IMG/VR virus record: IMGVR_UViG_3300007735_000804
Location: 1-64,000 of that record
Strand: one strand, 5' to 3'
DNA: 64,000 nucleotides
Shown here: positions 1 through 64,000 of the stretch, one piece after another
Layout of the letters: every line of letters starts with the position of its first letter
How positions within the stretch are numbered: position 1 is the stretch's first letter
Translations under genes and position numbers: made by a program
The notes under the pieces: model-generated
Told to the model about the DNA's origin: nothing
Database searches by the model: none
The model's input: the letters and a program-made list of their open reading frames with translations, nothing else

Positions 1-300
1 AAGTTGCTATTCCTGCTTATTTTGCATAAGTTGCTATTCCTGCTGATGTAGCATAAGTTGCAATACCTGCTGATGTTGCATAAGTTGCAATACCTGCATT
101 AGGAGCATAAGTTGCAATACCTGCTGATGTAGCATAAGTTGCAATACCTGCTGATGTTGCATAAGTTGCAATACCTGCATTAGGAGCATAAGTTGCAATA
201 CCTGCTGATGTAGCATAAGTTGCAATACCTGCATTAGGAGCATAAGTTGCAATACCTGCTGATGTTGCATAAGTTGCTATGCCTGCTATATCAGCATAAT
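1..300 (-). repeat. 27-bp coding tandem repeat (ATSAGIATY / APNAGIATY)
   Basis: About 10 units of gcataagttgcaatacctgc plus a variable block; the repeat continues past the stop codon at 17-19. Confidence 0.9.
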
Positions 301-3300
301 CAGAAGTAGCGGCATTACCACTTATATCAATATTATAAGTTCCAGATAATCTAGCACTGTTAATGGTTCCAGTAGTAATGTTTGCTGCATCGGTTAAGTT
401 AAATGCTGTAGTAGCAAATGATGCTGTAGAAGCAGTACCAGTTAAGTTAGCGGTAATCGTTCCAGCACTAAAGTTTCCAGAAGCATCTCTAGCGACAACT
501 TGATTAGTGGTATTTGCCGATGTTGCTGCAACACCAATCGTTAGTGTTGCACCTTCACTTCCTCCATCAGCACCAGTAATGTAACTTCCATTTGTAACAG
601 AAGCAACATAGTTTCCAGTGGTATCAGTTCCAAGTCCAACACTATTAGGTTGAATAGTTGCTGCTAAAGAAACATTACCAGTTCCATCAAAACTAATTGG
701 CGACGCTACAATATCTCCAGTGATTTCAAAAGTTCTAGAGTTTTGTAGTGCGGTTGCTACTTGTGCTGTAGATGCAGTACCAGTTAAGTTAGCAGTAATT
801 GTTCCTGCACTAAAGTTTCCAGAAGCATCACGAGCAACAATTGTACTAGGTGTATTATTACTAGTCGCATTGCTGGTAACAGTAAAAGTTGTCGCACCAG
901 AGTTATTATAAGTCGCAACTCCAGAAAGACCAGTTCCAGAAGTATTAAGTGTAAGATTATTTGCAAGAGTTCCAGTTATAATACCAGAAGCGTTAATGTT
1001 TCTTACAACTGCCAAATCTCGTTCGGTGAATTGAACCGATCCTGCAGCAAGTCTTGTACCTGATGGGAATTGAGTACTACCAATACCAATTGCATAATTA
1101 CTCAACCAAGCATCAGTATTCAGACCAGCAAAAGACCCTGCCTTGAACCACATAAATTTCTTGTATGTGGCAGGTAATGATTCTCCAATTGCAACATTAA
1201 CAAGTTGAACTAAAGGATTTCCTTCGGTTGATGCAATGGCAATACCACCATGATTTGCGGTAGTATCCGTTGAAGCATCATTACCATAAGTATTAGTTGT
1301 AAATCCAAGAGTTATATCAGCATCAGTAACTCTAAAATCTTGAACGATAATATAAGCAGTCGTACCACCAACTGTAATATTACCCGTGACATTTAAGTTA
1401 TTATTGACTTGTAAATCATTTCCAACTGTTACGTTTCCAGGTAATGTTGGATTTGAAGCAATCGATATAACAGGTGTAGATCCCTCTCCTGTTCCACCAG
1501 TAACTGTAATTTGTGCTACAGTCCCAGAAACCGACTGCACATAATCACCAGTAGTATCAGATCCAAGAGCAACCGAGTTTGGTTGGATTGTTGCTGCTAA
1601 AGAAACATTACCAGTTCCATCAAAACTAATTGGCGACGCTACAATATCTCCAGTGATTTCAAATGTTCTTGGAGTTTCTAATTTTGTTGCAGAAGCAGCA
1701 ATACCTGTCAGAGCACCGATGAATGTGGTTGCAGTAATAACACCAGAAACTTTCGCATCACCAACAACATCAAGTTTTGAAGTTGGTGTTACTGAACCAA
1801 CACCAAGATTAGTTCCAGTATTAATTGAAACAGTACCAACACCAGCAGTTGGTCCAATATTGATATTAGTGAATGAACCAGAAAGACCACCAGTTCCAAG
1901 GTTAATTGTTTTGGTATTTCCAGAAGCAGTAGCACCTGCCTGAATATCAGTTTGTTGTGATGCAGTTGAACGACCAAATGTGATTAATCCAGTTCCAGAA
2001 CTTCCCCCAAGTGTTATTGATCCTGTTGTTTGGTTACTTCCAAAAACGTGAGTGCCTGATGCTGAACCAGTTAATGAAAGTGTAGAAGTAGCACCCAATG
2101 TTGAGTTAATGGTTACAGCAGTAAATGTTTGAGTTCCACCAAATGATTGTGATAGTCCAAGAACTGCTACTGTATCAGTTCCAGTAATTACCGGTAGGTT
2201 GAGAGTTCTATTAGCAGTAATAGCACCACCAGTAATATCATATTGGAAAGTGTTTGCTGGGTTTTTTATCTTGAGTCCTGATGAAGTAAAGGTTCCAACA
2301 CCAGAAACATTCAGTTGTTGTGCTGTTAAACTTGTTGTACTTGTAACACCTAATGTACTGATACCAGTAACCTGAAGATCGGTAAATGTATTAGGAGCAT
2401 TAGCAATCGCACTTTCAATTGTTGATGTTGTTGTTGCGTCAAGAGAGGTAATATTTTGAAGTTGTCTACCAGAACTAATAACTTCAACCGCATTAATACT
2501 TAACGATCCAATTGTAGTAACTCCAGAAATTTTAACATCACCAACAACATCCAGTTTTGATGTTGGTGTTGTGGAATTGATACCAAGATTAGTACCAGCA
2601 TTAATTAAAATAGTACCAATACCAGAAGTTGGACCAATATTAATTCTAGTAAATGAACTAGAAAGACCTGCTGTACCAAAATTAATTGTTTTAACAGTGC
2701 CAACCCCAGAAGCACCAGCCGAATAATTTGTAGTATGAGTTACTGTAGATTGATCATAAGTTTGTGCGCCTGTTTGAGATACTCCACCCAAAAATATTGT
2801 ACCTGTTGTCTGAGATGCAACAATAAAATTATTAGTTGCACTATTAAATTGAAACCCACCACCAGAAATAGTAATTCCAGATCCAAATGTTTGCATCCCA
2901 ACAAACGTTTGAGGAAATCCAGTTACTGCAATACCAGTATCCGATGTAATAATTGGTAGATTTAAAACATAACTACCAGAAATTTCACTACCATAAATTG
3001 TATATTCATTAGTATTTGATGGATTTCTTATTTTTAAACCACTAGATCCAGGTGGTGAAGAATAAAAAACTCCAGATCCAGAAACATCAAGATTATAAGT
3101 ATCTAAATCTGTAAGTACATTTGCAGATCCAAGTGTAGTAAGTCCTGTGATTTGGCTATTGCCAACAACATATAAACTTCTTCCACCAGCGTTTGTTGTA
3201 CCAATACCTACTCTACCAATTACCTCAAGAGAAGTAAGATTTTCACTATATGATACAATACCTACTTTTAGATTTTTCTGTCTATTGCTGGTATACTTTG

Positions 3301-3304
3301 CCAT
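17..3304 (-). CDS. Long Gly/Thr/Ser-rich tail fibre / virion structural protein with internal repeats
   Basis: 1095 aa. VGIGTT and ISTLG/VGVVT-type motifs typical of cyanomyophage fibres; duplicated RTFEITGDIVASPISFDGTGNVSL and VARDASGNFSAGTITANL modules. Confidence 0.75.
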   Translation of the reverse strand: MAKYTSNRQKNLKVGIVSYSENLTSLEVIGRVGIGTTNAGGRSLYVVGNSQITGLTTLGSANVLTDLDTYNLDVSGSGVFYSSPPGSSGLKIRNPSNTNEYTIYGSEISGSYVLNLPIITSDTGIAVTGFPQTFVGMQTFGSGITISGGGFQFNSATNNFIVASQTTGTIFLGGVSQTGAQTYDQSTVTHTTNYSAGASGVGTVKTINFGTAGLSSSFTRINIGPTSGIGTILINAGTNLGINSTTPTSKLDVVGDVKISGVTTIGSLSINAVEVISSGRQLQNITSLDATTTSTIESAIANAPNTFTDLQVTGISTLGVTSTTSLTAQQLNVSGVGTFTSSGLKIKNPANTFQYDITGGAITANRTLNLPVITGTDTVAVLGLSQSFGGTQTFTAVTINSTLGATSTLSLTGSASGTHVFGSNQTTGSITLGGSSGTGLITFGRSTASQQTDIQAGATASGNTKTINLGTGGLSGSFTNINIGPTAGVGTVSINTGTNLGVGSVTPTSKLDVVGDAKVSGVITATTFIGALTGIAASATKLETPRTFEITGDIVASPISFDGTGNVSLAATIQPNSVALGSDTTGDYVQSVSGTVAQITVTGGTGEGSTPVISIASNPTLPGNVTVGNDLQVNNNLNVTGNITVGGTTAYIIVQDFRVTDADITLGFTTNTYGNDASTDTTANHGGIAIASTEGNPLVQLVNVAIGESLPATYKKFMWFKAGSFAGLNTDAWLSNYAIGIGSTQFPSGTRLAAGSVQFTERDLAVVRNINASGIITGTLANNLTLNTSGTGLSGVATYNNSGATTFTVTSNATSNNTPSTIVARDASGNFSAGTITANLTGTASTAQVATALQNSRTFEITGDIVASPISFDGTGNVSLAATIQPNSVGLGTDTTGNYVASVTNGSYITGADGGSEGATLTIGVAATSANTTNQVVARDASGNFSAGTITANLTGTASTASFATTAFNLTDAANITTGTINSARLSGTYNIDISGNAATSDYADIAGIATYATSAGIATYAPNAGIATYATSAGIATYAPNAGIATYATSAGIATYATSAGIATYAPNAGIATYATSAGIATYATSAGIATYAK
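657..1663. repeat. 74-bp perfect direct repeat (657-730 and 1590-1663)
   Basis: gttgctgctaaagaaacattaccagttcc...ccagtgatttcaaa is identical at both sites. Confidence 0.85.
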
Positions 3305-3319
3305 TTTAGGTAAAAGTTA

Positions 3320-3661
3320 TTAGTTAAGTGTTTCCAAAATACTGCCAAGAAATTTAACATCAGTTGCATTACTTGCAGATAAAACAAGAACATCACCGGA
3401 CTCAAGAACCAATTTGCCTGATAAAAGATTTGCAGAATCACTTGCAGAAATTGGAAAATCCTTCAATATTTCCGTAGTAACTGCAATTCCAGAAGTTGTT
3501 CTTTGATGTGAAAAAGAAATTGTTTGAGTATTATTTCCAATATTTGCTGCTTGTGCTAAAAGGACAACACCAGTATATCCAACAGGTGCAGTGTAGATTC
3601 CAACTGCATTTGTTGTAGAAACTTTAGTGATTGTTTTAAATACATTAAGTGCTAATGCCAT
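3320..3661 (-). CDS. Small virion/tail-associated protein
   Basis: 113-aa beta-rich protein with KLVLESGD motif, lying between fibre genes. Confidence 0.55.
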   Translation of the reverse strand: MALALNVFKTITKVSTTNAVGIYTAPVGYTGVVLLAQAANIGNNTQTISFSHQRTTSGIAVTTEILKDFPISASDSANLLSGKLVLESGDVLVLSASNATDVKFLGSILETLN

Positions 3662-3665
3662 TTTC

Positions 3666-5519
3666 TTATTCTCCTCCTAATGCTAGTATGAATGGTGTCA
3701 TTGTTGAAAACAAACTTTTTGAATAAAATGTACCAGAAATTGTTCCAGTTGTTTGATTAATCACAACACCATCACCAATTCTAAAATTACCAGATTGATC
3801 TGTGCTTGTAAAAACTACTAGACCACCATTTCTCATATCAATTTCATTATCTTGAATTGGAACACCACCTTGAGCAGGAAGAGCACCATTAATATTTGTT
3901 CCAGAACCAATGTATTCAAAAGAATGTCCAGATGCCAATATTCTACTTTGCTTAAAGAATGGTACAGTTGACCCAACACCAACAGCATAAGGAACATTAT
4001 CAGTCAAAGTAATCGTACAAATTCCAGAAGAAACTGGTGTAGAACTTAAGATTGAATAATAAGTTGGAAGTAATTGTAAAGTAGATGTTGCAGTATTTAT
4101 TCCAACATCAGGACCAGCAATTGTGATTGATGGAGTTGTATCATAACCCCTACCACTTGAAACGATTTCGATTGCAGTTACACTTCCGTTTGTTACTTCT
4201 GCGACTGCGGTTGCCCGGACCCCCCAAGATGTAGTGGGGGCGTCAATTGTAATGATTGGACTTGAATTATATCCAGTTCCACCAGAACTCACTTGAATTT
4301 TTCCTATAGTGTAATATAGATTATCGAAATAAACAACCTGACCATCAAAAGGTCTTACGACATTAATCTTTGTAGTACCACCAGAAACATAAGTATGAGG
4401 AAGTGTTGATGGTCCAACATTCACCACAAGTTGATTTGCTGCCGGAACTGATTGAACCTCAAAAACATAACCAAAATTACCACTTGGATATGTTACAATA
4501 CCTGGTCCAGAAGGGCAGGTGAATCCAAGTCCAGCAAGAGTCACTCCCATCCCAACACTAAAATTATGATTTGTAGAAGTTGTAATCGTTGTTACACCGC
4601 TGACATTATCATAAACAGCATTCGATACGTTATAAGTTGGCACATTTAAATCAAGTATAAAAGTATCACTATTTGCTGCTGCTGTTGCCGTTACAATACC
4701 TGTGTATTTTCTAGGTCCGACACCATCAGCAACAAGACCATAATTACCAAAGGAAGCATTAGAGTTAGTTAAATCACAAGCACCACCAGATCCACAGAAG
4801 ACGGCAGTGTCTGGGCAGATTGTAAACAGTGAAACTAACTGTGCATATCCTTCGTTTGTAATTGAAACTCCGATACCACCCTGATTGTATTGGGTATAAG
4901 AGTCAAGAACCATTGATTTTGTTGGTCCAATTGAATACTTACCATCAACTTTCATTCCAATACTGTTTGGAATAAAGTTAGTGCAGTTTTGGATGTAAGG
5001 CGATTGATTATTATAAACTGGTTTATTTGGATTGAAAGCAAAGATAGCACCGGTGTTTGCTGAACCTACAAACGACATTTCAGCAATGTAGTTTCCATTA
5101 CCAACATAAAAAAGGTCTCCTTGATTTTGTGGAGTAACGGAGACCTCTCTTAAACTATCACCAACAATACTAACTTGATTTGGTATTTGAATTGGATTAT
5201 TTTCTACATAAGATCCAGCACTAACTCTAATAACGGAACCTGCTGTTGAGATTGCGACTGCTCCTGCGATGGTTGCTTTTGCGTCTCCGAGTTTGAGTCC
5301 TGTGTTTGTATCGCTTCCGTCTTTTGTGACATAGATGACATTAGTTACTGTTGCGCCTGCACCGATACGAATAATGTCTGTGCCGATTCCTGGACGCTCT
5401 CTTTTTGCAGTGAGTTCACCATCATAAGTATTATAGGCTAATTCAGCACTTAAAAGTTGGTCTACTGTAGGTCTTTTACCAGGAACAGCAGAGCGTTTAA
5501 TCCTGATCGGAGTTGACAT
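3666..5519 (-). CDS. Virion structural protein with pectin-lyase-like beta-helix and tail-fibre repeats
   Basis: IYVTKDGSDTNTG...AKATIAGA, SPYIQNCT, GTGY...P.ITI and TSTDQSGNFRIG motifs. Confidence 0.65.
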   Translation of the reverse strand: MSTPIRIKRSAVPGKRPTVDQLLSAELAYNTYDGELTAKRERPGIGTDIIRIGAGATVTNVIYVTKDGSDTNTGLKLGDAKATIAGAVAISTAGSVIRVSAGSYVENNPIQIPNQVSIVGDSLREVSVTPQNQGDLFYVGNGNYIAEMSFVGSANTGAIFAFNPNKPVYNNQSPYIQNCTNFIPNSIGMKVDGKYSIGPTKSMVLDSYTQYNQGGIGVSITNEGYAQLVSLFTICPDTAVFCGSGGACDLTNSNASFGNYGLVADGVGPRKYTGIVTATAAANSDTFILDLNVPTYNVSNAVYDNVSGVTTITTSTNHNFSVGMGVTLAGLGFTCPSGPGIVTYPSGNFGYVFEVQSVPAANQLVVNVGPSTLPHTYVSGGTTKINVVRPFDGQVVYFDNLYYTIGKIQVSSGGTGYNSSPIITIDAPTTSWGVRATAVAEVTNGSVTAIEIVSSGRGYDTTPSITIAGPDVGINTATSTLQLLPTYYSILSSTPVSSGICTITLTDNVPYAVGVGSTVPFFKQSRILASGHSFEYIGSGTNINGALPAQGGVPIQDNEIDMRNGGLVVFTSTDQSGNFRIGDGVVINQTTGTISGTFYSKSLFSTMTPFILALGGE

Positions 5520-5575
5520 TTATTGCATTCGGTATTTACCAGAAGAAGCAGTATGTACCGCTTTCATTTATTTAT

Positions 5576-5947
5576 TCAACTAGCATTATTACGTCTTGGA
5601 CGATATTTGGATAAGTTAACAGGAGGATCTGGTTTCATCCATTCTTCTATTTTATCAAATCTCTCTTCACTATAAAAGTCTTGCTGAACATACCACAGTT
5701 TCCAATGCTCATGCCCCTTCGATTGATTACATGAATGGCAGCAACATACTACATTTTTTGTAAAGTCCATTCCACCTTTAGACTGCGGAACAATATGGTC
5801 GATTGTTAAATTTTCTTCTGCACCACAATAAGCACACTTATTTTCCCAACTATCTTTTATGTTTTGTCTCCACAACCTTTTTGCTTCTCCGGAACTCATT
5901 GCATGTAAATGAAACATGTATTCTTGAGGCGAATGGAGATTAACCAT
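5576..5947 (-). CDS. HNH endonuclease
   Basis: CAYCG...LTIDHIVPQSKGG...NVVCCCHSCNQSKG. Confidence 0.9.
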   Translation of the reverse strand: MVNLHSPQEYMFHLHAMSSGEAKRLWRQNIKDSWENKCAYCGAEENLTIDHIVPQSKGGMDFTKNVVCCCHSCNQSKGHEHWKLWYVQQDFYSEERFDKIEEWMKPDPPVNLSKYRPRRNNAS

Positions 5948-6050
5948 AAAGACCTTTCTTTTCTTCTATTTATTTTGAGTTTGTATAACCTCAATTAATT
6001 CCTTCAAAGTAATAAAAATATAATGAAACTCATCATAATAAGTAATGTCC

Positions 6051-6257
6051 TCATCCCTCTGAAGATTCTGTAGAATTTTTTTTAGCACAACGATCTCTTG
6101 CCCAAGCACGACTTACACTATTTACATAAGAACAAGACTTCTGTTTTTGACCACAATGGGGGCAAACAGCATCTGGTGGATCTGCAATATAACCATCAGG
6201 TGTATACATCCTTTTTTTCTTTTGGTTTTTTGCTTGTTTATGTTTGCGGTGATTCAT
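6051..6257 (-). CDS. Hypothetical protein, possible Zn ribbon
   Basis: CPHCG...C...C; ATGA-type coupling to the neighbouring gene. Confidence 0.55.
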   Translation of the reverse strand: MNHRKHKQAKNQKKKRMYTPDGYIADPPDAVCPHCGQKQKSCSYVNSVSRAWARDRCAKKNSTESSEG

Positions 6258-6568
6258 ACAATCACAGGTTGCCCTTCACCTTCTGGAAGTTTAATCTGAG
6301 GCAATTGATTAATTTTTTCAACCATCCATTCTTCCTGATGTTGTTTATAAGGTTCTGTGTTGATTGCTAGTTCATTAGTCGGCAATGCTTTGGGCATCTC
6401 AATATCAATAACCTGCCCCATCATAAATTTGTTTCTTGTAATAGTTCTATTTTGTGGATCAAAAGCAACCATCATTAGAGCATCAATTTCTTCACCACAA
6501 TCGGCAATCTTTCGTCCAGTCTTGGTTTCGATGACTGAAAAATAATCTTCACTATTGTACTTTTTCAT
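6254..6568 (-). CDS. Hypothetical phage protein
   Basis: 104-aa ORF downstream of a TATAAT-like promoter. Confidence 0.6.
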   Translation of the reverse strand: MKKYNSEDYFSVIETKTGRKIADCGEEIDALMMVAFDPQNRTITRNKFMMGQVIDIEMPKALPTNELAINTEPYKQHQEEWMVEKINQLPQIKLPEGEGQPVIV

Positions 6569-6676
6569 TGTTCTGTTGCTTTTCTTTATTATAAGGCACT
6601 TGTGGTCTTCTGTAAAGTTGTGGAAAAGTGTCTCTAATGATTTCTGCGAGTTTATAAGGTGTTTCCGTAGTAATCA

Positions 6677-7387
6677 TCAGTATTTTTCAAGTGCATACAT
6701 TCCATTCTTTTCCACAATCGCAGAGCAAGTATCCACAAAATCACCACAACACATATAAGTAATCTTTCCAAAGTTTCTTATATTTCCAGAATGAATATGT
6801 CCACAAATTACACCAGCATACTTCTTATCTCTTTGAGCACAATAAGAAGCAATATCAGTTTCATATTGATTGATATAATTCTTACCACGCACACTATTCT
6901 TCAGGAAATACACTAATGAAAAACGGAAAAATCTTTCTAACCATAAACTCAATGGTGTAATAATTTCATATCCTTTATTAAAAATGAGTTGTTTCCAAGA
7001 CCCAGAAGAATACTCAGAATACTTATCTCCATGAACACAAAGGAATTTATTTCCGTTCGAGTCTTCGTGAATATATTCATCCACCATTCTAAAATTCTTA
7101 TGTTTGAAATCACAGTACCGACGAATCTGACCTTCGTGATTTCCAAGAATATAAACGACTTCTGTGCCTTTCTTGACTAGGTTAAAAATCTGATGAACGC
7201 ACTCAGTATGCTCTTTTGTCCATCGAGTATTATATTTTTCCATACAGTAGATGTCTATAATATCACCTACTAAAACTAGTTTTTTAGTTTTGAGTTCTTT
7301 GAGAAACTTTAGAAATTTTTGAGTGTTACATCGTGGAGTGCCCAGATGCACATCAGAAATAAAGACTGTATCGTAAGTCATAATCAA
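6677..7387 (-). CDS. Calcineurin-like metallophosphoesterase, UDP-2,3-diacylglucosamine hydrolase (LpxH-like) family
   Basis: ISDVHLG, GDIID, GNHE, HGD and CGHIH motifs. Confidence 0.8.
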   Translation of the reverse strand: MIMTYDTVFISDVHLGTPRCNTQKFLKFLKELKTKKLVLVGDIIDIYCMEKYNTRWTKEHTECVHQIFNLVKKGTEVVYILGNHEGQIRRYCDFKHKNFRMVDEYIHEDSNGNKFLCVHGDKYSEYSSGSWKQLIFNKGYEIITPLSLWLERFFRFSLVYFLKNSVRGKNYINQYETDIASYCAQRDKKYAGVICGHIHSGNIRNFGKITYMCCGDFVDTCSAIVEKNGMYALEKY

Positions 7388-7545
7388 AATCTTTTTGGGG
7401 TATATTCCATTCCTTCTAAAAGTGCATCTAACATTGCTCCATATTCTTTAAATCTTCTGTCTCCTGCGATGAAACATCTTTGTCTCATCCATACCGCATC
7501 TGCCAGAAGTTTAATCTGGTCTTCAGAAAGTTCTAGGTTTTTCAT
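7384..7545 (-). CDS. 53-aa micro-protein, paralogue of 31147..31314 (not in ORF track)
   Basis: Hand translation: MKNLELSEDQIKLLADAVWMRQRCFIAGDRRFKEYGAMLDALLEGMEYTPKRF. Confidence 0.75.
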   Translation of the reverse strand: MKNLELSEDQIKLLADAVWMRQRCFIAGDRRFKEYGAMLDALLEGMEYTPKRF

Positions 7546-7657
7546 TTAATAAAAGCAACCTCTCTATGTAGTATTTTAATAATGATAATGGTCTGTAAGT
7601 GAGAGTAAGAACATAAAGATGCCAAATGTTATGAAGAATGTGAGAATTAGGAACATT

Positions 7658-8086
7658 TTATTGGTGCTTTTGTAGGTATTTAATCATTTCTTCTAGAAGA
7701 TTTACATTATCACCTACTTGACCCAATACCATATTACAGTTCCTACAAAGCAACTGACGAACTTTACCTGTCTTATGATCGTGGTCTACACAAAGTTTTT
7801 TCCATTTACCATCACCTTCACCTTTACAAATAGCACAAACTCCTTTTTGCTCATCAAACATTTCTTGGTGTTCTTGAAGAGTTATACCATAGTTTCTTTT
7901 CAAGTCATTATTTCTTGTGCGTTCTGGATTATCTTGATGTCTTTTTTTAACTCTTTCTTTATCACATTCTTTACAAGATGAGTGACGAACCATAGTAGTT
8001 TTATTTCTTACATAAAAATCCGTAGCAAGTTTTTCTTTACCACAAGATATACAAGTTCTATAAAGTTCGGAGTATAGTTTAGTCAT
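7658..8086 (-). CDS. Endonuclease VII-like free-standing homing endonuclease (F-CphI-like)
   Basis: CAICK...LCVDHDHKTGKVRQLLCRNCN; directly downstream of intron-bearing psbA, as F-CphI is in S-PM2. Confidence 0.85.
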   Translation of the reverse strand: MTKLYSELYRTCISCGKEKLATDFYVRNKTTMVRHSSCKECDKERVKKRHQDNPERTRNNDLKRNYGITLQEHQEMFDEQKGVCAICKGEGDGKWKKLCVDHDHKTGKVRQLLCRNCNMVLGQVGDNVNLLEEMIKYLQKHQ

Positions 8087-8109
8087 TCGTGTTTTCTTTC
8101 GTGCATAAT

Positions 8110-8117
8110 TATTTATA
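8110..8117 (-). promoter_or_regulatory. T4-type late promoter TATAAATA
   Basis: Exact consensus upstream of the endonuclease; also exact at 33109-33116, 42959-42966 and 49254-49261. Confidence 0.75.
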
Positions 8118-8143
8118 AAAAAAGGAACTCCGAAGAGTTCCTT
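8118..8143 (-). terminator. psbA intrinsic terminator
   Basis: AAGGAACTC-TTCG-GAGTTCCTT followed by a T run. Confidence 0.8.
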
Positions 8144-8152
8144 AACATTATA

Positions 8153-9439
8153 TCACCCGATGGATGGTGCAGTCAAGGCAACCGAAGTTGTTTGAGCAGC
8201 AGCAAGGTCAAGTGGGAAGTTGTGAGCATTCCTTCTGTTTTAACCTCTGTCGCCAGAGGGAGCGGACTATATCATCACTTATAAGAGTGTCGGACGCTAG
8301 TGGCGTATTACGGATGAAGCGTCATCCACCGCCTAGTCTCTGAACCTTCCTTACACGCTTGCAAGGCTTGGATGCTGATTGTCTACAAGAGAGTTCCAGC
8401 AATTCATCCGATTTAACGAGCGCCATGCAGACACAAAACGCTCATGCATTACCTCAATCCCTAAATTAGCAGAATTCAATACATCTGCCCAAGTTTTAAT
8501 AACACGGTTTTGACTATCAGTAATGCTTTGAACAAAGTTAAATCCATTGAGATTATAACTCATAGTAGCAATACCTAAAGAAGTAAACCAAATTCCAACT
8601 ACAGGAAGTGCTGCTAGGAAAAAGTGCAGTGAACGGGAATTATTAAATGATGCGTATTGAAAAATCAATCGACCGAAATACCCGTGAGCAGCAACAATAT
8701 TATAGGTTTCCTCTTCTTGACCAAACTTGTATCCATAGTTTTGTGATTCAGATTCAGTCGTTTCACGAATGAGTGAAGAAGTAACCAAAGAACCGTGCAT
8801 TGCTCCAGCAAATGCACCACCAAAAACACCTGCAACTCCCATCATATGAAAAGGATGCATAAGGATATTGTGTTCTGCTTGGAATACAAGCATAAAGTTA
8901 AAAGTTCCAGAAATACCGAGAGGCATACCATCACTAAAACTTCCTTGTCCAATTGGATAGAGAAGAAATACCGCAGTTGCAGCAATAGCAGGAGCAGAAT
9001 AAGCAACAAAAATCCAAGGACGCATACCAAGACGATAAGAGAGTTCCCACTCTCGCATAGCATACATCCAAATACCAATCAGGAAGTGAAAAACAATTAG
9101 TTGATATTCACCACCATTATATGCCCATTCTTCTAAGGATTGTGCTTCCCAGATTGGGTAAAAGTGCAGTCCAATTGCATTGGACGAAGGAACAACAGCA
9201 CCAGAAATGATGTTGTTTCCCCACATAAGAGAACCAGCAACGGGTTCCCTAATACCGTCAATGTCTGTTGGGGGTGCTGCAATAAAAGCAAGAATAAAGC
9301 AAGCAGTAGCAGCAATAAGACACGGAATCATAATAGTTCCCGACCACCCCACATAAAGTCGGTTGTCGGTAGAAGTAACCCACTGGCAAAAAGATTCCCA
9401 AGGGTTAGTAGAATTGCGTTGTGCAATAGAAGCAGTCAT
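8153..9439 (-). CDS. psbA: Photosystem II D1 protein, 359 aa; exon 1 9439-8438, exon 2 8230-8153
   Basis: MTASIAQR...EVMHER joined to [25 protein letters not shown]; Y161, D170, E189, H190, H198, H215, H272, H332, E333, D342 and A344 are present. Confidence 0.97.
8231..8437 (-). mobile_element. Group I self-splicing intron (207 nt) in psbA after codon 334
   Basis: Exon ends in U and intron ends in G; P1 GAGCGU/GCGCUC; core elements AATTGCTGGAA (P), AATCAGCA (Q), GTTCAGAGACTA (R), ATATAGTCC (S). Confidence 0.95.
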
Positions 9440-9562
9440 TTTCGTTAAAGGGTAAGTAAAAGTCCAGGGGGAACTGGATAGTACGTTATTCCCCACAGCA
9501 CCCTCCACTGTGGGCATGAGAGACGTTTTTATACTCCCCATAGGTCTCGGTTAGTGGGAGTC
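9440..9562 (-). ncRNA. Structured psbA 5' UTR, PhotoRC-II-like motif
   Basis: Hairpin CCCACAG-TGGAGGGTG-CTGTGGG, plus ACTCCC/GGGAGT and GAGAC/GTCTC pairings; family assignment from recall. Confidence 0.6.
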
Positions 9563-9609
9563 ACAGTGTTGCGAAATGTTTTAATTTCGTAACATTTGTT
9601 TACCTATTT

Positions 9610-9638
9610 ATCATACTACTGTTTCCCGTCCGTGTCAA
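9610..9638 (-). promoter_or_regulatory. Sigma70-type psbA promoter
   Basis: TTGACA-17 bp-TATGAT, overlapping an ATAAATA late-like element. Confidence 0.7.
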
Positions 9639-9799
9639 GCCCCGTATTCTTCCAGTTTGTCCAGGACTTTGTTGAGATACTGGTGTGCCAACCATTTTGG
9701 ATCATATCCAGATTTATTCATCCACTCCTTATCCAAATCTCTTTTAATTTTGAGGATCTCACATTTTATGATGTCCTTTGTCAATTGTCCTCTTGGCAT
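9635..9799 (-). CDS. 54-aa hypothetical cyanophage protein (not in ORF track)
   Basis: MPRGQLTKDIIKCEILKIKRDLDKEW...HQYLNKVLDKLEEYGA. Confidence 0.65.
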   Translation of the reverse strand: MPRGQLTKDIIKCEILKIKRDLDKEWMNKSGYDPKWLAHQYLNKVLDKLEEYGA

Positions 9800-9858
9800 A
9801 TACAAAAAAAAACTCTGCCCCTTATTTAGAGCAGAGTTTATTATTATGTAGAATTATT

Positions 9859-9966
9859 TCACCAAACACCGGGAATAATTTGTCCAGTCAGGGCATAAGA
9901 TCCCATTGCGGCAACGATTCCGATCATTGCGAACCAACCATTAATGCGTTCTGCACGTTCGTTCAT
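9859..9966 (-). CDS. hli: High-light-inducible protein, 35 aa (not in ORF track)
   Basis: MNERAERINGWFAMIGIVAAMGSYALTGQIIPGVW; AExxNG and TGQIIPG motifs. Confidence 0.92.
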   Translation of the reverse strand: MNERAERINGWFAMIGIVAAMGSYALTGQIIPGVW

Positions 9967-9978
9967 TGTTTTTCTCCT

Positions 9979-10164
9979 TTATTTTACATTAGAATAGATT
10001 GAAGTTTCACCATAATCACGGTGAATTTTATAACCAACAACTGCACCCTTCGTGTTCATCAGGGCAGGCATAAAAACAATTGTGAAGAACACTGCTGGTG
10101 CTCCAATAAAGAGAGCAGCAACGATCACATAATAAGTCAGAATTTCAATTAGAGAGTGTTCCAT
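9979..10164 (-). CDS. Small single-TM membrane protein
   Basis: Probable start MEHSLIEIL; long hydrophobic segment. Confidence 0.6.
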   Translation of the reverse strand: MEHSLIEILTYYVIVAALFIGAPAVFFTIVFMPALMNTKGAVVGYKIHRDYGETSIYSNVK

Positions 10165-10423
10165 TGTAAGGGTGTTGTTGTTTAAGTTCAGGATTTGGTT
10201 GTGAAGGAACAACTGGGTTCCTTGATTTATTTTTGATGACGATGAAGGCATCGTTTTGATAGGATATAGTTCCAAATGGTTTTGCCCATTTTGGATTTGC
10301 ATCTGGATGAGTTGCAGTTCCTGTGACTGCTACACCACCGATTTCAACAGAGATGTCATCATTAGCATCCCATCCGAGTTCTTGTAGGGCAAGAGCAAAT
10401 TGCCCAAGCATCGCAGCGGTCAT
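10145..10423 (-). CDS. Hypothetical cyanophage protein
   Basis: 92-aa ORF coupled to its neighbours. Confidence 0.65.
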   Translation of the reverse strand: MTAAMLGQFALALQELGWDANDDISVEIGGVAVTGTATHPDANPKWAKPFGTISYQNDAFIVIKNKSRNPVVPSQPNPELKQQHPYNGTLSN

Positions 10424-10509
10424 CAGTATGTTTCTGAAAGTTGCTCAATAGCATAACCCAAAATTACGAAAAATGCAATAGTGGTTACTGTCCAGAGTGC
10501 TTCAGTCAT
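10423..10509 (-). CDS. 28-aa single-TM peptide (not in ORF track)
   Basis: MTEALWTVTTIAFFVILGYAIEQLSETY; TGATG overlaps at both ends. Confidence 0.55.
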   Translation of the reverse strand: MTEALWTVTTIAFFVILGYAIEQLSETY

Positions 10510-10718
10510 CAGAAGATTCCGAAGAAGAGTTTGCCAGTGAGAGCATAAGAAACAGCACCAGCAACAATGCCGACCATCGCCCAGCGTCCATTCATTTTCT
10601 CCGCTTTTTCTGCATAAGGTTCAAACCCATAACGCTCAATATCTTCTTTAGACATCCACATCGTAGGTTCTTTGGCAAACATATTCATTTGCCCGCGATC
10701 ATTAGTTGTTACAGTCAT
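10509..10718 (-). CDS. hli: High-light-inducible protein, long HliA/B-like type
   Basis: AEKMNGRWAMVG motif; N-terminal RGQMNMFAKEP; start placed after the promoter at 10746-10774. Confidence 0.92.
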   Translation of the reverse strand: MTVTTNDRGQMNMFAKEPTMWMSKEDIERYGFEPYAEKAEKMNGRWAMVGIVAGAVSYALTGKLFFGIF

Positions 10719-10745
10719 TGTACATTCGTTAAGAATTGTTACACA

Positions 10746-10783
10746 ATTATATAGTAAAAATAAAGGGGCGTCAAGCCCCTTTT
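10746..10783 (-). promoter_or_regulatory. Sigma70 promoter with its -35 inside a terminator hairpin
   Basis: AAAGGGGC-TTGAC-GCCCCTTT; TTGACG-17-TATAAT. Confidence 0.75.
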
Positions 10784-10813
10784 GTTCGGATATCGTAACT
10801 TGAGTACAAATAC

Positions 10814-11596
10814 TCATCCACCAGGATTGCTAATACGATTTAAATAGGGATCATAGGTCATTAAATCAGAAATTTGCATATCACATCCTTGAGTTTGCCA
10901 AAAATTAATCAGTGCATCATGACTTCCTTTATGATAAATATCAATATGCTCTGGATGAATAGCAGAACCCAAATCGAGACGATATAAGAATAAAGGAATT
11001 GAATATGTTTTACCAGATCCAAAAATAGTATCTTCTGAAACTGCCCTAGGTTTTACACCATTATCAAGTTTGAATTTATTACCGCGAATATGATTCTTGA
11101 TAATCTTTGCTGCGTGGTGACGTGTAATCAGATAAGCTGCCGCAGAGAAATCATTAATAAAATAATGGTGTAAGCGAACATGAATATTACCAGTACAAAT
11201 CGTAGTTAACTGCACACAGTCCCAATCATGAGGTAACTTTGATACAAAATCCTTCCAAGTAAAGTTCCAATATCTGGTAGGTTCTAAAGCAATGTCATCT
11301 TCAAAAATAAGAATATATTCGGCATCAGTATTCTCATAAAAATATTTAATTGCTTTCAAATGGGACATGCAGCATCCAATTTCATTTTGAGACATGTTAT
11401 CAGGAGCACGTCCAATTAAGAACTCACATACATCATCAGTTCTTCCATCAAAACCAGAAATTCTTAAATGATTTTCAATTCCCCAATAAGTAAATTGATC
11501 CTCCATATACTGACGACGATGATCATCAGCATCAAGATTCAACCATAAAATTTGTGGTAAACCATTTAATTTGTATAATGACTTATTTATGTCCAC
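10814..11596 (-). CDS. Glycosyltransferase family 25
   Basis: INL...RR, EIGCCMSHLKA and ILIFEDD motifs. Confidence 0.85.
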   Translation of the reverse strand: MDINKSLYKLNGLPQILWLNLDADDHRRQYMEDQFTYWGIENHLRISGFDGRTDDVCEFLIGRAPDNMSQNEIGCCMSHLKAIKYFYENTDAEYILIFEDDIALEPTRYWNFTWKDFVSKLPHDWDCVQLTTICTGNIHVRLHHYFINDFSAAAYLITRHHAAKIIKNHIRGNKFKLDNGVKPRAVSEDTIFGSGKTYSIPLFLYRLDLGSAIHPEHIDIYHKGSHDALINFWQTQGCDMQISDLMTYDPYLNRISNPGG

Positions 11597-12530
11597 GAAT
11601 CAGATTCTCCATAAACGGTAAATGATATTTTTGTAAAGTTGTATCCCAAGAAAATTGTTTAGAATATTCTACAATATTTTTTCTATTTTTTAAAGATACC
11701 TCTCTATTTTCTTTTATCTTTTCCCCTATAAAATTTATATCATTTATTTTATCTTCTGGTATTACAGTAATATATTCTTTACTTGTATCTAGATTTGCCG
11801 TTGCCCACTCCGAAATAACTAAACCCAATCCAGCAGATAAAGCTTCCATGCATACAAGAGCATGTGCTTCACCATCACTTAAAAGAACAAGGTTTGCAAA
11901 ATGCGTTAGATTATTATATAAGTCTTTCTTACTCCATTCGCCAAGATAATTTTTACTAGTGTCAAATCTACCATCTTCAATATTTCCAGCATAGTATAAT
12001 GAAGATATCTCCTGGAACATATATTGCCGTTTTCTATCCACAACTTTAGCAAGATAAAGGCTTTTATCAGAGTGCTCTGGGGTGTCAGTCACTTTAAAAT
12101 TTTCTGCATTTACCCCATTAGGTGTTACAAATATTTTTTCTTTTGGAATACCAAGATTTGAATACAATGTTGCAATCTCTTGAGATAATGCAAAAATATT
12201 AGGTTGAATCATTGGAAAGTAAGCAAGTTTTTGCCAATACCCTCCAATCAATTGAGGTCTACCCAAGTATCCATAATGAGTAGTAATTGCTGTTGGAAAT
12301 CTTAAGTGAGGATAAAGAACAACATAATCATCATACTGAATGTGTACAAAGTCTGGATTGAATGCATTAATCTCTTTCAATGCTTCATTAAGATCTGTTG
12401 TATTAACAATCTGAACATCATGTCCCATTTGCTTGTATGAAAGATTCATCTCCCATACAAGAATTTCAACTGCACCCCATCCTGTTGGAGGAATAGGGGA
12501 TAAACCAGGTCCAACTAATGTAATTTTCAT
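11583..12530 (-). CDS. GT-B (GT4-like) glycosyltransferase
   Basis: IPPTGWGAVE, PNGV, EAHALVCMEALSAG. Confidence 0.85.
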   Translation of the reverse strand: MKITLVGPGLSPIPPTGWGAVEILVWEMNLSYKQMGHDVQIVNTTDLNEALKEINAFNPDFVHIQYDDYVVLYPHLRFPTAITTHYGYLGRPQLIGGYWQKLAYFPMIQPNIFALSQEIATLYSNLGIPKEKIFVTPNGVNAENFKVTDTPEHSDKSLYLAKVVDRKRQYMFQEISSLYYAGNIEDGRFDTSKNYLGEWSKKDLYNNLTHFANLVLLSDGEAHALVCMEALSAGLGLVISEWATANLDTSKEYITVIPEDKINDINFIGEKIKENREVSLKNRKNIVEYSKQFSWDTTLQKYHLPFMENLIRGHK

Positions 12531-13492
12531 GTCAACTCTGTGATATTTTTTTCATAAAGTTTAACCAAACTTTCCCAAGAGAAGGTATTGGCGGCATAAT
12601 CTCTGATATCTTTTCTCATTTCAATAGATATTTTTCTATTTTCATCAATTGCTTTCGAAACATAATCAATGTCACTCCAATGCTCATCATCAATAATAGT
12701 GACATATGGTTCATTAGGAAGTTCATGTGCAGCCCACTTTGATGATACAACTCCAAGACCTGCCATCATACCTTCTTTAATGCAAAGAGGTGTTCCATTC
12801 TCACCATCAGATAAAAGAACTATATTTGCATAATCAGTTAGATGATCTAATTTGTATTGATGTTCCCATTCACCAAGATAATTTTTATTAGGATCAAATG
12901 GTGTAGTGTTTGTATACTTACCCACAAAATCTAGTGTATCAATCTGCTGATAAAGATACTGCCTTTTTCTTAATTCAATTTTAGCAAGATAAAGCGATCT
13001 ATTTGGTTTTATGCAAATATTTTTAAATGCGATTTCTTTATGATTTGCACCGTTTTGACAAATCCTTAATTTACTTTCGTCTGCCCCAGCATTCTTAAAT
13101 GCATTGTAATCTTTTTGAGAAATACAAAAATTATAGTATGTTTTATTTTTTGCTAGAAAATCAAAAACTGGTTTATAACCATACCGATTATGAATCTCTG
13201 GACGTTCAATATACGCATGATGACTACTGATTGCAATCTTTGCATTAGGTTGCAATTCTTTAATCCTATCCAGAATCTGATAGAACATATCATAATGAAG
13301 ATGAATGAAATCATATTGATCACTTACAAAATAATCAATAATTTCTTCAATATCGGGGGTGTTAATAATTACTCCCTCATGACCTAACTCACCCAATTCT
13401 TTTGCATACTCCCAGATTAAAATTTCAACTGCCCCCCAACCATTGGTTGGGATCTCCATAAGTCCTGGACCAATAAGTGCTATCTTCATCAA
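12527..13492 (-). CDS. GT-B (GT4-like) glycosyltransferase, paralogue of the previous gene
   Basis: IPTNGWGAVE, ENGTPLCIKEGMMAG. Confidence 0.85.
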   Translation of the reverse strand: MMKIALIGPGLMEIPTNGWGAVEILIWEYAKELGELGHEGVIINTPDIEEIIDYFVSDQYDFIHLHYDMFYQILDRIKELQPNAKIAISSHHAYIERPEIHNRYGYKPVFDFLAKNKTYYNFCISQKDYNAFKNAGADESKLRICQNGANHKEIAFKNICIKPNRSLYLAKIELRKRQYLYQQIDTLDFVGKYTNTTPFDPNKNYLGEWEHQYKLDHLTDYANIVLLSDGENGTPLCIKEGMMAGLGVVSSKWAAHELPNEPYVTIIDDEHWSDIDYVSKAIDENRKISIEMRKDIRDYAANTFSWESLVKLYEKNITELT

Positions 13493-14211
13493 TAAAGCTC
13501 CTTATACGCATGTACTAAAGTAAATTCAGAATTTCTAAAATCTGGTGTCTTCCAGGTTTCAGTTAAATTTGTGTTGATCGTATACTCTTTACCACAAACA
13601 AAATAAGCAATCTGCATATAGAGATCTAGCCACCCAAATCTATGATCCATAGTATTTAAAATCAAATCAAAATCATCATCAATAAAATCATAAATTTTAT
13701 GATAGTTGTTCAAGAATGTTTCAATATTAAAGATACTGCCGCCGCCAGCACCATACCAATCAACATTAGGTTGAGCACCGTACTTTGTTTTAATGTGATC
13801 TAACAATGCTGGAGAAATCTTATTGCCTGGAACATCAAAACCAGCACATTCCCATATTGGATCAATTTTAACTTCACCTTGAGTAAGTACATCATCCTCC
13901 ATCATGATCATATGAGTGCCATCATTATTAGCAACATGCTTTGCAGCTTCTCTAAAATGATGCAACCAATGAAGTGATTCATCTTTTGTAAAACCATATA
14001 CCCCAGAAGGATCACCCCAATTCCTTCTGCCAATTCTCATATAGGAGTGTACATAGTTGCAGTTATATTTTTCAGCAAGATCCGAATAATCGACTCCACC
14101 ATCACAAATAATTGTGTATGGATTATTTGGATAATACTTGCGAAATTCTTGAAGGACAAATTCTGTTGCTCTTTTATTTTGAAAAACAGTATGAAAACAT
14201 CCGAAAGTCAT
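13489..14211 (-). CDS. Putative GT-A glycosyltransferase
   Basis: IICDGG and MMEDDV motifs; island context. Confidence 0.6.
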   Translation of the reverse strand: MTFGCFHTVFQNKRATEFVLQEFRKYYPNNPYTIICDGGVDYSDLAEKYNCNYVHSYMRIGRRNWGDPSGVYGFTKDESLHWLHHFREAAKHVANNDGTHMIMMEDDVLTQGEVKIDPIWECAGFDVPGNKISPALLDHIKTKYGAQPNVDWYGAGGGSIFNIETFLNNYHKIYDFIDDDFDLILNTMDHRFGWLDLYMQIAYFVCGKEYTINTNLTETWKTPDFRNSEFTLVHAYKELY

Positions 14212-14213
14212 TT

Positions 14214-14993
14214 TTAATTTCCTTTTCTATAGTAGGGTTCAATGTCATCTCTATACAACCAAAACCAATGTGGTTCACCTGGAGGTGTTGGTTGAACATC
14301 AGGGATCATTCCTTTATGGTCATAACTAAAAGGTCCATTATAAAAACTAAACGATTTAGGATTATTCATCCCTACCCATTTTTCAAAATTCATTCTTGAG
14401 ATTGGACCAAAATCTCTAGAATCTTGTGGAAAAGCATCATTAATTGGATGGTGTAAAGTTCTAATATAAGAAGCATTAGACCACCAAAAATTACCACTCA
14501 TATGTGGCCATGGATCAATACAATAGTTTACACCAGAAACATCATGTGAGTCAAGCTTATTTACAGCATCTTTCCAATTATCAATGACACCCCATTCCAT
14601 AAAGTGTCTCCAACTATTAATTGCCCTAAACTTTCTATCAGAATAGTGATCTCTTGCACCAGCAAGATGACTCATACCTTTGGTATGAAAATAAAGAACT
14701 TTAATATTTGGATTATATGTACATTCTTCATAGAGATGTTTTAGAGTAAATCCTTCATATTGATCGTCAGTATTAGATACTTCTAAAACTCTTACCCAAT
14801 CATAAAGAGAAACAAACTCTGCAATTCTCGATCCTTGCTCACCGTTGATTGCACAATAAAATCTTGCTTCATCTAAAATCCCAGATCGATAAACACGTTT
14901 GAGTTGTTCGTCAACCATTAACTTCCAAAGATCAGTATTTGATGGACTCCAAATATGATAATAAATTGATAGATTCTTATCCATAATTACCAC
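14214..14993 (-). CDS. Putative glycosyltransferase-like protein
   Basis: YEGFTL, VLYFHTKG, SGNFWW. Confidence 0.55.
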   Translation of the reverse strand: MVIMDKNLSIYYHIWSPSNTDLWKLMVDEQLKRVYRSGILDEARFYCAINGEQGSRIAEFVSLYDWVRVLEVSNTDDQYEGFTLKHLYEECTYNPNIKVLYFHTKGMSHLAGARDHYSDRKFRAINSWRHFMEWGVIDNWKDAVNKLDSHDVSGVNYCIDPWPHMSGNFWWSNASYIRTLHHPINDAFPQDSRDFGPISRMNFEKWVGMNNPKSFSFYNGPFSYDHKGMIPDVQPTPPGEPHWFWLYRDDIEPYYRKGN

Positions 14994-15727
14994 TCTGGAT
15001 TTTCATGATACTGCTTATTGTCTTTAGATACATGGACAATTTTCTTTTCAAAATTACAAAATCTTTCAAATGATTCTGGAAATGCAAACTCTGGACCAAG
15101 AGTGACCACTTCACTTTTATTTAAAATATAAAACTTATTAATGTAACTTTCTTCATAAAATCTAGCAGTTACATTTTTTGACAGATCATCTTTAGTCCAA
15201 GAATCAATCTGACGCATCATATCAAATACATAGGGAACTTTGCCACCCCACAAACAAGTTTGCCAATACATTGATAGATCCATTCCAGGTTCAACACAAG
15301 CATTCGATTTTTGATTAGTATCAAAACAACCAGGAAGTCTATCATGAGGTGGCATCCTTAAGTAATGACATGGGTGATGAACACCAAGATATTTTTTACT
15401 ATCATCATTACCAAAAAATTCTTCAAATGTAACTTTATCATGTACAATCATGTCAGCATCAATCGTTACTAACCAATCACAATCCTCACAATCTTTTTCA
15501 ATCTCCAGCAATTTTTCAAATGTTTTAAAAAATGTATCTGGAAACCCATAATGCGGAATGTTTACTACTTTAATATTTTCAGGAATTTCTCCCTCAAACT
15601 CACCATCAGTAAAAACAAAATACTTTTTATCTACATTTGGCATGAAGTTTTCTTCAATAGAATCATACCAATCTGAAAAAAAATTTAAATATTTTTGTGT
15701 TCCCCAAAAAGTTATTGCAATAGTCAT
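14987..15727 (-). CDS. Glycosyltransferase family 6
   Basis: KYFVFTD, IDADM, HHP, WGG and EESYINK motifs. Confidence 0.85.
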   Translation of the reverse strand: MTIAITFWGTQKYLNFFSDWYDSIEENFMPNVDKKYFVFTDGEFEGEIPENIKVVNIPHYGFPDTFFKTFEKLLEIEKDCEDCDWLVTIDADMIVHDKVTFEEFFGNDDSKKYLGVHHPCHYLRMPPHDRLPGCFDTNQKSNACVEPGMDLSMYWQTCLWGGKVPYVFDMMRQIDSWTKDDLSKNVTARFYEESYINKFYILNKSEVVTLGPEFAFPESFERFCNFEKKIVHVSKDNKQYHENPEW

Positions 15728-15736
15728 TAATAAACC

Positions 15737-16534
15737 TCAAATTTTTAAGTCTTTTAAAAAGTGTTGACAAGACCAAGAAAAATATTCTTTAACCTTTGTA
15801 CAATCTAAATTTACGCAAGTTGTTTTTTGATTGCTTTTTTTAACTGTAATATCAAGTCTTCGAAGAGAAGCTATAATATCTATTATATCACAGATTTTAT
15901 AACTTTCATTACCAACCAAAAATGTAAAATGTTTAGTATCCATTTTTTTATAGATTGCCTTTAATATAAGTTCAACCAAATCTTCCACATGAATAACATC
16001 AACAATTGTATTAAGATTGGTATAAATCTCTACTTTTTCTTCTGCTGTTAAAAGTTTATCAATCAAACCATTTACTCTATTATTAACTGGTTTTCCAGAA
16101 TAAACATTGCTAACTCTAAATGCAATACTAGTAAATGAATATTTGTTGTGTAAAATTTCTACATAATTTTCCAAAAGAATTTTATGCGCCCCATATATTG
16201 ATTTTGGTCTTGGCGTAACATTTTCATTGATTACCTCATTAATTATTGAACTATGAAGATCTCCAGCAGAAGATAAGAATATAATTTTTCCATGAGGATT
16301 GGTTTGCAAATAATTTTCAAAGATTCGCAAAGGAATAAAAACATCACTAAAAAATGATTGCTCCACATCATCTATTGTATTTCTTGGAGTAGTTGATGAA
16401 GAAAGATGTACTAAAGTTGAATTAGAAGAAAATTTTACATCTGGTACATTATTTCTAAAAGTTATTGGATTTACTTTTATCTTATTAGATAAACACTTCC
16501 CTATCAAACCATTTGAACCAGTTACATAGATCAT
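15737..16534 (-). CDS. NAD-dependent epimerase/dehydratase (extended SDR)
   Basis: VTGSNGLIG, YGAHK. Confidence 0.85.
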   Translation of the reverse strand: MIYVTGSNGLIGKCLSNKIKVNPITFRNNVPDVKFSSNSTLVHLSSSTTPRNTIDDVEQSFFSDVFIPLRIFENYLQTNPHGKIIFLSSAGDLHSSIINEVINENVTPRPKSIYGAHKILLENYVEILHNKYSFTSIAFRVSNVYSGKPVNNRVNGLIDKLLTAEEKVEIYTNLNTIVDVIHVEDLVELILKAIYKKMDTKHFTFLVGNESYKICDIIDIIASLRRLDITVKKSNQKTTCVNLDCTKVKEYFSWSCQHFLKDLKI

Positions 16535-17389
16535 TTAAATAATTTTCCATCCTTCACAATAAAGATCTTTAGTATTGTGTTGTGAGTATGCTGATCCAAA
16601 CCATTTACTTGGAGCAACAATTTTTTTATTTGGATTTTTCTGCAACCAAGAACCCCACCAACTTAAACTACTATTAGCAATAATAGCATGAGAACACAAA
16701 GACATTAAACACAAATCAATATATGGAACTAAAGCACCATCAGAATACTTATGTTCTGGTTCAGAGAACATAAATCTTTCATCCTTAAAAAACTCTTGCT
16801 CTTTAACCCAATCAATTGAATCTGAAAAAACAAGAAATTTCATATCGTTTGGAAATTCTTGTATTGCTTTTTCATAATATTCAATTGACTGGACGGGATG
16901 TTGATCCTGTAGATTTACATATGCCCATTTGAATCCACGTTTATCTGCAAGATTAGGATCTCCTCTTCTAACATGAATAAAACCTATCTCTTCTCCATCA
17001 AACTGAGTCATAAATTCAAGACAGGGTTCTAACCAATCTTTCTTAAATGTAAAATCTTCTCTTACTTGATTTTTAATTTTTTTAAAATATTTTTCAGTTT
17101 GAAAAAAACCAACTAAAGAAACATCGTCTTGACAGTTATTAAACAAATCTTCGTCGAAATGAAAATGTTTTTCCTGTGCTACTTTTTCTGTCTGAATAAA
17201 ACCAATTTTCTTATTAGTGCTTAATTCAAAGCATTCAAGCAAACCATAATTATCAATTTGATATTCATCATGTTGTGGAGGAATAGTATATTCCAATCCA
17301 CAATTTGAAGCGATTCCCTTCAATGAAGCATATTGAAACATTTGATTACCTAATCTTCCAAGTGTTCCAATAGAATTATTACCAATCAT
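16535..17389 (-). CDS. Alpha-1,2-fucosyltransferase, GT11
   Basis: GRLGNQMFQYA, IHVRRGD, IIANSSLSWWG. Confidence 0.92.
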   Translation of the reverse strand: MIGNNSIGTLGRLGNQMFQYASLKGIASNCGLEYTIPPQHDEYQIDNYGLLECFELSTNKKIGFIQTEKVAQEKHFHFDEDLFNNCQDDVSLVGFFQTEKYFKKIKNQVREDFTFKKDWLEPCLEFMTQFDGEEIGFIHVRRGDPNLADKRGFKWAYVNLQDQHPVQSIEYYEKAIQEFPNDMKFLVFSDSIDWVKEQEFFKDERFMFSEPEHKYSDGALVPYIDLCLMSLCSHAIIANSSLSWWGSWLQKNPNKKIVAPSKWFGSAYSQHNTKDLYCEGWKII

Positions 17390-18230
17390 TTTTCATCTCC
17401 TGAAATACTTTAGAAATCCCACTCTCAATTGCTGTTTTTGGAATCCACCATTTAGTTATATAAGTATCTGGTTCGTTCTTTTTATTCATCTGAACCGTAT
17501 CTTTTTCAGTTGATGGTTGTATTTTTACGTTGTACTTTTCAATCAGATTGAATTGACCAATAATAATACTAGCAATATCTTTTATCTTGGTAGTTCTAAA
17601 ACTAGTAATATGTAAATTGTCTTCAGAAGTAAAGTCATCATAATTATTCATGATTGTTTCAAGAGCTTCGCAACAATCTTCTGCGTAAAGAAATTCTCTT
17701 TCTTCTTCACCATCAGTAAGCATATCAATTACACCCGTTTCAAATCCCTTACGAATGAAATCTGTAATGACATGTGACTTTTCATAATCTTTTTCAATAC
17801 CGTACACATTCCAAAATTTGACAATGAGACCATTCAAAGATTTGGTATAAATTTCCCCAACATTTTTCAACACTCCATAAGGTGAATAACTCATGTTACT
17901 CATCTGTGAAGATGCAAATACAAATCTTTTATTATACTTCTTCAGCAATCCAAAAGTATTTGCCATCAAACGACAATTATTATTAATGAATTGGAAAGTA
18001 TGTTGATACTTTTTAAGATATCTAGAACCACCTACATCAAATGCAAGAAAGAAAACAAAATCAGAATCTGCGATTCTTTCTTCAAGAAGAGGGTTTGGGA
18101 TCGTTGCCAAATCTTCAGATGAATCATTTACAATATCAAATTCATAAACATACTTCCCTTTATTTCGAAGGTATTCAGTTAAGTATGCACCAATTTGACC
18201 ACTAGATCCCAAGATTAAAATTTTATCCAT
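17379..18230 (-). CDS. NAD-dependent nucleotide-sugar epimerase
   Basis: GSSGQIG, YGVLK, REFLYAED. Confidence 0.85.
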   Translation of the reverse strand: MDKILILGSSGQIGAYLTEYLRNKGKYVYEFDIVNDSSEDLATIPNPLLEERIADSDFVFFLAFDVGGSRYLKKYQHTFQFINNNCRLMANTFGLLKKYNKRFVFASSQMSNMSYSPYGVLKNVGEIYTKSLNGLIVKFWNVYGIEKDYEKSHVITDFIRKGFETGVIDMLTDGEEEREFLYAEDCCEALETIMNNYDDFTSEDNLHITSFRTTKIKDIASIIIGQFNLIEKYNVKIQPSTEKDTVQMNKKNEPDTYITKWWIPKTAIESGISKVFQEMKNDW

Positions 18231-19465
18231 CAGACAATTTCAATATACGGTAAAGGAAAAATAAACTTGCCTCCAGAACTTCTATACTCTTTTTCTCTTT
18301 GTATAATTCCATTTCTAAAGTGCCAAGGCAGAACAATCATGTAATCTGGTTTAATTTGTTTGACTTCAGACTCTGGAATAATTGGTATGTTTGTTCCTGG
18401 AGTTACACATCCATATTTGTCAGGATTAACTTCACCAATAGCAATAATATCTTCTGATGTTAATCCACACCATTGTAGCATAACATTACCTTTTGTGGAA
18501 GCACCATAACCATAAACTGTTTTACCATCAGCCCTCAAACCTCTGATTAAATTAACTAGTGATTCTTTATGAGATTCTACTCTTTCTGCAAACTCATAAT
18601 AAGGTTTAAGTGTATCTAAACCCATCTTATATTCTTCATCAATCAACCAATTAATAACTGCGGAATTAACTTTGATTTCAGTATTAGTATCTTTACACGC
18701 AGTCACAGCAAAACTACCACCATTAATATCATTCAAAGATACATCAACAATTTTCATTCCAGCAAGAGAAAGAATCTTGTTAACAGAAAGCATTGAATAA
18801 TATTCAATATGTTCATGACATGCAGTGTCATATGAAGTAGCTCGAAGCGTTGATGGTAAATATGCCTGCTCAAAGTGCCACAAACCATCATCAGAAAGAA
18901 TATCATGAATATCCTTTACAAAGGATACTGGGTCATCTAAATCATAAAAACAAGAAATAGATGTTACTAACTTACACTTTTTATCTTTCTCAACCGAATA
19001 GTATGATTCTTTTGAGAAGAAGTCTGCAACATATGCAATCTCTTCTGGATAATAATCAAGAAATTTTTTAATTGTTGGATCAATACCAATTCTCTTCGTA
19101 AACGTTGGCAGTGCTTTTAAGAAGGTGCAATCATTTGAACCGATATCAACAACTACATCACCATCTTTAAGTTCACATAATTCGGATAGATAACTAGCCT
19201 TTTGATTCAAGTGCTGAACCATTGAGTTATTCAAACTAGAAAGGTAACCATAGTTATCCCCATACATCTCTGTTGGTTCATATGTATGTTTTAATTGAAC
19301 CAAATAACTAGACGGACTCCAGACTAATTCAAGTGGACCGATTCCAACATCTTCATTTGGTTTTGGAAACACTCCCGTGAGATTTTGATTTCCAAGATTT
19401 AAAATTGTTTTAAGATCTTGAGTTTTTGTTACTCTACATGAATCAATTTCTTTGTAATTGGACAT
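18230..19465 (-). CDS. NDP-hexose C-methyltransferase
   Basis: VVDIGSND, HEHIEYYS, GYGASTKGN, PGTNIPI. Confidence 0.88.
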   Translation of the reverse strand: MSNYKEIDSCRVTKTQDLKTILNLGNQNLTGVFPKPNEDVGIGPLELVWSPSSYLVQLKHTYEPTEMYGDNYGYLSSLNNSMVQHLNQKASYLSELCELKDGDVVVDIGSNDCTFLKALPTFTKRIGIDPTIKKFLDYYPEEIAYVADFFSKESYYSVEKDKKCKLVTSISCFYDLDDPVSFVKDIHDILSDDGLWHFEQAYLPSTLRATSYDTACHEHIEYYSMLSVNKILSLAGMKIVDVSLNDINGGSFAVTACKDTNTEIKVNSAVINWLIDEEYKMGLDTLKPYYEFAERVESHKESLVNLIRGLRADGKTVYGYGASTKGNVMLQWCGLTSEDIIAIGEVNPDKYGCVTPGTNIPIIPESEVKQIKPDYMIVLPWHFRNGIIQREKEYRSSGGKFIFPLPYIEIV

Positions 19466-20394
19466 TATTCAAATTCCTCAATAATAGATAAAAGACCTTT
19501 GCATCGATTTATATAAGTGTGATCTTTTTTAACCACTTCCATTAAATGGATTATCAAATCTGTATTATATTGATTTTTTATACCCAAGTCATAAATTTCT
19601 TGAGCATTATCTGATGTTAAGAGATTATCGCTGATAAAACTTTTTGCATAATCACAATCAGAAACTACTAAACAACCGTAACTGATTGCTTTCATAATTC
19701 TATCTGAAGTATAACGATTTATCTTTTGTTCTTTAGGTCTAAAATCTGGAACAAAGATAGATTTTTGCATCAAATACATGTGTTCATCTTCAGTAGCTGG
19801 GTTAACCCAAGGATCCCTATGGGTAAAAGGAATATTATTATTTTTAATTATTTCTATAAAGTTTTGATGAAGTGGTTCACAATTAACTCTCGGTGCATGA
19901 ATAGTTCCTACAAAGTTATATTCATTATCCCTTTTAATTTTTGCCCAATCAAAATTTATTTCATGGGGTAGAAGATTAGTCGCATAATGAAAATGAATTA
20001 CATTATAATCTTCTATTGAATCATTATCAAATACCACTCCCTTTTCAATTTCAAGGTATCTTTCTCCATCTGGGATTGGATGTTTATATTCAGCTACTCT
20101 ATAATTAATTAAACCCTTAACCTTTCCCAGATATTTATTCAGATTGGTAAAGGTGTCATATGAAAAGTATATTCCAGATTCTAAAATTGGAACATTATTT
20201 TCAGACCTACCCTGGTTATCTACAAAAAATACTGCATTCTCATAATTAAACTCATCTACAGAAGGATAATTACCATCATGAAACCAATAAACTTGACTAC
20301 CAAGATATTCAAAAGCTTTTTTTAATCCATAATAAATGTATGAATGAGTATGAGATAAATGAGGGTATCCCCATAGAATAATTTTCCTATTCAT
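19465..20394 (-). CDS. Putative glycosyltransferase
   Basis: HTHSYI; C-terminal RIMKAISYG...HTYINR. Confidence 0.6.
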
Positions 20395-21416
20395 CTAGTG
20401 ACCCTCAAATCACATTCACACATTTCTTCAACAAGTTTTTCAAATGTGTATTCAGGTTTCCAACCAAGAACCTCTTTTGCCTTTGTACAATCACCAACTA
20501 GAGATTCTACTTCTGCAGGTCTATAATAATCTGGATTAATTTGAACTAATACTTTACCAGTATTTTTATCTATCGCAACTTCATCCTTACCTTCTCCAGA
20601 CCATTCAATATCGAACCCAATATAGTTGCAAGAAACATTGACAAAATCTCTTACAGAATGTTGTTCTTCCATAGAAACAACATAGTCATCAGCAAAATCA
20701 TGTTGTAACATTAACCACATAGATTTTACATAGTCTTTAGCATGTCCCCAATCTCTTTTGGCATCCAAATTTCCTAATTCAAGAGGTCCCTTTTTCTGAC
20801 CATTTTTTATTTCAGAAAGTGTTTTAGTAATTTTTTTTGTTACAAAAAGTTCACCTCTTCTAGGTGATTCATGATTAAAAAGTATTCCATTGCAACCAAA
20901 AAGATTATAAGACTCTCTATAATTTTTAGTAATCCAAAATCCATATAGTTTAGAAACACCATATGGAGATCTTGGATAAAATGGTGTGGTTTCTCTTTGG
21001 GGAACTTCTTGAACTTTGCCGAACAATTCAGAAGTAGAAGCCTGATAAAATCTAGTTTTATCTACAAGACCCAAAACTCTAATTGCTTCTAGCAATCTAA
21101 CTACACCAACAGCATCAACATCAGTCGTATAAAGAGAATTTGAAAAAGAAACTTTTACATGACTTTGTGCTGCTAAATTATAAACTTCATCTGGTTGAGT
21201 TTCTTGAATAATAGAAGTCACATTTGAAAAATCACTCAAATCACCATAATGCAATTTGATATTAGGATCTACCAACAACTCTTTTATACGATCAGTGCAA
21301 TCAGATGTAGAATTTCTACGGATGATACCATGAACCTTATACCCTTTACCTAAAAGTAATTCTGCAAGATACGATCCATCTTGCCCAGTAATTCCTGTAA
21401 TTAATGCTGTTTTCAT
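20391..21416 (-). CDS. gmd: GDP-mannose 4,6-dehydratase
   Basis: [37 protein letters not shown]. Confidence 0.96.
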
Positions 21417-21423
21417 TTTAAAA

Positions 21424-22173
21424 TTAATAATGAACCTTGAAATCTACTTTTTCAACTTTGACTTGATTATTTAAAATATGATGCTTCAATAAAAGTTCGT
21501 TACACCAGTACCCATCAATTTCATTAGACTGATTTACTAAATCATTAAGGTGATTATACACATTGGAGTAAATATTCATTACATTAGTTCTCCCCATTGC
21601 AAACCAATCTGCAATCATATCATCTGGTTGATATAAGTCATGATAAATTAATACATTATCTTCAAATTCATCAGTAAACATTTCATCAAATTTTAAAACC
21701 AAATGTGGAGCATGATCAATTCTATTTCTAATAACTAAATCATAAGTAACATTATTATCAACACAATATTGATTCTTAATATTATTTGACATCATTATAC
21801 TATAAAACATGCTATTTGCGGTGTTGCAAATATATTCTTTTGCCGAGTCTAAACCTGATGCAACTTCCAATGCCCAGGTCCATGCCTTAACAAAACAAAG
21901 ATCTGTAAACTCATATTTCTCATCCCAAAATTTCGGTCTATCGACTAAAATCTTTTTAGGTTTATAATACTGTTTTAATTTTTCAATTGCATTCGAATTT
22001 AATCTGTTTCCCTCTCTTCCTGGAATAACAGAATTTGTACTTAAATTATTTTTATCAAACCAAGTATGAATAAACACATCAACATCATTGTGTTTTAATA
22101 TTGACTCATTTAGGGCATGAAACCCACTATCAATCGATCTGGGTTGCCCAGATAAACAAAGTGCTATTTTCAT
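21424..22173 (-). CDS. Glycosyltransferase-like hypothetical protein
   Basis: [29 protein letters not shown]. Confidence 0.55.
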
Positions 22174-22616
22174 AATTTTACCAAATTTGGATAATCAGTA
22201 CAGACACCATAGCAATCAAACTGGGAATAATCTTGTGCTGATTCTTTATTTATTAGGGGGATAATACTGCGATTATTGACAGTGCCCATCAAATCATGTA
22301 CCCACACATGACCAGTGCTGGTTAAGGTAAAAGAATCTGATTGATGGCAAAAATACTTTACATCTTTATCCTTTAAGTAATATGCAGATTCAACATTCTT
22401 ACAATGAATCCAGAGATAATCCTTTCTTACATTTAACCAATTATAATCTACCTTATATTGGGGGTCATCATGACCCAACCACAGTTCACCATTAATTGAA
22501 CGAACATCAATCTCTACATGATATCCATTACCAATTGCACAATCAATATAACTAGGGCGATTTTCTTTATCTGGTATTGGACCACGAATGTTTCCTCGAT
22601 GAGAAATGATTATCAT
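22170..22616 (-). CDS. Glycerophosphodiester phosphodiesterase-like protein
   Basis: IISHRGN, EIDV, LGHD, WIHCKN. Confidence 0.7.
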   Translation of the reverse strand: MIIISHRGNIRGPIPDKENRPSYIDCAIGNGYHVEIDVRSINGELWLGHDDPQYKVDYNWLNVRKDYLWIHCKNVESAYYLKDKDVKYFCHQSDSFTLTSTGHVWVHDLMGTVNNRSIIPLINKESAQDYSQFDCYGVCTDYPNLVKL

Positions 22617-22924
22617 AGTTCTTCAATCCTCAATGCTTTATCTTCGATGAACAGATCGTAAAATGGTTTATCTGCTCGCAACTCGTGGTACTTTGCACCC
22701 CACTCTGCAAGTTGCTGCCTAGTTAGTTCGGTCCAGTCAATCTGTTTTCTAGATCCACGGGCAGTCCAATAAACGATTGTATGACCTTCCTCATAGAGTT
22801 TATTGATCTTATCTATATTTTCTTGAATGGGTTTTGCTTTGGTATAATCGTGAGTTGTGCCAAAGTCAACAGAAGTTTCCCGATGACAAATGGTTTCATC
22901 AATATCAACATAAATGACTTTCAT
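22613..22924 (-). CDS. HAD-family phosphatase (capsule-biosynthesis type)
   Basis: DIDETI, WTARG, KP.YDLFIEDK. Confidence 0.8.
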   Translation of the reverse strand: MKVIYVDIDETICHRETSVDFGTTHDYTKAKPIQENIDKINKLYEEGHTIVYWTARGSRKQIDWTELTRQQLAEWGAKYHELRADKPFYDLFIEDKALRIEEL

Positions 22925-23601
22925 TGATACATTGTTCTCCTATAAATTTCATTTGGGCAGGTATCAACATCAGAAACTTCTTGTTTGGTCAAGAACTTAA
23001 TTCCGCCCAGAAGTTTTGCTCCAATAAAAATATCAGCAGATTTTTCACACATTAAAGTTGCAGCAACACAATCTTTTTTAGATGCAGATGCTGTTATTAT
23101 ACCATGATTTTGAAGTAGAATCAACTTCGGAAAGAAACCTTCATGATCTACAAATGCAGAAACATGTTTTTCAACTAACTTTAAAATTGCCTCTCCAGGG
23201 GGAGCATAAGGAACTGTACAAGACTTTGTTCCGTTTCTTACAATTTGATCAGGAAACCATCTATGGCTAGCAAACTGATGCAACTGACTTGAACAAAGAA
23301 TTTTAGTTGTATGTGGTGGATGTGTATGTGCAATAAAATTAATCTCTGGAAAAGTCTTCATAATCCAAGCATGAAATGACGTTTCAATGCTTGGTTTTTT
23401 ATGTGAAGGATTTAACTGAACTCCATGAATATTACATAGAGTTAGATCTTCCTCTACTAGAGTATGAAGACTTGTCCCACTTGCCTTAATTAAGAATGTA
23501 TTTTCATTTTGGCGCATAGAAACATTTCCTTCGCCACAAATAGTGTAGTCACATATTTCATATGATAGATCTAGAAGTTCTTTAATTGGTGAAATAGTCA
23601 T
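22921..23601 (-). CDS. Class II aldolase/adducin family protein
   Basis: EGNVS, KPSIETSFH, HTHP, LQNHG. Confidence 0.88.
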   Translation of the reverse strand: MTISPIKELLDLSYEICDYTICGEGNVSMRQNENTFLIKASGTSLHTLVEEDLTLCNIHGVQLNPSHKKPSIETSFHAWIMKTFPEINFIAHTHPPHTTKILCSSQLHQFASHRWFPDQIVRNGTKSCTVPYAPPGEAILKLVEKHVSAFVDHEGFFPKLILLQNHGIITASASKKDCVAATLMCEKSADIFIGAKLLGGIKFLTKQEVSDVDTCPNEIYRRTMYQ

Positions 23602-25138
23602 TTTTATAAGAGTAGGGGTGCCAGTTTACTTTATTAAAAAATGTTTGCCAATATTTATAGGTGTTTAAATCATTGGGTGTTCCCCAACAAATATATTCAT
23701 CAACTTCAAAATTTCTAACAATATATCCTAGTTCAATTGCTTCATTGAGAAGATTATCAATATAAAATTCACCATTGGTTTTTATATTTTTTTCATATAA
23801 ATTTTTAAGGGAATTGAGATAAATGTCTTTATTTCTAAAGAACATTGTTCCAACAATTGCATATTCCTCTAAAGGATTATTACCAGTGAAATTTTTAACA
23901 TTTACTTTTCTAATAATATTTTCAGCATCTACATCTAACCAAGAATACATATTGGGATTATAATAACTTGTATAATTGTTTCTATAACTCCAAACTATAA
24001 TATCATTATCAGTATCACCAACCAATTCTAAAAATTTATCTGCATCGTAAAATACTCCATTATCACAAGTAGAAACAAGGATAGATCCATCACCACAATG
24101 TTCTAGAATCTTCTCCGTAGTGCAAGCCTGACCTTCCAGAACTTCATCAATCCATAAAACTTCCCCTTTTGGGTGTGGTGATGTTTGTCTTCTTAAGCAA
24201 GCATAGATTGTCCTATCAGTTTTAGGTAAGCAGCGAACTGCTTGTTCAAACATATTCTTATCATTAACTTGAATGAATGGTTTTGGTTGCTCATAACCTT
24301 CTTTAGAAAATCTACTACCAGCACCTGCCATAGGAAGTGCAAGAGTGCAGTTCTCAAGTCTAACTTCTTTTTGCCCCTTTAATGCTTTAGAATAATAATC
24401 AGACCACTTCAAATACATATCCAAATCAAGAGGAGTTCCCCACTGAAGCATATGGGAAATTTCATAAACTAAAGAAGTAAGATTATCATTATACAAAAAA
24501 TTATAAATTAGACTTACATAATATTCTCCACTTAAATTTACATCATCATCCATCATCTTTTGAAAATATTTTTTAATATACTTTCCTTTCCCGAAATAAT
24601 ATGTTCCAGTGGAAGCATATTCGTTCATCTTATTGTCAGTAAATGGATGTTTCTCCTGAACTTCTAAAATTTTATTAGAATCATCTACCTTACAAAAAGC
24701 ATAGTTATCACTACCCAACATGTGGGGGTGAAATCCAGTATAACAAACTACACATCCATCACAATTAGATTCATTCACAAACTTTTCAAAATCATCATAA
24801 TCCCAATACATTGAGAAGTCGCAGTAGTTAATAATGACTTGCTCTTCATCATCTATAAGATCATATACAAATGAAGTTGTATAGACTGGTCCTTTTTTGT
24901 GATTTGATATAATTTCTACATAACTATTATCAACTAAAGATTCTAATAAAAATTTTACATTATATAATTCTTCGTGAATTTTATTTACTATAAAAATAAA
25001 TTCAGAATTTTTTGGATACAAATCAATGATGTGCTCAATAACCTTTTTACCATCAATCTCAATGAGATATTTTGGAATTTCATAACCGACGTTTGCAAAT
25101 CGGTTACTCATTCCAGACATGGGTATTATGACTTTCAC
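23582..25138 (-). CDS. Tandem two-domain sugar-phosphate nucleotidyltransferase
   Basis: Two copies of the PMxGxxxRF...PK motif; GEYY/GEFY and WGTP twice. Confidence 0.82.
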   Translation of the reverse strand: MKVIIPMSGMSNRFANVGYEIPKYLIEIDGKKVIEHIIDLYPKNSEFIFIVNKIHEELYNVKFLLESLVDNSYVEIISNHKKGPVYTTSFVYDLIDDEEQVIINYCDFSMYWDYDDFEKFVNESNCDGCVVCYTGFHPHMLGSDNYAFCKVDDSNKILEVQEKHPFTDNKMNEYASTGTYYFGKGKYIKKYFQKMMDDDVNLSGEYYVSLIYNFLYNDNLTSLVYEISHMLQWGTPLDLDMYLKWSDYYSKALKGQKEVRLENCTLALPMAGAGSRFSKEGYEQPKPFIQVNDKNMFEQAVRCLPKTDRTIYACLRRQTSPHPKGEVLWIDEVLEGQACTTEKILEHCGDGSILVSTCDNGVFYDADKFLELVGDTDNDIIVWSYRNNYTSYYNPNMYSWLDVDAENIIRKVNVKNFTGNNPLEEYAIVGTMFFRNKDIYLNSLKNLYEKNIKTNGEFYIDNLLNEAIELGYIVRNFEVDEYICWGTPNDLNTYKYWQTFFNKVNWHPYSYKNDYFTN

Positions 25139-25788
25139 AATTCAAAAGTGTCTTTAATTTCTTGAATTAGTTCTGCATTATTTGAAGCAACACCCAATCC
25201 ACAAGAATTTGTAAAATTAACTTTGGGAACTTCTAATTGAGAAAAGAAAAGACCAACAGTATCAGGATTAGAAACAGTATCGTGAAACAAAATTACACCA
25301 TCCTCTTTAAGGAGAGGTGCCCAAGTCTCACAATCATTTTTACAGTTTTGGTAGTCATGAAGACCATCGATATGTAAAAGATCTATTTCTTTATCCCAAG
25401 TTTTTGCAACATCATCAAAATACCCTTTGATGATCTCCAAATTATTCAGTTTAAGCTTTTCTTTAGCCGATATTACAAATTCATAATCACGATCTTGTCG
25501 AATTCCATGCTTTGAAATATCAAAACAATCTATACCATAAACTACATTTTCTTGACACATTGCCATGACAAATGCAGAATAACCATAGTCAACTCCCAAT
25601 TCAACTGTAATTTCAGGTTTGATTCTTTCAATCAACCATTTAACAAATTCATAGTGACCTTTTGGAGGAACATTCCAAGCAGATGGAATTGCTCCTAGAA
25701 TTTCACTCACATTGTCATCATCGAGAGATAAAACATATTCTCTCCAATCTTCTCTTTTATTTTCAAACCAAGAAAAATTTTCAACCAT
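25135..25788 (-). CDS. Class I SAM methyltransferase (Methyltransf_24-like)
   Basis: VELGVDYGYS, LHIDGLHDY, ILFHD. Confidence 0.85.
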   Translation of the reverse strand: MVENFSWFENKREDWREYVLSLDDDNVSEILGAIPSAWNVPPKGHYEFVKWLIERIKPEITVELGVDYGYSAFVMAMCQENVVYGIDCFDISKHGIRQDRDYEFVISAKEKLKLNNLEIIKGYFDDVAKTWDKEIDLLHIDGLHDYQNCKNDCETWAPLLKEDGVILFHDTVSNPDTVGLFFSQLEVPKVNFTNSCGLGVASNNAELIQEIKDTFEL

Positions 25789-26824
25789 TTAATTGCTCCT
25801 TAATCCAATTGTAAGTTTTACTAATTCCTTCTTCAAGGGTTTGGGAATAATCCCACCCAAGTTTTTCACGAATCAAATCATTATTAGAGTTACGTCCACG
25901 AACACCCAAAGGACCAGGGACATGATTCTTCTCAACTTTTTTACCAGCAACTTTTGCAGCAGTATCTGCAAGTTGATTAATAGTGACCATTTCTTCAGAT
26001 CCAATATTCACAGGACCGAGAAAATCAGATTGCATTAAACGACGAGTTGCTTCAATACATTCATCAATGTAGAGGAATGAACGAGTCTGCTTACCATCAC
26101 CCCAGATCTCAATTTCACCAGCGTCTTCAGTAAGTTCTGCAACCTTACGGCAAATTGCTGCAGGTGATTTTTCTTTACCACCAGTCCAAGTTCCTTCAGG
26201 TCCAAAAATATTGTGATAACGAGCAACTCTTACAGGAATCCCGTAGTTGCGGTGATAGGCAAAGTAAAGACGTTCAGAGAAAAGTTTTTCCCAACCATAC
26301 TCTGAATCAGGGGCAGCAGGGTAAGCATCGGATTCTTTTAGACCTGGGTTATCTACATCCATCTGTGCATATTCTGGATACATGCAAGCAGATGAAGAAT
26401 AGAAAATCTTTGTTGTATTTTTTCCACACTTCTCATTCAATTCTTTAACTGAACGAAGAACATTTAAATTGATAGTCGCAGAATTATTCATAACATCTGC
26501 ATCATGATCACCCGTAAAAATATATCCAGCGCCGCCCATGTCAGCAGCAAACTGATAGATCTCATCAAAGGGTTGGATGTAACGATAAGGAACAGAGTTA
26601 TAAAAGTTACCTCTGTCACCTTTATATTCAACAACCTTACTTACAAAATTTGCATTAGTAAGATCTCCTCTAATAAATTCATTTGCTTCATGTTTAGAAT
26701 ATTCTGGATACTTAAGGTCTACACCACGAACCCAATAACCTTCGGATCGCAGTCTACGCACCATATGACTTCCAATAAAACCACCAGCACCAAGTACAAG
26801 TGCTTTCTTGACGTATTGACTCAT
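25781..26824 (-). CDS. GDP-mannose 3,5-epimerase-like SDR
   Basis: GAGGFIG, AADMGGAG, SSACMYP, YGWEK, GVRGRNS. Confidence 0.88.
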   Translation of the reverse strand: MSQYVKKALVLGAGGFIGSHMVRRLRSEGYWVRGVDLKYPEYSKHEANEFIRGDLTNANFVSKVVEYKGDRGNFYNSVPYRYIQPFDEIYQFAADMGGAGYIFTGDHDADVMNNSATINLNVLRSVKELNEKCGKNTTKIFYSSSACMYPEYAQMDVDNPGLKESDAYPAAPDSEYGWEKLFSERLYFAYHRNYGIPVRVARYHNIFGPEGTWTGGKEKSPAAICRKVAELTEDAGEIEIWGDGKQTRSFLYIDECIEATRRLMQSDFLGPVNIGSEEMVTINQLADTAAKVAGKKVEKNHVPGPLGVRGRNSNNDLIREKLGWDYSQTLEEGISKTYNWIKEQLNG

Positions 26825-26856
26825 AGATAAAAATTACTCCTAGTATATATTCTACA

Positions 26857-27657
26857 TTACAAACAAGTAGTTTGCAAGCCCTTTTCTAAAGAGATACTTT
26901 GATTGAATCCCAAAGATTTAAGTTTACCAACATTCAAGTAATAATCAAGTGCTGGATTAGGTAGATAATTAATTGTACTTTTGCTATCTAATATTTTTTT
27001 ACTATATTCAACAGCATCTTTAAATTCTGTAATTACTCCAGTTCCTATATTATAAATCTGATTAGTTTTCGAGTTATTCATTAATTGATAAAAAGCATTG
27101 CAGACATCATCTACAAAAATAAAATCTCTTTTGAACTTGCCATAGTTGTAAAGATCTACATCTTGATCATTTTTTAATAGATTAATGATATAACCAATAA
27201 CATTTTTCTTAAAAGAGCAATTCTTATCTTTACCATAAACATTTGCTAATCGAAAGATACGATACTTAACTCCAAATGTTTCGCAGAATGTTATTAACAT
27301 CTGCTCTGCAGTTCTTTTAGTTATTGAATAAAACCCTTTAGGATTACAAGAATCTTCCTCAGAAGCATTAATCACTTCAGAACCATAGACAAATCCAGAA
27401 CTGACAAAATTAAAAGTGATATTTTCACTTCTACAGTTATCTAGAACATCCATCAATACATTTAGATTTGTATTAATATCTACGTGAAGGTCTTCGTAGA
27501 TATTATGATTGGTGGTTGTGCTGATGCAATACAAGATATTATTAGTCTCTGGAACTTTCTGGTCTCTTGGAATTTTTACTCCACCATAAAGTTCGCAGAA
27601 CCGACCACCAATAAATCCAGTCGCACCAAATACAGATGTGTCACTCATACTTATCAC
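26857..27657 (-). CDS. NAD-dependent epimerase/dehydratase
   Basis: GATGFIG, YSITK, RDFIFVDD. Confidence 0.85.
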   Translation of the reverse strand: MISMSDTSVFGATGFIGGRFCELYGGVKIPRDQKVPETNNILYCISTTTNHNIYEDLHVDINTNLNVLMDVLDNCRSENITFNFVSSGFVYGSEVINASEEDSCNPKGFYSITKRTAEQMLITFCETFGVKYRIFRLANVYGKDKNCSFKKNVIGYIINLLKNDQDVDLYNYGKFKRDFIFVDDVCNAFYQLMNNSKTNQIYNIGTGVITEFKDAVEYSKKILDSKSTINYLPNPALDYYLNVGKLKSLGFNQSISLEKGLQTTCL

Positions 27658-28177
27658 AATCCTTAAATGATACTCCCTTAAGATCTTTGTCAGAAAGAAT
27701 CGGAGATGCTAAATTCCAATTAATATTCAAATCTTCATCATTCCACAAAAGAGTACGTTCATGTTCTTGGTAACGATAATCAGTTACCTTATATAATACT
27801 TCTGCTTGATGTGAGAGAACACAAAAACTATGAGCAAATCCAGGTGGAACCCATAACTGTTCAGATCCTGGCGAAAGTTTAACTCCTATCCATTCTCCAA
27901 ATGTTGGGGAACTTTTACGCAAATCAACAATTACATCATAAATCTCACCAGCAATACATCGAACAAGTTTACCTTGTGCATGTTCAATCTGATAATGCAA
28001 ACCTCGTAAAACATTTTTTGTAGAAACTGAATGACAGTCCTGTACAAATTCATAATTTCCAATAATTTTTTGAATATCACGAAGATTAAAAGACTCAGTG
28101 AAAGAACCTCGACTATCTTCAAAAATATTTGTGCTAATAATGTATGCGTCTTTTAGACTAGTTCCGATTGCGTTCAT
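27641..28177 (-). CDS. rmlC: dTDP-4-dehydrorhamnose 3,5-epimerase
   Basis: DSRGSF, LRGLHYQ, VPPGFAH, LSDKD. Confidence 0.93.
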   Translation of the reverse strand: MNAIGTSLKDAYIISTNIFEDSRGSFTESFNLRDIQKIIGNYEFVQDCHSVSTKNVLRGLHYQIEHAQGKLVRCIAGEIYDVIVDLRKSSPTFGEWIGVKLSPGSEQLWVPPGFAHSFCVLSHQAEVLYKVTDYRYQEHERTLLWNDEDLNINWNLASPILSDKDLKGVSFKDCDKYE

Positions 28178-29084
28178 ACCATTTAATTGTTTTATCAAGT
28201 CCATTTTCAAAAGTAAATCTAGGAGACCAGTCCAATTTATTTTTTATCTTTGTAATATCTGTAGAATAACGACGATCATGTCCCAGTCTATCATCTACAT
28301 ATTCTATCATATCTTCAGTCATATTCATACGCTCTAAAATCATCTTAACCAAATCAATGTTGCGAAGTTCGCATTCACCACCTATATTATACTTTTCACC
28401 AATAGAACCCCTTTCAGCAATTGCTGAAAGTGCCTCACAATGATCTTGAACATATAACCAATCCCGAATTTGTTTACCATCACCATAGATAGGAACTTTC
28501 TTACCAACTAAAAGATTGCTAATAGTTTTAGGTATCATTTTTTCATGATACTGCCTTGGTCCATAGTTATTAGAACAGTTTGTAATTATGGTGGGCAACC
28601 CATAAGTATTATGATATGCCATTACAAAATGATCACTTGCTGCTTTAGATGCCGAATATGGATTCCTTGGAGAATAATTAGACTCTTCAGTGAATGAACC
28701 CGCATTTATGGAACCATAAACTTCGTCTGTAGAAATGTGAAGAAACTTTTCAATTCCATTCTTAACAGCAAGATTTAAAAGATTAACTGTTCCCTCAATA
28801 TTTGTATGAATGAATTCTGAACAATTTTTAATTGAGTTATCAACATGACTTTCTGCAGCAAAATGAAAAATTGTTTTAATTTTGTGCTTATCAAAAACAT
28901 ATTGACAACTCTGTTCAGAAGCAATATCAATTGTATAAAATTTGACTGGATCTGGTATGTTGTGCCAGTCTGCAGCATATGTCAATTTATCAATACAAAT
29001 AAGTTCTTCATCAGTTTTTGTCGATAAGTGATGAAGAAAATTACTTCCAATAAATCCTGCACCACCTGTAACTAAAATTGCCAT
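28158..29084 (-). CDS. rmlB: dTDP-glucose 4,6-dehydratase
   Basis: GGAGFIGSN, AAESHVD, STDEVYG, PYSASK, CSNNYGP. Confidence 0.95.
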   Translation of the reverse strand: MAILVTGGAGFIGSNFLHHLSTKTDEELICIDKLTYAADWHNIPDPVKFYTIDIASEQSCQYVFDKHKIKTIFHFAAESHVDNSIKNCSEFIHTNIEGTVNLLNLAVKNGIEKFLHISTDEVYGSINAGSFTEESNYSPRNPYSASKAASDHFVMAYHNTYGLPTIITNCSNNYGPRQYHEKMIPKTISNLLVGKKVPIYGDGKQIRDWLYVQDHCEALSAIAERGSIGEKYNIGGECELRNIDLVKMILERMNMTEDMIEYVDDRLGHDRRYSTDITKIKNKLDWSPRFTFENGLDKTIKWYERNRN

Positions 29085-29087
29085 TGA

Positions 29088-29588
29088 TTAATCACTTCTT
29101 AATGAATATTTTTCTAAAAGTTGTGGGGAGTATTGTTCTAAAACAGGTGCATCTCCACTCTCTTCTCTTTTTTTCTTCTCAAGATCATATACTCTATTTC
29201 TAATTTCAGTTGAAGAATACTTATGTTTTCTCAAATGATAAAATAAGTCTATATCATGATCAATACAATACTGTTTACCAGTAAAGTCTCTATCTACATA
29301 CTCTTCACTCAAAAAACGGATATGAATTGTTTGAGTTTGAATTAGATTAAGTAAATCTTCTTCAGTCTCATAAACTAGAATCTCATCAACATATTTACAT
29401 GCTTGAAGTTGAACATAACGTTCATATACAGATTGAGCTGGTTTATTTTTAACACCAGGTCTATCAATTGTTGGATCAACTTGAAGTGCAACTTTAAGAT
29501 AATCACACATTTCTTTTTCCATTTTGAGCATTGTAACATGCCCAGCATGAAATAAATCAAACGAGCTACAATTAAATCCTATTTTCAT
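29088..29588 (-). CDS. Cytidylyltransferase, TagD-like
   Basis: FDLFHAGH (HxGH), SSTEIR. Confidence 0.85.
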   Translation of the reverse strand: MKIGFNCSSFDLFHAGHVTMLKMEKEMCDYLKVALQVDPTIDRPGVKNKPAQSVYERYVQLQACKYVDEILVYETEEDLLNLIQTQTIHIRFLSEEYVDRDFTGKQYCIDHDIDLFYHLRKHKYSSTEIRNRVYDLEKKKREESGDAPVLEQYSPQLLEKYSLRSD

Positions 29589-29653
29589 ATGAGTATTGTT
29601 TTTTTTATAATTATACTAAAAAAGATGGGTTTATGCAACCCACCTTCATGTAC

Positions 29654-30057
29654 TCAGGCTCGCCACCAATTCTTTGACTGGAAATTGGAAACCAGGCGGG
29701 AGAGAGTCCCATCCGCACCACTTGCTTTTTAATGGAAAAGCAAGAAACCATAAGGGGTCAGATTGACTCCACCACTTGGTTTTAGGAAACCAAGAAAAGT
29801 TGGGTTAACTTTGATAGTTCGGTAATACCAAAGAATGCTATCAGAAATAGCACGTCCCAGAGTTTAAGTTTGATAGCAAAAGGAATACCAAAGAGTCCTC
29901 CGATAAACTTAATTGCTAGACCAAACTTAAAGTTTCCCCACAACATAACTTGATAACCAAGCATTAGGAGAAAGTTTCCAAGATACCTCAAGATACTTGA
30001 TTTAGACATAAGGGGTTTGCTCCCGACCAGGGCTTAGTTTTGAGTCATAACCGAGAC
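29654..30057 (-). ncRNA. manA-like structured RNA, interrupted by a 75-codon ORF
   Basis: 5' part GTCTCGGTTATGAC...CCCTGGTCGGGA; three TTTC-hairpin-TGGYG units at 29661-29797; upstream of sugar genes; family assignment from recall. Confidence 0.6.
29782..30009 (-). CDS. Small multi-TM membrane protein
   Basis: 75 aa with three hydrophobic segments; stop codon lies in the loop of an RNA hairpin. Confidence 0.65.
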   Translation of the reverse strand: MSKSSILRYLGNFLLMLGYQVMLWGNFKFGLAIKFIGGLFGIPFAIKLKLWDVLFLIAFFGITELSKLTQLFLVS

Positions 30058-30293
30058 TATTCATCATCGTCTTTTACATAACAAGGAACTCGATCTGGAT
30101 CTAACCATTTCGCATACTCAATATCCTCCATTGCAGTAGAACATTGTAGAACATTATCAAAAAGATAAATGTCATTCCAGCGTTTTGTATAGTAATTTTG
30201 TTTTTGTAAACGATAATCGGGGTTACCGTTTATTTCAAGGATACCTGCTTCAACAAAACGATATCCTTCACGCTCCAGGAGAACCTTACTCAC
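30057..30293 (-). CDS. Hypothetical cyanophage protein
   Basis: 78 aa, coupled to the upstream gene. Confidence 0.65.
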   Translation of the reverse strand: MSKVLLEREGYRFVEAGILEINGNPDYRLQKQNYYTKRWNDIYLFDNVLQCSTAMEDIEYAKWLDPDRVPCYVKDDDE

Positions 30294-30502
30294 GCTTCAA
30301 CTGCCTCAAGATCGCTGGCGACATACTCCATAAGCATTTCGTAGTCGTCAAGGGGGTCACCAGAAAATACCACTCCTTCATTTTCGTAGAAGCGGCGCAC
30401 CTTTTTATAAAGTTTCGGACTCTTTACATCAAGATAGATTTCCCCGTTAGCAGCAAGACGGAGAGTGCTAACATCTTTTTTGAATTTTTGAATCAGAGAC
30501 AT
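30290..30502 (-). CDS. Hypothetical cyanophage protein
   Basis: Probable start MSLIQKF, after a TTGACT/TATAAT promoter. Confidence 0.65.
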   Translation of the reverse strand: MSLIQKFKKDVSTLRLAANGEIYLDVKSPKLYKKVRRFYENEGVVFSGDPLDDYEMLMEYVASDLEAVEA

Positions 30503-30577
30503 TGTTTTGAATTGTTGCCTTAGTATTATAAGGGTTGTTGAGTGTTTAGTCAAGTGTGCCAGTGAAGTAACTGGCAA

Positions 30578-30651
30578 TCGGGCATAGAGGATTTGAACCT
30601 CTGGCCTTTCCGCCCCAAACGGAACGCGCTACCAAACTGCGCTAATGCCCG
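30578..30651 (-). tRNA. tRNA-Pro(UGG)
   Basis: Cloverleaf; TTCCG-TT TGG GG-CGGAA; GGTTCAAATCC. Confidence 0.93.
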
Positions 30652-30691
30652 TTGCGTTGAGTGGTCTTGCCTCCCAACAGAAGTAATTATA

Positions 30692-30844
30692 CTACTTCTT
30701 GTGCCCCCTGTCAAACGGAGCCCAGTGCTGCCATCCGTATTTATGAATTGCCCAGATACCCATAATAGGCAGAACAATCAAAAGATATCCAATAATACCA
30801 AGAGTATAAGGATTTTCTAATACCCATCTTGCAAAGTGTCCCAT
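30692..30844 (-). CDS. 50-aa single-TM protein (not in ORF track)
   Basis: MGHFARWVLENPYTLGIIGYLLIVLPIMGIWAIHKYGWQHWAPFDRGHKK; TAATG coupling. Confidence 0.65.
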   Translation of the reverse strand: MGHFARWVLENPYTLGIIGYLLIVLPIMGIWAIHKYGWQHWAPFDRGHKK

Positions 30845-31065
30845 TAATATCCCCTCCAAGTCTTAAATTCGTAGTAAAAATATTGGTCAAGAATTTTATC
30901 ATCTAATGGAGCATTCTCTTCCCTATGTGCCCACTCAACACAGAAATCTACAATCTTATGGTCGTGTAATGAACTATGTCCCCACATTCTTACGAATGCA
31001 GTTGCAGCAAAGTGATATCGTTGCCTAATGTGCGGTTCCGTTTCCCTTATAATCTTTGGAGTCAT
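30844..31065 (-). CDS. Hypothetical cyanophage protein
   Basis: 73 aa ending YFYYEFKTWRGY. Confidence 0.6.
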   Translation of the reverse strand: MTPKIIRETEPHIRQRYHFAATAFVRMWGHSSLHDHKIVDFCVEWAHREENAPLDDKILDQYFYYEFKTWRGY

Positions 31066-31147
31066 AGTATCCTCCTTTTGTTCCGAAATAGAGTGTTGTT
31101 AAAACAAACGGGACTGAAACAAATAAAAGTGCTTTTGCGAGTAACAT
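31025..31147 (-). CDS. ndhP: NDH-1L small subunit NdhP homologue, 40 aa (not in ORF track)
   Basis: MLLAKALLFVSVPFVLTTLYFGTKGGYYDSKDYKGNGTAH matches the NdhP TM plus FGTxNGFYDxDxYHGNGSAH signature. Confidence 0.85.
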   Translation of the reverse strand: MLLAKALLFVSVPFVLTTLYFGTKGGYYDSKDYKGNGTAH

Positions 31148-31314
31148 TATGAAAATACTCCTGGAACATAATCAATTCTTTCACGAAGTTCATCTAGAAG
31201 GACGCCATACTCCTTGAACCTTCTATCACCAGCAATGAAACATCTTTGTCTCATCCATACTGCATCTGCGATTAATTTTAGTTCGTAATCTGAAAAATCT
31301 TTAAAGCGTTCCAT
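31147..31314 (-). CDS. 55-aa micro-protein, paralogue of 7384..7545
   Basis: Core ADAVWMRQRCFIAGDRRFKEYG. Confidence 0.75.
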   Translation of the reverse strand: MERFKDFSDYELKLIADAVWMRQRCFIAGDRRFKEYGVLLDELRERIDYVPGVFS

Positions 31315-31321
31315 ATTTCTC

Positions 31322-31417
31322 CTAGTGGGGTGGATATGCATGATTGAGTCCCCATACAATGAAGCACCCTATCGCACCAAAAATAGTTAATGCCTTGAAC
31401 AATAGATTAGTATTCAT
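31322..31417 (-). CDS. 31-aa single-TM peptide resembling the NdhQ C-terminus
   Basis: MNTNLLFKALTIFGAIGCFIVWGLNHAYPPH versus recalled NdhQ ...ILGFIAGLIWWALHTAY. Confidence 0.45.
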   Translation of the reverse strand: MNTNLLFKALTIFGAIGCFIVWGLNHAYPPH

Positions 31418-31511
31418 TATCCTCATCCTCGTAAGTAGATGGTTCTTCTATCTTTTGCTGTAAAACTCTTTGTTGTAGTTCTTGAATATCTTCGTCCGTA
31501 ATAGATATCAT
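31407..31511 (-). CDS. 34-aa acidic micro-protein
   Basis: MISITDEDIQELQQRVLQQKIEEPSTYEDEDNEY; ATGA coupling. Confidence 0.5.
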   Translation of the reverse strand: MISITDEDIQELQQRVLQQKIEEPSTYEDEDNEY

Positions 31512-31687
31512 TTGTCCTTGAGTAGTTCTTCTATTCTTTGACGCATATTTATGCTGTCCTGTTTCATATAGTCCCGAAGAGAATATCCCTTCTGACCTCT
31601 CATAATACAGGTGCCTTGATAGAACATCGTGGCTGCAAATACTAACAGGAGAACGATACCAATTATTTCAGGGTAATGTTGAGCCAT
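31508..31687 (-). CDS. 59-aa single-TM protein
   Basis: MAQHYPEIIGIVLLLVFAATMFYQG...RIEELLKDK. Confidence 0.6.
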   Translation of the reverse strand: MAQHYPEIIGIVLLLVFAATMFYQGTCIMRGQKGYSLRDYMKQDSINMRQRIEELLKDK

Positions 31688-31869
31688 GGTAGTACTGGTG
31701 GAATAACTCCGATAAGTCTTAACAATCCTTCAGCAAATAGAGCAAGAACCACCCAACCAACACACATAGAAATAATGGAAGCATTCCGATTGTGTTGTCG
31801 TATAGCAGCATCAATCATCTCCTGGACTTCAGAACGAGATACATAATCGTCATCAAACGGTTCCATCAT
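31663..31869 (-). CDS. Small membrane protein
   Basis: HNRNASIISMCVGWVVLALFAEGLLRL. Confidence 0.65.
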   Translation of the reverse strand: MMEPFDDDYVSRSEVQEMIDAAIRQHNRNASIISMCVGWVVLALFAEGLLRLIGVIPPVLPWLNITLK

Positions 31870-32015
31870 TTCTCATCTCCAAGAAACTTTGCAAGAGGAT
31901 CCTTGCGAGTTTTAACTATTTCAACTGCTCTCTTGTAGAACATATTATCCATGTTCCCAGAGGCTTCAAAAGTCTCCTTGATCTTCACCCAGTTCTCATA
32001 GGTGTGCTGATCCAT
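31866..32015 (-). CDS. 49-aa hypothetical protein, first gene after an early promoter
   Basis: MDQHTYENWVKIKETFEASGNMDNMFYKRAVEIVK... Confidence 0.65.
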   Translation of the reverse strand: MDQHTYENWVKIKETFEASGNMDNMFYKRAVEIVKTRKDPLAKFLGDEK

Positions 32016-32131
32016 AGGTTTAAAGTTTGAATACTACTAGTTATGCTAGTGAGTAATTCTACTATGTCAAGTTTGTGTTGATATAAAAATATACATTAAG
32101 ACAATCTTAAAATTGTAATATTTTTTTTAAA

Positions 32132-32215
32132 CGGAAAGGGTGGGATTCGAACCCACGGTGCTATTAACACGACAGTTTTCAAGACTGTTTCCTTAAACCA
32201 CTCGGACACCTTTCC
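32132..32215 (-). tRNA. tRNA-Ser(UGA)
   Basis: ACAGT-CT TGA AA-ACTGT; long variable arm. Confidence 0.93.
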
Positions 32216-32222
32216 ATATAAA

Positions 32223-32294
32223 TGGGAAATGCTAGATTTGAACTAGCGACCTCTGCGTTATCAGCACATTGCTCTACCGCTGAGCTAATCTCCC
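32223..32294 (-). tRNA. tRNA-Ile(GAU)
   Basis: TGTG-CT GAT AA-CGCA; cloverleaf. Confidence 0.9.
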
Positions 32295-32297
32295 ATA

Positions 32298-32389
32298 CGG
32301 AGGATGTTGGATTTGAACCAACGGATGCACTTAAAGTACATCGGGGGATTAGCAATCCCCTGCATTAAACCTAACTCTGCCAATCCTCC
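32298..32389 (-). tRNA. tRNA-Ser(GCU)
   Basis: GGGGA-TT GCT AA-TCCCC; long variable arm. Confidence 0.92.
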
Positions 32390-32646
32390 TATCGGATTTC
32401 AAAGTCTAGGCGTTTTACTTTACGCTGACGCCTTGCTTCCTGAAAAGCAAGATCTTCGTTTGAAAGAACACCAGACTTTGATTTTGTATGATAGGAGTTT
32501 AGCATAACGACAGATGATAAGTCAACTGCAGAGATCTTATCACCACGAATAGTTGACATATTGGGACAACCACACGTCACAGTTTTAGTAGGATGCCCCT
32601 CTAACTCCTTACCACAGGAGCGGCATCTGATTCTTAAATTATCCAT
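32389..32646 (-). CDS. Cys-rich (Zn-binding) hypothetical protein
   Basis: CRSCG...CGCPN. Confidence 0.7.
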   Translation of the reverse strand: MDNLRIRCRSCGKELEGHPTKTVTCGCPNMSTIRGDKISAVDLSSVVMLNSYHTKSKSGVLSNEDLAFQEARRQRKVKRLDFEIR

Positions 32647-32652
32647 TTTATA

Positions 32653-33090
32653 CTATTTTTCAGTAAATGAACGCAACATCCAAATGTATTTTCCGTGTGC
32701 TTCGTTTAGATCATCAAGAAGATTAATCGTTCCTCTTGACTTTTGCTCTTCCGCTTCAACAGCAGCAGCATCAAACATAGCAACTATTTTTTTATGATCC
32801 TCAAGAAGATCACGAATCATTTCCATTGAAGAAATGTTAGTCTTTGCTTCAGAAACCCCAGAAACTTCCAATACTCGTGAAAGAGAACTGATAGGTTTAA
32901 TACCTAAGAATCTCATATGTTCTGATAATCTATCAATCTCTTCCTGAATAGTAAGATATTGCTCCCCAAACAAATCATGAATCTGTTTAAAGTCTTCCCC
33001 TACAACATGCCAATGATAAACCCAAGTTTTCTGAAAGAGTAAAAAGAGCGATGCTTGCGTATCACTCAGAAGTTTATATAGAGATTCCAT
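32653..33090 (-). CDS. dps: Dps / ferritin-like DNA-protection protein
   Basis: YHWHVVG, IHDLF, IDRLSE, KYIWML. Confidence 0.9.
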   Translation of the reverse strand: MESLYKLLSDTQASLFLLFQKTWVYHWHVVGEDFKQIHDLFGEQYLTIQEEIDRLSEHMRFLGIKPISSLSRVLEVSGVSEAKTNISSMEMIRDLLEDHKKIVAMFDAAAVEAEEQKSRGTINLLDDLNEAHGKYIWMLRSFTEK

Positions 33091-33120
33091 TATACTTCTT
33101 TTTGAAAGTATTTATAAAAG

Positions 33121-33193
33121 TGCCCGATATAGGTTCCGCCCCTACCGATGCCTGCTTGTAAGGCAGGTCCCTTCACTAGCTGGGTCATCGGGC
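33121..33193 (-). tRNA. tRNA-Val(UAC) with atypical T-loop
   Basis: CCTGC-CT TAC AA-GCAGG; acceptor stem GCCCGAT/ATCGGGC; T-loop GGCGGAA. Confidence 0.75.
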
Positions 33194-33533
33194 AAAAAAT
33201 TAAAGTTTTTCCATCATATATTCTACAGTATTTGCTACATCATTCATAGCGTTCCGTAAATTTTCTCTTTGACCCGACTCTTGCCTTACGACTGGGCGAT
33301 GGTCGTCTGTAAGAGTCCAACGCCATTGATTCATATCCTTACAAAACCAGAGATTAATTTTCATTCTTGAAATACTCTAGTTCGATCCATTTGAGAAGAG
33401 TATTGTATGAATAGATTGCTGCTTCATTGCAATTATTCTTTTTCATATCTTGAATATAAAATTCAAGAGCATCAATAACCATCTCACGATCTTTTTGGGA
33501 AATAAGAGACATAAACCTCCTAACTCGTTATCT

Positions 33534-33568
33534 ATAATACATTAAAAAGGGGGTCTTGTCAACCCCCC
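33534..33568 (-). promoter_or_regulatory. Early promoter within a terminator hairpin
   Basis: GGGGGT-TGACAAG-ACCCCC-TTTTT; TTGACA-17-TATTAT. Confidence 0.7.
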
Positions 33569-33591
33569 ATTCTATATTATGTAGTTAGGTA

Positions 33592-33963
33592 TCAGAAGGA
33601 ATAACGCACCTTCAGTTCACCGCCCATATCAAACACTTTGGACAGTCCACCATATTCACCAGTCACTTTGGCATTCACACCAACATTCTTGGAAACTTTG
33701 GATTTCACACCAACTTCACCAACGGTCACATACTCATTACGGGTAGAACCAGTATTCCACTCATAACCAGGACCGATCTCACCAAAAACAACAACGTTCT
33801 TGGCAACTTTATCTTCATAACCGATACGCAGTTCGGTTTGTGCGGACTTATAGTTGCCGTCAGAAAGAGCAGTAGTGGTCTTGCTTTCTACATAAGGGCC
33901 AGCAAATGCAGCCGAAGCAAGGAAAGGAGTTGCAGCAACAGCTGCGATTGCGGATTTAAACAT
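33592..33963 (-). CDS. Small outer-membrane beta-barrel protein
   Basis: Signal peptide MFKSAIAAVAA...AFA, alternating beta-strands, C-terminal RYSF. Confidence 0.75.
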   Translation of the reverse strand: MFKSAIAAVAATPFLASAAFAGPYVESKTTTALSDGNYKSAQTELRIGYEDKVAKNVVVFGEIGPGYEWNTGSTRNEYVTVGEVGVKSKVSKNVGVNAKVTGEYGGLSKVFDMGGELKVRYSF

Positions 33964-34105
33964 AATAGTACCTCTATATTTTCTCGCAGAGTTTCCTGCG
34001 GATGTAAGGAGTTTCGACAAACTCCCTTTAGTTCAGTGACTCAACAAGTATTTGAGGTTTCATCACTTGATTTATTTAGATATTAACGGGAATTCGGTTT
34101 CCCGA

Positions 34106-34177
34106 AGCGGAGTATCGGATTCGAACCGACGACGAACTGCTTGGAAGGCAGTCATTCTACCACTGAATTAACTCCGC
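34106..34177 (-). tRNA. tRNA-Gly(UCC)
   Basis: ACTGC-CT TCC AA-GCAGT. Confidence 0.93.
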
Positions 34178-34223
34178 AAAGTGGGGGATTTCTCCCCCAA
34201 CACACTTCCTTCACACAAAAGAA

Positions 34224-34252
34224 AGTATAAGACATAATATGAATTATGTCAA
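34224..34252 (-). promoter_or_regulatory. Sigma70 promoter with a palindromic spacer
   Basis: TTGACA-17-TATACT; GACATAAT-N4-ATTATGTC inverted repeat. Confidence 0.75.
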
Positions 34253-34253
34253 G

Positions 34254-34326
34254 AGCCCCCGCTCGGAATCGAACCGAGAATCTTCCGCTTACAAGGCGGA
34301 TGCAGTAACCGTTATGCTACAAGGGC
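34254..34326 (-). tRNA. tRNA-Thr(UGU)
   Basis: TCCGC-CT TGT AA-GCGGA. Confidence 0.93.
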
Positions 34327-34330
34327 AAAT

Positions 34331-34538
34331 GGGTAACGAGTGCCCGTCACCCGCAGAAGACACTTTCTGCAATTTTCACTGCATTAGAGGGCAGTGAATA
34401 AAAACATTTCCAGTAGCCGCTCTTATCTCCCATAAGGAAGATGTAGGCATCGAACCTACAAAGGACAGTCCCGAAGAACTGCTGGGAATTCCACCCAGAA
34501 TGTAGTTTAGAAGAATCAGACATTTCCAATCCCTCTAA
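34331..34538 (-). ncRNA. Unidentified highly structured RNA between tRNA-Asn and tRNA-Thr
   Basis: Seven hairpins plus a possible TTAGAGG/CCTCTAA pseudoknot. Confidence 0.6.
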
Positions 34539-34610
34539 CTCCCCAACCTCGATTCGAACGAGGGACAGCAAAATTAACAGTTTTGAGTTCTACCACTGAA
34601 CTATTGGGGA
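34539..34610 (-). tRNA. tRNA-Asn(GUU)
   Basis: CAAAA-CT GTT AA-TTTTG. Confidence 0.92.
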
Positions 34611-34635
34611 ATGGTTTGGAGCATTATACTCCAAG

Positions 34636-34708
34636 CAGGGCAGGAGGGATTTGAACCCCCATCTTACATCTTAGAAGGATGGTGCATGATCCGTCATGCT
34701 GCTGCCCC
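34636..34708 (-). tRNA. tRNA-Arg(UCU)
   Basis: CATC-CT TCT AA-GATG; GGTTCAAATCC. Confidence 0.9.
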
Positions 34709-34726
34709 GTGTATGAAAGTATTATA

Positions 34727-35119
34727 TCAGTCCTTGGGGCAGTCGTCAACCCAAGGAGCACAGATTCTCATTTCTCCACCAAGCAGTCTCTGTGCCTCGC
34801 TGCCGTCTGGTGGTTTCTCAACATATCTAGGTTTCTTTATTAATTCGTTAATAATGCGATCATATTCAGGTGTAACATCATCAATCGCACGATCAACATC
34901 GCGTTTGATTCTACGCCCTAACTTCGCAGGATCTTTAATAACAAACTCATTAAGAATAGTTTGTGGGAAATATTTTCTTTGAATCTCATCCAATAAGTCC
35001 CAAAGTCCATCTTGAGATACCCCAGTGCATTGTGAGAGTGCTGCGATAATGGACAATAATACTATTCCGATTATAGCATATTGCTTTATGTCTGGTTTTT
35101 GTTTTCCAAACTTAAACAT
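34727..35119 (-). CDS. Membrane-anchored hypothetical protein
   Basis: N-terminal TM helix. Confidence 0.65.
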   Translation of the reverse strand: MFKFGKQKPDIKQYAIIGIVLLSIIAALSQCTGVSQDGLWDLLDEIQRKYFPQTILNEFVIKDPAKLGRRIKRDVDRAIDDVTPEYDRIINELIKKPRYVEKPPDGSEAQRLLGGEMRICAPWVDDCPKD

Positions 35120-35144
35120 AAAAGCGCAGCACTCTTACTATGTA

Positions 35145-35336
35145 TCACTCCTCTTCAGTAAATTCTGCAGTAGTTTTTTCTGTTGATTTTGGTTCTGGAA
35201 GGGTTACACCGATTTGAGTCAAATACTCAATTGCACCTTGGACTTTCCAAAACAATTCTCTATTTTGAGAAATTTGCTGATCTAAAGTAGATCTTTGTTG
35301 TAAAAGATTTTGAAGATGTTCTTGTTGTTCAGTCAT
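35145..35336 (-). CDS. Small coiled-coil protein
   Basis: Probable start MTEQQEHL. Confidence 0.55.
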   Translation of the reverse strand: MTEQQEHLQNLLQQRSTLDQQISQNRELFWKVQGAIEYLTQIGVTLPEPKSTEKTTAEFTEEE

Positions 35337-35395
35337 TGTTCTATAAAAAGTAAACAGTAAAAAGTAAGGGGGAGTCATTCCACTCCCCCTATATA

Positions 35396-36031
35396 TCAAA
35401 CTTCTACCATGATCAGTTTGGAAGCATACTCATGAGCATACGAAGTGCGGGCGCCATGATGCCCCCAACCAATCCAACTATACGCATAGTCCATATAACG
35501 GTTAATCGATTTACCAGGAGTCTTCATACGCTCCTCAATCTTTTGCCATTGGACCTCGTTTGTAAGATAACGAAGTTGCGTATCCAGAGATGATGGTGAC
35601 CCACCATTCCTTCTAGCAAAATCACCCAATCCATAATATCTGTTGGCAGATGTCCATTGAATCAGTCCGTAACCGCCGTAGCAATTACGCCAACTGGTTC
35701 TGCTACCACCTTCGCAAATGTTAGGAATAAAAGTTGATTCCTGACGAATATTACCCATGATGGTAGCAAGGGCGTTTCTGTCTTTAATACCACGATCCTG
35801 GAAGTATGCCAGGGTAGCATTCTCATGTTCATTACACCCTTTACAAATTAGCCTTTTCTCTTTTGGCTTTTCAGCGGGAGCAACCTCTTTGGTCGCTGTC
35901 GGTGTTTCAAACTCCTTAACGATTGCAAATGGCGGAGCATCTACAGGTGGAGGTGGAAACAGGGGCAGTGTTGCCGCATTGGTTGTAACCGTTGCCAGGA
36001 GAGGCAGGGCTACTGTAAAGAAATTTTGCAC
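35396..36031 (-). CDS. Secreted phage-tail-lysozyme-type cell-wall hydrolase
   Basis: IMGNIRQES, GYGLIQWT, QLRYL; probable GTG start and signal peptide. Confidence 0.8.
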   Translation of the reverse strand: MQNFFTVALPLLATVTTNAATLPLFPPPPVDAPPFAIVKEFETPTATKEVAPAEKPKEKRLICKGCNEHENATLAYFQDRGIKDRNALATIMGNIRQESTFIPNICEGGSRTSWRNCYGGYGLIQWTSANRYYGLGDFARRNGGSPSSLDTQLRYLTNEVQWQKIEERMKTPGKSINRYMDYAYSWIGWGHHGARTSYAHEYASKLIMVEV

Positions 36032-36243
36032 TAGTTTTAATTGAACTCTACATCCGTATAGAAAGGGGGTACACCCTCTTCTCAAAGGGCACTTTCCACG
36101 GCTCTAATTGTCACTCAAAGTCTCATTACGAGAAAACCCACCATAAGAATGGGTTTGTTCATAATAAGTTAATATTTATGATTTGTCAAGATGCCAGTTT
36201 AGAAAATGTCTTTCCTAAATAAGCTAGGTTCATATTTAAAAAA

Positions 36244-36705
36244 ATGAAAAGACTTCTATTAGCCTTTTCGTTATTCTTTACTACTCCTGCTTTTGCTGGT
36301 GAAATTACATCCAAAATCGTGGATTCAATACAATTAAGCGTTCAGGGTGCAGCGGTACAATCAGAGAGAGTCGGTGGACAATATGCCGTCTCTGGTACAA
36401 ATATCAACGTAACAACTCTTGGTGGAGTTGGTAGTGCAGGTTCTTATGCGATCAACACAAACGGACAAGCATTTAGTTTCTCCGAATCATCAATTACTGC
36501 AGATACTGTTGTCACCACTCAGTCGGCAGCTTCTGGAACAATTGCTTCTCCCAACCTTTACAGCAACTCTACTACTCAGTTAGGTGGAGACAAGGGTTCT
36601 CTTGCAGGTACACTTTCACCAACAAGTATTCCTACTATCACTGCAGGTGGTCCTGGAAGCACTGGTACTGCACAAAGAACCATCGAGTTAAGCGTATTCA
36701 AGTGA
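36244..36705 (+). CDS. Secreted beta-rich protein A
   Basis: Signal peptide ending PAFA; Ser/Thr/Gly-rich; ends LSVFK. Confidence 0.75.
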   Translation: MKRLLLAFSLFFTTPAFAGEITSKIVDSIQLSVQGAAVQSERVGGQYAVSGTNINVTTLGGVGSAGSYAINTNGQAFSFSESSITADTVVTTQSAASGTIASPNLYSNSTTQLGGDKGSLAGTLSPTSIPTITAGGPGSTGTAQRTIELSVFK

Positions 36706-37064
36706 GACACATAACTCCCGTTTTGCTGCTTGCAACGGGACTTATATCTCCCTGTTATGCAGCGCCTGTCACTCCTAATTTTACGAGTGGCACGATTACT
36801 TCTGAGACCAGAACTCGCACTGAGGTGGTTGAAGTTATCAAACAAATAGAATATACAACTGGAACATCTTATACTGTCACTGGTACTAATATTAATATAC
36901 CTGACCGTCCTGGTCCAGGCACGAACTACACAATTCAAACGCAAGGTGCTCCGTTCCAGTTTAGTGAGACTTATCTGACTCCTGGAATTGCGAAAGAAAC
37001 ATGGATAGATCGCAAAACAGTAGAGGAATCTACTACAAATTCATTGTCGGTCTTTACGCAATAG
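36702..37064 (+). CDS. Secreted beta-rich protein B, related to A
   Basis: Signal peptide; shared GTNIN and G.AF.FSE-like motifs; ends LSVFTQ. Confidence 0.75.
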   Translation: MRHITPVLLLATGLISPCYAAPVTPNFTSGTITSETRTRTEVVEVIKQIEYTTGTSYTVTGTNINIPDRPGPGTNYTIQTQGAPFQFSETYLTPGIAKETWIDRKTVEESTTNSLSVFTQ

Positions 37065-37597
37065 TATTTGCTCTACCAGCAACTGCTCAGCAAGCACCGT
37101 CTAATACGAATATTGCAGGACCCTCAGCATCTGCCACTGGTAATGTAACCAATCAGGCAGTTCAAGTGCTTCAGGGTCCTTTTGCTGTGAATACTTATGG
37201 TTCTGGTGTTTCATGTCAAGGTCCAACATTAAGTCTACAAACATTTGGATATAACAGTATTGCAGGTAGTAATGATCCAACATCTTATCAGACCAGTTCA
37301 TTCAATGGAGGACTCTCTGCAGGGTTCTCTATACCGCTTGACGGGTCATTTCAAGAACTATGTAAGACAAGAGTGAGAACTGAAATATCCAGACAGCAGG
37401 CAGAGGCAGACAAGGCACGACTTGATTTTGAATTGGTGCGTCTACTTAAATGTGGTGAGGCAATTAAGTCAGGTATTACATTTCATCCAGAAAGTCCCTA
37501 TGCAAAAATATGTGCTGATGTAGTTGTTAAGTATCCCAGAGTACAGGATGTAGTCAATGGAAATAAAAATAATCAGTCCATCGTCCGTAAGAATTGA
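37001..37597 (+). CDS. Secreted protein with Cys residues and a C-terminal helical region
   Basis: Signal peptide; ASATGNVTNQAVQ, CQGPT, RLDFELVRLLKCG. Confidence 0.7.
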   Translation: MDRSQNSRGIYYKFIVGLYAIVFALPATAQQAPSNTNIAGPSASATGNVTNQAVQVLQGPFAVNTYGSGVSCQGPTLSLQTFGYNSIAGSNDPTSYQTSSFNGGLSAGFSIPLDGSFQELCKTRVRTEISRQQAEADKARLDFELVRLLKCGEAIKSGITFHPESPYAKICADVVVKYPRVQDVVNGNKNNQSIVRKN

Positions 37598-38240
37598 AGA
37601 ACCACCAATCATTCCTACGATAGAACCTCCTGTTACAAGAAGAGCGGAACGAACTGTAACACGTGGATTAGAACTTCCAATTATCAATATTCCAGACCCA
37701 TCATTCAAATATCCAGTCATTGATGTTCCGACTCAAGAAGAGTTTGATGCTGCGGTAAGAGCAGAACAAAAGAAACAAGAAGAGGAAAAAGAAGAAAAAA
37801 CTAGAAGTCTTCCTGACTCAAAACCAATCGTTCCACAAGTTCAAGTTCCTCAAGAGTCAGTACAAGACAAAATTATCAAAGAAACCAATACAGAAAACAA
37901 CAATTTAGGAGTTCCTGTCATTGAAGTACCAATCATCGGGGAAGTTCCAGTCCCACCTAAAGAGCAGGTTATTCTTGCTGGCACCACTGCTACTGCTTCT
38001 GTTGCTGCGGCTCTTGTTGGCAAATCTTTGGTGGAATGGATGGTAAAGAAGATGAAACCAGTTGTTGAACAGATATTCGTAAGGGGTAAGAAACTCTTGA
38101 GTAGAGATCTTACCCCATATGAACTTCAGATCTACTTTGCGTTTGAGAAAAGTCAGTCTCTGAAGAAAGTTAATAAGTTACTTAAAAAAGAACAAAAGAA
38201 AGAAAAGAAAGAACAATACAAAAAGTTTCACGAGAAGTGA
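37557..38240 (+). CDS. Pro-rich membrane-associated protein with a basic C-terminus
   Basis: VILAGTTATASVAAALVG hydrophobic segment. Confidence 0.65.
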   Translation: MEIKIISPSSVRIEEPPIIPTIEPPVTRRAERTVTRGLELPIINIPDPSFKYPVIDVPTQEEFDAAVRAEQKKQEEEKEEKTRSLPDSKPIVPQVQVPQESVQDKIIKETNTENNNLGVPVIEVPIIGEVPVPPKEQVILAGTTATASVAAALVGKSLVEWMVKKMKPVVEQIFVRGKKLLSRDLTPYELQIYFAFEKSQSLKKVNKLLKKEQKKEKKEQYKKFHEK

Positions 38241-38654
38241 TTACTTCTTACGCTTTGCATCCAGTTCAGCAAAGTTCTTGACCTTGGTGCCGCCATCATA
38301 AGACCAAGCATATCCCTCAATAATCATTTGGTCGTTGAGAGATGTTGGTTCATCATTAATAAACAAGTGTCCGATGATCCTACCATACTTCTCCGTAGAA
38401 TCAGGAAGTTCTGTCTTGATTAGAATGTTTTTAGCATTTTCACAACGATGCTTCAACCATTCTTTTGATTCAAGTCCGTATTTTTTCTCATTCGCATCAG
38501 CGGTGCGGCTTTCAGGAGTATCAACCCCAGCAAGGCGAATGCGTTTAGTGAGAGATATGTCAAACCCCAAATCAATATCAGCGTCAATAGTGTCCCCATC
38601 GACTACTTTATGGATTGAGCGAATACGATATATGTATGGGTCTTTATTATCCAT
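38241..38654 (-). CDS. Thermonuclease (SNase-like)
   Basis: VVDGDTID, RIRLAGVDTPE, KYGRII. Confidence 0.9.
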   Translation of the reverse strand: MDNKDPYIYRIRSIHKVVDGDTIDADIDLGFDISLTKRIRLAGVDTPESRTADANEKKYGLESKEWLKHRCENAKNILIKTELPDSTEKYGRIIGHLFINDEPTSLNDQMIIEGYAWSYDGGTKVKNFAELDAKRKK

Positions 38655-38866
38655 TAGAAAGGAAACTTAATACTCGCAGTATTTAGTTTCGGAATAGATA
38701 ATTTTTCAAATGCTCTGTTGACTTGATTCTCTACAACCTTACCAACAAACTCTTCTGGGTTGTTTAGAATTGCTTCTGCTCTCTTATAAGTCACATAAGC
38801 ACCATAACAAAGTGCTCCACTAATGAGAAGGCTTGTCGTCGATAGAATGATTGCTAGGTTCTTCAT
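38654..38866 (-). CDS. Small membrane protein
   Basis: N-terminal TM helix. Confidence 0.6.
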   Translation of the reverse strand: MKNLAIILSTTSLLISGALCYGAYVTYKRAEAILNNPEEFVGKVVENQVNRAFEKLSIPKLNTASIKFPF

Positions 38867-38964
38867 TTTTCATTTCCTCATTTGCTAATCGTAATATGTA
38901 GAAGATCACATATGCAGTAAAAGCAAGTCCACACCCAAGTAAAGTCAACACTCCCCAGGGAAAA

Positions 38965-39165
38965 TCATTCATTCCAACCTCCTTCCTGTTTATGTATCCA
39001 AACTTTCAAATTTTTTACATATTTTCTTAATGTTTCTGCTTGAGAAAGATGCCAATCATCACCTGTCATAAGATGCTGCCGCATATGTTCATCGACAGCA
39101 TCCAGACATTTCTTAATTACAGGATTCCAGGGTTCCCTTATAGGATTGTTCCACTCTCGTGGCAT
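38965..39165 (-). CDS. Hypothetical cyanophage protein
   Basis: MPREWNNPIREPWN. Confidence 0.65.
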   Translation of the reverse strand: MPREWNNPIREPWNPVIKKCLDAVDEHMRQHLMTGDDWHLSQAETLRKYVKNLKVWIHKQEGGWNE

Positions 39166-39171
39166 AAAACC

Positions 39172-39285
39172 TCACTTTTTCTTTCCACCGTTTTTTGCTT
39201 TTTTAGCAGTCGCATTACCTTGATTCTGTTTAGAGTTTTTACTTCCAGTAGAACCTTTTTTACCTTTGTTTGCGGACTTTGCCAT
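39172..39285 (-). CDS. 37-aa Lys-rich basic peptide (not in ORF track)
   Basis: MAKSANKGKKGSTGSKNSKQNQGNATAKKAKNGGKKK; TGATG coupling. Confidence 0.6.
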   Translation of the reverse strand: MAKSANKGKKGSTGSKNSKQNQGNATAKKAKNGGKKK

Positions 39286-39617
39286 CAAACTCCACCTGTT
39301 CTTGGTTGAACTTGTCCTTCAAGAACTTCAACTCTTTCTTCAAGAGATACAGTTGCTTCAGGAGCAGGTGGTTCTGGTGGTGCTTCTACAACTTCTTCTC
39401 TGCGTGGCTCTTCTTTCTTCTCATCATCCTCACCACCTTTCTTCATCGTGTTAATACCAAATGTGGCAGCGGATGCTGTAAAGACTGTAGCAATAAAGGT
39501 AGGATCCATTTTGGATAGCATACCAGCATAGCTAGCAGTAAGAAGAGCAGCAGACCAACTCAAGATAGAAATACGAATAATCTGACTCATACATTTACCT
39601 TTCTTGTCGTTTTCCAT
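39285..39617 (-). CDS. Two-TM membrane protein, holin candidate
   Basis: Two hydrophobic helices and a charged C-tail; directly downstream of the lysozyme. Confidence 0.55.
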   Translation of the reverse strand: MENDKKGKCMSQIIRISILSWSAALLTASYAGMLSKMDPTFIATVFTASAATFGINTMKKGGEDDEKKEEPRREEVVEAPPEPPAPEATVSLEERVEVLEGQVQPRTGGV

Positions 39618-39635
39618 TTTAGTTTGTGTGTGAAG

Positions 39636-40298
39636 TTAACCTTTTTTCCAAGCTTCACCTTCTGCTTTTCTTCTACGTGCTAAACCTGCTTCTACATTTG
39701 AACCAGGATTTCTGTAAAGATAAAGCGCATCGGGCACCAGATCCCATTCTTTATTTTTTAGGCGTTTAGTAATAGTATTGAAGTTATCACCACCGTAGAA
39801 ACCAGCCCCAAGATTATAAGCAAAGCTAAGAAGAGCTCCTCTTTTTCCATCTGACATTTCATTCCAGTGTGGGATTTTACGAAGTGATGGAAGAAAATTA
39901 TGCTTACACTCTTCAATCAGAAGTTCATCTGCTTCTGCTTGTGTAATTGTATCTCCCATGTGGAATGGTTTACCATTTTTATCTCTTGTACATCCCCAAC
40001 CGATTGTGATTGGAAGTCCACCCGATAGAGGATCAGGATAGGCATTCAGTCTACATCCTTCAAACTCTTTGATAAGTTTGATACCCATCATTGGAACATC
40101 ACCACCTGTTACAGGAGCTGCAGCAGCGGGTGCCGGTGCAGCACTAGTCTTTTTTCCACGATAAATCTCTGCCCAATCTACATTATCCTCCAAAAACTTA
40201 ACTGGTAGGTTGTCTTCTAACCATTGAACTGCCTTCACATGGTTAGGGTTCTTCTCATCATAGAATTGAAAGAAGTTATGTAAATCAATTCTTGCCAT
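39636..40298 (-). CDS. GH24 lysozyme (endolysin)
   Basis: IKEFEGCRLNAYPD...TIGWG, SFAYNLG, GLARRRKAE. Confidence 0.92.
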   Translation of the reverse strand: MARIDLHNFFQFYDEKNPNHVKAVQWLEDNLPVKFLEDNVDWAEIYRGKKTSAAPAPAAAAPVTGGDVPMMGIKLIKEFEGCRLNAYPDPLSGGLPITIGWGCTRDKNGKPFHMGDTITQAEADELLIEECKHNFLPSLRKIPHWNEMSDGKRGALLSFAYNLGAGFYGGDNFNTITKRLKNKEWDLVPDALYLYRNPGSNVEAGLARRRKAEGEAWKKG

Positions 40299-40396
40299 TG
40301 TTGCCTCCGAAGTATTTTTGATAAAGTTGATTTGCTTCTAAGTGTTTACCATGATTTGTAAGATCCTTAATGATCTTAAGCATCTTTCTCTTAAAA

Positions 40397-41068
40397 TTAA
40401 TCGAAGATTCTTCCCCATCCATCATTACCTCCTGGGCACCAACGATACTTCAACATAGCCTTTGTATAAATGGTCTTCTTACCGTTGGTAACAGGACCAG
40501 TGTAGTTGTCATTACACGAACCATATGGGTCATTACAATAGTAACCTTTGCCATCTGGTGTTTTACCGATGACTACAACCATGTGCCCACCAGTAGGAGC
40601 AGAAAGAGGACCCCTGTGGAGGATACCAATAACGACAGGTTTCCCAGCGTCAAGACTTTTATCAATGTCAGCAAAAGAAAGATTGTAACTAAAGTGTGAC
40701 TTAACTCCATAACCTGCCAGAACCTTTGTCTGAACCGCATGGTCAGTCGTGTCACCAATCGCAAATACTTTCTTGACATACTCATCGTCGCCTTTGATGC
40801 TGCCTGGCTTGAGGAAAGCAAGGCACATAGCGCACGATGAACTGTTACAAGTTCTATGTGCATCTCTATAGTTATCTACTTGATTAAAGTATGGAACATC
40901 GAGTACTGCTGGTGTTGGTGGTTTTGTTCTGTAAATACCAATCCAGTCAGTCTCTGCGTCATCTAGGAATTGAGCAGGAAGGTTATCTTCTAACCATTGA
41001 ACTGCCGCTACATGATTTGAATTTTTTTCGTCGTAAAATTTAAAAAAATTGTGAAGGTCTAGTGTCAT
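40397..41068 (-). CDS. C39-like peptidase (probable endolysin)
   Basis: VPYFNQ, CNSSSCAM, GHMVVVIG, NDPYG. Confidence 0.85.
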   Translation of the reverse strand: MTLDLHNFFKFYDEKNSNHVAAVQWLEDNLPAQFLDDAETDWIGIYRTKPPTPAVLDVPYFNQVDNYRDAHRTCNSSSCAMCLAFLKPGSIKGDDEYVKKVFAIGDTTDHAVQTKVLAGYGVKSHFSYNLSFADIDKSLDAGKPVVIGILHRGPLSAPTGGHMVVVIGKTPDGKGYYCNDPYGSCNDNYTGPVTNGKKTIYTKAMLKYRWCPGGNDGWGRIFD

Positions 41069-41246
41069 CTCCCTCTCCTATGAACTCTAATGAGAAAATG
41101 TCATGATCAGGAATTTCTGGATTCAACCATTCACGAAATTCAGATTGAATCGCATGGGCATCTTCAATGTTCTTTTCACAGAGAGTATGAATACGGTCAA
41201 CTGCCCAATCATGTGTTTGGCGAAGAGTCTTTTCCAAAGTTTCCAT
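41040..41246 (-). CDS. Hypothetical cyanophage protein
   Basis: 68-aa ORF in a coupled run. Confidence 0.6.
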   Translation of the reverse strand: METLEKTLRQTHDWAVDRIHTLCEKNIEDAHAIQSEFREWLNPEIPDHDIFSLEFIGEGDDTRPSQFF

Positions 41247-41658
41247 AATCTTTTCGCATATAGCGTCCTAGAATATTGCTATTATAGTACGCAGGAGAAC
41301 CATCGTCAAGAGACTCGATCAACACATTATTTAGGAAAAGTTGTTTTGTTTCTTCATAGTTACACTGTCCTTTGGTTCGATGGAGGCTAAGTATTCTTCT
41401 GTCGCAGGATGCTTTTCCCCAAACGTCAATGTCTGCTTTAAGTTCTGGGCAGGAACCGTAATACTTTTTCCAATCAGACTCTGATTTAACTTTTCTACTT
41501 TTTCCTTTTGGTTTACGAAAACTCCACAGATACTTCCTCCCAATATATTTACGACCAGTTGGACGGCAATGTATAAGATATACAAAACCAAAATAATCTT
41601 GAATATGATCAGAATCAAATACTTCCCCATTGTAGATCCAGGGATTCTCATAGCTCAT
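41209..41658 (-). CDS. GIY-YIG-like endonuclease
   Basis: GFVYLI...RKYIGRK, YYGS. Confidence 0.75.
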   Translation of the reverse strand: MSYENPWIYNGEVFDSDHIQDYFGFVYLIHCRPTGRKYIGRKYLWSFRKPKGKSRKVKSESDWKKYYGSCPELKADIDVWGKASCDRRILSLHRTKGQCNYEETKQLFLNNVLIESLDDGSPAYYNSNILGRYMRKDYGNFGKDSSPNT

Positions 41659-41706
41659 ATTAAAGTATCTTATGAGCTATTATTTATCTTCAACGGGAAC
41701 AAAGCA

Positions 41707-41745
41707 ATTCTAGCAATAAAAAAGCACCCCTGTCAAGAGGTGCTT
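41707..41745 (-). promoter_or_regulatory. Early promoter within a terminator hairpin
   Basis: AAGCACCTC-TTGACA-GGGGTGCTTTTTT; TAGAAT 18 bp downstream. Confidence 0.7.
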
Positions 41746-41763
41746 GAGATTATGTTAGAAAAC

Positions 41764-42933
41764 TTAAGCTTGATTTTTCGATTCTTTTCCTCTATTTGAA
41801 CTAGAAGTTCCTCTAGCAAGTCTCACACCCGTCGCTTTAGGTGCAGGTGGTTCTCCATATTGACCACCGCCACTAGGTCCAGGAATTCTTGGACCAACAT
41901 CTTGCTTATAGCGATTTTTTAACTCATCCCTTCTATTGTTAAAATCATCAATTCTACTTGGAATGGTAAAACCAACACCACCCTCAACAATACTCTTAAT
42001 CATTTTAGAATCCATCTCAAGCATTACATAATGCGCTTCGTCTACGGTATCTACGTGCCCGTTCTCCAGGAGATAGTCAAGAACGAGATCATAAGCATCT
42101 TCATACTCATAACCTGCTGCAATCTGAGTTTTTGCAGGTGCTACTGGCGCTGGAGTCTTAGTAGCAGCAATAGCAGCGGTTTTCTTAACTTCAGGTGCTG
42201 CTTTGAATGCATTTGGATTTTGAGTTAATGATTGATTGCCAGCACCCAATTTAGCAACTTCTGGTGCCTGAACTGAAGGAGATTTCATAGGAAGACTAGA
42301 TCTCATATCCTTCATTAAAGGATTGTCAGTCTGCTGTGTTCCACGAATTCTTGCCTTTTCAGCAGCTGCAGCAGCAAGTTTTGGATTTGCCTTTGCCCAC
42401 TGATCCATTGCAGAAAGTTTTGGTTCTGATGCTTGTGGTTTTGATGGAACAACTTTGGGTGCTGCTGGTGATGTAGATGCTGCTGTTCGGCGTTGCGGTT
42501 GGGGCGATTCTTGTCTAGGAGAGTTTGGATTGATAGCTGGTTTAATTCCAACAGCTTGTTGTGCTTTTGCAATATTCTGTGGTGTATACTTTGGATTTAT
42601 GGCTTTGGTTAAATTATCCTTATTCCATCCATTATTGGGTCCACCTCTAGCTTTTTGTCTATCCAACATTCCCTGAATAGCTGCCTGCTGCATTTGCTTA
42701 GGACTGCTACCTGCAGGTGCCGCTGACCTTTCCCTATCTTTGGATGCTTGTATAGCAGTATTTTGTTGGGATCTCTTCTTATTTCTAGATGCCTCTGCTC
42801 TGGCAGCTGCATCTTGTGCAGCTCTAATAGTAGATGCATCATATTGACCTTCATTCAAAACTTCTTGCTCAGAAGAAACAATACTTTCATATAAATTTGC
42901 AATCTCATTCAGGTTACTCGAAGAAAGAGTCAT
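41764..42933 (-). CDS. Low-complexity late protein, probable internal head protein
   Basis: Late promoter; Ala/Pro/Gln-rich; YDLVLDYLLENG motif. Confidence 0.55.
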   Translation of the reverse strand: MTLSSSNLNEIANLYESIVSSEQEVLNEGQYDASTIRAAQDAAARAEASRNKKRSQQNTAIQASKDRERSAAPAGSSPKQMQQAAIQGMLDRQKARGGPNNGWNKDNLTKAINPKYTPQNIAKAQQAVGIKPAINPNSPRQESPQPQRRTAASTSPAAPKVVPSKPQASEPKLSAMDQWAKANPKLAAAAAEKARIRGTQQTDNPLMKDMRSSLPMKSPSVQAPEVAKLGAGNQSLTQNPNAFKAAPEVKKTAAIAATKTPAPVAPAKTQIAAGYEYEDAYDLVLDYLLENGHVDTVDEAHYVMLEMDSKMIKSIVEGGVGFTIPSRIDDFNNRRDELKNRYKQDVGPRIPGPSGGGQYGEPPAPKATGVRLARGTSSSNRGKESKNQA

Positions 42934-42964
42934 CTTGCTAATACGTTTTACTTTCTTTTATTTA

Positions 42965-42991
42965 TAAAAAAAGAGGGTCCGAAGACCCTCT
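42965..42991 (-). terminator. nrdB terminator
   Basis: AGAGGGTC-TTCG-GACCCTCT-TTTTTT. Confidence 0.85.
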
Positions 42992-42994
42992 GTA

Positions 42995-44179
42995 TTAAAG
43001 TTGGAATCCTGCAAAGGAATCTTTTGTAACGTCTTGTTTGATTCCTCCAACAATGTAAGACTCAACTTCAGTTTCTTGTGGGGCAACTTGAAGACCTTTC
43101 GAAGAAATCCAATGCTCAGTCCATGGAAGTGGATTATTCTTTGCTGAAATATCATAAAGTGGGCGAAGACCAATTGCCTTCATTCTACGATTTGCAATCC
43201 ATTCAACATACTGCTGCAACAGTTTGTCATTCAGACCAATCATAGAACCATCCTTGAACAAATATTCTGCCCAAAGTTTTTCCTGATTGACTGCATTATC
43301 AAAAGTCTTATAAAACCACTGCTCTTCCTCTTTGGCAATAAGTGCCATCTCAGGGTCATCACCCTCTTTCCATTTATTCAGAATGTTTTGAGTGATAACC
43401 AAATGTTGATTTTCATCACGAGCAATTAATGAAATTATCTTTGCACTTCCCTCCATAAGCTTGAGCTCGCCAAACGCAAAACTACAAGCGAAGCTGACGT
43501 AAAAGCGAATACCTTCAAGAATATTAACGTTTGCAACTGCTCTGAACAATTTACGTTTGAGTTCATACCTTGCTTCTCGTGCGTATGGTACTTGTTCTAA
43601 TGCGTGAACCCACTCATTTGAATTATCATACTGATGAGCACTATTAATAAAATCATTGTATGCCTGAGTGACACTCACGGCACGTTCCATAATGCGATCT
43701 TCTTTAAGAATAGTATCAAAAACTTCAGATGGGTCTGAATATACGTTTTTGATAATGTAAGTGTATGAACGAGAATGGATCATCTCCATAAACTCCCATA
43801 CTTTCATACACGCTTCCAGTTCAGGAAGTGAACAGTATGGAGCAAACGCCATACCAGGTCCACGACCCTGAACAGAATCCAGCATCACCTGATATTTCAA
43901 ATTGCTGGTGAAGATATGTTTTTGCTCTGGGCGTAGCATATGATAATCGCTACGATCTTTTTGAAGAGATACCTCTTCGGGTCTCCAGAAATAACCCAAT
44001 TGTTGTGTGGTTAATTTATCGAAAATTGGATACTTGTAAGAATCGTATCTTTGTATTCCTAATGGTTTTCCAAAAAACATAGGTTGTTTTTTAGTGTCTA
44101 CTTCTTCAGAGTTAAAAACGGTCATTGAATTGACCATTGGTTTCTCCTCTAGATGGGTTTTAAATCTTACAAGACTCAC
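42995..44179 (-). CDS. nrdB: Class Ia ribonucleotide reductase beta subunit
   Basis: FWRPEE, EMIHSRSY, EGIRFY, RDENQH, APQETEVESY. Confidence 0.97.
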   Translation of the reverse strand: MSLVRFKTHLEEKPMVNSMTVFNSEEVDTKKQPMFFGKPLGIQRYDSYKYPIFDKLTTQQLGYFWRPEEVSLQKDRSDYHMLRPEQKHIFTSNLKYQVMLDSVQGRGPGMAFAPYCSLPELEACMKVWEFMEMIHSRSYTYIIKNVYSDPSEVFDTILKEDRIMERAVSVTQAYNDFINSAHQYDNSNEWVHALEQVPYAREARYELKRKLFRAVANVNILEGIRFYVSFACSFAFGELKLMEGSAKIISLIARDENQHLVITQNILNKWKEGDDPEMALIAKEEEQWFYKTFDNAVNQEKLWAEYLFKDGSMIGLNDKLLQQYVEWIANRRMKAIGLRPLYDISAKNNPLPWTEHWISSKGLQVAPQETEVESYIVGGIKQDVTKDSFAGFQL

Positions 44180-46457
44180 AATCTTCTTCCTCCGTCGATA
44201 AAATGTCAGAAACTAAACTTTCAAGTGATTGACGGGGTTCTTCAACCTCATCATTCTTCATGTCGTGGGTGTTTTGATAGTAGCTGGTTTTCCAGCCGTA
44301 CTTATATGTAGTCAAAAGGTCCTGTGCCATTACTGAAGTAGGAACTTCATTATCTGGGTAATGCTCTGGATTATAGGACCAGTTTCCAGAAATCGCTTGA
44401 TCAAAGAACTTTTGCATAACAGCAACAATATGAATGTACCCACGATTGCTAGACATATCCCACAGCAGCGTATAATTGTTCTTAAGTGTTTGATACTGGG
44501 GAACAATCTGCTTGAGTGGACCCTTCTTGGACTTCTTAATGGACAAGTACCCGCGAGGTGGTTCGATTCCATTTGTTGCATTTGACACAACGGAACTGCT
44601 CTCCGATGGCATCTGTGCGGACAGTGTTGAGTTCCGTACCCCGTATTGTAGTACTTGTGCTCTAAGACCTTCCCAATCATATTTCAACTCGTTTGGAACG
44701 ATTTCATCCACATCCTTCTTGTATGTATCAATCGGGAGAATCCCTTGTCCATACTTGGTACGATGCGAATATTCACAGGCACCTTTCTCCTTTGCAAGAT
44801 TAACTGTTGCCTGAATGAGATAATATTGGAATGCTTCAGTTAAGTCATGAACCAGTTTCCAAGCACCAGGATCATCGTAATGCTCACCGTGCTTGGCAAG
44901 ATAGTGTGCAAGACCAATGTATCCTACCCCAAGTGAACGACGTGCTCTGGTGGCGATTTCTGCTGCTCTGACGGGATATCCTTGAAAATCAATGAGTTCA
45001 TCAAGACTCCTAACAGCAAGATCGCAAAGAAGTTCAAGATCCTCATTAGTTTTAATTTTACCAACATTAATAGCAGAAAGGATGCAAAGAGCAATTTCAC
45101 CATCAGTATCGTCAATATGTTGAAGAGGTTTAGTGGGCAAAGTGATTTCCTGACACAGATTACTCATCTCAACTTTATCAATAAAAGATGAGTGAGAGTT
45201 GCAGTGGTCGATATTCATAATGTAAATACGACCAGTCTCTGCTCGCTCTTTTAAAAGTGAAAGAAATAGTTCTTGACCGCCAATAGTTTTTCTTGGAACA
45301 GACTCATTTCGTTCATAAGATACATATAACTCGTCAAATCCATCAGTGCCAAAAGCATCATACAAACCAGGAACATCGTGTGGAGAGAAGAGTGAAATGT
45401 CTTCGTTGCGGATGAATCGTTCATAGAAGAGTTTAGAGATTTGGATACTATAGTCTAACTTACGAACACGATTATCCTCGGTTCCTTTATTATTTTTCAA
45501 TACTAGGATGTCTTGGATTTCTTGATGCCAGATAGGAAAGTGGACTGTAGCTGAACCACCTCTGATCCCGTTTTGAGTGCAGCATCGTACAGTTGCTTCA
45601 AACTTTTTAAGGAAGGGGACAACGCCTGTGTGTTGTACCTCTCCGCCTCTGATTTTACTGTTGATGCCACGGATGCGACCTGCGTTGATACCGATACCCG
45701 CCCTTTGTGCAACATATCTGCCAATAGCCATATCGCTAGTAAAGATACTATCGAGGGTGTCATCAACATCAACAAGGACACAACTAGCGTATTGTCGAAG
45801 TGGTGTTCTAACTCCCGCCATGATGGGGGTTGGAATGTTGATTTTGTGCTTGGAGATTGCGTCATAATACCTCTTAACGTAATCTAAACGTGTCTCCTTT
45901 GGATACTTTGAAAATATAGTTGCAGCAATCAAAAGATACATAAACTGTGGCGTTTCATAAAGTGCCCCAGTGCTTCTATCCTGCACGAGATACTTATCAA
46001 CGACCTGACGTAGACCTGCATAAGTGAACAGATAGTCACGACTATGATCAATGAACGACTGAAGTTTATCAAACTCTTCATCGGAATACAGTGACAGAAT
46101 CTCTGGGTCATACACACCTCTACCCACACAACGCTCTACATGCTGCTTCACAGTGGGACAATCGTAAATACCTCCAAACAACTGCTTGCGAAGGGAAAAT
46201 AGCAATAGGCGGGCAGCAACAAACTGATAATTGGGGTGGTCCAGGTCAATCAAATCTGAAGCAGAGCGAATCAGAATCTCCTGAATCTCTGCTGTCGTAA
46301 TACCATTATAAAATTGAATCCCAGACTGCATCTCAACTTGTGAGGCAGACACACCAGCTAGATCTTTACATGCCTCTTCCACCATGACGTGGAGTTTATT
46401 CAAATCAAGAGGTTCTGTATTACCATCTCTCTTGACAACGTTTGTTCCGTTACTCAT
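44160..46457 (-). CDS. nrdA: Class Ia ribonucleotide reductase alpha subunit
   Basis: ATP cone VVKRDG, SCVL, SNLCQE, C-terminal CESCKI. Confidence 0.97.
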   Translation of the reverse strand: MSNGTNVVKRDGNTEPLDLNKLHVMVEEACKDLAGVSASQVEMQSGIQFYNGITTAEIQEILIRSASDLIDLDHPNYQFVAARLLLFSLRKQLFGGIYDCPTVKQHVERCVGRGVYDPEILSLYSDEEFDKLQSFIDHSRDYLFTYAGLRQVVDKYLVQDRSTGALYETPQFMYLLIAATIFSKYPKETRLDYVKRYYDAISKHKINIPTPIMAGVRTPLRQYASCVLVDVDDTLDSIFTSDMAIGRYVAQRAGIGINAGRIRGINSKIRGGEVQHTGVVPFLKKFEATVRCCTQNGIRGGSATVHFPIWHQEIQDILVLKNNKGTEDNRVRKLDYSIQISKLFYERFIRNEDISLFSPHDVPGLYDAFGTDGFDELYVSYERNESVPRKTIGGQELFLSLLKERAETGRIYIMNIDHCNSHSSFIDKVEMSNLCQEITLPTKPLQHIDDTDGEIALCILSAINVGKIKTNEDLELLCDLAVRSLDELIDFQGYPVRAAEIATRARRSLGVGYIGLAHYLAKHGEHYDDPGAWKLVHDLTEAFQYYLIQATVNLAKEKGACEYSHRTKYGQGILPIDTYKKDVDEIVPNELKYDWEGLRAQVLQYGVRNSTLSAQMPSESSSVVSNATNGIEPPRGYLSIKKSKKGPLKQIVPQYQTLKNNYTLLWDMSSNRGYIHIVAVMQKFFDQAISGNWSYNPEHYPDNEVPTSVMAQDLLTTYKYGWKTSYYQNTHDMKNDEVEEPRQSLESLVSDILSTEEEDCESCKI

Positions 46458-47425
46458 ACCTTCTTCCAATTGTTAAACTTAATTTTTGCTTCTAATCCAG
46501 AGTAGATATTTGATTTTAACACATCCATAACCTGATGTCCAGCGAGCACCATATCATTGATATCCTTTTGCTGAACAAATGTTGGCCAAATAATCACCTT
46601 GTCGCCTCTGTCGATGGTCTTTGATATTCGGTTAATGATTTCTCGATTACGTGGTTCGTTATCAAAAACGTAAATATAATTGCTCCAACCAAACGACCTA
46701 ATATTAATGTCGGACCCACACATAGCAACAGCATTTTGTACAAACGTGGAGTCGAAGGGTCCTTCAACAATGTAAATAGGTTTCGAAAAATCCACTTGGT
46801 CGAGACCGTAAATTTTGGGAGCATCATCAAAAAGCATCACGGTAATGTATTTAACCGGATTAGGACCCAGTGCTCTTCCCTGAAAACCAATCAAATTACT
46901 TTCAGTATCATACATTGGTATAATAATGCGACTCTCATCCCTACCAATAGTGTCAAAAGTAACTTTTTGAGTATTTGTCCATTCTTTAAATTTGTTAGCA
47001 AAATAAAACTTTTCGGGATCAAGTCGCCTTTTTTCCAAATAGTTTTTTGCTATTTCTACTTCTGATGCTTTAGGTAAATCCAGTTTCTTTTTAAAGACTG
47101 GTTTAGTGAACTCAAACTTGGGTTCTTCTACAACGAAGTTTTTTCCAGTGTGCCCTTCTTTAAACTTCTCCATTGTGTACTGTTTATACAGCACAGTATC
47201 AATCTCTTTGAGAAAGTTATTGAACGACATACTCGCACCACAATTGTGGCACTTAAAGTTGGTATTGTTCTTTACAGGATACAGATATCCCCTCGTCTTG
47301 TTCTTGTTCTTCTGGGAGTCTCCACAGATAGGGCAGCGGAAGTTGTAGAGATCCGTCTTGACCCTTTTAAATTTTTGCAAGCGTGATGAAACGAGTCCAA
47401 TATACTTGGAGTCAACAAAATCCAT
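46454..47425 (-). CDS. DNA primase, T4 gp61
   Basis: CPICGDS...CHNCG, VEGPFDS, FDNE, KDINDM. Confidence 0.95.
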   Translation of the reverse strand: MDFVDSKYIGLVSSRLQKFKRVKTDLYNFRCPICGDSQKNKNKTRGYLYPVKNNTNFKCHNCGASMSFNNFLKEIDTVLYKQYTMEKFKEGHTGKNFVVEEPKFEFTKPVFKKKLDLPKASEVEIAKNYLEKRRLDPEKFYFANKFKEWTNTQKVTFDTIGRDESRIIIPMYDTESNLIGFQGRALGPNPVKYITVMLFDDAPKIYGLDQVDFSKPIYIVEGPFDSTFVQNAVAMCGSDINIRSFGWSNYIYVFDNEPRNREIINRISKTIDRGDKVIIWPTFVQQKDINDMVLAGHQVMDVLKSNIYSGLEAKIKFNNWKKV

Positions 47426-47438
47426 TATGAAGGTAATA

Positions 47439-47861
47439 TTACTTCGTTCTTTCTATTATAGCAGGTGCTGGTTTAGGAGTCAAGAACGATGTGATTGATG
47501 GAAGCAGTCCAATAACAACCACAGCGACAGCAAGAACACCACCAATTTGCCATCTAAACTTAAAAAGATTTTCTACTTTTTGTTCTACTTTTCCTATTCT
47601 TTCACCCAATTCTTTGCTAATTTCTTCATGTTGTTCCTTTGAAGATTTTTTAATTTCTTCAATCATTGTAACAATGATACCATCAGTTCTATTACATTGT
47701 TCAATCTTTTCATTATGAATGGCAAGCATTTGACTAATATTTTGACTCGTCTCACCAATCTTTTGAATTGCAGTATCAATACGCTCCATCATCTGCTCAT
47801 AAACATTAATGCGTTCTTCAAGTAGTGCTATCTTTGTTTCGGTAGATGATTGCTGAAACAT
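47439..47861 (-). CDS. Coiled-coil protein with a C-terminal TM helix
   Basis: Probable start MFQQSSTE; heptads followed by FRWQIGGVLAVAVVVIG. Confidence 0.65.
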   Translation of the reverse strand: MFQQSSTETKIALLEERINVYEQMMERIDTAIQKIGETSQNISQMLAIHNEKIEQCNRTDGIIVTMIEEIKKSSKEQHEEISKELGERIGKVEQKVENLFKFRWQIGGVLAVAVVVIGLLPSITSFLTPKPAPAIIERTK

Positions 47862-47865
47862 TGTT

Positions 47866-48078
47866 TTACTGCGGTGGTTTTCTTCTTTGCATCCAACGTC
47901 TACGAGAACCTGCACCAAGATATGCGTTTTTCTTTTTTCTAGGAAACACGGGAGGCGTTTCTGTATTTGGATTAAACCCAAGACCAGCAGTGTTTGCTGC
48001 ATTAGTTGGTCCAGAAACCACAGCAGCATCTTCCTTTAGATGACGAATAGTTTGTATTAATCTATCTATTTTATCCAT
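47866..48078 (-). CDS. Small hypothetical protein
   Basis: Probable start MDKIDRL. Confidence 0.55.
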   Translation of the reverse strand: MDKIDRLIQTIRHLKEDAAVVSGPTNAANTAGLGFNPNTETPPVFPRKKKNAYLGAGSRRRWMQRRKPPQ

Positions 48079-48449
48079 TAGACTGCTTGCAATTGCGTAA
48101 GACACTCAACGTCTTCTTTGATGTCGTGAATTTGAGTTTTAGGATATTCTGGAAAACGATTTAAAAATAATAAAAAACTTTTTATTGATGGCCACAATTC
48201 TCTCTCTAAATTGTAAAATAATAATGGAACTGCAGCATCATTAAAGACATTGAAAAGTATAATTAAATGATTTAAGATAAGATGAGTTTTAAGCTCTCCA
48301 GTATTTTTATACTTTTTAAGTAATCTTTTAACATAACGAATTCGCTTCAAGTCAGATTGAAAATCCTCCATCGTAATTGCTTGAGGATTTTCATAGAATT
48401 TTATAGCAAATAACAAATAGTTATCTTCATTCAACTCATCAAATCTCAT
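48078..48449 (-). CDS. Conserved T4-like phage hypothetical protein
   Basis: LILNHLIILFNVF motif. Confidence 0.75.
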   Translation of the reverse strand: MRFDELNEDNYLLFAIKFYENPQAITMEDFQSDLKRIRYVKRLLKKYKNTGELKTHLILNHLIILFNVFNDAAVPLLFYNLERELWPSIKSFLLFLNRFPEYPKTQIHDIKEDVECLTQLQAV

Positions 48450-48455
48450 AGACTA

Positions 48456-49220
48456 TTATTTTGCTGTTGGATATAAAATACCGTCGGAACCAGTTGTAAT
48501 ACCAGACATTGCAACAAGAACTTCACTCTTAACTCTCAAATTACCATGTGTATCGGTATATGTCATAATTCCTACCCAACCTTGATGGGTAAATCCTCTA
48601 TAAGCAGCAGGAACAGAAGATGCGTCAGTTGAAATGCCATAAACTTGTCTATCATAACCATCAGTGTATCTCTTAAATGTGAGAGATGCTCCAGTGGCAA
48701 TTCCTGCAGAAATCGTAGATCCTAAAGTAATGGTGTTTGTTCCGAGTGTGGATACTACAAGGTCATTACCATTATTTAACATCGTATCTCCAACAATCAA
48801 ACCTGATGGAGGGACAACTGGAATAATACTAGTGCCAATATTAGCGTTTGTTGTTGCTGTTCCAGTAATACCTAAATTAATAAGAGTTTGTGCAGCATCA
48901 TTTCTGTTACTAAATGATGAATCGAGAGTAGTATATTTTGGAAGTTGGCTAATATAAAAACTTGTAGCAGCAATTGCAGCACCAGAAAGACCTGCAGTTG
49001 ATGCGATTGATAATTGAGTTGTACTTGCGATTCCAACAATTACCGCATCTCCAAAATATGTCCCACCACTACCACGAATTCCAAAACGAATTACATCACC
49101 AGTTGCAGCGGCACCAACTTGCCCAAAAGTTGTACCAGATCCAGTAACAACAAGGGTTGAATAGTTCAGGGATACAGTTCCGCCTGAACCTTTATTATCG
49201 TTTCTTCCCCAAAGAGACAT
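48456..49220 (-). CDS. Virion structural protein
   Basis: MSLWG...HQGWV...RVKSEVLVAMS; late promoter. Confidence 0.7.
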   Translation of the reverse strand: MSLWGRNDNKGSGGTVSLNYSTLVVTGSGTTFGQVGAAATGDVIRFGIRGSGGTYFGDAVIVGIASTTQLSIASTAGLSGAAIAATSFYISQLPKYTTLDSSFSNRNDAAQTLINLGITGTATTNANIGTSIIPVVPPSGLIVGDTMLNNGNDLVVSTLGTNTITLGSTISAGIATGASLTFKRYTDGYDRQVYGISTDASSVPAAYRGFTHQGWVGIMTYTDTHGNLRVKSEVLVAMSGITTGSDGILYPTAK

Positions 49221-49307
49221 TTGACGTACCTGATAAATTTCTTTTTATAATGATATTTATAAAAAAAAGAGACCTTATAAAAAGGTCTCCAATATTAAGA
49301 TATTAAC

Positions 49308-49487
49308 TCAAGGAGTTAAATCTTTTGCACCCTTTGCTTTTAGTTGTCCTTGAACTTGTAAAAGAATGAGTGAAAGAATGCCGTTGGACTTTACTTTTGG
49401 GTTTGCGCCAAGTGCTTCAGAAACTGCAAACAGAACTGTTGCAATTAAAGCCTGATTAGCAAGACACCAAGCGATGAGTGCCGACAT
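49308..49487 (-). CDS. 59-aa membrane peptide, holin-like (not in ORF track)
   Basis: MSALIAWCLANQALIATVLFAVSEALGANPKVKSNGILSLILL...; GGAGG RBS and CTAAATA promoter. Confidence 0.65.
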   Translation of the reverse strand: MSALIAWCLANQALIATVLFAVSEALGANPKVKSNGILSLILLQVQGQLKAKGAKDLTP

Positions 49488-49527
49488 GATGACCTCCGTG
49501 TGAAGAGTATCCTGTCTTATTTAGTAA

Positions 49528-51252
49528 TCAATCATATCTAGAATGCATATGAGATTGATCTCTTCTATTTGCCTGCATTTGAGCATATCTACCTGCACCT
49601 TGTCGGTTTTCAGGTCCACCATAGGTTCCACCAGGTTGATCAACATAACGGCGAGTTGATGCTCTTCTTTGCTCTTTTGTTGTACCACCCTTACCTCTTA
49701 AATGAGGATTTTGACCTCCAGAATAAGAAGTTACTGGTCTTCTACCACCAGGACCTGATTCTCCAGATTTCATTCTTTTTCTTTCAGAACCAGTTGACCC
49801 CAGACCTCTTTTTTCTTCTGCTCTTGCCTCATCCACCATTTCACCTTCTGGTTCATAAGACTGGCGAAGTTGTTGCATTGCGGCATCCATTTGTGATGCT
49901 CTATTTCCAAGTCTTCCAGCAATACCGGTATTTGAACTGGTTGTAGATGATGTTTGTTTTTTAGCAAGTGGATTTTTAATTCCCAATCTTGGATGACCAA
50001 GATAACCATCACCAGGTTGACCGCCCAAAACTTCATCAATCTGATCACCTTCTGGATCATAAGAACACTTAAGACCCATCGCTCTTAACTCGTTCTTTGC
50101 AAGATTTACTGCAGTTGGAATTGAGCGAGGATCCATTTCATCCTGCTCTTTTTTTGCTTTTTTGTCTGCTTGGGCAACAGTTTCTTCAGCAACTCTTTTT
50201 GCCACTTTAGTAGCAGTAGCATACATCACTTCTTTACCACGACCAGGATATCTCTTTTCAAATTCTTCTCCTTTATCTTTCATAGACTTTACAATCTCTT
50301 CTTTCTTTTTAGTTTCAGGTGCAGTCAAAGTTCTTTCTTGAACCATTTTAGCCAATTTCATTTCAGATTCTGAAAGTGGGTTGCCTTGCATATCATAATG
50401 AGCAACCTGCATGAATGAAGAAGATTGCTTACCACTACCAGGAAGTTCTGGAGCAATCACAACTTTATTTTCCCCTTTCATTACATCAATTTTTTTTCCA
50501 TTTGCATCTGGATTAGACTTTTCAGTATTCACTTCACCAAGAAATTCTTCAGAAACACCTTTTCTTTTTGCAATCGCTGCCCCAACCGCATTGCGACGCT
50601 TCATCAGATACTTATCAGACTTATCCTCATCACCATCATTATCGATATCACCATCTTCTTTACCAACAGGATCCAAACCTTTACCCGCTTTTACAGCAGC
50701 AGTATTAGCACCTTTTGATTTTTCTTTTTTTGCATCCTTATTAACTTCACTCATTTCAACGGAAGCAATATTTGGATTAGCACGAAGTTCTGCAATCTTT
50801 TCACGAGTTGCATCACGAGTATAAGTATTTCCAGTCTTCTTGTCCTTTACAATAACGTGATAGATTCTTTCACCTTTCTTATTAACTCTTGAATAAAACT
50901 CCTTCAATTCTTCTACTTGCTCTTCAACATTATCCTCTTTCTTTTCTACAAAAACTTTATAGAGAGCGGTTGCAATAGCATCTGTTGCCATATCTTTTGG
51001 ATCAACAGAACTCATAACCTCTTCCTTTACATTTCCAGTAAGCATTTGCTTTGCTCTTGCTTTTACTGCTGGAGCGGCAGATGACTTGGCAAGTTGAGCA
51101 AGATATGCTTTTGTAACAGAAGCAGGATCAAGTCTTGATCCACTCGTGGACTTCATCATCTGCTTGACTTTGTAGCGTGTATCATAAGCAAGCTGTCTTG
51201 CCTGCTTTTCAATTTTCTGTGTCGCGCCGACACCAGCTGTAGGTTTATCCAT
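49528..51252 (-). CDS. Large charged protein, probable internal head protein
   Basis: DGDIDNDGDED loop; repeated SY(D/E)PEG..(I/V)DE. Confidence 0.6.
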   Translation of the reverse strand: MDKPTAGVGATQKIEKQARQLAYDTRYKVKQMMKSTSGSRLDPASVTKAYLAQLAKSSAAPAVKARAKQMLTGNVKEEVMSSVDPKDMATDAIATALYKVFVEKKEDNVEEQVEELKEFYSRVNKKGERIYHVIVKDKKTGNTYTRDATREKIAELRANPNIASVEMSEVNKDAKKEKSKGANTAAVKAGKGLDPVGKEDGDIDNDGDEDKSDKYLMKRRNAVGAAIAKRKGVSEEFLGEVNTEKSNPDANGKKIDVMKGENKVVIAPELPGSGKQSSSFMQVAHYDMQGNPLSESEMKLAKMVQERTLTAPETKKKEEIVKSMKDKGEEFEKRYPGRGKEVMYATATKVAKRVAEETVAQADKKAKKEQDEMDPRSIPTAVNLAKNELRAMGLKCSYDPEGDQIDEVLGGQPGDGYLGHPRLGIKNPLAKKQTSSTTSSNTGIAGRLGNRASQMDAAMQQLRQSYEPEGEMVDEARAEEKRGLGSTGSERKRMKSGESGPGGRRPVTSYSGGQNPHLRGKGGTTKEQRRASTRRYVDQPGGTYGGPENRQGAGRYAQMQANRRDQSHMHSRYD

Positions 51253-51268
51253 TAGAAAGTCTAATTGC

Positions 51269-52591
51269 TTACTTTTTCCTATACTTATTTATGAATTCTT
51301 TTATATTATAACCTTTGTATGCTTTTCCACCTGGTTGAAGATTCTCTTTTCCTGTTCCGATTGCTCCTGGAGTCATATCAGAGAAATGTCTGAATGCACC
51401 TAAAGTTCCCTCAAGAGTATTGGGTTTTCCAGGTAATCTCATTTTACGATCCATTCTAACTTCGGTATATTCTCTCAAATCTTTAATCCAAGACTTGAAC
51501 ATCATACCAGACTCACTTACGCAAATCAAATAGTTGGTTCCTCTGCGAATAATACGACCAACCATTCCCGTATTCAAGTTCTCTACTAACTCACCAATTC
51601 TAAAAATAGATTCTTGGAGATAATGCTCACGAAGATTTCTAAAGTCAAACTTCGGTGCAATTTCCCATATATCCCACCCCTCTTTCACACTCATCGCACC
51701 ACGAAGCATATTGAATAACTCTTTCGCTTCTGCTGGTTTGACTTCTGGCGGAAGACCTGATCTGAATGTCTTAAAATCTCCCTCTGCAGCAGCAAGTCTC
51801 ATTCTTGAAGCGGACATTCCCTCTACGCCTTGTGCATCAGGATCTCTATCACCAGCAGAAACAACCTCAATATTATCAAAGTTATACAGTTGCCCATTAT
51901 ACTGATTTGACAGTTTTTCAAACTCTTTAACTCTATCTCCACCACCAATAATTCTTACACCAGCATATCCATTATTATGTGCCATTTTGAGCACATCAAA
52001 AATAGTTTTGGTGTTGGCATCGTTTACAATATTGCCCGCGTGATTTGGGTAAAACTTCTGCATATAAGCAATCTTTGTATCAGGGTCAAGAGGATTCTTT
52101 TTTTTGTCCTGACTTCTTGATGGGAAAATTAAATACTGCCCATCCTGATCCTGCGACGCTGCCTGTGCTGCAACATCCATTAACTGTTGGTGTCCAATCG
52201 TTGGAGGATTGAAACGACCGAATGCAACAGTAAGAGTTCCTTTTGTTTTAGGAACTGGTAGATATTGAGCAGGTGGTGCTTCTTGCGCTGCCATTTGCTG
52301 CTCTGGTGCAGGTGGTTGTTCTGTCGGTGCTTGTTGTTGTGCTGCCTGTTGTTGAAGTGCTGGATCATTATATCCAGGTGATGCTACTTTCTTTTCTTTC
52401 TCAGTTTGCGCTGGGTCTTTACCACCAACCTTTTGACGCTTATTATAAAACTTTAACTGACCACCTTCTGTTTTTGCTACAAATTCCCCTTGCTTATCGT
52501 ACCAACCGCCGTGACCATCACCAACAAGACCAAGACGCTGCGCTTGTTGAGAGGCAGTTGCTTCTGCGATGAATTGGAAAAAACTTTTCAT
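51269..52591 (-). CDS. Cyanophage cytidylyltransferase-like (HxGH) nucleotidyltransferase
   Basis: FGRFNPPTIGH, GMSASRMR. Confidence 0.85.
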   Translation of the reverse strand: MKSFFQFIAEATASQQAQRLGLVGDGHGGWYDKQGEFVAKTEGGQLKFYNKRQKVGGKDPAQTEKEKKVASPGYNDPALQQQAAQQQAPTEQPPAPEQQMAAQEAPPAQYLPVPKTKGTLTVAFGRFNPPTIGHQQLMDVAAQAASQDQDGQYLIFPSRSQDKKKNPLDPDTKIAYMQKFYPNHAGNIVNDANTKTIFDVLKMAHNNGYAGVRIIGGGDRVKEFEKLSNQYNGQLYNFDNIEVVSAGDRDPDAQGVEGMSASRMRLAAAEGDFKTFRSGLPPEVKPAEAKELFNMLRGAMSVKEGWDIWEIAPKFDFRNLREHYLQESIFRIGELVENLNTGMVGRIIRRGTNYLICVSESGMMFKSWIKDLREYTEVRMDRKMRLPGKPNTLEGTLGAFRHFSDMTPGAIGTGKENLQPGGKAYKGYNIKEFINKYRKK

Positions 52592-52644
52592 TATCTACTT
52601 TATAGTATGACTCAATACCTTTTAATACTTATATTTATTATTAT

Positions 52645-53508
52645 TTACCTATAGACTCCAAAAGGATCCAAAGCTAACTGTATTTGTTCTCCACCTTCTT
52701 CCCTTGAATCTAAACTAAAACCACTTTTTGATGGATTTTTATCTATTAATAATGCTGTAGAAAATCTATAATTCCAAGGTTCCGTGCTACTTCCTCCAGG
52801 TTTTCTTCTTACCCTCAATTTCAAAGTTCCATCAAATTTTTTAACTCCTATTTTTTGAAGTTGTAATGGATCAGAACTCATATAATATAATCCATATCCA
52901 CCTATTTGAATATAATGAGTTCCTTTTGATCCATAATAACTAAAAAGAGTGCTAGTTTGTGGCGCATTTGAACCACTCATTATAACATCTTTAAAATTTT
53001 GAATATCATATTGATAATCAACAGGTAACATATCCCTACCAGTTTTTGTTGCAGTAAACTTTTTTGGTGGACCATATTTACCCCATTCAGCATTAACTTT
53101 TTGAGCAACTTGAAGCCTGCTTAAAAGATTTCTCATTTCTATTGCCTCCGTGGTTGATGCTCCAGCAAGATACCAATTTTTTCCAGGAGCCCACTTTAAT
53201 CCACTTTGTCCAAAATCTGCAGCAGTATTTAATTTTATCTCAACTTTTCCTATTTGTTTTACAAGACTTGAAGAATATTTTTTTTGTCCTACCCCAGCCA
53301 CTCTAATTTTAAGGTCAGGCAACAAATTAGAAGATCCTGCGGGAGCAAATCCTGGAGGAACTAATCCAAGTTCTTTAAGACTAGAAAATAAATAATCCTC
53401 ATATATAAATCCACCGCCACCAGATTTTAAGTATCCTCCAGCACCTGCAGATTCCCAAAGATCATAATAATCTGGATCACCTTGAACTTCGCTTTGAACT
53501 ACTGCCAT
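52645..53508 (-). CDS. Hypothetical protein, possible PD-(D/E)xK nuclease
   Basis: Start MAVVQSEV after tRNA-Leu; YE...LPDL...VEIK. Confidence 0.5.
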   Translation of the reverse strand: MAVVQSEVQGDPDYYDLWESAGAGGYLKSGGGGFIYEDYLFSSLKELGLVPPGFAPAGSSNLLPDLKIRVAGVGQKKYSSSLVKQIGKVEIKLNTAADFGQSGLKWAPGKNWYLAGASTTEAIEMRNLLSRLQVAQKVNAEWGKYGPPKKFTATKTGRDMLPVDYQYDIQNFKDVIMSGSNAPQTSTLFSYYGSKGTHYIQIGGYGLYYMSSDPLQLQKIGVKKFDGTLKLRVRRKPGGSSTEPWNYRFSTALLIDKNPSKSGFSLDSREEGGEQIQLALDPFGVYR

Positions 53509-53531
53509 AAGTATTTTATTTTTATTTAGAA

Positions 53532-53613
53532 TGCCCAAAAGAGGACTTGAACCTCCACAGATATTTCTACAGGAACCTAAACCCTGCGCGTCTACCAATT
53601 CCGCCATTTGGGC
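53532..53613 (-). tRNA. tRNA-Leu(UAG)
   Basis: CAGGG-TT TAG GT-TCCTG; variable arm. Confidence 0.92.
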
Positions 53614-53616
53614 AAG

Positions 53617-53690
53617 TGGAGAATATCGGACTCGAACCGATGACTTCATCCTTGCAAAGGATGCGCTACTACCAACTGAGCTAATTCCCC
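53617..53690 (-). tRNA. tRNA-Ala(UGC)
   Basis: CATCC-TT TGC AA-GGATG; G3:U70 pair. Confidence 0.92.
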
Positions 53691-53705
53691 AATAAAAAAA
53701 TTATA

Positions 53706-54104
53706 TCACCTAATTGGCATTAGGTCAAATAATTCTGGGTGTAAATTTCCATACTTTCTCATCAGTTCTCCTGCTTTTGCATTTGCTTGATTTTCAATCA
53801 TACTTCCAGCAGATGAACTCATATTTTTACCTTGCATAACTTGCTTGTAATGAACAACCTCATGTGCAAAGGTTCTCAAAATATCCATAGGATGACGATT
53901 AACTACACTCACGTAAATAATTTTATTATTCATAATCCCAAATGCTTTTTCTTTTTTTGCAAAATCAGCATCATCCATTAACACATAAGGGATATCATAT
54001 GATAAATTTAATTCTCTTTTAAGAAATATTAAAAATCTTTTGAGAATTGCATCAAACTGTGTACTTGTAGTTGGTCTTCCTTTTCTTTTACCAAGTAAAG
54101 ACAT
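53706..54104 (-). CDS. HExxH metallopeptidase-like protein
   Basis: ILRTFAHEVVHYKQ...ENQANAKAG. Confidence 0.7.
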   Translation of the reverse strand: MSLLGKRKGRPTTSTQFDAILKRFLIFLKRELNLSYDIPYVLMDDADFAKKEKAFGIMNNKIIYVSVVNRHPMDILRTFAHEVVHYKQVMQGKNMSSSAGSMIENQANAKAGELMRKYGNLHPELFDLMPIR

Positions 54105-54116
54105 TTTTTAAAATAT

Positions 54117-54299
54117 TTATTCTACACCAAGGACGGCACTGATATTATCATCAAGGTCTTGAATGACTGCACGAATATCAGTAATACGTTCTGGAACATA
54201 GTTATAACTATATCCCCTCTGCGCTTCAAATAGAACTTGACGAACTGCGGCAGCGCAGCGAACATCCATTTTAATTGTTACTTTTTTTTCTTTAGTCAT
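54117..54299 (-). CDS. Hypothetical protein
   Basis: 60 aa, coupled to mazG. Confidence 0.6.
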   Translation of the reverse strand: MTKEKKVTIKMDVRCAAAVRQVLFEAQRGYSYNYVPERITDIRAVIQDLDDNISAVLGVE

Positions 54300-54712
54300 C
54301 GGTCGTCAGCAGCGCGGTTTTCGGAGAAGTAAACATCAAAAGCACCTTCAGGATAACGCTTGAGAAGTTTTTGCACATTACGAGCAACCACATCATCAAG
54401 TGTGGTATCAAGTGCCATACAAGCTTGGGCAACATACCACATAATGTCACCCAACTCAATAATCAGATGCTCACGATTATCTTCATTGAAGGGTTTACCT
54501 TGAAAGATCATTTTCTTAATGATTTCAAGAAATTCACCACCTTCAGCATTAATCCCAACACCAGCAGTCAGAAGACGTTCAATGTTTGCACCCTTTTCAT
54601 CCAGTTGAACTAGACGGTCAGATAGAGCAAGGAAGTCTTTTGATGCTTCGGACGTTACAGCATCAACAAACTCAACATACTTATCAAAATTAACATGTTT
54701 AGCAGTTTCCAT
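54296..54712 (-). CDS. mazG: MazG nucleotide pyrophosphohydrolase
   Basis: EGGEFLEIIKK, ELGDIMWY, KLLKRYP. Confidence 0.93.
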   Translation of the reverse strand: METAKHVNFDKYVEFVDAVTSEASKDFLALSDRLVQLDEKGANIERLLTAGVGINAEGGEFLEIIKKMIFQGKPFNEDNREHLIIELGDIMWYVAQACMALDTTLDDVVARNVQKLLKRYPEGAFDVYFSENRAADDR

Positions 54713-56088
54713 TAAAATTTAAATCCTTCAAACGACTTTTTAGGTTTCCTGTCCTCATCATTATACTCGTCATCTTGTCCAGAGTCAAGTATATCTTTTT
54801 GAGCAGTCTGTTCACAATCATACAATCTCATCTTTGCCCGGTCAATACCCACAATAAAACGCTTGTAGATAGTAGGGTCATTATATCGGTTCTTCAGTTG
54901 TTTCACCATAATTTGCCCAAGTGCCTCCAACTCTTCAGTGCTAATAAGGGCAAACATAAGGTCAGCAGTAGCAGGGAGACCAAAGGACTCGCTAGTATCA
55001 GTAAGTTCAACATCGCTATTGCCATAACCTGAACGAGTGGTCTGAGTAGCGGAGACAATTGGGACATTAAACTCCACTGCGAGTCCTCTAAGTTCTTCTG
55101 CAATTGCTTTAATATATGAATAAGAATTGACAGAGAGATTTGACTTATACCTGCTGGAAGCACAAATATTAAGGTAATCAATGAAAATAATATCAGGTCT
55201 AAATGACTTCTTAAGTGCAAGTTCATTAAGAAGTGCTTTAAAGTGTCCACTATGCGCTGATGCAGTGGGATACTCCTTAATTATAAGAGATCCTTGAGTT
55301 TTCTTTGAGATGTTTGTAACTTTATTTTCAAACATTTGGCGTGGCAAATCAACCAGTTGCTGAATCGGAACATTGAGAAGGTTTGCATCAATTCTTTCTG
55401 CAATTCGTTCCTCCGCCATTTCAAGAGTGATATAGAGCACGGACCTGCCCTGTAGCAAGACGGAGCTAGCCAGATGACACATAAACAGCGATTTCCCAAC
55501 ACCCGTTCCAGCGAGAGCAATATTGAGAGTCTTGTTAGGAAGACCACCTTTCGTGATTTTGTTGAAATATTCCAGGTCAAACTCGATTTTATCTTCCTTA
55601 CGGTGGTAAAATTCATATCGCTCCTCATAGTTTTGAAGATAATCGTGTCCGATATTGTTATCAAAACTTACAGCAAGAGCATCTGATAGAATGCTTGGAA
55701 TTGCATCACGACTCTTATCTTTGTTATTCCCGTCAGCAATATGGATTGACTCCATAAGTGCCAAATAGATAGCACGGTCACGACACCACTTTTCAGTGGT
55801 ATCAAGCAACCATTGTTTTTCTACAGGAGAATCATTCAGAGAATTATTGATTTGTCTGATATCCTTGATTTCTGTTTCGTTTAGGTCAGTTCTATTCTCT
55901 ATCTCGATATTGAGTGCTTCAATGGTGATTGCTGAACCATACTTGACAATAAATTGAACAACCTCCTCAAAAATGACCTTCTCCGCCTTTTGCTCAAAAT
56001 AATCTGGTTGTATGAAAGGAATAACTTTCCGCGAATAGTCTTCATTAAAAATTAGATTCCGTAAAATAGTGTGTTCAAGTCTTTCCAT
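54712..56088 (-). CDS. Replicative helicase, T4 gp41
   Basis: AGTGVGKS, IFIDYLN, SATQTTR. Confidence 0.96.
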   Translation of the reverse strand: MERLEHTILRNLIFNEDYSRKVIPFIQPDYFEQKAEKVIFEEVVQFIVKYGSAITIEALNIEIENRTDLNETEIKDIRQINNSLNDSPVEKQWLLDTTEKWCRDRAIYLALMESIHIADGNNKDKSRDAIPSILSDALAVSFDNNIGHDYLQNYEERYEFYHRKEDKIEFDLEYFNKITKGGLPNKTLNIALAGTGVGKSLFMCHLASSVLLQGRSVLYITLEMAEERIAERIDANLLNVPIQQLVDLPRQMFENKVTNISKKTQGSLIIKEYPTASAHSGHFKALLNELALKKSFRPDIIFIDYLNICASSRYKSNLSVNSYSYIKAIAEELRGLAVEFNVPIVSATQTTRSGYGNSDVELTDTSESFGLPATADLMFALISTEELEALGQIMVKQLKNRYNDPTIYKRFIVGIDRAKMRLYDCEQTAQKDILDSGQDDEYNDEDRKPKKSFEGFKF

Positions 56089-56645
56089 TACTTATAATGC
56101 AAGTAGGCACTCATAATATACTTTGGACCACTGATTGGAGGTTCACCTTTGTGAGGGAACATCCAAAGTGGTGGGAATATCAATAGTGTTCCTTTTTTAG
56201 GTTGAACAGATAAGTCTTTAAAGATAGTTTCCCCACCAGATTCAACATCATTCAAATACCACATAAAAGATAAAAATCTCCTTGCCGATTCATGATCAAC
56301 AACATCAACATGTGTATCAAAACGATCTTCACCACCAGGATTATACTTCTTTATACGAAATTGTTCAAATGCATTTTCTTCTGGAAAAACTCTCCTGTCA
56401 GTAAATTCATAATACTGATCACGATATTCAAATATTTTTTTAATAATACAATTATGAACTTGATTAACTTCTGGTGCAAGTTCTCGATATTCTGTTAAAT
56501 TAAATTGAGTAAAATTAGGTTTTCCTTCATTGTCATGACGCTCGTGTTTATCTGAAACTTGCTCAAATAAAGAAATTAAAAAATCACAAATATCAGACTC
56601 TAAAGCGTTCTCGTAAACATGAATGAAGTCATTAAGTTCAACCAT
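56088..56645 (-). CDS. 2OG-Fe(II) oxygenase
   Basis: HVD, YLNDVESGGET, FPHKG...KY. Confidence 0.9.
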   Translation of the reverse strand: MVELNDFIHVYENALESDICDFLISLFEQVSDKHERHDNEGKPNFTQFNLTEYRELAPEVNQVHNCIIKKIFEYRDQYYEFTDRRVFPEENAFEQFRIKKYNPGGEDRFDTHVDVVDHESARRFLSFMWYLNDVESGGETIFKDLSVQPKKGTLLIFPPLWMFPHKGEPPISGPKYIMSAYLHYK

Positions 56646-57639
56646 AACTGAATTCTTCTTTGGCAATTGCATCAAGTTGTTGCATTACCTCTTCGGTAAA
56701 ATACTGATCTGGATTCTTTAGAATTTCTTTGGCGTAAATTTTCTTACCATCCATCTCATAACGGCCCGCAACATTTTTCCAGAGTCCGCCGAGTTCCCCG
56801 AGTTCCAGAAGACCATAATAGCGATCAAGACCGCGCTCATCATAAAATAGACGGATTTCAACGTCTTTATTCTCCTTACTCAAACGCGATTTAGCAGTCT
56901 TAGCCTTAATAATATTGCCGACCACTTCCGTTCCATCCTTTTCTTTCTTTTTGCTGAGATAGATGATCGTAGACGCTGCGTACTTGAGTCCAGAACCTCC
57001 TCCCATCTCTTTCGTTGGTACATAAGCTCCGATGACATCGTATGTATGATTTGTGACAATGAGCGGGACATTTGCTTGACCTAGTTTAAGTGTGAGCATT
57101 CGAAATGCACCTTTGACCAATTGCGATTTAGTCATATCACGAACTTGCTTATCATTTAGTGCATCAGTAATTTCTTTCTCGGTAGAAAGCATACCCAGAG
57201 AGTCTAACACAAACATACAAGGTTTGCGTTCTCCTTCAGGTTTTTTTAAGTATAGGTCTACTGCCTTGAGTGCTTTACTACGAAACTCTTCTATGGTGAC
57301 AACATTAACCACGACAAGACGAGATGTGTCGATGCCGCGTGATTCCAGGAGTGACTTTGTAATGGCAGCCTCAGTATCAAAGTAGAGACAATAACCATCG
57401 GGGTGAGTATCAAGAAAATTCTTAACCACAGCGAGAGAGAAGAAAGTTTTTCCAGTAGAAGACTCTCCAGCAATAGCAGTAATCTTATTCCCAGATACAC
57501 CACCAAATATGCTACCTGAAACCAGTGCATTAAAAATGTACGAACCCGTATCAACATACTTTTCAGTTTCATCAATATCAGAAGCAAGTTGTGTATACTC
57601 ACCACCAATTTCTTTTACAATATCTTTAAGAAAATCCAT
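56638..57639 (-). CDS. uvsX: RecA-like recombinase
   Basis: GESSTGKT, LDSLG, MGGGSGLKY. Confidence 0.95.
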   Translation of the reverse strand: MDFLKDIVKEIGGEYTQLASDIDETEKYVDTGSYIFNALVSGSIFGGVSGNKITAIAGESSTGKTFFSLAVVKNFLDTHPDGYCLYFDTEAAITKSLLESRGIDTSRLVVVNVVTIEEFRSKALKAVDLYLKKPEGERKPCMFVLDSLGMLSTEKEITDALNDKQVRDMTKSQLVKGAFRMLTLKLGQANVPLIVTNHTYDVIGAYVPTKEMGGGSGLKYAASTIIYLSKKKEKDGTEVVGNIIKAKTAKSRLSKENKDVEIRLFYDERGLDRYYGLLELGELGGLWKNVAGRYEMDGKKIYAKEILKNPDQYFTEEVMQQLDAIAKEEFSYG

Positions 57640-60140
57640 CAGGTAAAAAATAGTTCAAGGTTTACAGTTTTTTCCACATTCCATCCAATTGAATCGAGAA
57701 TAGATTTTAATGGTTCCACAAAACTCTTCTCAAATTGTAAGTCATAATCAATATATTTGTCAAGACCAAGTTCTTTTGGAAAATCTTGAATGAATGAAAT
57801 AATATTTTCTTGAATGATATTTGGTTTTTTCAAATACACAAATTTAATTTTTTCACCATTAGCAATTAACGAATATTTATTAGTCAATTTCTTCTCCTTT
57901 ATATAATGATTAAACAAAAGTGCTCCACGAATATGAATGGGAGTTTTGTGGGCATAAATTGTTGATGATGCTGCATATTTTCGAACATCAGAAGCCGTTC
58001 GTGGGAAAGCAATTTGTTCTGGAGGCAGAGATTTAAACTCTTCACGACATTTATCAATGAAATTAATTACATCTTCTTCAGTTCCACTCATCATCAACTT
58101 TAAACCATCTTTAATCATTTTGCGACAAGGTGCTGGAGTTGATGACTTGACTGCCTCAATGCCCATCATTTTCAGTTTGGGTTCTTCATAACGAACACCT
58201 TCACTGTCCCACACATTCAAAATGTAACGCTTCTTGGCAGTCCAGATTCCACGTTCGGCAATGTTCTCACGCTTCATCTGCATCTTTTGGTCATATGCGT
58301 TCACATAGTCAGCCAGTTCTTTGTAGCAACCTTCAATATACTTTTCAAGTTCCACTTGACAGACCTTATCAAGGAACGAAACAATGCCTTCAGTAGTTTT
58401 CTCTCTTCCCGCGAATACACATTCAACCAAAGGACCCATATTAAGGTAAATAGAATCAGTATCTGAAGCAATAACATAATCAACCTCACTAGTCTTTAAG
58501 AGTTTGTTGAGATAGGCATTCATCTTGTTCTCAATCCAACGGATTGAAACTTGACCAGACAAGGTGATTGCCTCAGCATTTGCTAGTTTGTAATAACGAA
58601 AATACTGATTGCCGATAGCACCATAAGCAGAGTTAAGTTGAATCTTCCTTGCCATTTGGATGTTGTTGCATCGAGCAATCTCTTTAATTAATTCCTTATT
58701 TTTTGTCTTTTCATATTCTTGCTTTGCAGCAAGCATCTTCTTTTTGTAAATGGTGCGGTCCTGATAGATCTTCTCCATCAGTTCAGGCAAGAACCCACGC
58801 ACATCCTTGCGGAACATTGCCCCATTAGCACAAACTGCTTTATCTTTATACAGTTCAAATGTAATGTCCTGGTTCAGGATCTTATCAACAGTTACAGTTG
58901 GGTGCTTCTCATCCAGAAGAGTTTCTGGAGAAATATTATATTGCATAATGAGGTGAGGATATAGCGAGTTGAGGTCAAAAGACACAACCCAATCATACTT
59001 CCCTGGAATCGGTTCCTTAACATAAGCACCTGCATACTTGGAATCCTTATCAGAACGCTCTTTGGGAGGAATAACAATGTTTCTCTTTTTCAGATAGTTG
59101 TAAATAATCGTATCCCACATCCGAACTTGAGAGAACACATCAGCATAATTTGCCTTTGCGTCATATGCCATTGTGATTGCAAGTTCAATCAATTTCATCT
59201 TGTCTTCCAAACGGTCAACAAGTTCTACGTCAATGATGTTGTATTCTACAAACTTCTGCCAACCTTTAGTGTAAAAGTCTTTAAAGGTATCAAATTCAGA
59301 GTGGTCTAATTTTTTTGAATCAAGTTCTACGCTTGCAATATAATCAAGACGATATGATTCTTGTGCTTTATATGTAAATTTCTTATATAGATTCAAATAA
59401 TCAAGTTGAGTAATGCCACCCACATCATAAGAAATATGTTTACGACCAGCAATATAAATCTCACTTTCAGTAACAAGACCCCAGGGAGAAAAACGCTTCA
59501 TCAGTTTTTCACCTAAAACGCGATCCAAACGCCGAACGATATATGGAATATCATACAATTCAATATTCCATCCAGTTAAAACTTCTGGAGTATTATCCTC
59601 GACCATCCACCAATTAATAAAGTCATTCAATAAATCTCTTTCATTATCAAATCCTCTATAAATCACATTTGATTGATTATTATCAAACTTACCCATACCC
59701 CAGGTGCGGATTTGTTTAGAACTATAATCCTGAATAGTAATTAACAAAATTTCTTCAGAAGCTGATTCTACGTCGGGAAATCCATTCTCAGAGGCAACTT
59801 CAATATCAAGAGTAGTAACTTTAATTTTACCAATATCAAACTTCATCTCATCATTGGGGTACGTTTCTGAAATGTATTGATAAATGTATGCGGTATTTCC
59901 ATAGATTTTAAAATTTTCTACGCCCTCATATTTCTTAATAAATTCACGACATTCCCGAATAGATCCAGGTTGAACTGACTCAACATACTCACCATTTAGA
60001 GTTTGATATTTAGTTTTTTTATTTGCAGGGACAAAAAGAGTCGGGTTAAACTTCTCACGAGTCATGAAGTGTTTTCCATCTTCATAACCACGAACCAAGA
60101 AGTGGTCCCCGACCATCTGGACATTTGTGTAAAATCTCAT
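57639..60140 (-). CDS. Family B DNA polymerase, T4 gp43
   Basis: DIEV exonuclease motif, SFDLNSLYP, KIQLNSAYG, SDTDS. Confidence 0.97.
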   Translation of the reverse strand: MRFYTNVQMVGDHFLVRGYEDGKHFMTREKFNPTLFVPANKKTKYQTLNGEYVESVQPGSIRECREFIKKYEGVENFKIYGNTAYIYQYISETYPNDEMKFDIGKIKVTTLDIEVASENGFPDVESASEEILLITIQDYSSKQIRTWGMGKFDNNQSNVIYRGFDNERDLLNDFINWWMVEDNTPEVLTGWNIELYDIPYIVRRLDRVLGEKLMKRFSPWGLVTESEIYIAGRKHISYDVGGITQLDYLNLYKKFTYKAQESYRLDYIASVELDSKKLDHSEFDTFKDFYTKGWQKFVEYNIIDVELVDRLEDKMKLIELAITMAYDAKANYADVFSQVRMWDTIIYNYLKKRNIVIPPKERSDKDSKYAGAYVKEPIPGKYDWVVSFDLNSLYPHLIMQYNISPETLLDEKHPTVTVDKILNQDITFELYKDKAVCANGAMFRKDVRGFLPELMEKIYQDRTIYKKKMLAAKQEYEKTKNKELIKEIARCNNIQMARKIQLNSAYGAIGNQYFRYYKLANAEAITLSGQVSIRWIENKMNAYLNKLLKTSEVDYVIASDTDSIYLNMGPLVECVFAGREKTTEGIVSFLDKVCQVELEKYIEGCYKELADYVNAYDQKMQMKRENIAERGIWTAKKRYILNVWDSEGVRYEEPKLKMMGIEAVKSSTPAPCRKMIKDGLKLMMSGTEEDVINFIDKCREEFKSLPPEQIAFPRTASDVRKYAASSTIYAHKTPIHIRGALLFNHYIKEKKLTNKYSLIANGEKIKFVYLKKPNIIQENIISFIQDFPKELGLDKYIDYDLQFEKSFVEPLKSILDSIGWNVEKTVNLELFFT

Positions 60141-60394
60141 TATGCAGTTAATTCAAGATACTTTTCAACAATTTCTTTTTTTGGATCTACAATCGTAAGA
60201 ATACTGTCAGAGTGAATCATCATCTCTGTCTGGTCAGTTACATCTGGCCAAGGAGTTAAATTACCTTCAGCATCAATACGGTGTGGATTAATTAATTTGC
60301 AATCAGGTTCTCCAAGTTCAGAACCAACTTCAATAATTTCTGTGACAATTACGTTATCAACTTTCAGTAAAAGACACTTGACTGTTTTGTCCAT
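60140..60394 (-). CDS. Hypothetical cyanophage protein
   Basis: 84-aa gene immediately upstream of gp43. Confidence 0.7.
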   Translation of the reverse strand: MDKTVKCLLLKVDNVIVTEIIEVGSELGEPDCKLINPHRIDAEGNLTPWPDVTDQTEMMIHSDSILTIVDPKKEIVEKYLELTA

Positions 60395-60689
60395 TTACTT
60401 TCTCCTCATACATTTTTTTAATAGTTTGAATTGGTTCCACAATCGTAATGATCCAATCAGGTGGAACTGGAATCTGGGTGTCGCTAGTAAGAACAATCCA
60501 TGGAGATAAAGACACTTCTAAATCTCCATGAGGACTTTCATTTTCTTCCACGAGCAAAATTGTTTTACGAGTTTCTACTTTATGTGGATTTGTAAATAGA
60601 TATCCACATACTTTATCATCAGAAATCAGTTCTTTGGCATCAGAAATGATTGTTTCACCAGATTTCAATAATGCTAACTTAATTGACAT
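60357..60689 (-). CDS. Hypothetical cyanophage protein
   Basis: Start MSIKLALLKSGE. Confidence 0.7.
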   Translation of the reverse strand: MSIKLALLKSGETIISDAKELISDDKVCGYLFTNPHKVETRKTILLVEENESPHGDLEVSLSPWIVLTSDTQIPVPPDWIITIVEPIQTIKKMYEEKVNGQNSQVSFTES

Positions 60690-60711
60690 TTTTTCTAATA
60701 TTCCTCCATAT

Positions 60712-60763
60712 ATTATACCAAGAAAAATGGGAGGCGTCAACTGGATTTTGCCAGTTGCCTCCC
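60712..60763 (-). promoter_or_regulatory. Early promoter within a terminator hairpin
   Basis: GGGAGGC..AACTGG/CCAGTT..GCCTCCC; TTGACG-17-TATAAT. Confidence 0.75.
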
Positions 60764-60786
60764 GCGCCGACGATATTCGAAACTAT

Positions 60787-60948
60787 TTATTCCTCTTCAC
60801 AACCCTTTCCACCACCACCTGGATTAAATGGAACTGCTTTTCCAGCAGGAACATTTTGAACTTTTCCGTGCATATAAACCTTATGTGGCTTTGCCATAGG
60901 ATATTTGATGGTTTTTATTTCACTTAAAAACTGCTGGAAGGTCTTCAT
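60787..60948 (-). CDS. 53-aa protein with a T4 capsid-targeting-like N-terminus (not in ORF track)
   Basis: MKTFQQFLSEIKTIKYPM...; CTAAATA late-like promoter. Confidence 0.6.
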   Translation of the reverse strand: MKTFQQFLSEIKTIKYPMAKPHKVYMHGKVQNVPAGKAVPFNPGGGGKGCEEE

Positions 60949-60965
60949 TTAAGTTTTTCTTTTAT

Positions 60966-61400
60966 TTAGAGATAGTCCTTCCTTTGATGGTGATCGGGAA
61001 CAATCTTTCCAAGTTTCACAGTTAGCAGTCCATCCTCAAATACCACTTCCCGTACTTCCGTGTCGTCGGATAATGTCCACGCTCTCTTGAAAGATCGTTG
61101 AGCCAGTCCCTTATGGACGTAGTTGGTATCAGATTCTCTGTCTTCCTTCTGCCCTTCGACAAAAAGTTTTCCATACTCTGTGTATACATAAACTTCTCCT
61201 TTCTTAAATCCAGCAAGTGCAAGTTCTAAACGTGATTCTACGTTACTGATTTGAACAAGATTGTAAGGGGGATAATTAGAAGTAGTTTCGTGGAGATTGA
61301 ATAAACGATCAAAATATTCGTCCATTCCAATGCTGTGACGAGTAATCCTATCCATCAAGGCAGGAAGATCCGCAGCAGTATACCTTGTGAGGTTAGTCAT
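60966..61400 (-). CDS. Small heat-shock protein Hsp20
   Basis: YPPYN, ALAGF, GLAQRSF, DGLL. Confidence 0.93.
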   Translation of the reverse strand: MTNLTRYTAADLPALMDRITRHSIGMDEYFDRLFNLHETTSNYPPYNLVQISNVESRLELALAGFKKGEVYVYTEYGKLFVEGQKEDRESDTNYVHKGLAQRSFKRAWTLSDDTEVREVVFEDGLLTVKLGKIVPDHHQRKDYL

Positions 61401-61508
61401 TATAGTAGCTCCTTTAAAAGCGAGTTTGTGTTTTGTGGACCCAGAAGGCGTCCTTACTATTATATAGTTAAAAACAATAAAAAAGGGAGTGTTGAACTCC
61501 CCACTTTT

Positions 61509-61949
61509 TTATTCGGCATCCTCTACCTTTTTCTTCTTCGCACCAATATTATACTTGGTTTCCAGAATCCAATCACCCTTGTCCTTATAAGCAAGAACTT
61601 TAATTTGGTTCAGGGGAGCGATATCTTGGATTTTATTCAGGTCTATAATCTCAATTAAACCCCAATCGGCAAGAAGTTGGGCGATACGATTGCGACGTTG
61701 TACATCATTCACAGTTAGATTTGCGTGTTTGCCGTCCAGAGCAAACAGTTCCTTAAAGTGAACGAGGTAATATCTACCTTGTTTGTGTAGAATATGGCAA
61801 GACTGATAGATTTTCTTTTCCTTTCTTGAAGCAACTCCGATACGGGTCAAAGTCTCACGAACCTTCAAAAAGTCATCGGGTTCGTTAAGAATCACTTCCA
61901 CCATTTGGTCGGGCGTCCACTTCACTTCAGGTTCTTGAACGACACTCAT
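61509..61949 (-). CDS. regA: Translational repressor RegA
   Basis: FLKVRETLTRIG, CHILHKQG, HFKELF. Confidence 0.95.
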   Translation of the reverse strand: MSVVQEPEVKWTPDQMVEVILNEPDDFLKVRETLTRIGVASRKEKKIYQSCHILHKQGRYYLVHFKELFALDGKHANLTVNDVQRRNRIAQLLADWGLIEIIDLNKIQDIAPLNQIKVLAYKDKGDWILETKYNIGAKKKKVEDAE

Positions 61950-62326
61950 TTTGTTCCTCCAGTTTCAAATTTCGATTTAATAAAAGTAAGTTGTTCTTTA
62001 GTAAGAATCCTCAAAGCTTGTTTTGCCTTCTCATTACTATAACCATAATAACGCTTAACATAATCAAGGTCTTTGATTTTATCTTGTCGGAGCCAGGGAG
62101 AAAATCTCTTCTTTTTCCTCAGACTATTTATAAAAAAGTCATACTGGAGTTTTTTTGGAAGAAAATGATATTGATTCATTTCATTCGCAAACAAAACGCA
62201 ATCAAGATGACCTGATAGACAACGATTGATAATATAAGGAGCATATTCCTTCTCAAGTGAAGGGTCTTCATCAATCAAATGTTTCTTCGTTTGATTGATC
62301 GAATTTAACCAGTCCTTCAATTCCAT
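61946..62326 (-). CDS. Clamp-loader small subunit, gp62
   Basis: Start MELKDWLNSIN; YIINRCLS, YYGYS. Confidence 0.9.
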   Translation of the reverse strand: MELKDWLNSINQTKKHLIDEDPSLEKEYAPYIINRCLSGHLDCVLFANEMNQYHFLPKKLQYDFFINSLRKKKRFSPWLRQDKIKDLDYVKRYYGYSNEKAKQALRILTKEQLTFIKSKFETGGTK

Positions 62327-63143
62327 AATTAAATAACAGTAGTTCTTTACGTTGTTTTTGCTCTCGCATATATTCACCAACCGAACGCATCGTATAAGTC
62401 AAATCAAACTCTGCGGCATTCCAGTTTTTGAACCTATCCTTTACAAGTTGATCAGAATTATAACTTACCAACTGGTCCATATCATTAGAATCGCAGTCAG
62501 AAGCAAACTTATCGTGATCAAATCCTTTGTGCATTGATCCCTTACGCCCATAGAGATTATCCTTAATGTCATAAGGAGGATCGAGATACATAAAAGCACC
62601 TTTATTTCCATCCATCAGATAATCGTAGGAATAATTAGTTATACGCCAATGTGCAATTAATTCAGAATACGCAGGCAGTTTTTGGATCCCTCGCAAACTG
62701 AAGTTGGCATTGGAGGCTTGTTCAGAAAATGAGGAGCTCTCTGTGAGACCACTGAAAGAACACTTATTGACAACATAAAAAGCCACAGCACGATCAAAAT
62801 TTGACACGGTTTTGTCATTGATCCGTTCCTTCGATTGGAGAAAGAGTTCTTTCGCTTTGTCTGGGGTAATATTTGCCTGCTTTAAATCAACTAGTTCGCT
62901 TTTCAAATCATACCCAAACATCTGAAGTTGTTGCCAAAAGTTTACAAGAGGTTCATACAAATCATTTACCCAAATATCTAGGCTGGGATATTTTTTGGTG
63001 ATATGAATCGCAACACTTCCTCCCCCAAGAAATGGTTCACGGAACTCATCATAATTGCGAAGATCTGGAAAATAAGGATCCATCTTGACGCAAGCACGGG
63101 ACTTACCGCCAGGGTAACGTAATGGGGTTTTAAGAGACTTCAT
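62271..63143 (-). CDS. dam: D12-class DNA adenine methyltransferase
   Basis: LRYPGGKS, EPFLGGGS, DPPY. Confidence 0.9.
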   Translation of the reverse strand: MKSLKTPLRYPGGKSRACVKMDPYFPDLRNYDEFREPFLGGGSVAIHITKKYPSLDIWVNDLYEPLVNFWQQLQMFGYDLKSELVDLKQANITPDKAKELFLQSKERINDKTVSNFDRAVAFYVVNKCSFSGLTESSSFSEQASNANFSLRGIQKLPAYSELIAHWRITNYSYDYLMDGNKGAFMYLDPPYDIKDNLYGRKGSMHKGFDHDKFASDCDSNDMDQLVSYNSDQLVKDRFKNWNAAEFDLTYTMRSVGEYMREQKQRKELLLFNYGIEGLVKFDQSNEETFD

Positions 63144-63339
63144 AATCTGCTGGATGATACTTCAAATATTCTCTAAAGGTGAGTTTCATTTCTTTCTGCG
63201 TCATACCACAATGCTTTGCGGCAGCAGGTATAGTCATTTTTGCACGGAAAAGTGCTTCGTTTGCTTCTTTTACATTTTCAGGAGTTGTCTTCACGGGAAC
63301 TTCGTAAAGAGATGCCTTATCAATTTTGAGCAGACTCAT
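63130..63339 (-). CDS. Small HTH-like hypothetical protein
   Basis: 69 aa between gp44 and dam. Confidence 0.6.
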   Translation of the reverse strand: MSLLKIDKASLYEVPVKTTPENVKEANEALFRAKMTIPAAAKHCGMTQKEMKLTFREYLKYHPADYEVS

Positions 63340-64000
63340 TTAAACTCACACTCCACCATAATCTCAGTCAGACAGGCAAGCATATTTATTTCTTGATCTG
63401 CTACGAACGCACTCTGATACTGATACTTAGCAAGAACAAGCACAGCAGCAGGAATACTATTGTTTTCAAGGGTGCTATAAAGAGCATCGTAAATACGGCG
63501 CAACAATAAAGTAATATCATTGTCCATATTAGCCACCACCCACTTCCGAACTTCAGGGAAGTTCTTTTCTTTAAGGTTTTGAAGAAGATCATTTACAGCA
63601 ACATCGGAGAAAGTAGCAAGAATTCCAGAATCAATTTGCCCACTTACGGAGTATCGTTGGCACTCATTGAGAACTCGCCTGAAATCGGGAAAATGTTTTG
63701 ATACCAATTCAATAAGAACTTTTTGATCATATGCAATTTTTTCATTATCTAGGATAGTTTGCAACCGTTTAAAAAAAGAACTTGCTAGTTGTGCCTTTTC
63801 TTTACCCTTTAAACTAAAATCAACAACTGCACAACGAGAATGTAATGGTTCAATTATTTTATTTTTATAATTACACGTAAAAATAAACCTACAATTGTTA
63901 TAAAACGTTTCAATATTTGCTCTTAGCAAAAGTTGAACATCATTACCTGTGTTGTCTGCCTCATCTATGATAATGATTTTATGTTTAGAGTCTGCGGTTA
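63336..64000 (-). CDS. Clamp-loader large subunit gp44 (5' end outside the window)
   Basis: IIDEAD Walker B, FIFTCN, PLHSRC, FPDFRR. Confidence 0.93.
   Translation of the reverse strand, partial: TADSKHKIIIIDEADNTGNDVQLLLRANIETFYNNCRFIFTCNYKNKIIEPLHSRCAVVDFSLKGKEKAQLASSFFKRLQTILDNEKIAYDQKVLIELVSKHFPDFRRVLNECQRYSVSGQIDSGILATFSDVAVNDLLQNLKEKNFPEVRKWVVANMDNDITLLLRRIYDALYSTLENNSIPAAVLVLAKYQYQSAFVADQEINMLACLTEIMVECEFK

Follow-up and report, generated by a model that had tools for sequence, protein, structure and literature searches.

D1 is among the most conserved proteins known, and natural variants at its invariant sites are therefore rare and informative. The stretch of DNA analyzed here (the window, 64,000 nucleotides from the start of IMG/VR record IMGVR_UViG_3300007735_000804) carries a psbA gene that had been read as encoding such a variant: an unusually divergent D1 that keeps all ligands of the Mn cluster and stands for a phage D1 clade with retuned acceptor-side kinetics or turnover. 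How far does this D1 depart from the cellular protein, is it still a D1 of the water-oxidizing type, and what might its departures do in photosystem II?

The source of the window is an uncultivated freshwater T4-like cyanomyovirus of ~213 kb that is related to S-SRM01. Its IMG/VR record comprises 213,274 bases and is estimated to be complete, and the nearest sequenced phage genome is that of the freshwater Synechococcus myovirus S-SRM01 (Serangoon Reservoir), with 80-82% nucleotide identity in psbA, nrd and the primase-helicase block. Near-identical DNA turns up in metagenomes from at least nine studies, which cover freshwater, lakes, estuary, sediment and groundwater. Three freshwater RNA libraries contain fragments with 0-3 differences, which is compatible with expression but is not proof of it. 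Inspection of the whole record reveals a single Photo_RC gene and hence no psbD. Other phage D1s are thought to replace host D1 in photosystem II during infection; since this phage lacks psbD, its D1 must do so beside host D2.

The features of the locus are collected in Table 1. Read on the minus strand from 9439 to 8438, the window holds 334 stop-free codons whose product aligns without gaps to residues 1-334 of solved D1 chains (E ~3e-192) and matches the Photo_RC family (Pfam PF00124) at 289 bits. The gene starts with the ATG at 9439; an in-frame ATG upstream at 9541 was rejected because the extension overlaps the PhotoRC-II leader RNA. A mechanical list of open reading frames gives a longer frame, 9541..8351, whose downstream part past H332-E333-R334 is unrelated, non-D1 sequence. 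At this point the coding sequence meets the group I intron, with a U closing the 5' exon at 8438 and a G closing the intron at 8231. The D1 frame picks up at 8230 with N335-A-H337-N-F-P-L-D342-L-A344, followed by 15 residues and a TGA at 8155..8153, and the whole psbA gene spans 9439..8153 on the minus strand. Exon 1 and exon 2 were each compared with their own reference, and searches and trees used the exons separately.

Table 1. Position of the psbA locus elements and of the codon groups at which D1 is changed, in window coordinates
Feature	Coordinates	Strand	Basis or remark
Free-standing endonuclease VII-type gene, 142 aa, F-CphI homologue, directly downstream of psbA	7658..8086	-	81% identity to S-PM2 F-CphI over all 142 residues; Pfam Endonuclease_7, 93 bits
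psbA exon 2, D1 residues 335-359 and TGA; H337, D342, A344	8153..8230	-	Sequence; 78/78 nt identical to S-SRM01 exon 2
Group I intron, 207 nt, between codons R334 and N335	8231..8437	-	Rfam RF00028, 74.4 bits (cut-off 50)
psbA exon 1, D1 residues 1-334 (interval of the original prediction)	8438..9439	-	Translation, D1 colinearity, Pfam
Codons 291-323, lumenal end of helix E and C-terminal domain: S291A, A294S, F295Y, N303V, G311N, R323S	8471..8569	-	
Codon 278: W278L	8606..8608	-	Always with F211 loss in the sequences examined
Helix D codons 200-212: L200M, S209A, L210F, F211A, S212G	8804..8842	-	Just before iron/QB ligand H215
Helix B codons 124-128: F124W, C125M, M127A, G128M	9056..9070	-	Flank conserved Y126 and E130
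PhotoRC-II RNA motif, psbA 5' leader	9478..9571	-	Rfam RF01717, 70.8 bits (cut-off 39)

From this arrangement we infer that the gene, after self-splicing, would give a D1 of full length (359 residues) and of the standard, E130 type. The unspliced reading enters the intron and yields a protein without H337, D342 and A344, and the database entries of 341-343 residues for the window's D1 clade are such unspliced read-throughs. A C-terminal extension of 15 residues past A344 is present, and its processing is predicted. No spliced exon 1-exon 2 junction was seen in assembled contigs of freshwater RNA libraries; a single 388-nt skip appears in one RNA run, but one of its sides is 30 nt long with 90% likeness, and it probably derives from another organism.

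Inspection of the functional residues next reveals what the encoded protein has kept. Exon 1 contains all of the cofactor residues examined, namely Y161, H190, H198, H118, Y126, E130, H215, H272, H252, F255 and S264, and it further holds the Mn-cluster ligands D170, E189, H332 and E333. The statement that Yz and all ligands of the oxygen-evolving complex are retained is correct for the gene; it does not apply to the interval 8438-9439 for which it was made, as H337, D342 and A344 sit in exon 2. The full Mn4CaO5 ligand set (D170, E189, H332, E333, D342 and A344, with H337) is found, and its assembly in one protein hinges on the predicted splicing of the intron. The protein was also said not to be a classical rogue D1, and this is right. 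A rogue or chlorophyll f synthase-type D1 requires the loss of several Mn-cluster ligands, none of which is lost here, and that assignment was rejected. A microaerobic D1', the markers of which we take to be G80A, F158L and T286A, was likewise rejected, the window having G80, F158 and T286. E130, given as the mark of the high-light type, is present; Glu is the majority state at this position, in 273 of 317 aligned rows. By its residues this is a standard water-oxidizing D1, for which assembly and oxygen evolution are predicted.

Against this conserved core stands a set of changes at normally fixed positions. Every substitution that had been listed is present: F33S, V58T, L106A, P111E, M127A/G128M, C144F, the replacement of SLFS by AFAG at 209-212 (codons at 8815..8804, as originally placed), W278L, F295Y, N303V and R323S. 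The comparison set consisted of 79 other IMG/VR phage D1s, 80 cyanobacterial D1s from GTDB (the best 80 of 593 matches) and ~115 metagenome proteins. P111E apart, eleven changes (F33S, V58T, L106A, G128M, L210F, F211A, S212G, W278L, F295Y, N303V and R323S) are each carried by 0-2 of the 79 viral D1s, and all eleven are absent from the cyanobacterial genome D1s (0/80, the best 80 of 593 GTDB matches); P111E is found in 2/79 viral D1s. The sites had been described as near-invariant, which is correct for most of the listed changes and incorrect for C144F, S209A and M127A, which are common or not rare in phage D1 (42/79, 19/79 and 9/79 viral D1s, respectively). Save for these three, the listed substitutions did not prove to be common in picocyanobacterial or phage D1.

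Divergence was expressed as counts against a cellular consensus; root-to-tip length was dropped as a measure, the midpoint root lying among viral sequences. The consensus was derived from 111 cyanobacterial D1s, 31 of them picocyanobacterial, over residues 14-334, and a column was taken as invariant at >=99%. The window differs from this consensus at 47 of 321 columns and changes 17 of the 242 invariant ones. For comparison, changes at invariant columns number 0-2 in cellular D1s and 0-15, with a median of 4, in 81 other viral D1s. That is to say, the divergence of this D1 is real and is concentrated at positions that are normally fixed. Cellular sequences of comparable kind were sought and not found: among 401 picocyanobacterial-family genomes no D1 is closer than ~85% (best 84-85%), the top identity among the best 80 of 593 GTDB matches is 84%, and the coding pattern F-A-G-A-M-H-G, which contains the 210-212 motif, occurs in 0/401 sampled cyanobacterial genomes. 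Recent capture from a picocyanobacterial host was rejected, with no D1 above ~85% in either the 401 family genomes or the best 80 of 593 GTDB matches.

Phylogenetic analysis bears out the idea of a phage D1 clade. The window D1 falls in a tree group of metagenome and IMG/VR sequences only, and every contig of it that was examined is phage. In a FastTree phylogeny of 317 rows this group has 31 tips and a support of 92; in an IQ-TREE analysis of 88 rows, a 23-row core has an SH-aLRT of 95, and the value is 90 once a 13-row viral sister group is joined to this core. Both trees left out S-SRM01 and S-CBWM1, whose exon-1 region is split and whose residues were taken site by site from separate matches. 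A protein word search yielded two clusters, of 73 and 60 members, with 96% identity, as well as several with 85-89%. Independent contigs carry the window's D1 at 96-99% identity, and its relative L002, from IMG/VR, is 99.4% identical with two residue differences. Contigs of five sub-lineages all carry phage genes and share the synteny of the window, in which glycosyltransferase 25, a small ORF, psbA, an endonuclease and a Metallophos gene are found together, along with lysozyme, speD, thyX and glutaredoxin.

The clade is also recognizable by its residues. Among 28 distinct rows, W124 is present in all and M128 in 24, and both are found in 0/286 rows outside the clade; A291 and S294 occur in 26/28 rows, L160 in 23/28 and Y295 in 22/28. 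The window's own sub-lineage adds F-A-G at 210-212, L278, I152 and V303. None of the five isolates compared (S-SRM01, S-CBWM1, S-CREM1, S-CRM01 and S-PM2) carries the signature, and all have canonical residues at its sites. Pairwise dN/dS is 0.027 against L002 (dS 0.26), 0.046 against L162 and 0.067 against L164, and so purifying selection strongly preserves this unusual protein. In the literature searched, no account of a freshwater phage D1 clade bearing these residues was found, which is no proof of absence.

The structural placement of the changes follows published work and general knowledge of the D1 helices. Three regions stand out (Table 1). In helix B, the changed residues flank Y126 and E130, which hydrogen-bond pheophytin D1. 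In helices D and E, the changes lie ahead of H215 and at position 278, and residues 215-275, which comprise the QB head-group region and the D-E loop, differ from the canonical sequence only by V224I and T230S. The third region is lumenal, and close relatives of the window have G323 there. Around pheophytin D1 and toward the lumen, unusual changes are as many as those at the QB-tail region, and the original acceptor-side reading passes over this equally marked lumenal cluster. Bulky and small residues are exchanged at neighboring positions (127/128, 151/152, 210/211 and 291/294), which suggests compensated repacking.

The losses of F211 and W278 always occur together: F-A-G at 210-212 is accompanied by L278 in 16/16 rows, and L-I-S by L or V278 in 11/11. 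The pair is also lost in two phage contigs outside the clade, L203 and L204, whose D1 is otherwise canonical. The direction of this co-variation is consistent, it amounts to 2-3 independent events and it is not significant. L203 and L204 show a modest rise of nucleotide identity at codons 196-240, and part of the co-variation may be a recombination patch.

What would these changes mean for the acceptor side? F211 is among the residues that attract the QB tail (PMC4030317), and W278 and L200 surround the tail of SQDG and form the quinone-analogue site 'QD' near exchange channel I, ~15 angstroms from QB (PMC10300377). In Chlamydomonas, replacement of F211 by Ala, Gly, Thr or Ile increases the resistance to herbicides of several classes, and a P162S/F211S strain combines 8-fold atrazine resistance with a lower QA-to-QB efficiency (PMC3629139). 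On the lumenal side, R323 lies at the exit of a water/proton channel, and Thermosynechococcus mutants of it lose PsbV and some activity (PMC9732884, citing Zhu et al. 2022). A retuned acceptor side, as originally proposed, is on these grounds a plausible hypothesis with backing in the literature, limited to the niche of the QB tail and quinone channel. The QB head-group region and the D-E loop are canonical, and any acceptor-side effect would therefore be indirect. The companion proposal of altered turnover fares worse, as nothing in the D-E loop backs it.

Taken together, we think it probable, with real room for doubt, that the locus is an intron-split psbA encoding a functional, standard-type D1 from a divergent lineage of freshwater phages, its helix surfaces repacked and held by strong purifying selection. 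On this account, the S-PM2-type group I intron would self-splice to give the complete 359-residue protein, which would take the place of host D1 in photosystem II beside host D2 during infection. Helix B would be repacked next to the pheophytin-binding residues Y126 and E130 through its four changes. Helices D and E would be repacked around the QB tail, the SQDG 'QD' pocket and quinone channel I through the five helix D changes and W278L, and the six changes at codons 291-323 would repack the lumenal side near the N298 network, the channel exit and the PsbV contact. The repacked QB-tail niche may in turn alter plastoquinone exchange and inhibitor affinity, and the loss of R323 may alter the lumenal exit or the binding of PsbV.

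A bolder claim can be built on the same changes. It holds that a widespread freshwater cyanophage clade installs a D1 in which both the quinone-tail and channel niche (without F211 and W278) and the lumenal exit and PsbV contact (without R323) are rebuilt, changing quinone exchange and lowering sensitivity to QB inhibitors such as triazine and urea herbicides. We regard this claim as doubtful. Were it true, the clade would be a natural, phage-borne counterpart, acting during infection, of the herbicide-resistant D1 mutants known from the laboratory.

The same helix-surface changes could also have accumulated without consequence. A fast-evolving phage lineage might have fixed packing-preserving exchanges of bulky and small residues by compensated drift, with no measurable change in function; this reading is possible, although we lean against it. 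The adjacent swaps described above speak for it, the catalytic residues are all unchanged, and phage D1s deviate from the cellular consensus more than cellular ones do in general (a median of 27 differences versus 13-16). The effects of single residues weigh against it. Replacement of F211 alone shifts herbicide affinity and QA-to-QB efficiency (PMC3629139), and mutations of R323 alter activity and PsbV retention (PMC9732884); complete neutrality is therefore unlikely. Moreover, the low dN/dS values indicate that the new states are themselves under strong purifying selection.

Less probable still is that the changes copy, or are co-adapted to, photosystem II as it exists in an unsampled host lineage (its own D1, D2, CP43, PsbV or lipids), which would make the phage D1 no more than that host's version of the protein. 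Phage psbA genes are host-derived, a phage without psbD must fit its D1 to host partners, and the genome scans are samples (401 genomes; the best 80 of 593 GTDB matches). Those samples nevertheless speak against host matching: they contain no D1 above ~85% and no copy of the 210-212 motif (0/401 sampled cyanobacteria), and the cellular D1 rows are canonical in 111 of 111 cases. All examined contexts of the clade are phage, and S-SRM01, the nearest phage genome, infects freshwater Synechococcus and has a canonical D1. That the gene is non-functional, decaying, chimeric or an assembly artefact, as the unspliced frame without D342 and A344 and the mosaic 3' end of psbA (below) might suggest, can be dismissed almost entirely, since a genuine group I intron accounts exactly for the break in the frame, none of the cofactor residues is lost, dN/dS is 0.03-0.07 and the same D1 recurs on independent contigs and in at least nine studies.

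For the intron-split, repacked D1 that we favor, the interest lies in what such a clade makes visible. It points to helix-surface residues near pheophytin D1, along the QB tail and channel and at the lumenal exit that can be replaced jointly under strong selection, and it offers ready natural variants for the study of quinone exchange, inhibitor binding and PsbV docking (F211A/I with W278L/V, G128M and R323S/G). For phage ecology, it means that a D1 lineage absent from all sampled hosts is carried by cyanomyophages that are abundant in fresh water.

Comparison with known systems separates what is familiar in this locus from what is not: the kind of element is already known, and the D1 variant it carries has no precedent in the literature searched. 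The layout of intron and F-CphI is known because S-PM2 has the same architecture, with an intron between codons 334 and 335 followed immediately by the F-CphI gene. The window shares both the intron site (codon 334/335) and the adjacent endonuclease and by these two features belongs to this system, for which self-splicing and cleavage of intron-less psbA are predicted; its intron RNA is homologous to that of S-PM2, at ~70% identity. In S-PM2, the intron shields the phage's own psbA against the free-standing endonuclease F-CphI, an arrangement described as 'collaborative homing' (PMC6083498). S-PM2 differs in being marine, in a D1 that is canonical at every signature site and, over exon 1, just 83% identical to that of the window.

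The freshwater relative S-SRM01 likewise has an intron after codon 334, ~97% identical to the window's, an endonuclease VII gene downstream of psbA and no psbD match. In contrast to the window, its psbA has at least two extra interruptions, after approximately codons 90 and 250, with a homing endonuclease in one of them (PMC8557907), and its D1, 81% identical to the window's, has the canonical residue at every signature site. S-CBWM1 shares a small group I intron near the psbA 3' end and the residues Q100 and E103, but its 3' intron lies after codon 337. Together with S-CREM1, also an estuarine Synechococcus phage, S-CBWM1 has the highest D1 identity to the window among isolates (84-85%), yet both are canonical at 33, 58, 106, 124-128, 210-212, 278, 291-295, 303 and 323.

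The intron site itself varies among relatives, falling after codon 334 in the window, S-PM2, S-SRM01 and L204, after 336 in L162 and after 337 in S-CBWM1, and psbA is without an intron in L002, L164 and L203. The 3' end of the window's psbA is a mosaic: compared with L002, codons 299-322 match at 68/72 nt and codons 323-334 at 23/36. For the latter tract, the best match among the loci compared is 29/36 nt, and there is no close match to serve as donor. The pattern fits an exchange around the intron site, and R323S would fall within the exchanged tract.

Relative to solved cyanobacterial D1 (for example Synechocystis D1:2, 6wj6_A and 8am5_A), the window's protein is colinear over 1-334, identical in cofactor and Mn-cluster residues and of the E130 type, and differs by ~50 substitutions, 17 of which are at columns invariant in cellular D1. 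A functional comparison is offered by the laboratory Phe211 mutants (Chlamydomonas P162S/F211S, Synechocystis 6714 AzI/AzV and Synechococcus 7002), in which the side chain of Phe211 is gone, as it is here. Those mutants are selected or engineered single or double changes, whereas in the clade of the window F211A (F211I in sister lineages) is natural and conserved and comes together with L210F, S212G and W278L.

Beyond its first exon, the window's psbA gene continues with a group I intron followed by exon 2, both outside the interval of the original prediction. Gene callers run through exon 1 into the intron, such that the 341-343 aa database proteins of this D1 clade are truncated read-throughs. 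A 396-aa ORF was rejected as the psbA gene because its upstream in-frame ATG (9541) falls inside the PhotoRC-II RNA motif. G+C across 8001-10000, the psbA region, is 0.405, above the flanking 0.34-0.36.

Features of the window and of two further phage contigs
Feature	Position	Strand	Remark
Endonuclease VII-type ORF, 142 aa	7658-8086	-	directly downstream of psbA
psbA exon 2	8153-8230	-	outside the predicted interval
psbA group I intron	8231-8437	-	outside the predicted interval
PhotoRC-II RNA motif	9478-9571	-	psbA leader
Small ORF	10509-10817	-	upstream of psbA; terminal motif N-G-R-W-A-M-V-G
wcaG RNA motif	29652-29752	-	101.9 bits, well over cut-off of 42
tRNA gene cluster	30578-34708	-	eight Rfam tRNA hits
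tRNA gene cluster	53532-53690	-	two Rfam tRNA hits
psbA, F-A-G at 210-212 and L278	L203:4114-5193		phage contig
psbA, F-A-G at 210-212 and L278	L204:7001-8266		phage contig

Comparison with the psbA loci L002 and L198 indicates that the 3' end of the window's gene, 8438-8473 (-) plus 8153-8230 (-), is mosaic. Despite L002 being a 99%-identical relative, the two agree at only 23/36 nucleotides across codons 323-334, where the adjoining upstream stretch agrees at 68/72. R323S falls within this poorly matching tract. Exon 2, in turn, matches that of S-SRM01, the nearest sequenced phage genome, at 78/78 nucleotides. This pattern suggests exchange or co-conversion near the intron site.

F-A-G at 210-212 together with L278 also occurs on the otherwise canonical D1 of L203 and L204, two phage contigs from a single sample, which may reflect either convergence or a recombination patch.

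The whole record (213,274 bases, estimated complete) carries a single Photo_RC gene and lacks psbD; the freshwater isolates S-SRM01 and S-CRM01 likewise give one match each in the tblastn table. By eye, the end motif of the small ORF upstream of psbA resembles those of high-light-inducible proteins. This ORF has no Pfam match at E 0.001, and its counterpart in related contigs bears only a faint Psb34 mark. Elsewhere in the window, every gene of both tRNA clusters lies on the minus strand.

Among related phages, the psbA intron varies in presence and position, as compared through loci L002, L162, L164, L197, L198, L203 and L204. No such intron interrupts psbA of L002, L164 or L203, and that of L162 follows codon 336. 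The window, L204, S-PM2 and S-SRM01 share an intron after codon 334, in contrast to S-CBWM1, where it follows codon 337; S-SRM01 psbA is additionally interrupted after codons ~90 and ~250. The homing endonuclease F-CphI of S-PM2 is 81% identical to the window's Endonuclease VII-type ORF.

What the first reader, a model, noticed from the sequence alone, without database searches (positions are those of the whole stretch)
10814..29588. 19-kb, 23-gene glycan-building island
Seen: a contiguous, tightly coupled run of about 9 glycosyltransferase-like genes, six SDR sugar enzymes (gmd, GME-like, rmlB and three others), rmlC, two methyltransferases, nucleotidyltransferases, a phosphatase and an aldolase. 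No flippase, polymerase, ligase or other membrane protein is evident. Established: P-SSM2 has a comparable LPS-like cluster. Inference: the lack of export machinery favours a cytoplasmic acceptor, such as Ser/Thr-rich virion fibres or DNA, over host LPS conversion.
Basis: partly seen in the sequence, partly recalled or inferred. Interest (0 to 1): 0.7.

Follow-up and report, generated by a model that had tools for sequence, protein, structure and literature searches.

The report
Cyanophage sugar-chain-building gene island
A freshwater T4-like cyanophage carries a 19-kb block of 23 soluble enzymes that make unusual sugars and link them into a chain; it is a new example of the long-known but unexplained cyanophage "LPS gene clusters", and what the chain is attached to is still unknown.

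Summary
Window 10814-29588 holds 23 abutting minus-strand ORFs, with no gap over 32 nt and a terminator-like hairpin at each end. They are 9 glycosyltransferases, 6 intact SDR enzymes (GMD, GME, RmlB and three others), RmlC, a sugar 3-C-methyltransferase, an O-methyltransferase, two nucleotidyltransferases, a HAD phosphatase and a class-II aldolase.

No membrane, flippase, polymerase, ligase, priming or ABC-exporter gene turned up in the island, in the complete 213-kb genome, or in about 300 kb of related islands.

The island sits at the hli/psbA hypervariable locus, syntenic with the S-SM2 and S-SRM01 islands. It is therefore a new member of the "LPS gene cluster" class described for P-SSM2, S-SSM7 and S-SM2. 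The genes are under purifying selection, so they are not stuffer DNA.

A five-gene core (g17-g13) is conserved in all relatives. Cyanobacteria couple the same aldolase and nucleotidyltransferase pair to GtrA/GtrB and polytopic membrane proteins (one ALG3/GT-C-like); the phages use soluble enzymes instead.

The acceptor remains inferred: virion proteins about 0.45, host LPS core or O-chain exported by host machinery about 0.3, DNA under 0.05.

The parts
29621..29647 (-). terminator-like hairpin just upstream of the island, followed by TATAAT about 20 nt before the g23 ATG
29088..29588 (-). g23: cytidylyl/adenylyl-transferase-like protein (resembles TagD and RfaE domain II), 166 aa
   Evidence: Pfam CTP_transf_like E 8e-12. 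NCBIfam rfaE_dom_II and g3p_cytidyltrns both score below their cut-offs.
28158..29084 (-). g22: dTDP-glucose 4,6-dehydratase RmlB
   Evidence: TIGR01181 420 bits, cut-off 365
27641..28210 (-). g21: dTDP-4-dehydrorhamnose 3,5-epimerase RmlC
   Evidence: TIGR01221 222 bits, cut-off 156
26857..27657 (-). g20: compact extended SDR. Candidate 4-reductase standing in for RmlD (inferred).
   Evidence: Pfam Epimerase E 2e-29; GxxGxxG and YxxxK intact; only generic PDB hits
25781..26824 (-). g19: GDP-mannose 3,5-epimerase (GME) homologue
   Evidence: PDB 2c59 E 9e-88, nearly full length
25135..25788 (-). g18: SAM-dependent methyltransferase (Methyltransf_24; weak match to rhamnosyl O-methyltransferase/CmcI)
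23582..25138 (-). g17: fused double nucleotidyltransferase. N-terminal half is GlmU/RmlA-like, C-terminal half MobA/IspD-like. First gene of the conserved core.
   Evidence: phrog_3980; over 3,000 metagenomic homologues; present in every related island
22921..23601 (-). g16: class-II aldolase/epimerase family protein (best match an AraD-like subfamily)
   Evidence: 56-87% identical in relatives
22613..22924 (-). g15: minimal HAD phosphatase, 103 aa
   Evidence: weak matches to HAD_PNKP and the capsule-biosynthesis-phosphatase family; phrog_1238; 85-95% identical in relatives, dN/dS about 0.03-0.09
22170..22616 (-). g14: mini GDPD-like phosphodiesterase-superfamily protein, 148 aa
   Evidence: Invariant H-R-G, E-N, E-x-D and H-D motifs. 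Family profile hits GDPD 3i10 at E 3e-5. Model pLDDT 96.7, and its best PDB folds are GDPDs. The domain also occurs fused to the double nucleotidyltransferase and to WavE/DUF7796 GTs.
21424..22173 (-). g13: WavE/DUF7796-like GT-A glycosyltransferase
   Evidence: Model pLDDT 95; Foldseek top hits are GT6, GT8 and GT31 GT-A enzymes. The gene at this position in relatives is Pfam WavE.
20391..21416 (-). g12: GDP-mannose 4,6-dehydratase
   Evidence: TIGR01472 520 bits, cut-off 415
19465..20394 (-). g11: GT-B glycosyltransferase of a virus-dominated family
   Evidence: Atlas structure neighbours TM 0.9 to viral GT families and 0.64-0.68 to GT1/GT4 families; Pfam Glyco_trans_1_2 below its cut-off
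18230..19465 (-). g10: NDP-4-keto-6-deoxyhexose 3-C-methyltransferase
   Evidence: Pfam Methyltransf_13/14; PDB TylC3 4rv9 E 2e-52, also TcaB9 and KijD1; hits in only 6 phage records
17379..18230 (-). g9: SDR, weakly Fcl-like. Candidate 4-ketoreductase of the GDP branch (inferred).
16535..17389 (-). g8: GT11 (alpha-1,2-fucosyltransferase family)
   Evidence: Pfam E 5e-24; phrog_2644; 46% identical to the S-SM2_215 gene (T4-GC 260)
15737..16534 (-). g7: compact SDR, GalE-like. An SDR also stands directly upstream of the GT6 in relatives, so g7 may supply its UDP-sugar (inferred).
   Evidence: SDR-GT6 adjacency in L005-L007
14987..15727 (-). g6: GT6 of the minimal, DXD-bearing cyanophage clade
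   Evidence: Pfam E 2e-15. NCBIfam Gltr_6 148.9 bits, below the 250 cut-off. Alignment to BoGT6a shows D-A-D where BoGT6a has N-A-N, a conserved catalytic Glu, and no BHB tail.
14214..14993 (-). g5: DUF8361 protein, GT-A-like; family nearly all viral
13489..14211 (-). g4: GT-A-fold glycosyltransferase of a viral family
   Evidence: Atlas; SseK/NleB match below the cut-off
12527..13492 (-). g3: GT4-like GT-B glycosyltransferase
   Evidence: Pfam Glyco_transf_4 E 1.6e-4, 22.2 bits, below the 28.5 cut-off; paralogue-like neighbour of g2
11583..12530 (-). g2: GT4-like GT-B glycosyltransferase
   Evidence: weak Agl16 match
10814..11596 (-). g1: GT25 glycosyltransferase, last gene of the island, next to hli
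   Evidence: Pfam E 1.5e-12; phrog_2835 E 2e-104; 64% identical to the S-SM2_216 gene (T4-GC 266) and 60% to the S-SRM01 gp312 gene, both also the last GT gene of their island
10762..10782 (-). terminator-like hairpin right after g1, overlapped by a sigma-70-like promoter (10774-10746) for hli

Best explanation
The island is one operon-like unit. It encodes a complete, entirely soluble glycan assembly line that works in the cytoplasm of the infected cyanobacterium.

Shown at family level:
1. A GDP branch: GMD (g12) with a sugar 3-C-methyltransferase (g10) and an SDR (g9). Together these could make a GDP-6-deoxy-(3-C-methyl)hexose.
2. GME (g19), which could make GDP-L-galactose or GDP-L-gulose.
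3. A dTDP branch: RmlB, RmlC and an SDR (g22-g20) for an L-rhamnose-type sugar, with an O-methyltransferase (g18).
4. A GalE-like SDR (g7) next to the GT6.
5. A five-gene core, g17-g13, found in all relatives. A double nucleotidyltransferase, a class-II aldolase/epimerase and a HAD phosphatase would make an activated unit of unknown identity. A mini-GDPD and a WavE-like GT-A would install it.

Nine glycosyltransferases then build the chain. From family-level specificities, GT25, GT11 and GT6 could add beta-Gal, alpha-1,2-6-deoxyhexose and an alpha-1,3-hexose. That would give a histo-blood-group-like end.

Inferred: because every enzyme is soluble and the phage lineage never carries carrier-priming, flipping or exporting genes, the chain is most likely put on proteins made in the cytoplasm. 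The likeliest targets are the phage's own virion proteins (fibres, baseplate or head decoration), as in chloroviruses, mimiviruses and mycobacteriophages. The island as a whole is a new member of the known cyanomyovirus 'LPS gene cluster' at the hli/psbA locus.
For: - Gene content and intact catalytic motifs.
- Single unit bracketed by terminator-like hairpins.
- Purifying selection. dN/dS is about 0.03-0.35 against five related loci, and pN/pS is 0.18 against a 99.8%-identical strain.
- Core g14-g17 present in all related islands that cover its position, at 52-95% identity.
- g14 domain fused elsewhere to the double nucleotidyltransferase or to WavE-like GTs.
- No membrane or export gene in the island, the genome or about 300 kb of relatives.
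- In the two cyanobacterial loci inspected, the g17 homologue stands next to GtrA, a GtrB-like GT2 and multi-TM proteins. One locus also has the class-II aldolase and an ALG3-like GT-C. The phages have soluble partners instead.
- The phage GT6 lacks the membrane-binding BHB domain (PMC3516806).
- GT families g4, g5 and g11 are 95-100% viral in the Atlas and include giant-virus members. g13 was found in 0 of 401, and the GT6 in 1 of 401, sampled cyanobacterial genomes.
- A GT-A-like 217-aa ORF lies between Ser/Thr-rich fibre genes. Its ACG-2014f homologue sits beside tail-collar fibre genes, a GT and an epimerase.
- Virion glycosylation by phage-encoded GTs is established in mycobacteriophages (Freeman 2023, cited in PMC12619734).
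Against: - No glycan has ever been reported on a cyanophage virion; my literature searches found none.
- The island lies among host-physiology genes (hli, psbA; porin and Dps in relatives), not in the structural module.
- GT25 and WavE are typically LPS-core enzymes, and GT11 with GT6 build O-antigens in bacteria.
- Peripheral GTs need no TM segment to act on lipid-linked acceptors, and host MsbA/Lpt or Wzm/Wzt could export the product.
- No recognisable protein-O-glycosyltransferase signature, and no acceptor motif in a structural protein, was shown.
- Expression timing is unknown. The one late-promoter motif inside the island is not conserved in relatives.
- The hydropathy scan is crude, and amphipathic membrane anchors would be missed.
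Confidence: 0.45

Rival explanations
1. Host envelope remodelling. The phage glycosyltransferases work at the cytoplasmic face of the inner membrane on the host's own lipid A-core or undecaprenyl-linked O-chain intermediates. The host's MsbA/Lpt, Wzx/WaaL or Wzm/Wzt then export the altered glycan. This would change the cell surface during the long latent period, to block superinfection, stop progeny sticking to debris, or evade grazers. It is the classical 'LPS gene' reading.
For: - GT25 and WavE-type families are LPS-core enzymes; GT11 with GT6 build O-antigens such as E. coli O86. These are family annotations plus established knowledge.
- The island lies among host-manipulating cargo genes at the hli/psbA locus.
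- Its content is hypervariable between close relatives, as in O-antigen arms races.
- The aldolase and nucleotidyltransferase cassette feeds an envelope-glycan route in cyanobacteria.
- This is the interpretation given in PMC1079782, PMC9602691 and PMC12801897.
Against: - By established knowledge, known phage systems that alter host LPS (Gtr, O-acetylases, Wzy variants) contain membrane proteins. None occurs here or in any relative.
- Nine GTs and about five sugar branches make a whole new glycan rather than a modification, yet no priming transferase is present.
- The phage GTs are largely virus-specific rather than host-like.
- The phage is of a lytic T4-like type.
Confidence: 0.3
2. Another cytoplasmic or secreted product. 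The enzymes would make a soluble oligosaccharide, a glycolipid or a glycosylated small molecule, or would glycosylate host proteins such as S-layer, pilin or porin precursors.
For: All enzymes are soluble. The 3-C-methyl and O-methyl deoxysugar branches are typical of natural-product glycosides; TylC3, TcaB9 and KijD1 are the nearest solved relatives of g10. Relatives carry SLH/OprB porin genes a few kb upstream.
Against: There is no aglycone-forming gene (PKS, NRPS or lipid synthesis) in the island. Nine GTs point to a long chain. There is no precedent in phages.
Confidence: 0.12
3. DNA hypermodification. The sugars would be attached to modified bases of the phage genome to evade restriction, as in T-even phages.
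For: It is a T4-like phage. A few Atlas feature neighbours of g11 (rank 76, score 0.95) carry the T4 beta-glucosyltransferase family. Diverse DNA glycans are known (Pyle 2024, cited in PMC12619734). PMC12801897 raises the idea.
Against: No thymidylate-synthase/dCMP-hydroxymethylase family gene exists in the complete genome, while the same search matched 10 of 14 control genomes. The predicted donors are GDP- and dTDP-6-deoxyhexoses, and GT6, GT11 and GT25 act on sugar acceptors. Nine GTs far exceed any known DNA glycan. The PF09198 search found nothing, but its control was silent too.
Confidence: 0.04
4. Non-functional 'stuffer' DNA that only fills the head (raised as a possibility in PMC3037559).
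For: GC content is lower (30-33%) than in the flanks, and the content is mosaic.
Against: All 23 frames are open and tightly coupled. Catalytic motifs are intact. dN/dS is well below 1. Natural variants in metagenome runs mostly lie 3 nt apart; in g9, 8 of 9 fall on third codon positions, by my count.
Confidence: 0.02

Closest known systems
'LPS gene clusters' of large T4-like cyanomyoviruses (P-SSM2, S-SSM7, S-SM2) near hli03 (Sullivan 2005 PMC1079782; Sullivan 2010 PMC3037559)
   Same: The phage type and the locus (next to hli/psbA) are the same, as is the mix of epimerases, transferases and synthases. Direct homologues in S-SM2 are g1 (T4-GC 266, 64%), g8 (T4-GC 260, 46%), g22 (T4-GC 265), g23 (T4-GC 304), g20 (T4-GC 308), g15 (T4-GC 306, 87%), g19 (72%) and g13-g17. 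The function is equally untested.
   Different: The gene set is mosaic. This island adds GMD, a 3-C-methyltransferase, RmlC, an O-methyltransferase, a GT6 and several viral GT families. It lacks S-SM2's transketolase, Zn-ADH, kinase and cysteine-dioxygenase-like genes (T4-GC 305, 307). The source is freshwater, river and lagoon metagenomes, not the open ocean.
Island gp296-gp312 of freshwater Synechococcus phage S-SRM01
   Same: The flanks are syntenic: porin and Dps on one side; hli, psbA, endonuclease VII, a phosphoesterase, HNH and baseplate/fibre genes on the other. Both islands end with a GT25 next to hli. GMD, GT11 and GT25 are 45-62% identical.
   Different: My tblastn found no g13-g17 homologue in S-SRM01. 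Its record annotates a SIS-domain protein, an NDP-sugar synthase, a 3' phosphatase, a NodZ fucosyltransferase and GT2s instead.
Virus-encoded virion glycosylation: chlorovirus PBCV-1 capsid glycans, mimivirus fibrils, mycobacteriophage capsid and tail tube (Freeman 2023)
   Same: The virus brings its own soluble nucleotide-sugar enzymes (GMD, rhamnose-type and methylated 6-deoxysugars), many soluble GTs and methyltransferases, and no membrane machinery. g5's family (DUF8361) also occurs in giant viruses.
   Different: No glycan has been shown on any cyanophage particle, and no acceptor protein is identified here. The resemblance is one of logic, not demonstrated homology of the pathway. The details on chloroviruses and mimivirus are from my own knowledge.
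E. coli O86 / Bacteroides ovatus blood-group-like antigens (GT11 fucosyltransferase with GT6 WbnI or BoGT6a)
   Same: A GT11 and GT6 pair predicts a Fuc-alpha-1,2-Gal acceptor capped by an alpha-1,3-hexose. The GT6 fold and catalytic Glu are conserved.
   Different: The phage GT6 has DXD, implying metal dependence, and no BHB membrane anchor, like the P-SSM2 and Parachlamydia clade (PMC3516806). There is no Wzx, Wzy or priming enzyme. Donor sugar is unknown; it scores below the cut-off of NCBIfam 'family 6 glucosyltransferase'.
Gtr-type (GtrA/GtrB/GtrC) serotype-converting systems, and the cyanobacterial aldolase, double nucleotidyltransferase, GtrA, GT2 and GT-C operons found here
   Same: The cyanobacterial operon in L106 shares with the phage core both the class-II aldolase and the double nucleotidyltransferase (40-42% identity) that would make the donor. 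In L107 only the nucleotidyltransferase was seen.
   Different: The phage has no GtrA, GtrB or GT-C. It uses a HAD phosphatase, a mini-GDPD and a soluble WavE-like GT-A instead.
Proposed GDP-virenose pathway of Coxiella burnetii (GMD, C-methyltransferase and reductase; PMC3539893, from its title and abstract line only)
   Same: GMD stands near a TylC3-type 3-C-methyltransferase and an Fcl-like SDR (g12, g10, g9), separated from g10 only by g11. This suggests a GDP-6-deoxy-3-C-methylhexose.
   Different: The product is not known here. The solved relatives of g10 act on dTDP-sugars, so it might equally use the RmlB product.

Membership tests
Cyanomyovirus 'LPS gene cluster' at the hli03/psbA locus | Lies in a T4-like cyanomyovirus genome | tested here: met
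   The nrdA/nrdB/primase region is about 80% identical to S-SRM01 and 72-78% to other cyanomyoviruses. Baseplate and tail-fibre PHROGs, psbA and hli are present.
Cyanomyovirus 'LPS gene cluster' at the hli03/psbA locus | Positioned next to hli, in a variable cargo region | tested here: met
   g1 abuts hli, and psbA lies about 1.3 kb further on. The islands of S-SM2 and S-SRM01 have the same position.
Cyanomyovirus 'LPS gene cluster' at the hli03/psbA locus | Shares the co-occurring T4-GCs 260, 265, 266, 304, 305, 307 and 308 | tested here: inconclusive
   Homologues of the S-SM2 genes for T4-GC 260, 265, 266, 304 and 308 were found at 23-64% identity. None was found for 305 or 307.
Wzx/Wzy-dependent O-antigen or capsule gene cluster | Priming phosphoglycosyltransferase, Wzx flippase, and Wzy polymerase or WaaL ligase | tested here: not met
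   PF02397, PF00953, PF01943 and PF04932 found nothing in the whole genome, while the controls matched. No polytopic ORF was seen.
ABC-transporter-dependent O-polysaccharide cluster | Wzm permease and Wzt ATPase | tested here: not met
   PF01061 found nothing. PF00005 gave only P-loop fragments below the cut-off, in unrelated large ORFs.
Gtr-type phage seroconversion module | GtrA flippase, GtrB GT2 and a polytopic GtrC | tested here: not met
   PF04138 found nothing. PF00535 gave only a 13.6-bit hit in a 217-aa ORF of the fibre module. No polytopic ORF was seen.
T-even-type DNA glucosylation | A hydroxymethyl-pyrimidine synthase (gp42, thymidylate-synthase family) to create the acceptor base | tested here: not met
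   PF00303 found nothing in the CheckV-complete genome, while 10 of 14 control genomes matched.
T-even-type DNA glucosylation | Alpha- or beta-glucosyltransferase of the T4 type | tested here: inconclusive
   PF09198 found nothing, but no control genome matched either. Only a few Atlas feature neighbours of g11 carry this family.
Virus-encoded virion-protein glycosylation systems | Virus-encoded soluble GTs together with nucleotide-sugar enzymes | tested here: met
Virus-encoded virion-protein glycosylation systems | Glycan covalently bound to a virion structural protein | not testable with these tools
   This needs purified particles. The phage is known only from metagenomes.
CAZy GT6, metal-dependent minimal (cyanophage/Parachlamydia) clade | GT6 catalytic domain with a DXD motif and catalytic Glu, about 240 aa, no BHB domain | tested here: met
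   Pfam GT6 57 bits against a cut-off of 25. D-A-D aligns to the N-A-N of BoGT6a, the Glu is conserved, and the protein is 246 aa long. Clade definition is from PMC3516806.
NCBIfam NF041524 'family 6 glucosyltransferase' | Score over the curated cut-off of 250 bits | tested here: not met
   148.9 bits, so the donor sugar must not be assumed to be glucose.
Glycerophosphodiester phosphodiesterase (GDPD) family, for g14 | Catalytic H-R, E-N, E-x-D and H-D motifs, and a full (beta/alpha)8 barrel of about 220-250 aa | tested here: inconclusive
   The motifs are invariant in 43 homologues. The profile hits GDPD 3i10 at E 3e-5 and the best folds are GDPDs at TM 0.47-0.61. The protein has only 148 aa, so it is a truncated barrel. 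No Pfam GDPD hit was obtained.

The most novel reading that the evidence does not exclude
Large cyanomyoviruses coat their own particles with a self-made, hypervariable glycan. The glycan would carry rare sugars (3-C-methyl- and O-methyl-6-deoxyhexoses, L-galactose) and a histo-blood-group-like end. It would be built wholly in the cytoplasm by virus-specific enzymes, around a conserved five-gene core whose product cyanobacteria attach to their envelope by a membrane route. If so, the 20-year-old 'LPS genes' of cyanophages would be a bacteriophage counterpart of giant-virus capsid glycosylation. Island variability would then reflect selection on the virion surface (grazing, aggregation, adsorption, defence) rather than on the host surface.
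Probability: 0.4. Interest if true: 0.8.

Novelty: new member of a known kind. Interest (0 to 1): 0.5.

Why it matters
Cyanophage "LPS clusters" take up 10-20% of the largest cyanomyovirus genomes and are very common in aquatic metagenomes. The core enzyme g17 alone has more than 3,000 homologues. Their purpose has been an open question since 2005, and one paper even suggested they might be stuffer DNA.

This island shows that the genes are under selection. The lineage never carries export machinery. A conserved soluble core replaces a membrane-bound route that cyanobacteria use. Together these turn "host LPS or virion?" into a sharp question that cultured relatives can answer.

If virions are glycosylated, that would affect how we think about phage decay, grazing, aggregation and adsorption in lakes and oceans. 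The enzymes (GME, 3-C-methyltransferase, a metal-dependent minimal GT6, a mini-GDPD) are also of interest for glycan synthesis.

Tried and rejected
- **Late-promoter timing.** TATAAATA is a credible T4-type late promoter in this genome. All 18 copies are on the coding strand, and 13 lie 19-51 nt before an ORF start. The single copy inside the island, 51 nt before g16, falls in the T-Y-K-Y codons of g17 and is absent from all divergent relatives. I therefore draw no timing inference.
- **Expression from public runs.** Three runs labelled RNA-Seq hold only scattered, low-depth, near-identical fragments, and the tool flags them as probably DNA. Expression remains untested.
- **Collagen-type acceptor for the GT25.** The idea came from GT25 collagen galactosyltransferases and mimivirus L230. 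No Gly-X-Y run of 6 or more repeats exists in any ORF of the genome, so I dropped it.
- **Host identification through psbA.** This was uninformative and served only to obtain genome handles.
- **Sequence searches on g4, g5 and g11.** PDB, Pfam, NCBIfam and PHROG searches gave nothing significant. Their assignment rests on Atlas feature and structure neighbours, which are leads rather than proofs.
- **The 217-aa GT-like ORF in the fibre module.** It scores below the Pfam cut-off (14 bits). It is scattered across cyanophages, rhizobiophages, Caulobacter phages and pelagiphages. It is suggestive only.
- **Product of the g17-g13 core.** I considered heptose, CDP-alditol, Kdo-like and phosphocholine-type routes. 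None fits all five proteins, so I left it open.

Full report
**What is there**

The window is the first 64 kb of a single-contig, 213,274-bp IMG/VR virus record that CheckV rates 100% complete.

It is a T4-like cyanomyovirus:
- The nrdA/nrdB/primase region is about 80% identical to freshwater Synechococcus phage S-SRM01, and 72-78% to S-SKS1, P-TIM68, S-SM2 and others.
- The flanks of the finding carry psbA, hli, endonuclease VII, an HNH gene and tail-fibre/baseplate proteins.

Public runs that hold the island nearly letter for letter are viral, river, lake, lagoon and sediment metagenomes. The phage is therefore uncultured and of fresh or brackish water.

From 29588 down to 10814 there are exactly 23 minus-strand ORFs. 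They overlap by 1-53 nt or are 0-32 nt apart. A strong terminator-like hairpin stands just before the first gene (29647-29621) and another just after the last (10782-10762). The second is overlapped by a near-consensus sigma-70-type promoter for hli. GC content falls to 30-33% across the island, against 37-41% in the flanks.

**Gene content**

Three genes pass curated equivalog cut-offs: GMD (g12), RmlB (g22) and RmlC (g21).

Other assignments:
- g19 matches plant GDP-mannose 3,5-epimerase over its whole length (2c59, E 9e-88).
- g10 matches the solved sugar 3-C-methyltransferases TylC3, TcaB9 and KijD1 over its whole length (E 2e-52).
- g7, g9 and g20 are divergent extended SDRs. All six SDRs keep GxxGxxG and YxxxK.
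- g18 is a Methyltransf_24 enzyme with a weak rhamnosyl-O-methyltransferase match.
- g17 is a 518-aa fusion of a GlmU/RmlA-like and a MobA/IspD-like nucleotidyltransferase. g23 is a TagD/RfaE-domain-II-like transferase. g16 is a class-II aldolase/epimerase. g15 is a 103-aa HAD phosphatase.

Glycosyltransferases:
- Pfam supports g1 (GT25), g2 and g3 (GT4-like; g3 below the cut-off), g6 (GT6) and g8 (GT11).
- Atlas neighbours support g4 (a viral GT-A family), g5 (DUF8361, GT-A-like, also found fused to GT17 in giant viruses) and g11 (a viral GT-B family).
- g13 has a model with pLDDT 95 whose best PDB and Swiss-Prot matches are GT-A enzymes of GT6, GT8 and GT31. The gene at this position in relatives is Pfam WavE.

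That makes nine.

Its invariant H-R-G, E-N, E-x-D and H-D residues, profile match (3i10, E 3e-5) and predicted fold are those of glycerophosphodiester phosphodiesterases. It has only 148 residues.

**No membrane or export machinery**

- A 19-residue Kyte-Doolittle scan gives no convincing TM segment in any of the 23 proteins. The highest value, 1.69, equals what soluble GMD gives.
- Across all ORFs of the genome, the only polytopic protein over 200 aa is psbA.
- Family searches of the six-frame genome found no Wzx, Wzy/WaaL, Bac_transf, WecA/MraY, ABC-2 permease or GtrA, and no ABC ATPase above its cut-off. Control genomes matched in every case.
- The same scan over 16 related loci, about 300 kb, found no polytopic protein on the coding strand.

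The caveat is that the predictor is crude.

**Known kind**

Sullivan et al. described 24 "LPS genes" in P-SSM2 and proposed cell-surface alteration (PMC1079782). In 2010 they placed such clusters "near hli03" in S-SSM7, S-SM2 and P-SSM2 and asked whether they are functional or "stuffer DNA" (PMC3037559). [quoted passage not shown]

The island here lies at that same locus. S-SM2 genes 191-216 and S-SRM01 gp296-312 are syntenic islands. Both have a GT11-like gene close to their end and a GT25 as their last GT gene, near hli, as here. Homologues of five of the seven T4-GCs that co-occur in P-SSM2, S-SM2 and S-SSM7 are present. It is a new member of a known kind.

**What this analysis adds**

1. 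*The genes are functional.* dN/dS is about 0.03-0.35 against five related islands. Against a 99.8%-identical strain there are 17 synonymous and 12 non-synonymous changes, pN/pS 0.18. Variants seen in metagenome contigs are mostly spaced by multiples of three.

2. *The island is a mosaic around a conserved core.* g14-g17 occur in every related locus that covers their position, at 52-95% identity. The other genes come and go. g17-like proteins number over 3,000 in metagenomes, mostly on phage-sized contigs.
   - The g14 domain is found fused to the double nucleotidyltransferase (P0282) and to WavE/DUF7796 GTs (P0362, P0363, P0378).
   - This ties g17 through g13 into one functional unit: make an activated compound, then install it.

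3. *Cyanobacteria use the donor-making half differently.* Among 401 sampled cyanobacterial genomes, three carry full-length g17 homologues at 40-42% identity.
   - In the two loci inspected, GtrA and a GtrB-like GT2 lie directly beside the gene. One locus also has a class-II aldolase-family gene and 10-11-TM proteins, one with an ALG3-like GT-C match.
   - Cells thus couple the nucleotidyltransferase (in one locus with the aldolase too) to the classical polyprenyl-phosphate, flippase and periplasmic-transferase route. The phages couple the pair to soluble enzymes.

4. *GT25, GT11 and GT6, with an SDR next to the GT6, recur together in relatives*. By family-level specificities they could build a beta-Gal, alpha-1,2-6-deoxyhexose, alpha-1,3-hexose end, which is a histo-blood-group-like epitope.
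   - The GT6 has D-A-D where Bacteroides BoGT6a has N-A-N, keeps the catalytic Glu, and has no BHB membrane-binding tail.
   - That matches the cyanophage/Parachlamydia clade of PMC3516806.
   - It scores below the cut-off of NCBIfam's "family 6 glucosyltransferase", so the donor sugar is open.

5. *GMD stands close to a 3-C-methyltransferase and an SDR (g12, g10, g9, with the GT-B g11 between g12 and g10).* This suggests a GDP-6-deoxy-3-C-methylhexose, by analogy with the proposed virenose route (PMC3539893). The methyltransferase has hits in only six phage records. This step is inferred, and the enzyme might instead use the RmlB product.

**The acceptor**

*DNA* is unlikely. There is no thymidylate-synthase/hydroxymethylase family gene. 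The predicted donors are GDP- and dTDP-6-deoxyhexoses. Several GTs belong to families that act on sugar acceptors.

*Host LPS* stays possible. GT25 and WavE-type enzymes normally extend lipid A-core at the inner face of the membrane, where host MsbA/Lpt would export the product. GT11/GT6 products on undecaprenyl carriers could use host Wzx or Wzm/Wzt. The island also lies among host-directed cargo genes.

*Against host LPS:*
- By established knowledge, known phage systems that alter host LPS contain membrane proteins.
- Nine GTs and about five sugar branches amount to a new glycan, yet there is no priming enzyme.
- The phage swapped the membrane half of the cyanobacterial cassette for soluble enzymes.
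- Several GT families are 95-100% viral in the Atlas, and some are shared with giant viruses.
- g13 was found in 0, and the GT6 in 1, of 401 sampled cyanobacterial genomes.

*In favour of virion proteins,* by association only:
- Large Ser/Thr-rich (25-28%) fibre and baseplate proteins lie 5 kb downstream and across the contig ends.
- A 217-aa ORF with a DxD-like motif and a PHROG "glycosyltransferase" match sits between fibre genes.
- Its homologue in ACG-2014f lies beside tail-collar fibre genes, a GT and an epimerase.

My estimates are: virion or other phage protein about 0.45, host envelope about 0.3, another product about 0.12, DNA about 0.04, non-functional about 0.02.

**Checks that led nowhere**

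- The late-promoter motif in front of g16 is not conserved.
- The RNA-labelled runs are probably DNA.
- There are no collagen-like repeats that would suit a GT25 of the collagen type.
- psbA was too conserved to name a host.
- The product of the g17-g13 core could not be deduced.

**Verdict**

The island is a new member of a known but functionally unexplained class. Its main value is that it sharpens a testable question, which cultured relatives can answer.

Noticed in passing
G000:C1:200303-200956 (minus strand; L002:1114-1767), outside the window: A 217-aa ORF sits between Ser/Thr-rich tail-fibre-like genes. It has a 'CLDADV' DxD-like motif, a Pfam GT2 hit below the cut-off, phrog_1574, and a PHROG 'glycosyltransferase' hit (E 3e-8). 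Homologues are scattered in ACG-2014f (next to tail-collar fibre genes), Cr30, phiM12, pelagiphages and others.
   Followed up: partly
L106 (G183:C23:30000-49999) and L107 (G098:C29:1-7197): In L106 the order is class-II aldolase, double nucleotidyltransferase (40-42% identical to g17), GtrA and a GT2, with 10-11-TM proteins nearby, one of which pairs an ALG3-like region with a PRK-family kinase domain. L107 repeats the nucleotidyltransferase-GtrA-GT2 order beside an 8-TM ORF. This looks like an undescribed envelope-glycan decoration system making the same unknown donor.
   Followed up: partly
whole genome G000; window copies at 8110, 23652, 33109, 42959, 49254, 62125: TATAAATA occurs 18 times, always on the minus (coding) strand. 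Thirteen copies lie 19-51 nt upstream of an ORF start, which fits T4-type late promoters.
   Followed up: yes
window 8351-9541, 7658-8086, 5576-5947: psbA here is one uninterrupted ORF. It is followed by an endonuclease VII gene and an HNH endonuclease gene. In S-SRM01 the syntenic psbA is split by a homing-endonuclease gene.
   Followed up: no
window 6677-7387: A 236-aa metallophosphoesterase. Its syntenic S-SRM01 gene is annotated 'UDP-2,3-diacylglucosamine diphosphatase' (LpxH-like). Here the only PHROG matches are weak phosphoesterase/exonuclease ones. If it were truly LpxH-like it would bear on the host-LPS reading.
   Followed up: no
G000:C1:106546-118497 and 97739-104926, outside the window: Two giant minus-strand ORFs of 3,983 and 2,395 aa with about 21-22% Ser+Thr. 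They are presumably baseplate or fibre proteins and were not examined.
   Followed up: no
window 17-3304, 3666-5519, and G000 200960-213274: The contig start cuts through a run of large Ser/Thr-rich (25-28%) tail-fibre/baseplate genes. The fibre module therefore continues from the end of the record into the window, on the same strand as the island.
   Followed up: partly
L005 6440-7330, L007 3602-5167; S-SRM01 gp283: Related phages carry SLH/OprB porin-like and Dps/ferritin genes a few kb upstream of their islands. These are outer-membrane-type host genes carried in a phage.
   Followed up: no
L109 (G332:C1:149316-149978): This was the only GT6 homologue (30% identity) in 401 sampled cyanobacterial genomes. 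It lies in a 2.3-Mb genome, the size of a picocyanobacterium. Its context was not examined.
   Followed up: no

What the first reader, a model, noticed from the sequence alone, without database searches (positions are those of the whole stretch)
29654..30057. manA-like RNA split by an inserted membrane-protein ORF, with three repeated hairpin units
Seen: three units TTTC-stem/TTCC-containing loop-stem-TGGYG at about 29770-29797, 29716-29749 and 29661-29693. A separate structured 5' block lies at 30010-30057. Between them is a 75-codon ORF whose stop falls in the loop of the first unit. GACCCCTTATG/AACCCCTTATG occurs both at the ORF start and before unit 2, hinting at insertion with partial duplication. 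It sits at the head of the glycan island. Inference: an RNA regulator that tolerates, or is coupled to, translation of an internal ORF.
Basis: partly seen in the sequence, partly recalled or inferred. Interest (0 to 1): 0.65.

Follow-up and report, generated by a model that had tools for sequence, protein, structure and literature searches.

The report
Tandem wcaG RNA modules hosting a gene
This cyanophage locus holds the already-known wcaG RNA (not manA), preceded by a second, unannotated wcaG-type unit whose two halves are separated by a real small membrane-protein gene, which suggests that this orphan riboswitch candidate is built from self-contained modules sitting at gene boundaries.

Summary
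The described sequence features are real, on the minus strand. Rfam assigns 29752-29652 to wcaG (RF01761, 101.9 bits). manA is not hit at all.

The extra upstream hairpin (29797-29754) and the 5' block (30058-30010) are conserved, covarying RNA modules outside the 98-nt Rfam model. Together they correspond to a second wcaG-type unit. A model built only from contiguous ORF-less copies of that unit hits the window as two halves (E 4.5e-6 and 5e-11) that flank the 75-codon ORF. Rfam's own wcaG model recognises the contiguous form in other phages (48.4 and 39.1 bits).

The ORF is a genuine gene: phrog_2318, with dN/dS 0.14. It is one of at least four ORF families nested at inter-module junctions in other phages.

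The array lies at the 3' end of a small-gene unit (phrog_481 is upstream in 62 of 89 loci). It ends in an intrinsic terminator (70 of 83 loci) that overlaps a promoter-like site for the downstream sugar-nucleotide genes.

The CCCCTTATG repeat is the homologous end of two module tails, not an insertion scar.

The function is unproven. I favour autonomous modules bound by a common factor over a single composite riboswitch aptamer. I classify it as a new variant of a known kind.

The parts
30525..30553 (-). Sigma70-type promoter-like site (TTGACT-17-TATAAT). It is a candidate start of the small-gene unit that carries the array. A perfect TTGACA-17-TATAAT also lies at 30714-30686, before the tRNA at 30651-30578.
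   Evidence: 11/12 and 12/12 matches
30290..30502 (-). Small ORF of family phrog_552. The mechanical ORF runs to 30577, but the PHROG match starts at residue 26 and a promoter-like site lies inside the longer version.
   Evidence: homologues upstream of the array in 46/89 loci
30057..30293 (-). ORF78, family phrog_481 ('gp206-like'), the conserved upstream neighbour of wcaG arrays. Its stop codon TAG (30059-30057) overlaps the first hairpin of the array.
   Evidence: E 1.3e-39; 62/89 loci; alignment A4; AlphaFold model pLDDT 80.7, four strands then helices, with no significant fold match
30010..30058 (-). Module B+t2, the 5' half of the upstream wcaG-type unit. It comprises hairpin AGUC-UCGGUUAU-GACU (30058-30043), an A-rich linker, UGGUCGGGAG, and a short GGG..CCC tail ending ...ACCCCUU directly at the ORF75 ATG. 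GGGAG (30024-30020) is the likely Shine-Dalgarno, 10 nt before the ATG.
   Evidence: R1 model positions 1-50, 19.8 bits, E 4.5e-6; stem covariation over 73 distinct copies; the same docking to the ATG in all ORF-bearing loci
29782..30009 (-). ORF75, a real 75-aa hydrophobic protein gene (phrog_2318) nested between two RNA modules. Its last codons (QLFLVS, stop) are co-encoded with UUUC, the 5' stem and the loop of hairpin P0.
   Evidence: E 7.9e-20, full length; median dN/dS 0.144 over 170 pairs; 189 phage records carry homologues, many without the RNA
29754..29797 (-). It comprises UUUC, hairpin P0 (29794-29788 with 29781-29775), UGGUGGAG, and the small hairpin GUCA..UGAC followed by CCCC.
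   Evidence: R1 positions 53-109, 36.5 bits, E 5e-11; weak Rfam wcaG hit of 18.8 bits; 4/7 pairs compensatory
29652..29752 (-). Canonical wcaG RNA (modules A+t3 and A+t4): P1 29744-29721, UGGUGCGGAUGGG with P2 hairpin, P3 29688-29666 with pseudoknot CUGG (29695-29692) to CCAG (29680-29677), and UGGCG.
   Evidence: RF01761, 101.9 bits, full length; P2, P3 and pseudoknot covariation
29616..29647 (-). Intrinsic terminator (11-bp stem, loop GCAUA, T run) that closes the unit.
   Evidence: an equivalent terminator in 70/83 loci, with covarying stems
29610..29638 (-). Promoter-like TTGCAT-17-TATAAT overlapping the terminator (a PeSL-like composite), 21 nt upstream of the cytidylyltransferase ATG at 29588. 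The -35 matches the consensus in only 3 of 6 positions, so it is a candidate.
   Evidence: 34/83 loci, always a 17-nt spacer; 2.2% of control windows; PeSL concept in PMC4122927
26857..29588 (-). Downstream sugar-nucleotide genes: cytidylyltransferase-like (29588-29088), dTDP-glucose 4,6-dehydratase-like (29084-28158), dTDP-4-dehydrorhamnose 3,5-epimerase (28210-27641), and an epimerase/reductase (27657-26857).

Best explanation
The locus is a tandem array of four wcaG-type RNA modules, which is two wcaG units, on the minus strand. Each module is a 'head' hairpin followed by a conserved UGGYG-type G-rich string and a short tail hairpin. The head is either UUUC-stem-loop-stem, usually pseudoknotted with its 5' flank, or GUC-NYGGRNN-GAC plus an A-rich linker.

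The downstream unit (29752-29652) is the known wcaG RNA. The upstream unit is split between its two modules by a genuine small membrane-protein gene, ORF75.

The array forms the 3' part of a transcript that also carries two other small genes (phrog_552 and phrog_481). It ends at an intrinsic terminator that overlaps a promoter-like site for the downstream sugar-nucleotide genes.

Shown here:
- the architecture and the covariation;
- the autonomy and variable number (two to at least four) of modules across phages;
- that different small ORFs sit in the junctions between modules;
- that ORF75 is under purifying selection.

Inferred: the modules are self-contained cis-acting sites recognised by one common trans-acting factor. 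I favour a protein that reads the repeated UGGYG sites over a small molecule.
- In this window, binding or folding at B+t2 would gate ORF75 initiation, because its GGGAG Shine-Dalgarno lies in the module tail 10 nt before the ATG.
- Ribosomes terminating in the P0 loop must melt module A+t1, so translation and folding of that module are mutually exclusive.
- The last modules plus the terminator define and protect the 3' end of the unit, rather than acting as the 5' leader of the glycan genes.
For: Identity:
- RF01761 at 101.9 bits.
- The original Stockholm alignment already treats 'GUC-loop-GAC head + UGGUCGGGA..GACCCC + UUUC hairpin + GUGGUGGAG' as one wcaG copy with a second copy in the flank. 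The authors remark that the duplicated UGGYG may be sites for a dimeric protein.

Extra modules:
- 77 of 89 unique loci carry one or two additional modules upstream of the Rfam core.
- P0 covariation and B-head covariation.

Split unit:
- R1 halves at 30059-30010 and 29806-29748, and in 14/14 other ORF-bearing loci.
- Rfam wcaG scores the contiguous upstream unit at 48.4 bits (L052) and 39.1 bits (L050, in tandem with an 8-nt gap).

Autonomy of modules:
- Heads are interchangeable in front of the same tails.
- At least four ORF families, plus two single larger ORFs, are nested at junctions.
- Both halves stay conserved although about 200 nt apart.

ORF docking:
- ...CUGGUCGGGAGCAAACCCCUU-AUG in all ORF-bearing loci, with the stop in the loop or 3' stem of the next head.
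- dN/dS 0.144.

3'-end position:
- A terminator in 70/83 loci.
- TTGCAT/TTGACA-17-TATAAT overlapping it in 34/83 loci, against 2.2% of control windows.
- phrog_481 directly upstream in 62/89 loci.
- tRNA genes follow directly in 11 of 79 loci.

RNA-library contigs of relatives bridge ORF75, A+t1 and the wcaG core (records 9 and 19).
Against: - No factor has been identified. CsrA is absent from the phage. The fold of the syntenic protein ORF78 gives only sub-threshold resemblance to PC4/Pur-alpha-type binders (Foldseek E 0.16, Z<=4.6).
- Downstream genes are strongly enriched for nucleotide-sugar enzymes (at least 42 of 79 loci). This is what a cis-acting riboswitch would predict.
- The -35 of the overlapping promoter is weak (3/6), and the scan tool did not call it.
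- The GGG..CCC tail hairpin that would sequester the ORF75 Shine-Dalgarno is only 3 bp.
- The minimum-free-energy fold of the window RNA does not reproduce P0.
- The RNA evidence is from assembled contigs of relatives, so no transcript ends or levels are known.
- Loci are phylogenetically related, so the counts are not independent events.
Confidence: 0.5

Rival explanations
1. Classical riboswitch (the published hypothesis). The wcaG unit or units bind a small metabolite, for example a nucleotide sugar, and control read-through of the adjacent intrinsic terminator into the downstream glycan genes. The upstream modules add tandem aptamers for a sharper response.
For: - Weinberg 2010 rates wcaG as a probable cis-regulator and riboswitch candidate.
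- It has highly conserved unpaired nucleotides and pseudoknots.
- A terminator follows the motif in 70/83 loci.
- At least 42 of 79 first downstream ORFs are nucleotide-sugar or glycan enzymes of several different families.
- In the window the next genes are a cytidylyltransferase and dTDP-sugar enzymes.
Against: - Terminator stems vary freely and I saw no consistent complementarity to the constant 3' tail, so no antiterminator was found. This was by inspection only.
- A promoter-like -35/-10 lies between the RNA and the genes in 34/83 loci.
- The conserved neighbour is the upstream gene (62/89 loci). Downstream, 11 loci have a tRNA next, and others have 2OG oxygenases, an OMP or unknown proteins.
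- The module number varies from two to at least four and heads are swapped.
- A unit split by 200 nt of translated ORF stays conserved. That is hard to reconcile with a composite two-module aptamer.
Confidence: 0.27
2. Passive punctuation. The modules are ligand-free structural elements that protect the 3' ends of the upstream small-gene mRNAs from exonucleases and insulate the downstream promoter. As repeated sequences next to a PeSL-like terminator/promoter, they also serve as recombination joints where small gene cassettes are swapped.
For: - The modules sit at ORF 3' ends and at the end of the transcription unit.
- Different ORF families, including a 187-aa ORF with a ...YIGKG... motif, occupy the junctions.
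- The downstream cargo is variable.
- PeSL composites are proposed to mediate modular shuffling in T4-like phages (PMC4122927).
Against: - Near-invariant single-stranded strings (UGGUGCGGAUGGG, UGGUGGAGUC, UGGUCGGGA) and loop motifs (NYGGRNN) are conserved far beyond what a generic protective hairpin needs.
- There is only one such array per genome, whereas general stabilisers or recombination motifs are usually dispersed.
Confidence: 0.15
3. One reading: a manA-type RNA that suffered insertion of an ORF, with a short target duplication (CCCCTTATG).
For: The two halves flanking the ORF do belong together, and the repeat exists.
Against: - There is no manA match at E<=10 or in 17 related loci.
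- The repeat is the normal 3' end of the t1 and t2 tails and occurs in ORF-less arrays.
Confidence: 0.02
4. The wcaG core is really a small protein-coding gene: the 46-codon open frame 29751-29611, annotated as a CDS in some phage records.
For: The frame is open in the window. CDS features overlap the RNA in the S-SRM01 and WH25-B records.
Against: - No frame is conserved as open. The three frames are open in 35, 24 and 14 of 76 loci, and the window's own frame in 14.
- Indels in the P2 loop shift the frame.
- Variation is compensatory in the stems.
Confidence: 0.01

Closest known systems
wcaG RNA motif (Rfam RF01761; Weinberg et al. 2010, PMC2864571)
   Same: The region 29752-29652 is a full-length member, with P1, P2, P3 and two UGGYG strings. 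It occurs in a T4-like cyanophage and sits upstream of exopolysaccharide-type genes.
   Different: - The 98-nt model covers only the last two of four modules here.
- The upstream unit uses a different first head (GUC-loop-GAC) and is interrupted by a translated gene.
- The array sits at a transcript 3' end, before a terminator/promoter composite, rather than in an obvious 5' UTR.
- The tandem, modular nature and the nested ORFs are not discussed in the paper text, although the raw alignment flanks show extra copies.
manA RNA motif (Rfam RF01745)
   Same: It is also a cyanophage/marine riboswitch candidate near sugar genes. It can lie a few hundred nt from wcaG in some phages (S-CREM1 Table 4).
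   Different: There is no covariance-model match here or in related loci. It is a different structure.
PeSL composite promoter-terminator elements of T4-like phages (Arbiol 2010; Comeau 2014, PMC4122927)
   Same: A stem-loop terminator is fused to an early-type sigma70 promoter at the edge of a variable gene region.
   Different: PeSLs were described for non-cyano T4-like phages; cyanophages are not mentioned in that paper. Here there is a single conserved copy tied to the wcaG array. In this genome it is the only site meeting both my hairpin and T-run criteria, though the site at 137526 also has a strong hairpin across its -35.
Multi-site protein-binding RNAs and phage translational operators (for example CsrB/RsmZ-type GGA-hairpin arrays and the T4 gp32 leader pseudoknot); recalled from general knowledge, not tested
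   Same: Repeated short G-rich motifs are presented by tandem hairpins in variable copy number. One site overlaps a ribosome-binding site.
   Different: No CsrA in the phage. The motif is UGGYG/NYGGRNN rather than A(N)GGA alone. No binding protein has been identified.
Tandem riboswitch arrangements (for example glycine); recalled from general knowledge
   Same: There are two or more similar structured units in series before a terminator.
   Different: Units here vary from two to at least four modules, exchange heads, and tolerate translated ORFs between them.

Membership tests
wcaG RNA (RF01761): downstream unit 29752-29652 | Covariance-model score at or above the gathering threshold (42 bits) over the full model | tested here: met
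   101.9 bits, model positions 1-98/98
wcaG RNA (RF01761): downstream unit | Three hairpins P1-P3 supported by covariation, and two UGGYG strings | tested here: met
   P3 has 5/6 pairs compensatory, P2 1/5, and pseudoknot CUGG/CCAG 2/4. UGGUG lies at 29720-29716 and UGGCG at 29665-29661. P1 is aligned by the CM but was not counted separately, because MAFFT misaligned it.
wcaG RNA (RF01761): downstream unit | Cis-regulatory position in the 5' UTR of exopolysaccharide or high-light genes | tested here: inconclusive
   Sugar-nucleotide genes follow, but a terminator and a promoter-like site intervene. Transcript ends were not measurable.
wcaG RNA (RF01761): upstream split unit 30058-30010 plus 29797-29754 | Recognised by the Rfam model | tested here: inconclusive
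   In the window only the 3' half gives 18.8 bits, E 0.62. Contiguous ORF-less orthologues score 48.4 (L052, above threshold), 39.1 (L050), 24.9 and 23.8 bits.
wcaG RNA: upstream split unit | Both halves homologous to one contiguous unit elsewhere | tested here: met
   R1, built from 8 ORF-less units: positions 1-50 at E 4.5e-6 and positions 53-109 at E 5e-11. The same holds in 14/14 other loci.
manA RNA (RF01745) | Covariance-model match | tested here: not met
   No hit at E<=10 on 29500-30300. None in the 213-kb genome (that search's controls did not ring). None in 17 related loci.
Riboswitch (general) | Direct, specific ligand binding by the RNA | not testable with these tools
   Needs in-line probing, SHAPE or ITC.
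Riboswitch (general) | Expression platform with mutually exclusive terminator and antiterminator pairing | tested here: inconclusive
   A terminator is present in 70/83 loci, but its stem sequences vary without evident complementarity to the conserved tail. This was by inspection only, not a formal energy test.
PeSL composite terminator/promoter | Stem-loop terminator fused to a sigma70-type early promoter at a variable region | tested here: met
   Terminator at 29647-29621. TTGCAT-17-TATAAT at 29638-29610; found in 34/83 loci against 2.2% of controls. Promoter activity was not tested.
phrog_2318 (ORF75) | Full-length profile match and evidence of coding selection | tested here: met
   E 7.9e-20, positions 1-70/71; median dN/dS 0.144
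DUF6552 (PF20189), for ORF75 | Pfam HMM match | tested here: not met
   No Pfam hit at E<=10. There is only a language-model resemblance of 0.92.
PC4/Pur-alpha-like single-stranded nucleic-acid binders, for ORF78 | Significant structural or profile similarity | tested here: not met
   Foldseek best E 0.16; VIA Z<=4.6. The profile search against PDB found nothing, and Pfam found nothing relevant.

The most novel reading that the evidence does not exclude
wcaG is not a metabolite riboswitch. Instead it is a modular RNA 'punctuation' system. Each roughly 50-nt module would be an operator for a phage-encoded dimeric RNA-binding protein. The best candidate is the product of the syntenic upstream gene phrog_481, whose predicted four-strand-plus-helix fold weakly recalls PC4/Pur-alpha binders. 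Together they would form an autoregulatory ribonucleoprotein that controls translation and 3'-end fate of a cassette of small genes, and that marks the joint where such cassettes are exchanged between cyanophages.
Probability: 0.12. Interest if true: 0.8.

Novelty: new variant of a known kind. Interest (0 to 1): 0.55.

Why it matters
wcaG has been an orphan riboswitch candidate since 2010. It is annotated in cyanophage genomes as a 98-nt cis-regulator of exopolysaccharide genes.

The evidence here points to a different picture:
- The functional unit appears to be a roughly 50-nt module that occurs in arrays of two to at least four.
- The modules tolerate translated genes between them.
- They travel with an upstream gene.
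- They end a transcript in front of a separate promoter-like site.

This changes which constructs should be probed for ligands or proteins: single modules and full arrays, not only the 98-nt core. It also changes which genes should be considered its targets.

There are practical annotation consequences too. Spurious CDSs are called over the RNA, and the real nested ORF is left unannotated in several phage records.

Tried and rejected
- **manA.** No covariance-model hit on the locus, in the genome or in relatives.
- **Modules as a dispersed repeat.** Regex scans of the whole 213-kb genome find them only here.
- **CCCCTTATG as an insertion scar.** Rejected, because the same tail ends occur in ORF-less arrays.
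- **A peptide encoded over the wcaG core.** No conserved open frame.
- **A CsrA-type partner encoded by the phage.** PF02599 is absent, and the controls ring. The host was not tested.
- **ORF78 as a recognisable RNA-binding fold.** The AlphaFold model is good (pLDDT 80.7), but Foldseek, VIA-align, a PDB profile search and Pfam give nothing significant.
- **ORF75 as DUF6552.** Atlas resemblance only, with no HMM hit.
- **RNA-seq.** Only assembled contigs of related phages were available. They show the region in RNA libraries but cannot give ends, strand or level. The drop below 29629 may simply reflect different downstream genes in relatives.
- **A second loop-to-linker pair in the B head (columns 13/29).** It holds only in the long-linker subtype and cannot stack on the first pair in a regular helix, so it is left unexplained.
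- **Thermodynamic folding of the window RNA.** z = -3.4, but the MFE structure does not reproduce the comparative P0 helix.
- **Scoring the joined halves (ORF removed).** This could not be done with Rfam or R1, because the tools take references only. The split-hit result stands in for it.
- **My flank-loop pseudoknot script.** It parses some heads imperfectly, so its percentages are rough.

Full report
**Setting.** The window is part of a 213-kb T4-like cyanophage record. It carries a PhotoRC-II RNA, a group I intron and many tRNAs. The finding lies on the minus strand.

**What Rfam says.** The covariance-model scan gives a full-length wcaG match (RF01761) at 29752-29652: 101.9 bits against a gathering score of 42, E 1.9e-18. 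It is the only canonical copy in the genome. There is no manA hit even at E<=10. manA is also absent from the genome (though that search's controls did not ring) and from 17 related loci. The family name in the finding is wrong.

**The extra pieces are real and conserved.**
- Six isolate phages (S-SRM01, S-B43, S-SZBM1, S-IOM18, S-CAM1, WH25-B) and about 110 environmental loci with the wcaG core were collected.
- Their upstream sequences show that the Rfam core is usually preceded by further modules.
- A module is a head plus a tail.
  - Head A is (G)UUUC-stem-loop-stem.
  - Head B is (N)GUC-NYGGRNN-GAC(N') followed by an A-rich linker.
  - Tails begin UGGUGGAG (t1), UGGUCGGGA (t2), UGGUGCGGAUGGG (t3) or GUGGCG (t4), and mostly continue into a short G/C hairpin.
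- Rfam's wcaG is A+t3 followed by A+t4. The window reads B+t2 (30058-30010), ORF75, A+t1 (29797-29754), A+t3, A+t4.
- Of 89 unique loci with enough flank, 77 have one (46) or two (31) extra t1/t2 modules.
- In 21 loci with A+t1 next to the core, the extra hairpin P0 has 4 of 7 pairs with changes on both sides and 98.6% of cells paired. Zero of 500 shuffles reach the covariation score, and structures slid by one to three columns collapse (0.344 against at most 0.116). The same alignment supports P3 (5/6 pairs) and a pseudoknot CUGG/CCAG (2/4).
- In 73 distinct B heads the 4-bp stem is 99% paired, with its outer pair seen as AU 57, CG 10, GC 1 and UA 1. One loop-to-linker contact covaries as CG 59 / UA 13 with a single mismatch.
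- The modules occur nowhere else in the genome.

**Relation to the published motif.** The 2010 supplement says only that wcaG RNAs carry UGGYG 'in two places', which may be sites for a dimeric protein, and that some hits 'trash P1, P2 or P3'. The raw Stockholm alignment aligns a B head + UGGUCGGGA...GACCCC + UUUC hairpin + GUGGUGGAG as one wcaG copy, with a second copy visible in the flank. The arrays are therefore tandem wcaG units, a point not discussed in the paper.

I tested this in two ways:
- Model R1 was built from eight contiguous, ORF-less upstream units. It hits the window as two separate pieces: positions 1-50 at 30059-30010 (19.8 bits, E 4.5e-6) and positions 53-109 at 29806-29748 (36.5 bits, E 5e-11). 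The same pair of hits, about 200 nt apart, appears in all 14 other ORF-bearing loci tested.
- Rfam's own wcaG model recognises the contiguous upstream unit in ORF-less phages: 48.4 bits in L052, 39.1 bits in L050 (8 nt from the canonical copy), and 24.9 and 23.8 bits in L022 and L009.

It holds for an upstream wcaG-type unit, not for manA and not for the canonical copy.

**The ORF.**
- ORF75 (30009-29782) is a full-length member of phrog_2318 (E 7.9e-20).
- It is hydrophobic throughout and under purifying selection (median dN/dS 0.144 over 170 pairs).
- Homologues occur in 189 cyanomyovirus records.
  - S-SRM01 and S-CAM7 have it inside an array.
  - ACG-2014f has it followed by a single module.
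  - B23, S-RIM14, S-PRM1 and S-MbCM6 have it with no module nearby.
- Arrays without it are the majority (65 of 89). The gene and the RNA are thus independent elements combined in one lineage.
- The docking is precise and invariant. The t2 tail ...CUGGUCGGGAGCAAACCCCUU ends at the ATG, with GGGAG 10 nt upstream. The last codons (...QLFLVS) are co-encoded with UUUC and the 5' stem of the next head, with the stop in the loop or 3' stem.
- The two CCCCTTATG strings are the homologous ends of tails t2 and t1. They also occur in ORF-less arrays such as L112 and L099, so they are not a duplication scar.
- ORF-overlapped P0 heads have lost the 5'-flank/loop pseudoknot: 0 of 23, against about 74% of the core heads by a rough script.
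- ORF75 is not unique in this. Two other small-ORF families (six loci each), a third (two loci), a 187-aa ORF with a ...YIGKG... motif and a 115-aa ORF resembling a sugar-isomerase cupin (both judged by eye, not tested) also lie in inter-module junctions.

**Context.**
- A canonical intrinsic terminator follows the last module in 70 of 83 loci. Its stems covary. In the window it lies at 29647-29621.
- Its conserved 'loop' GTTGCATAAAC or GTTGACAAC, followed by the T run and TATAAT, gives TTGCAT/TTGACA-17 nt-TATAAT in 34 of 83 loci, against 2.2% of control windows. The window copy (29638-29610) lies 21 nt before the cytidylyltransferase ATG.
- The -35 is weak, and the generic scan did not call it.
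- This composite matches the PeSL terminator/promoter concept of T4-like phages. In this genome it is the only one of 13 sigma70-like sites, all on the minus strand, that meets both my hairpin and T-run criteria.
- Upstream on the same strand are strong promoter-like sites at 30714-30686 and 30553-30525.
- The conserved neighbour is upstream: phrog_481 (ORF78) lies within 700 nt of the core in 62 of 89 loci, often ending inside the first B head.
- Downstream is variable, with 27 protein clusters and, in 11 loci, a tRNA next. It is clearly enriched for nucleotide-sugar enzymes, in at least 42 of 79 loci. In the window these are a cytidylyltransferase and dTDP-sugar enzymes.
- Contigs from RNA libraries of related phages cover 29629-30570 and bridge ORF75, A+t1 and the core. 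Being assemblies of relatives, they give no ends or levels.

**Mechanism.**

Shown:
- a modular, covarying RNA array;
- autonomous modules at gene boundaries;
- a nested real gene;
- a 3'-terminal position before a terminator.

Inferred:
- The modules are sites for a common trans-acting factor.
- B+t2 gates ORF75 initiation.
- Terminating ribosomes unfold A+t1.
- The last modules plus the terminator define the transcript end.

I favour a protein over a metabolite for three reasons. The short UGGYG string is repeated two to five times. Heads are interchangeable. A unit stays conserved even when its halves are 200 nt apart and translated. However, no partner was found:
- CsrA is absent.
- ORF78 folds confidently (pLDDT 80.7) into four strands plus helices, but matches PC4/Pur-alpha-type binders only below significance.

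The published riboswitch hypothesis remains a serious rival because of the glycan-gene enrichment and the adjacent terminator. Against it, I saw no antiterminator pairing (by inspection only), and there is a promoter-like site between the RNA and the genes. A peptide-coding reading of the core is excluded.

**Verdict.** The core element is already known. The extended tandem architecture, the B-type modules, the nested ORFs and the 3'-end/PeSL context are, as far as the searched literature shows, not described.

Noticed in passing
window 8243-8482 (-) and 9478-9571 (-): A group I intron (74.4 bits) and a PhotoRC-II RNA (70.8 bits) lie about 1 kb apart. This presumably reflects an intron-containing photosystem gene region.
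   Followed up: no
window 30578-30651, 32132-32389, 34106-34708, 53532-53690 (all -): There are ten tRNA genes in clusters on the same strand as the array. wcaG arrays in other phages are also commonly flanked by tRNA genes. In L078 a tRNA 3' end abuts the first module.
   Followed up: partly
L048 1095-1258 and L121 5743-5905: The last module's GUGGCG tail coincides with the 5' end of a tRNA gene: the Rfam wcaG and tRNA hits overlap by about 10 nt. This suggests the array can be released by tRNA processing.
   Followed up: no
L120 (between modules A+t1 and A+t3): A 187-aa ORF with a ...YIGKGTGRR... motif (GIY-YIG homing-endonuclease-like by eye, not tested) is inserted inside a wcaG array.
   Followed up: no
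L001 (S-SRM01) 1976-2182; L006 (WH25-B) 2064-2189; L127 (S-CAM7) 990-1127: Public records annotate hypothetical CDSs directly over the wcaG RNA. Conversely, the real phrog_2318 ORF is unannotated in S-SRM01 and ACG-2014f.
   Followed up: partly
window 30502-30577 (-): The mechanical 95-aa ORF probably starts at 30502. The PHROG match begins at residue 26, and a TTGACT-17-TATAAT promoter-like site (30553-30525) lies inside the longer version.
   Followed up: partly
alignment A4; for example L060, L046, L068: In many phages the B-head hairpin is translated as the C-terminal tail of phrog_481 (...EDTDGL stop, from GAA GAC ACG GAU GGU CUA UAA). The stem appears as GAC..GUC there, against GUC..GAC elsewhere. 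A further inverted form, AGAC..GUCU, occurs in L009-type loci.
   Followed up: partly
alignment A2, columns 10/30 and 13/29: B-head loop position 2 covaries with a linker purine (CG 59 / UA 13 / 1 other). Loop position 5 covaries with the preceding linker base, but only in the long-linker subtype (AU 24 / GC 11). The two pairs cannot stack in a regular helix, so the geometry is unexplained.
   Followed up: partly
whole genome G000: All 13 strict TTG(A/C)(C/A)(A/T)-17-TATAAT sites lie on the minus strand. The site at 137526 also has a strong hairpin (-13.9 kcal/mol) across its -35.
   Followed up: no
L126 (ACG-2014f) 913-1010: A minimal version exists: the phrog_2318 ORF is followed by a single UUUC-hairpin-GUGGCGCACCUG module and a terminator, with no full wcaG core.
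   Followed up: no
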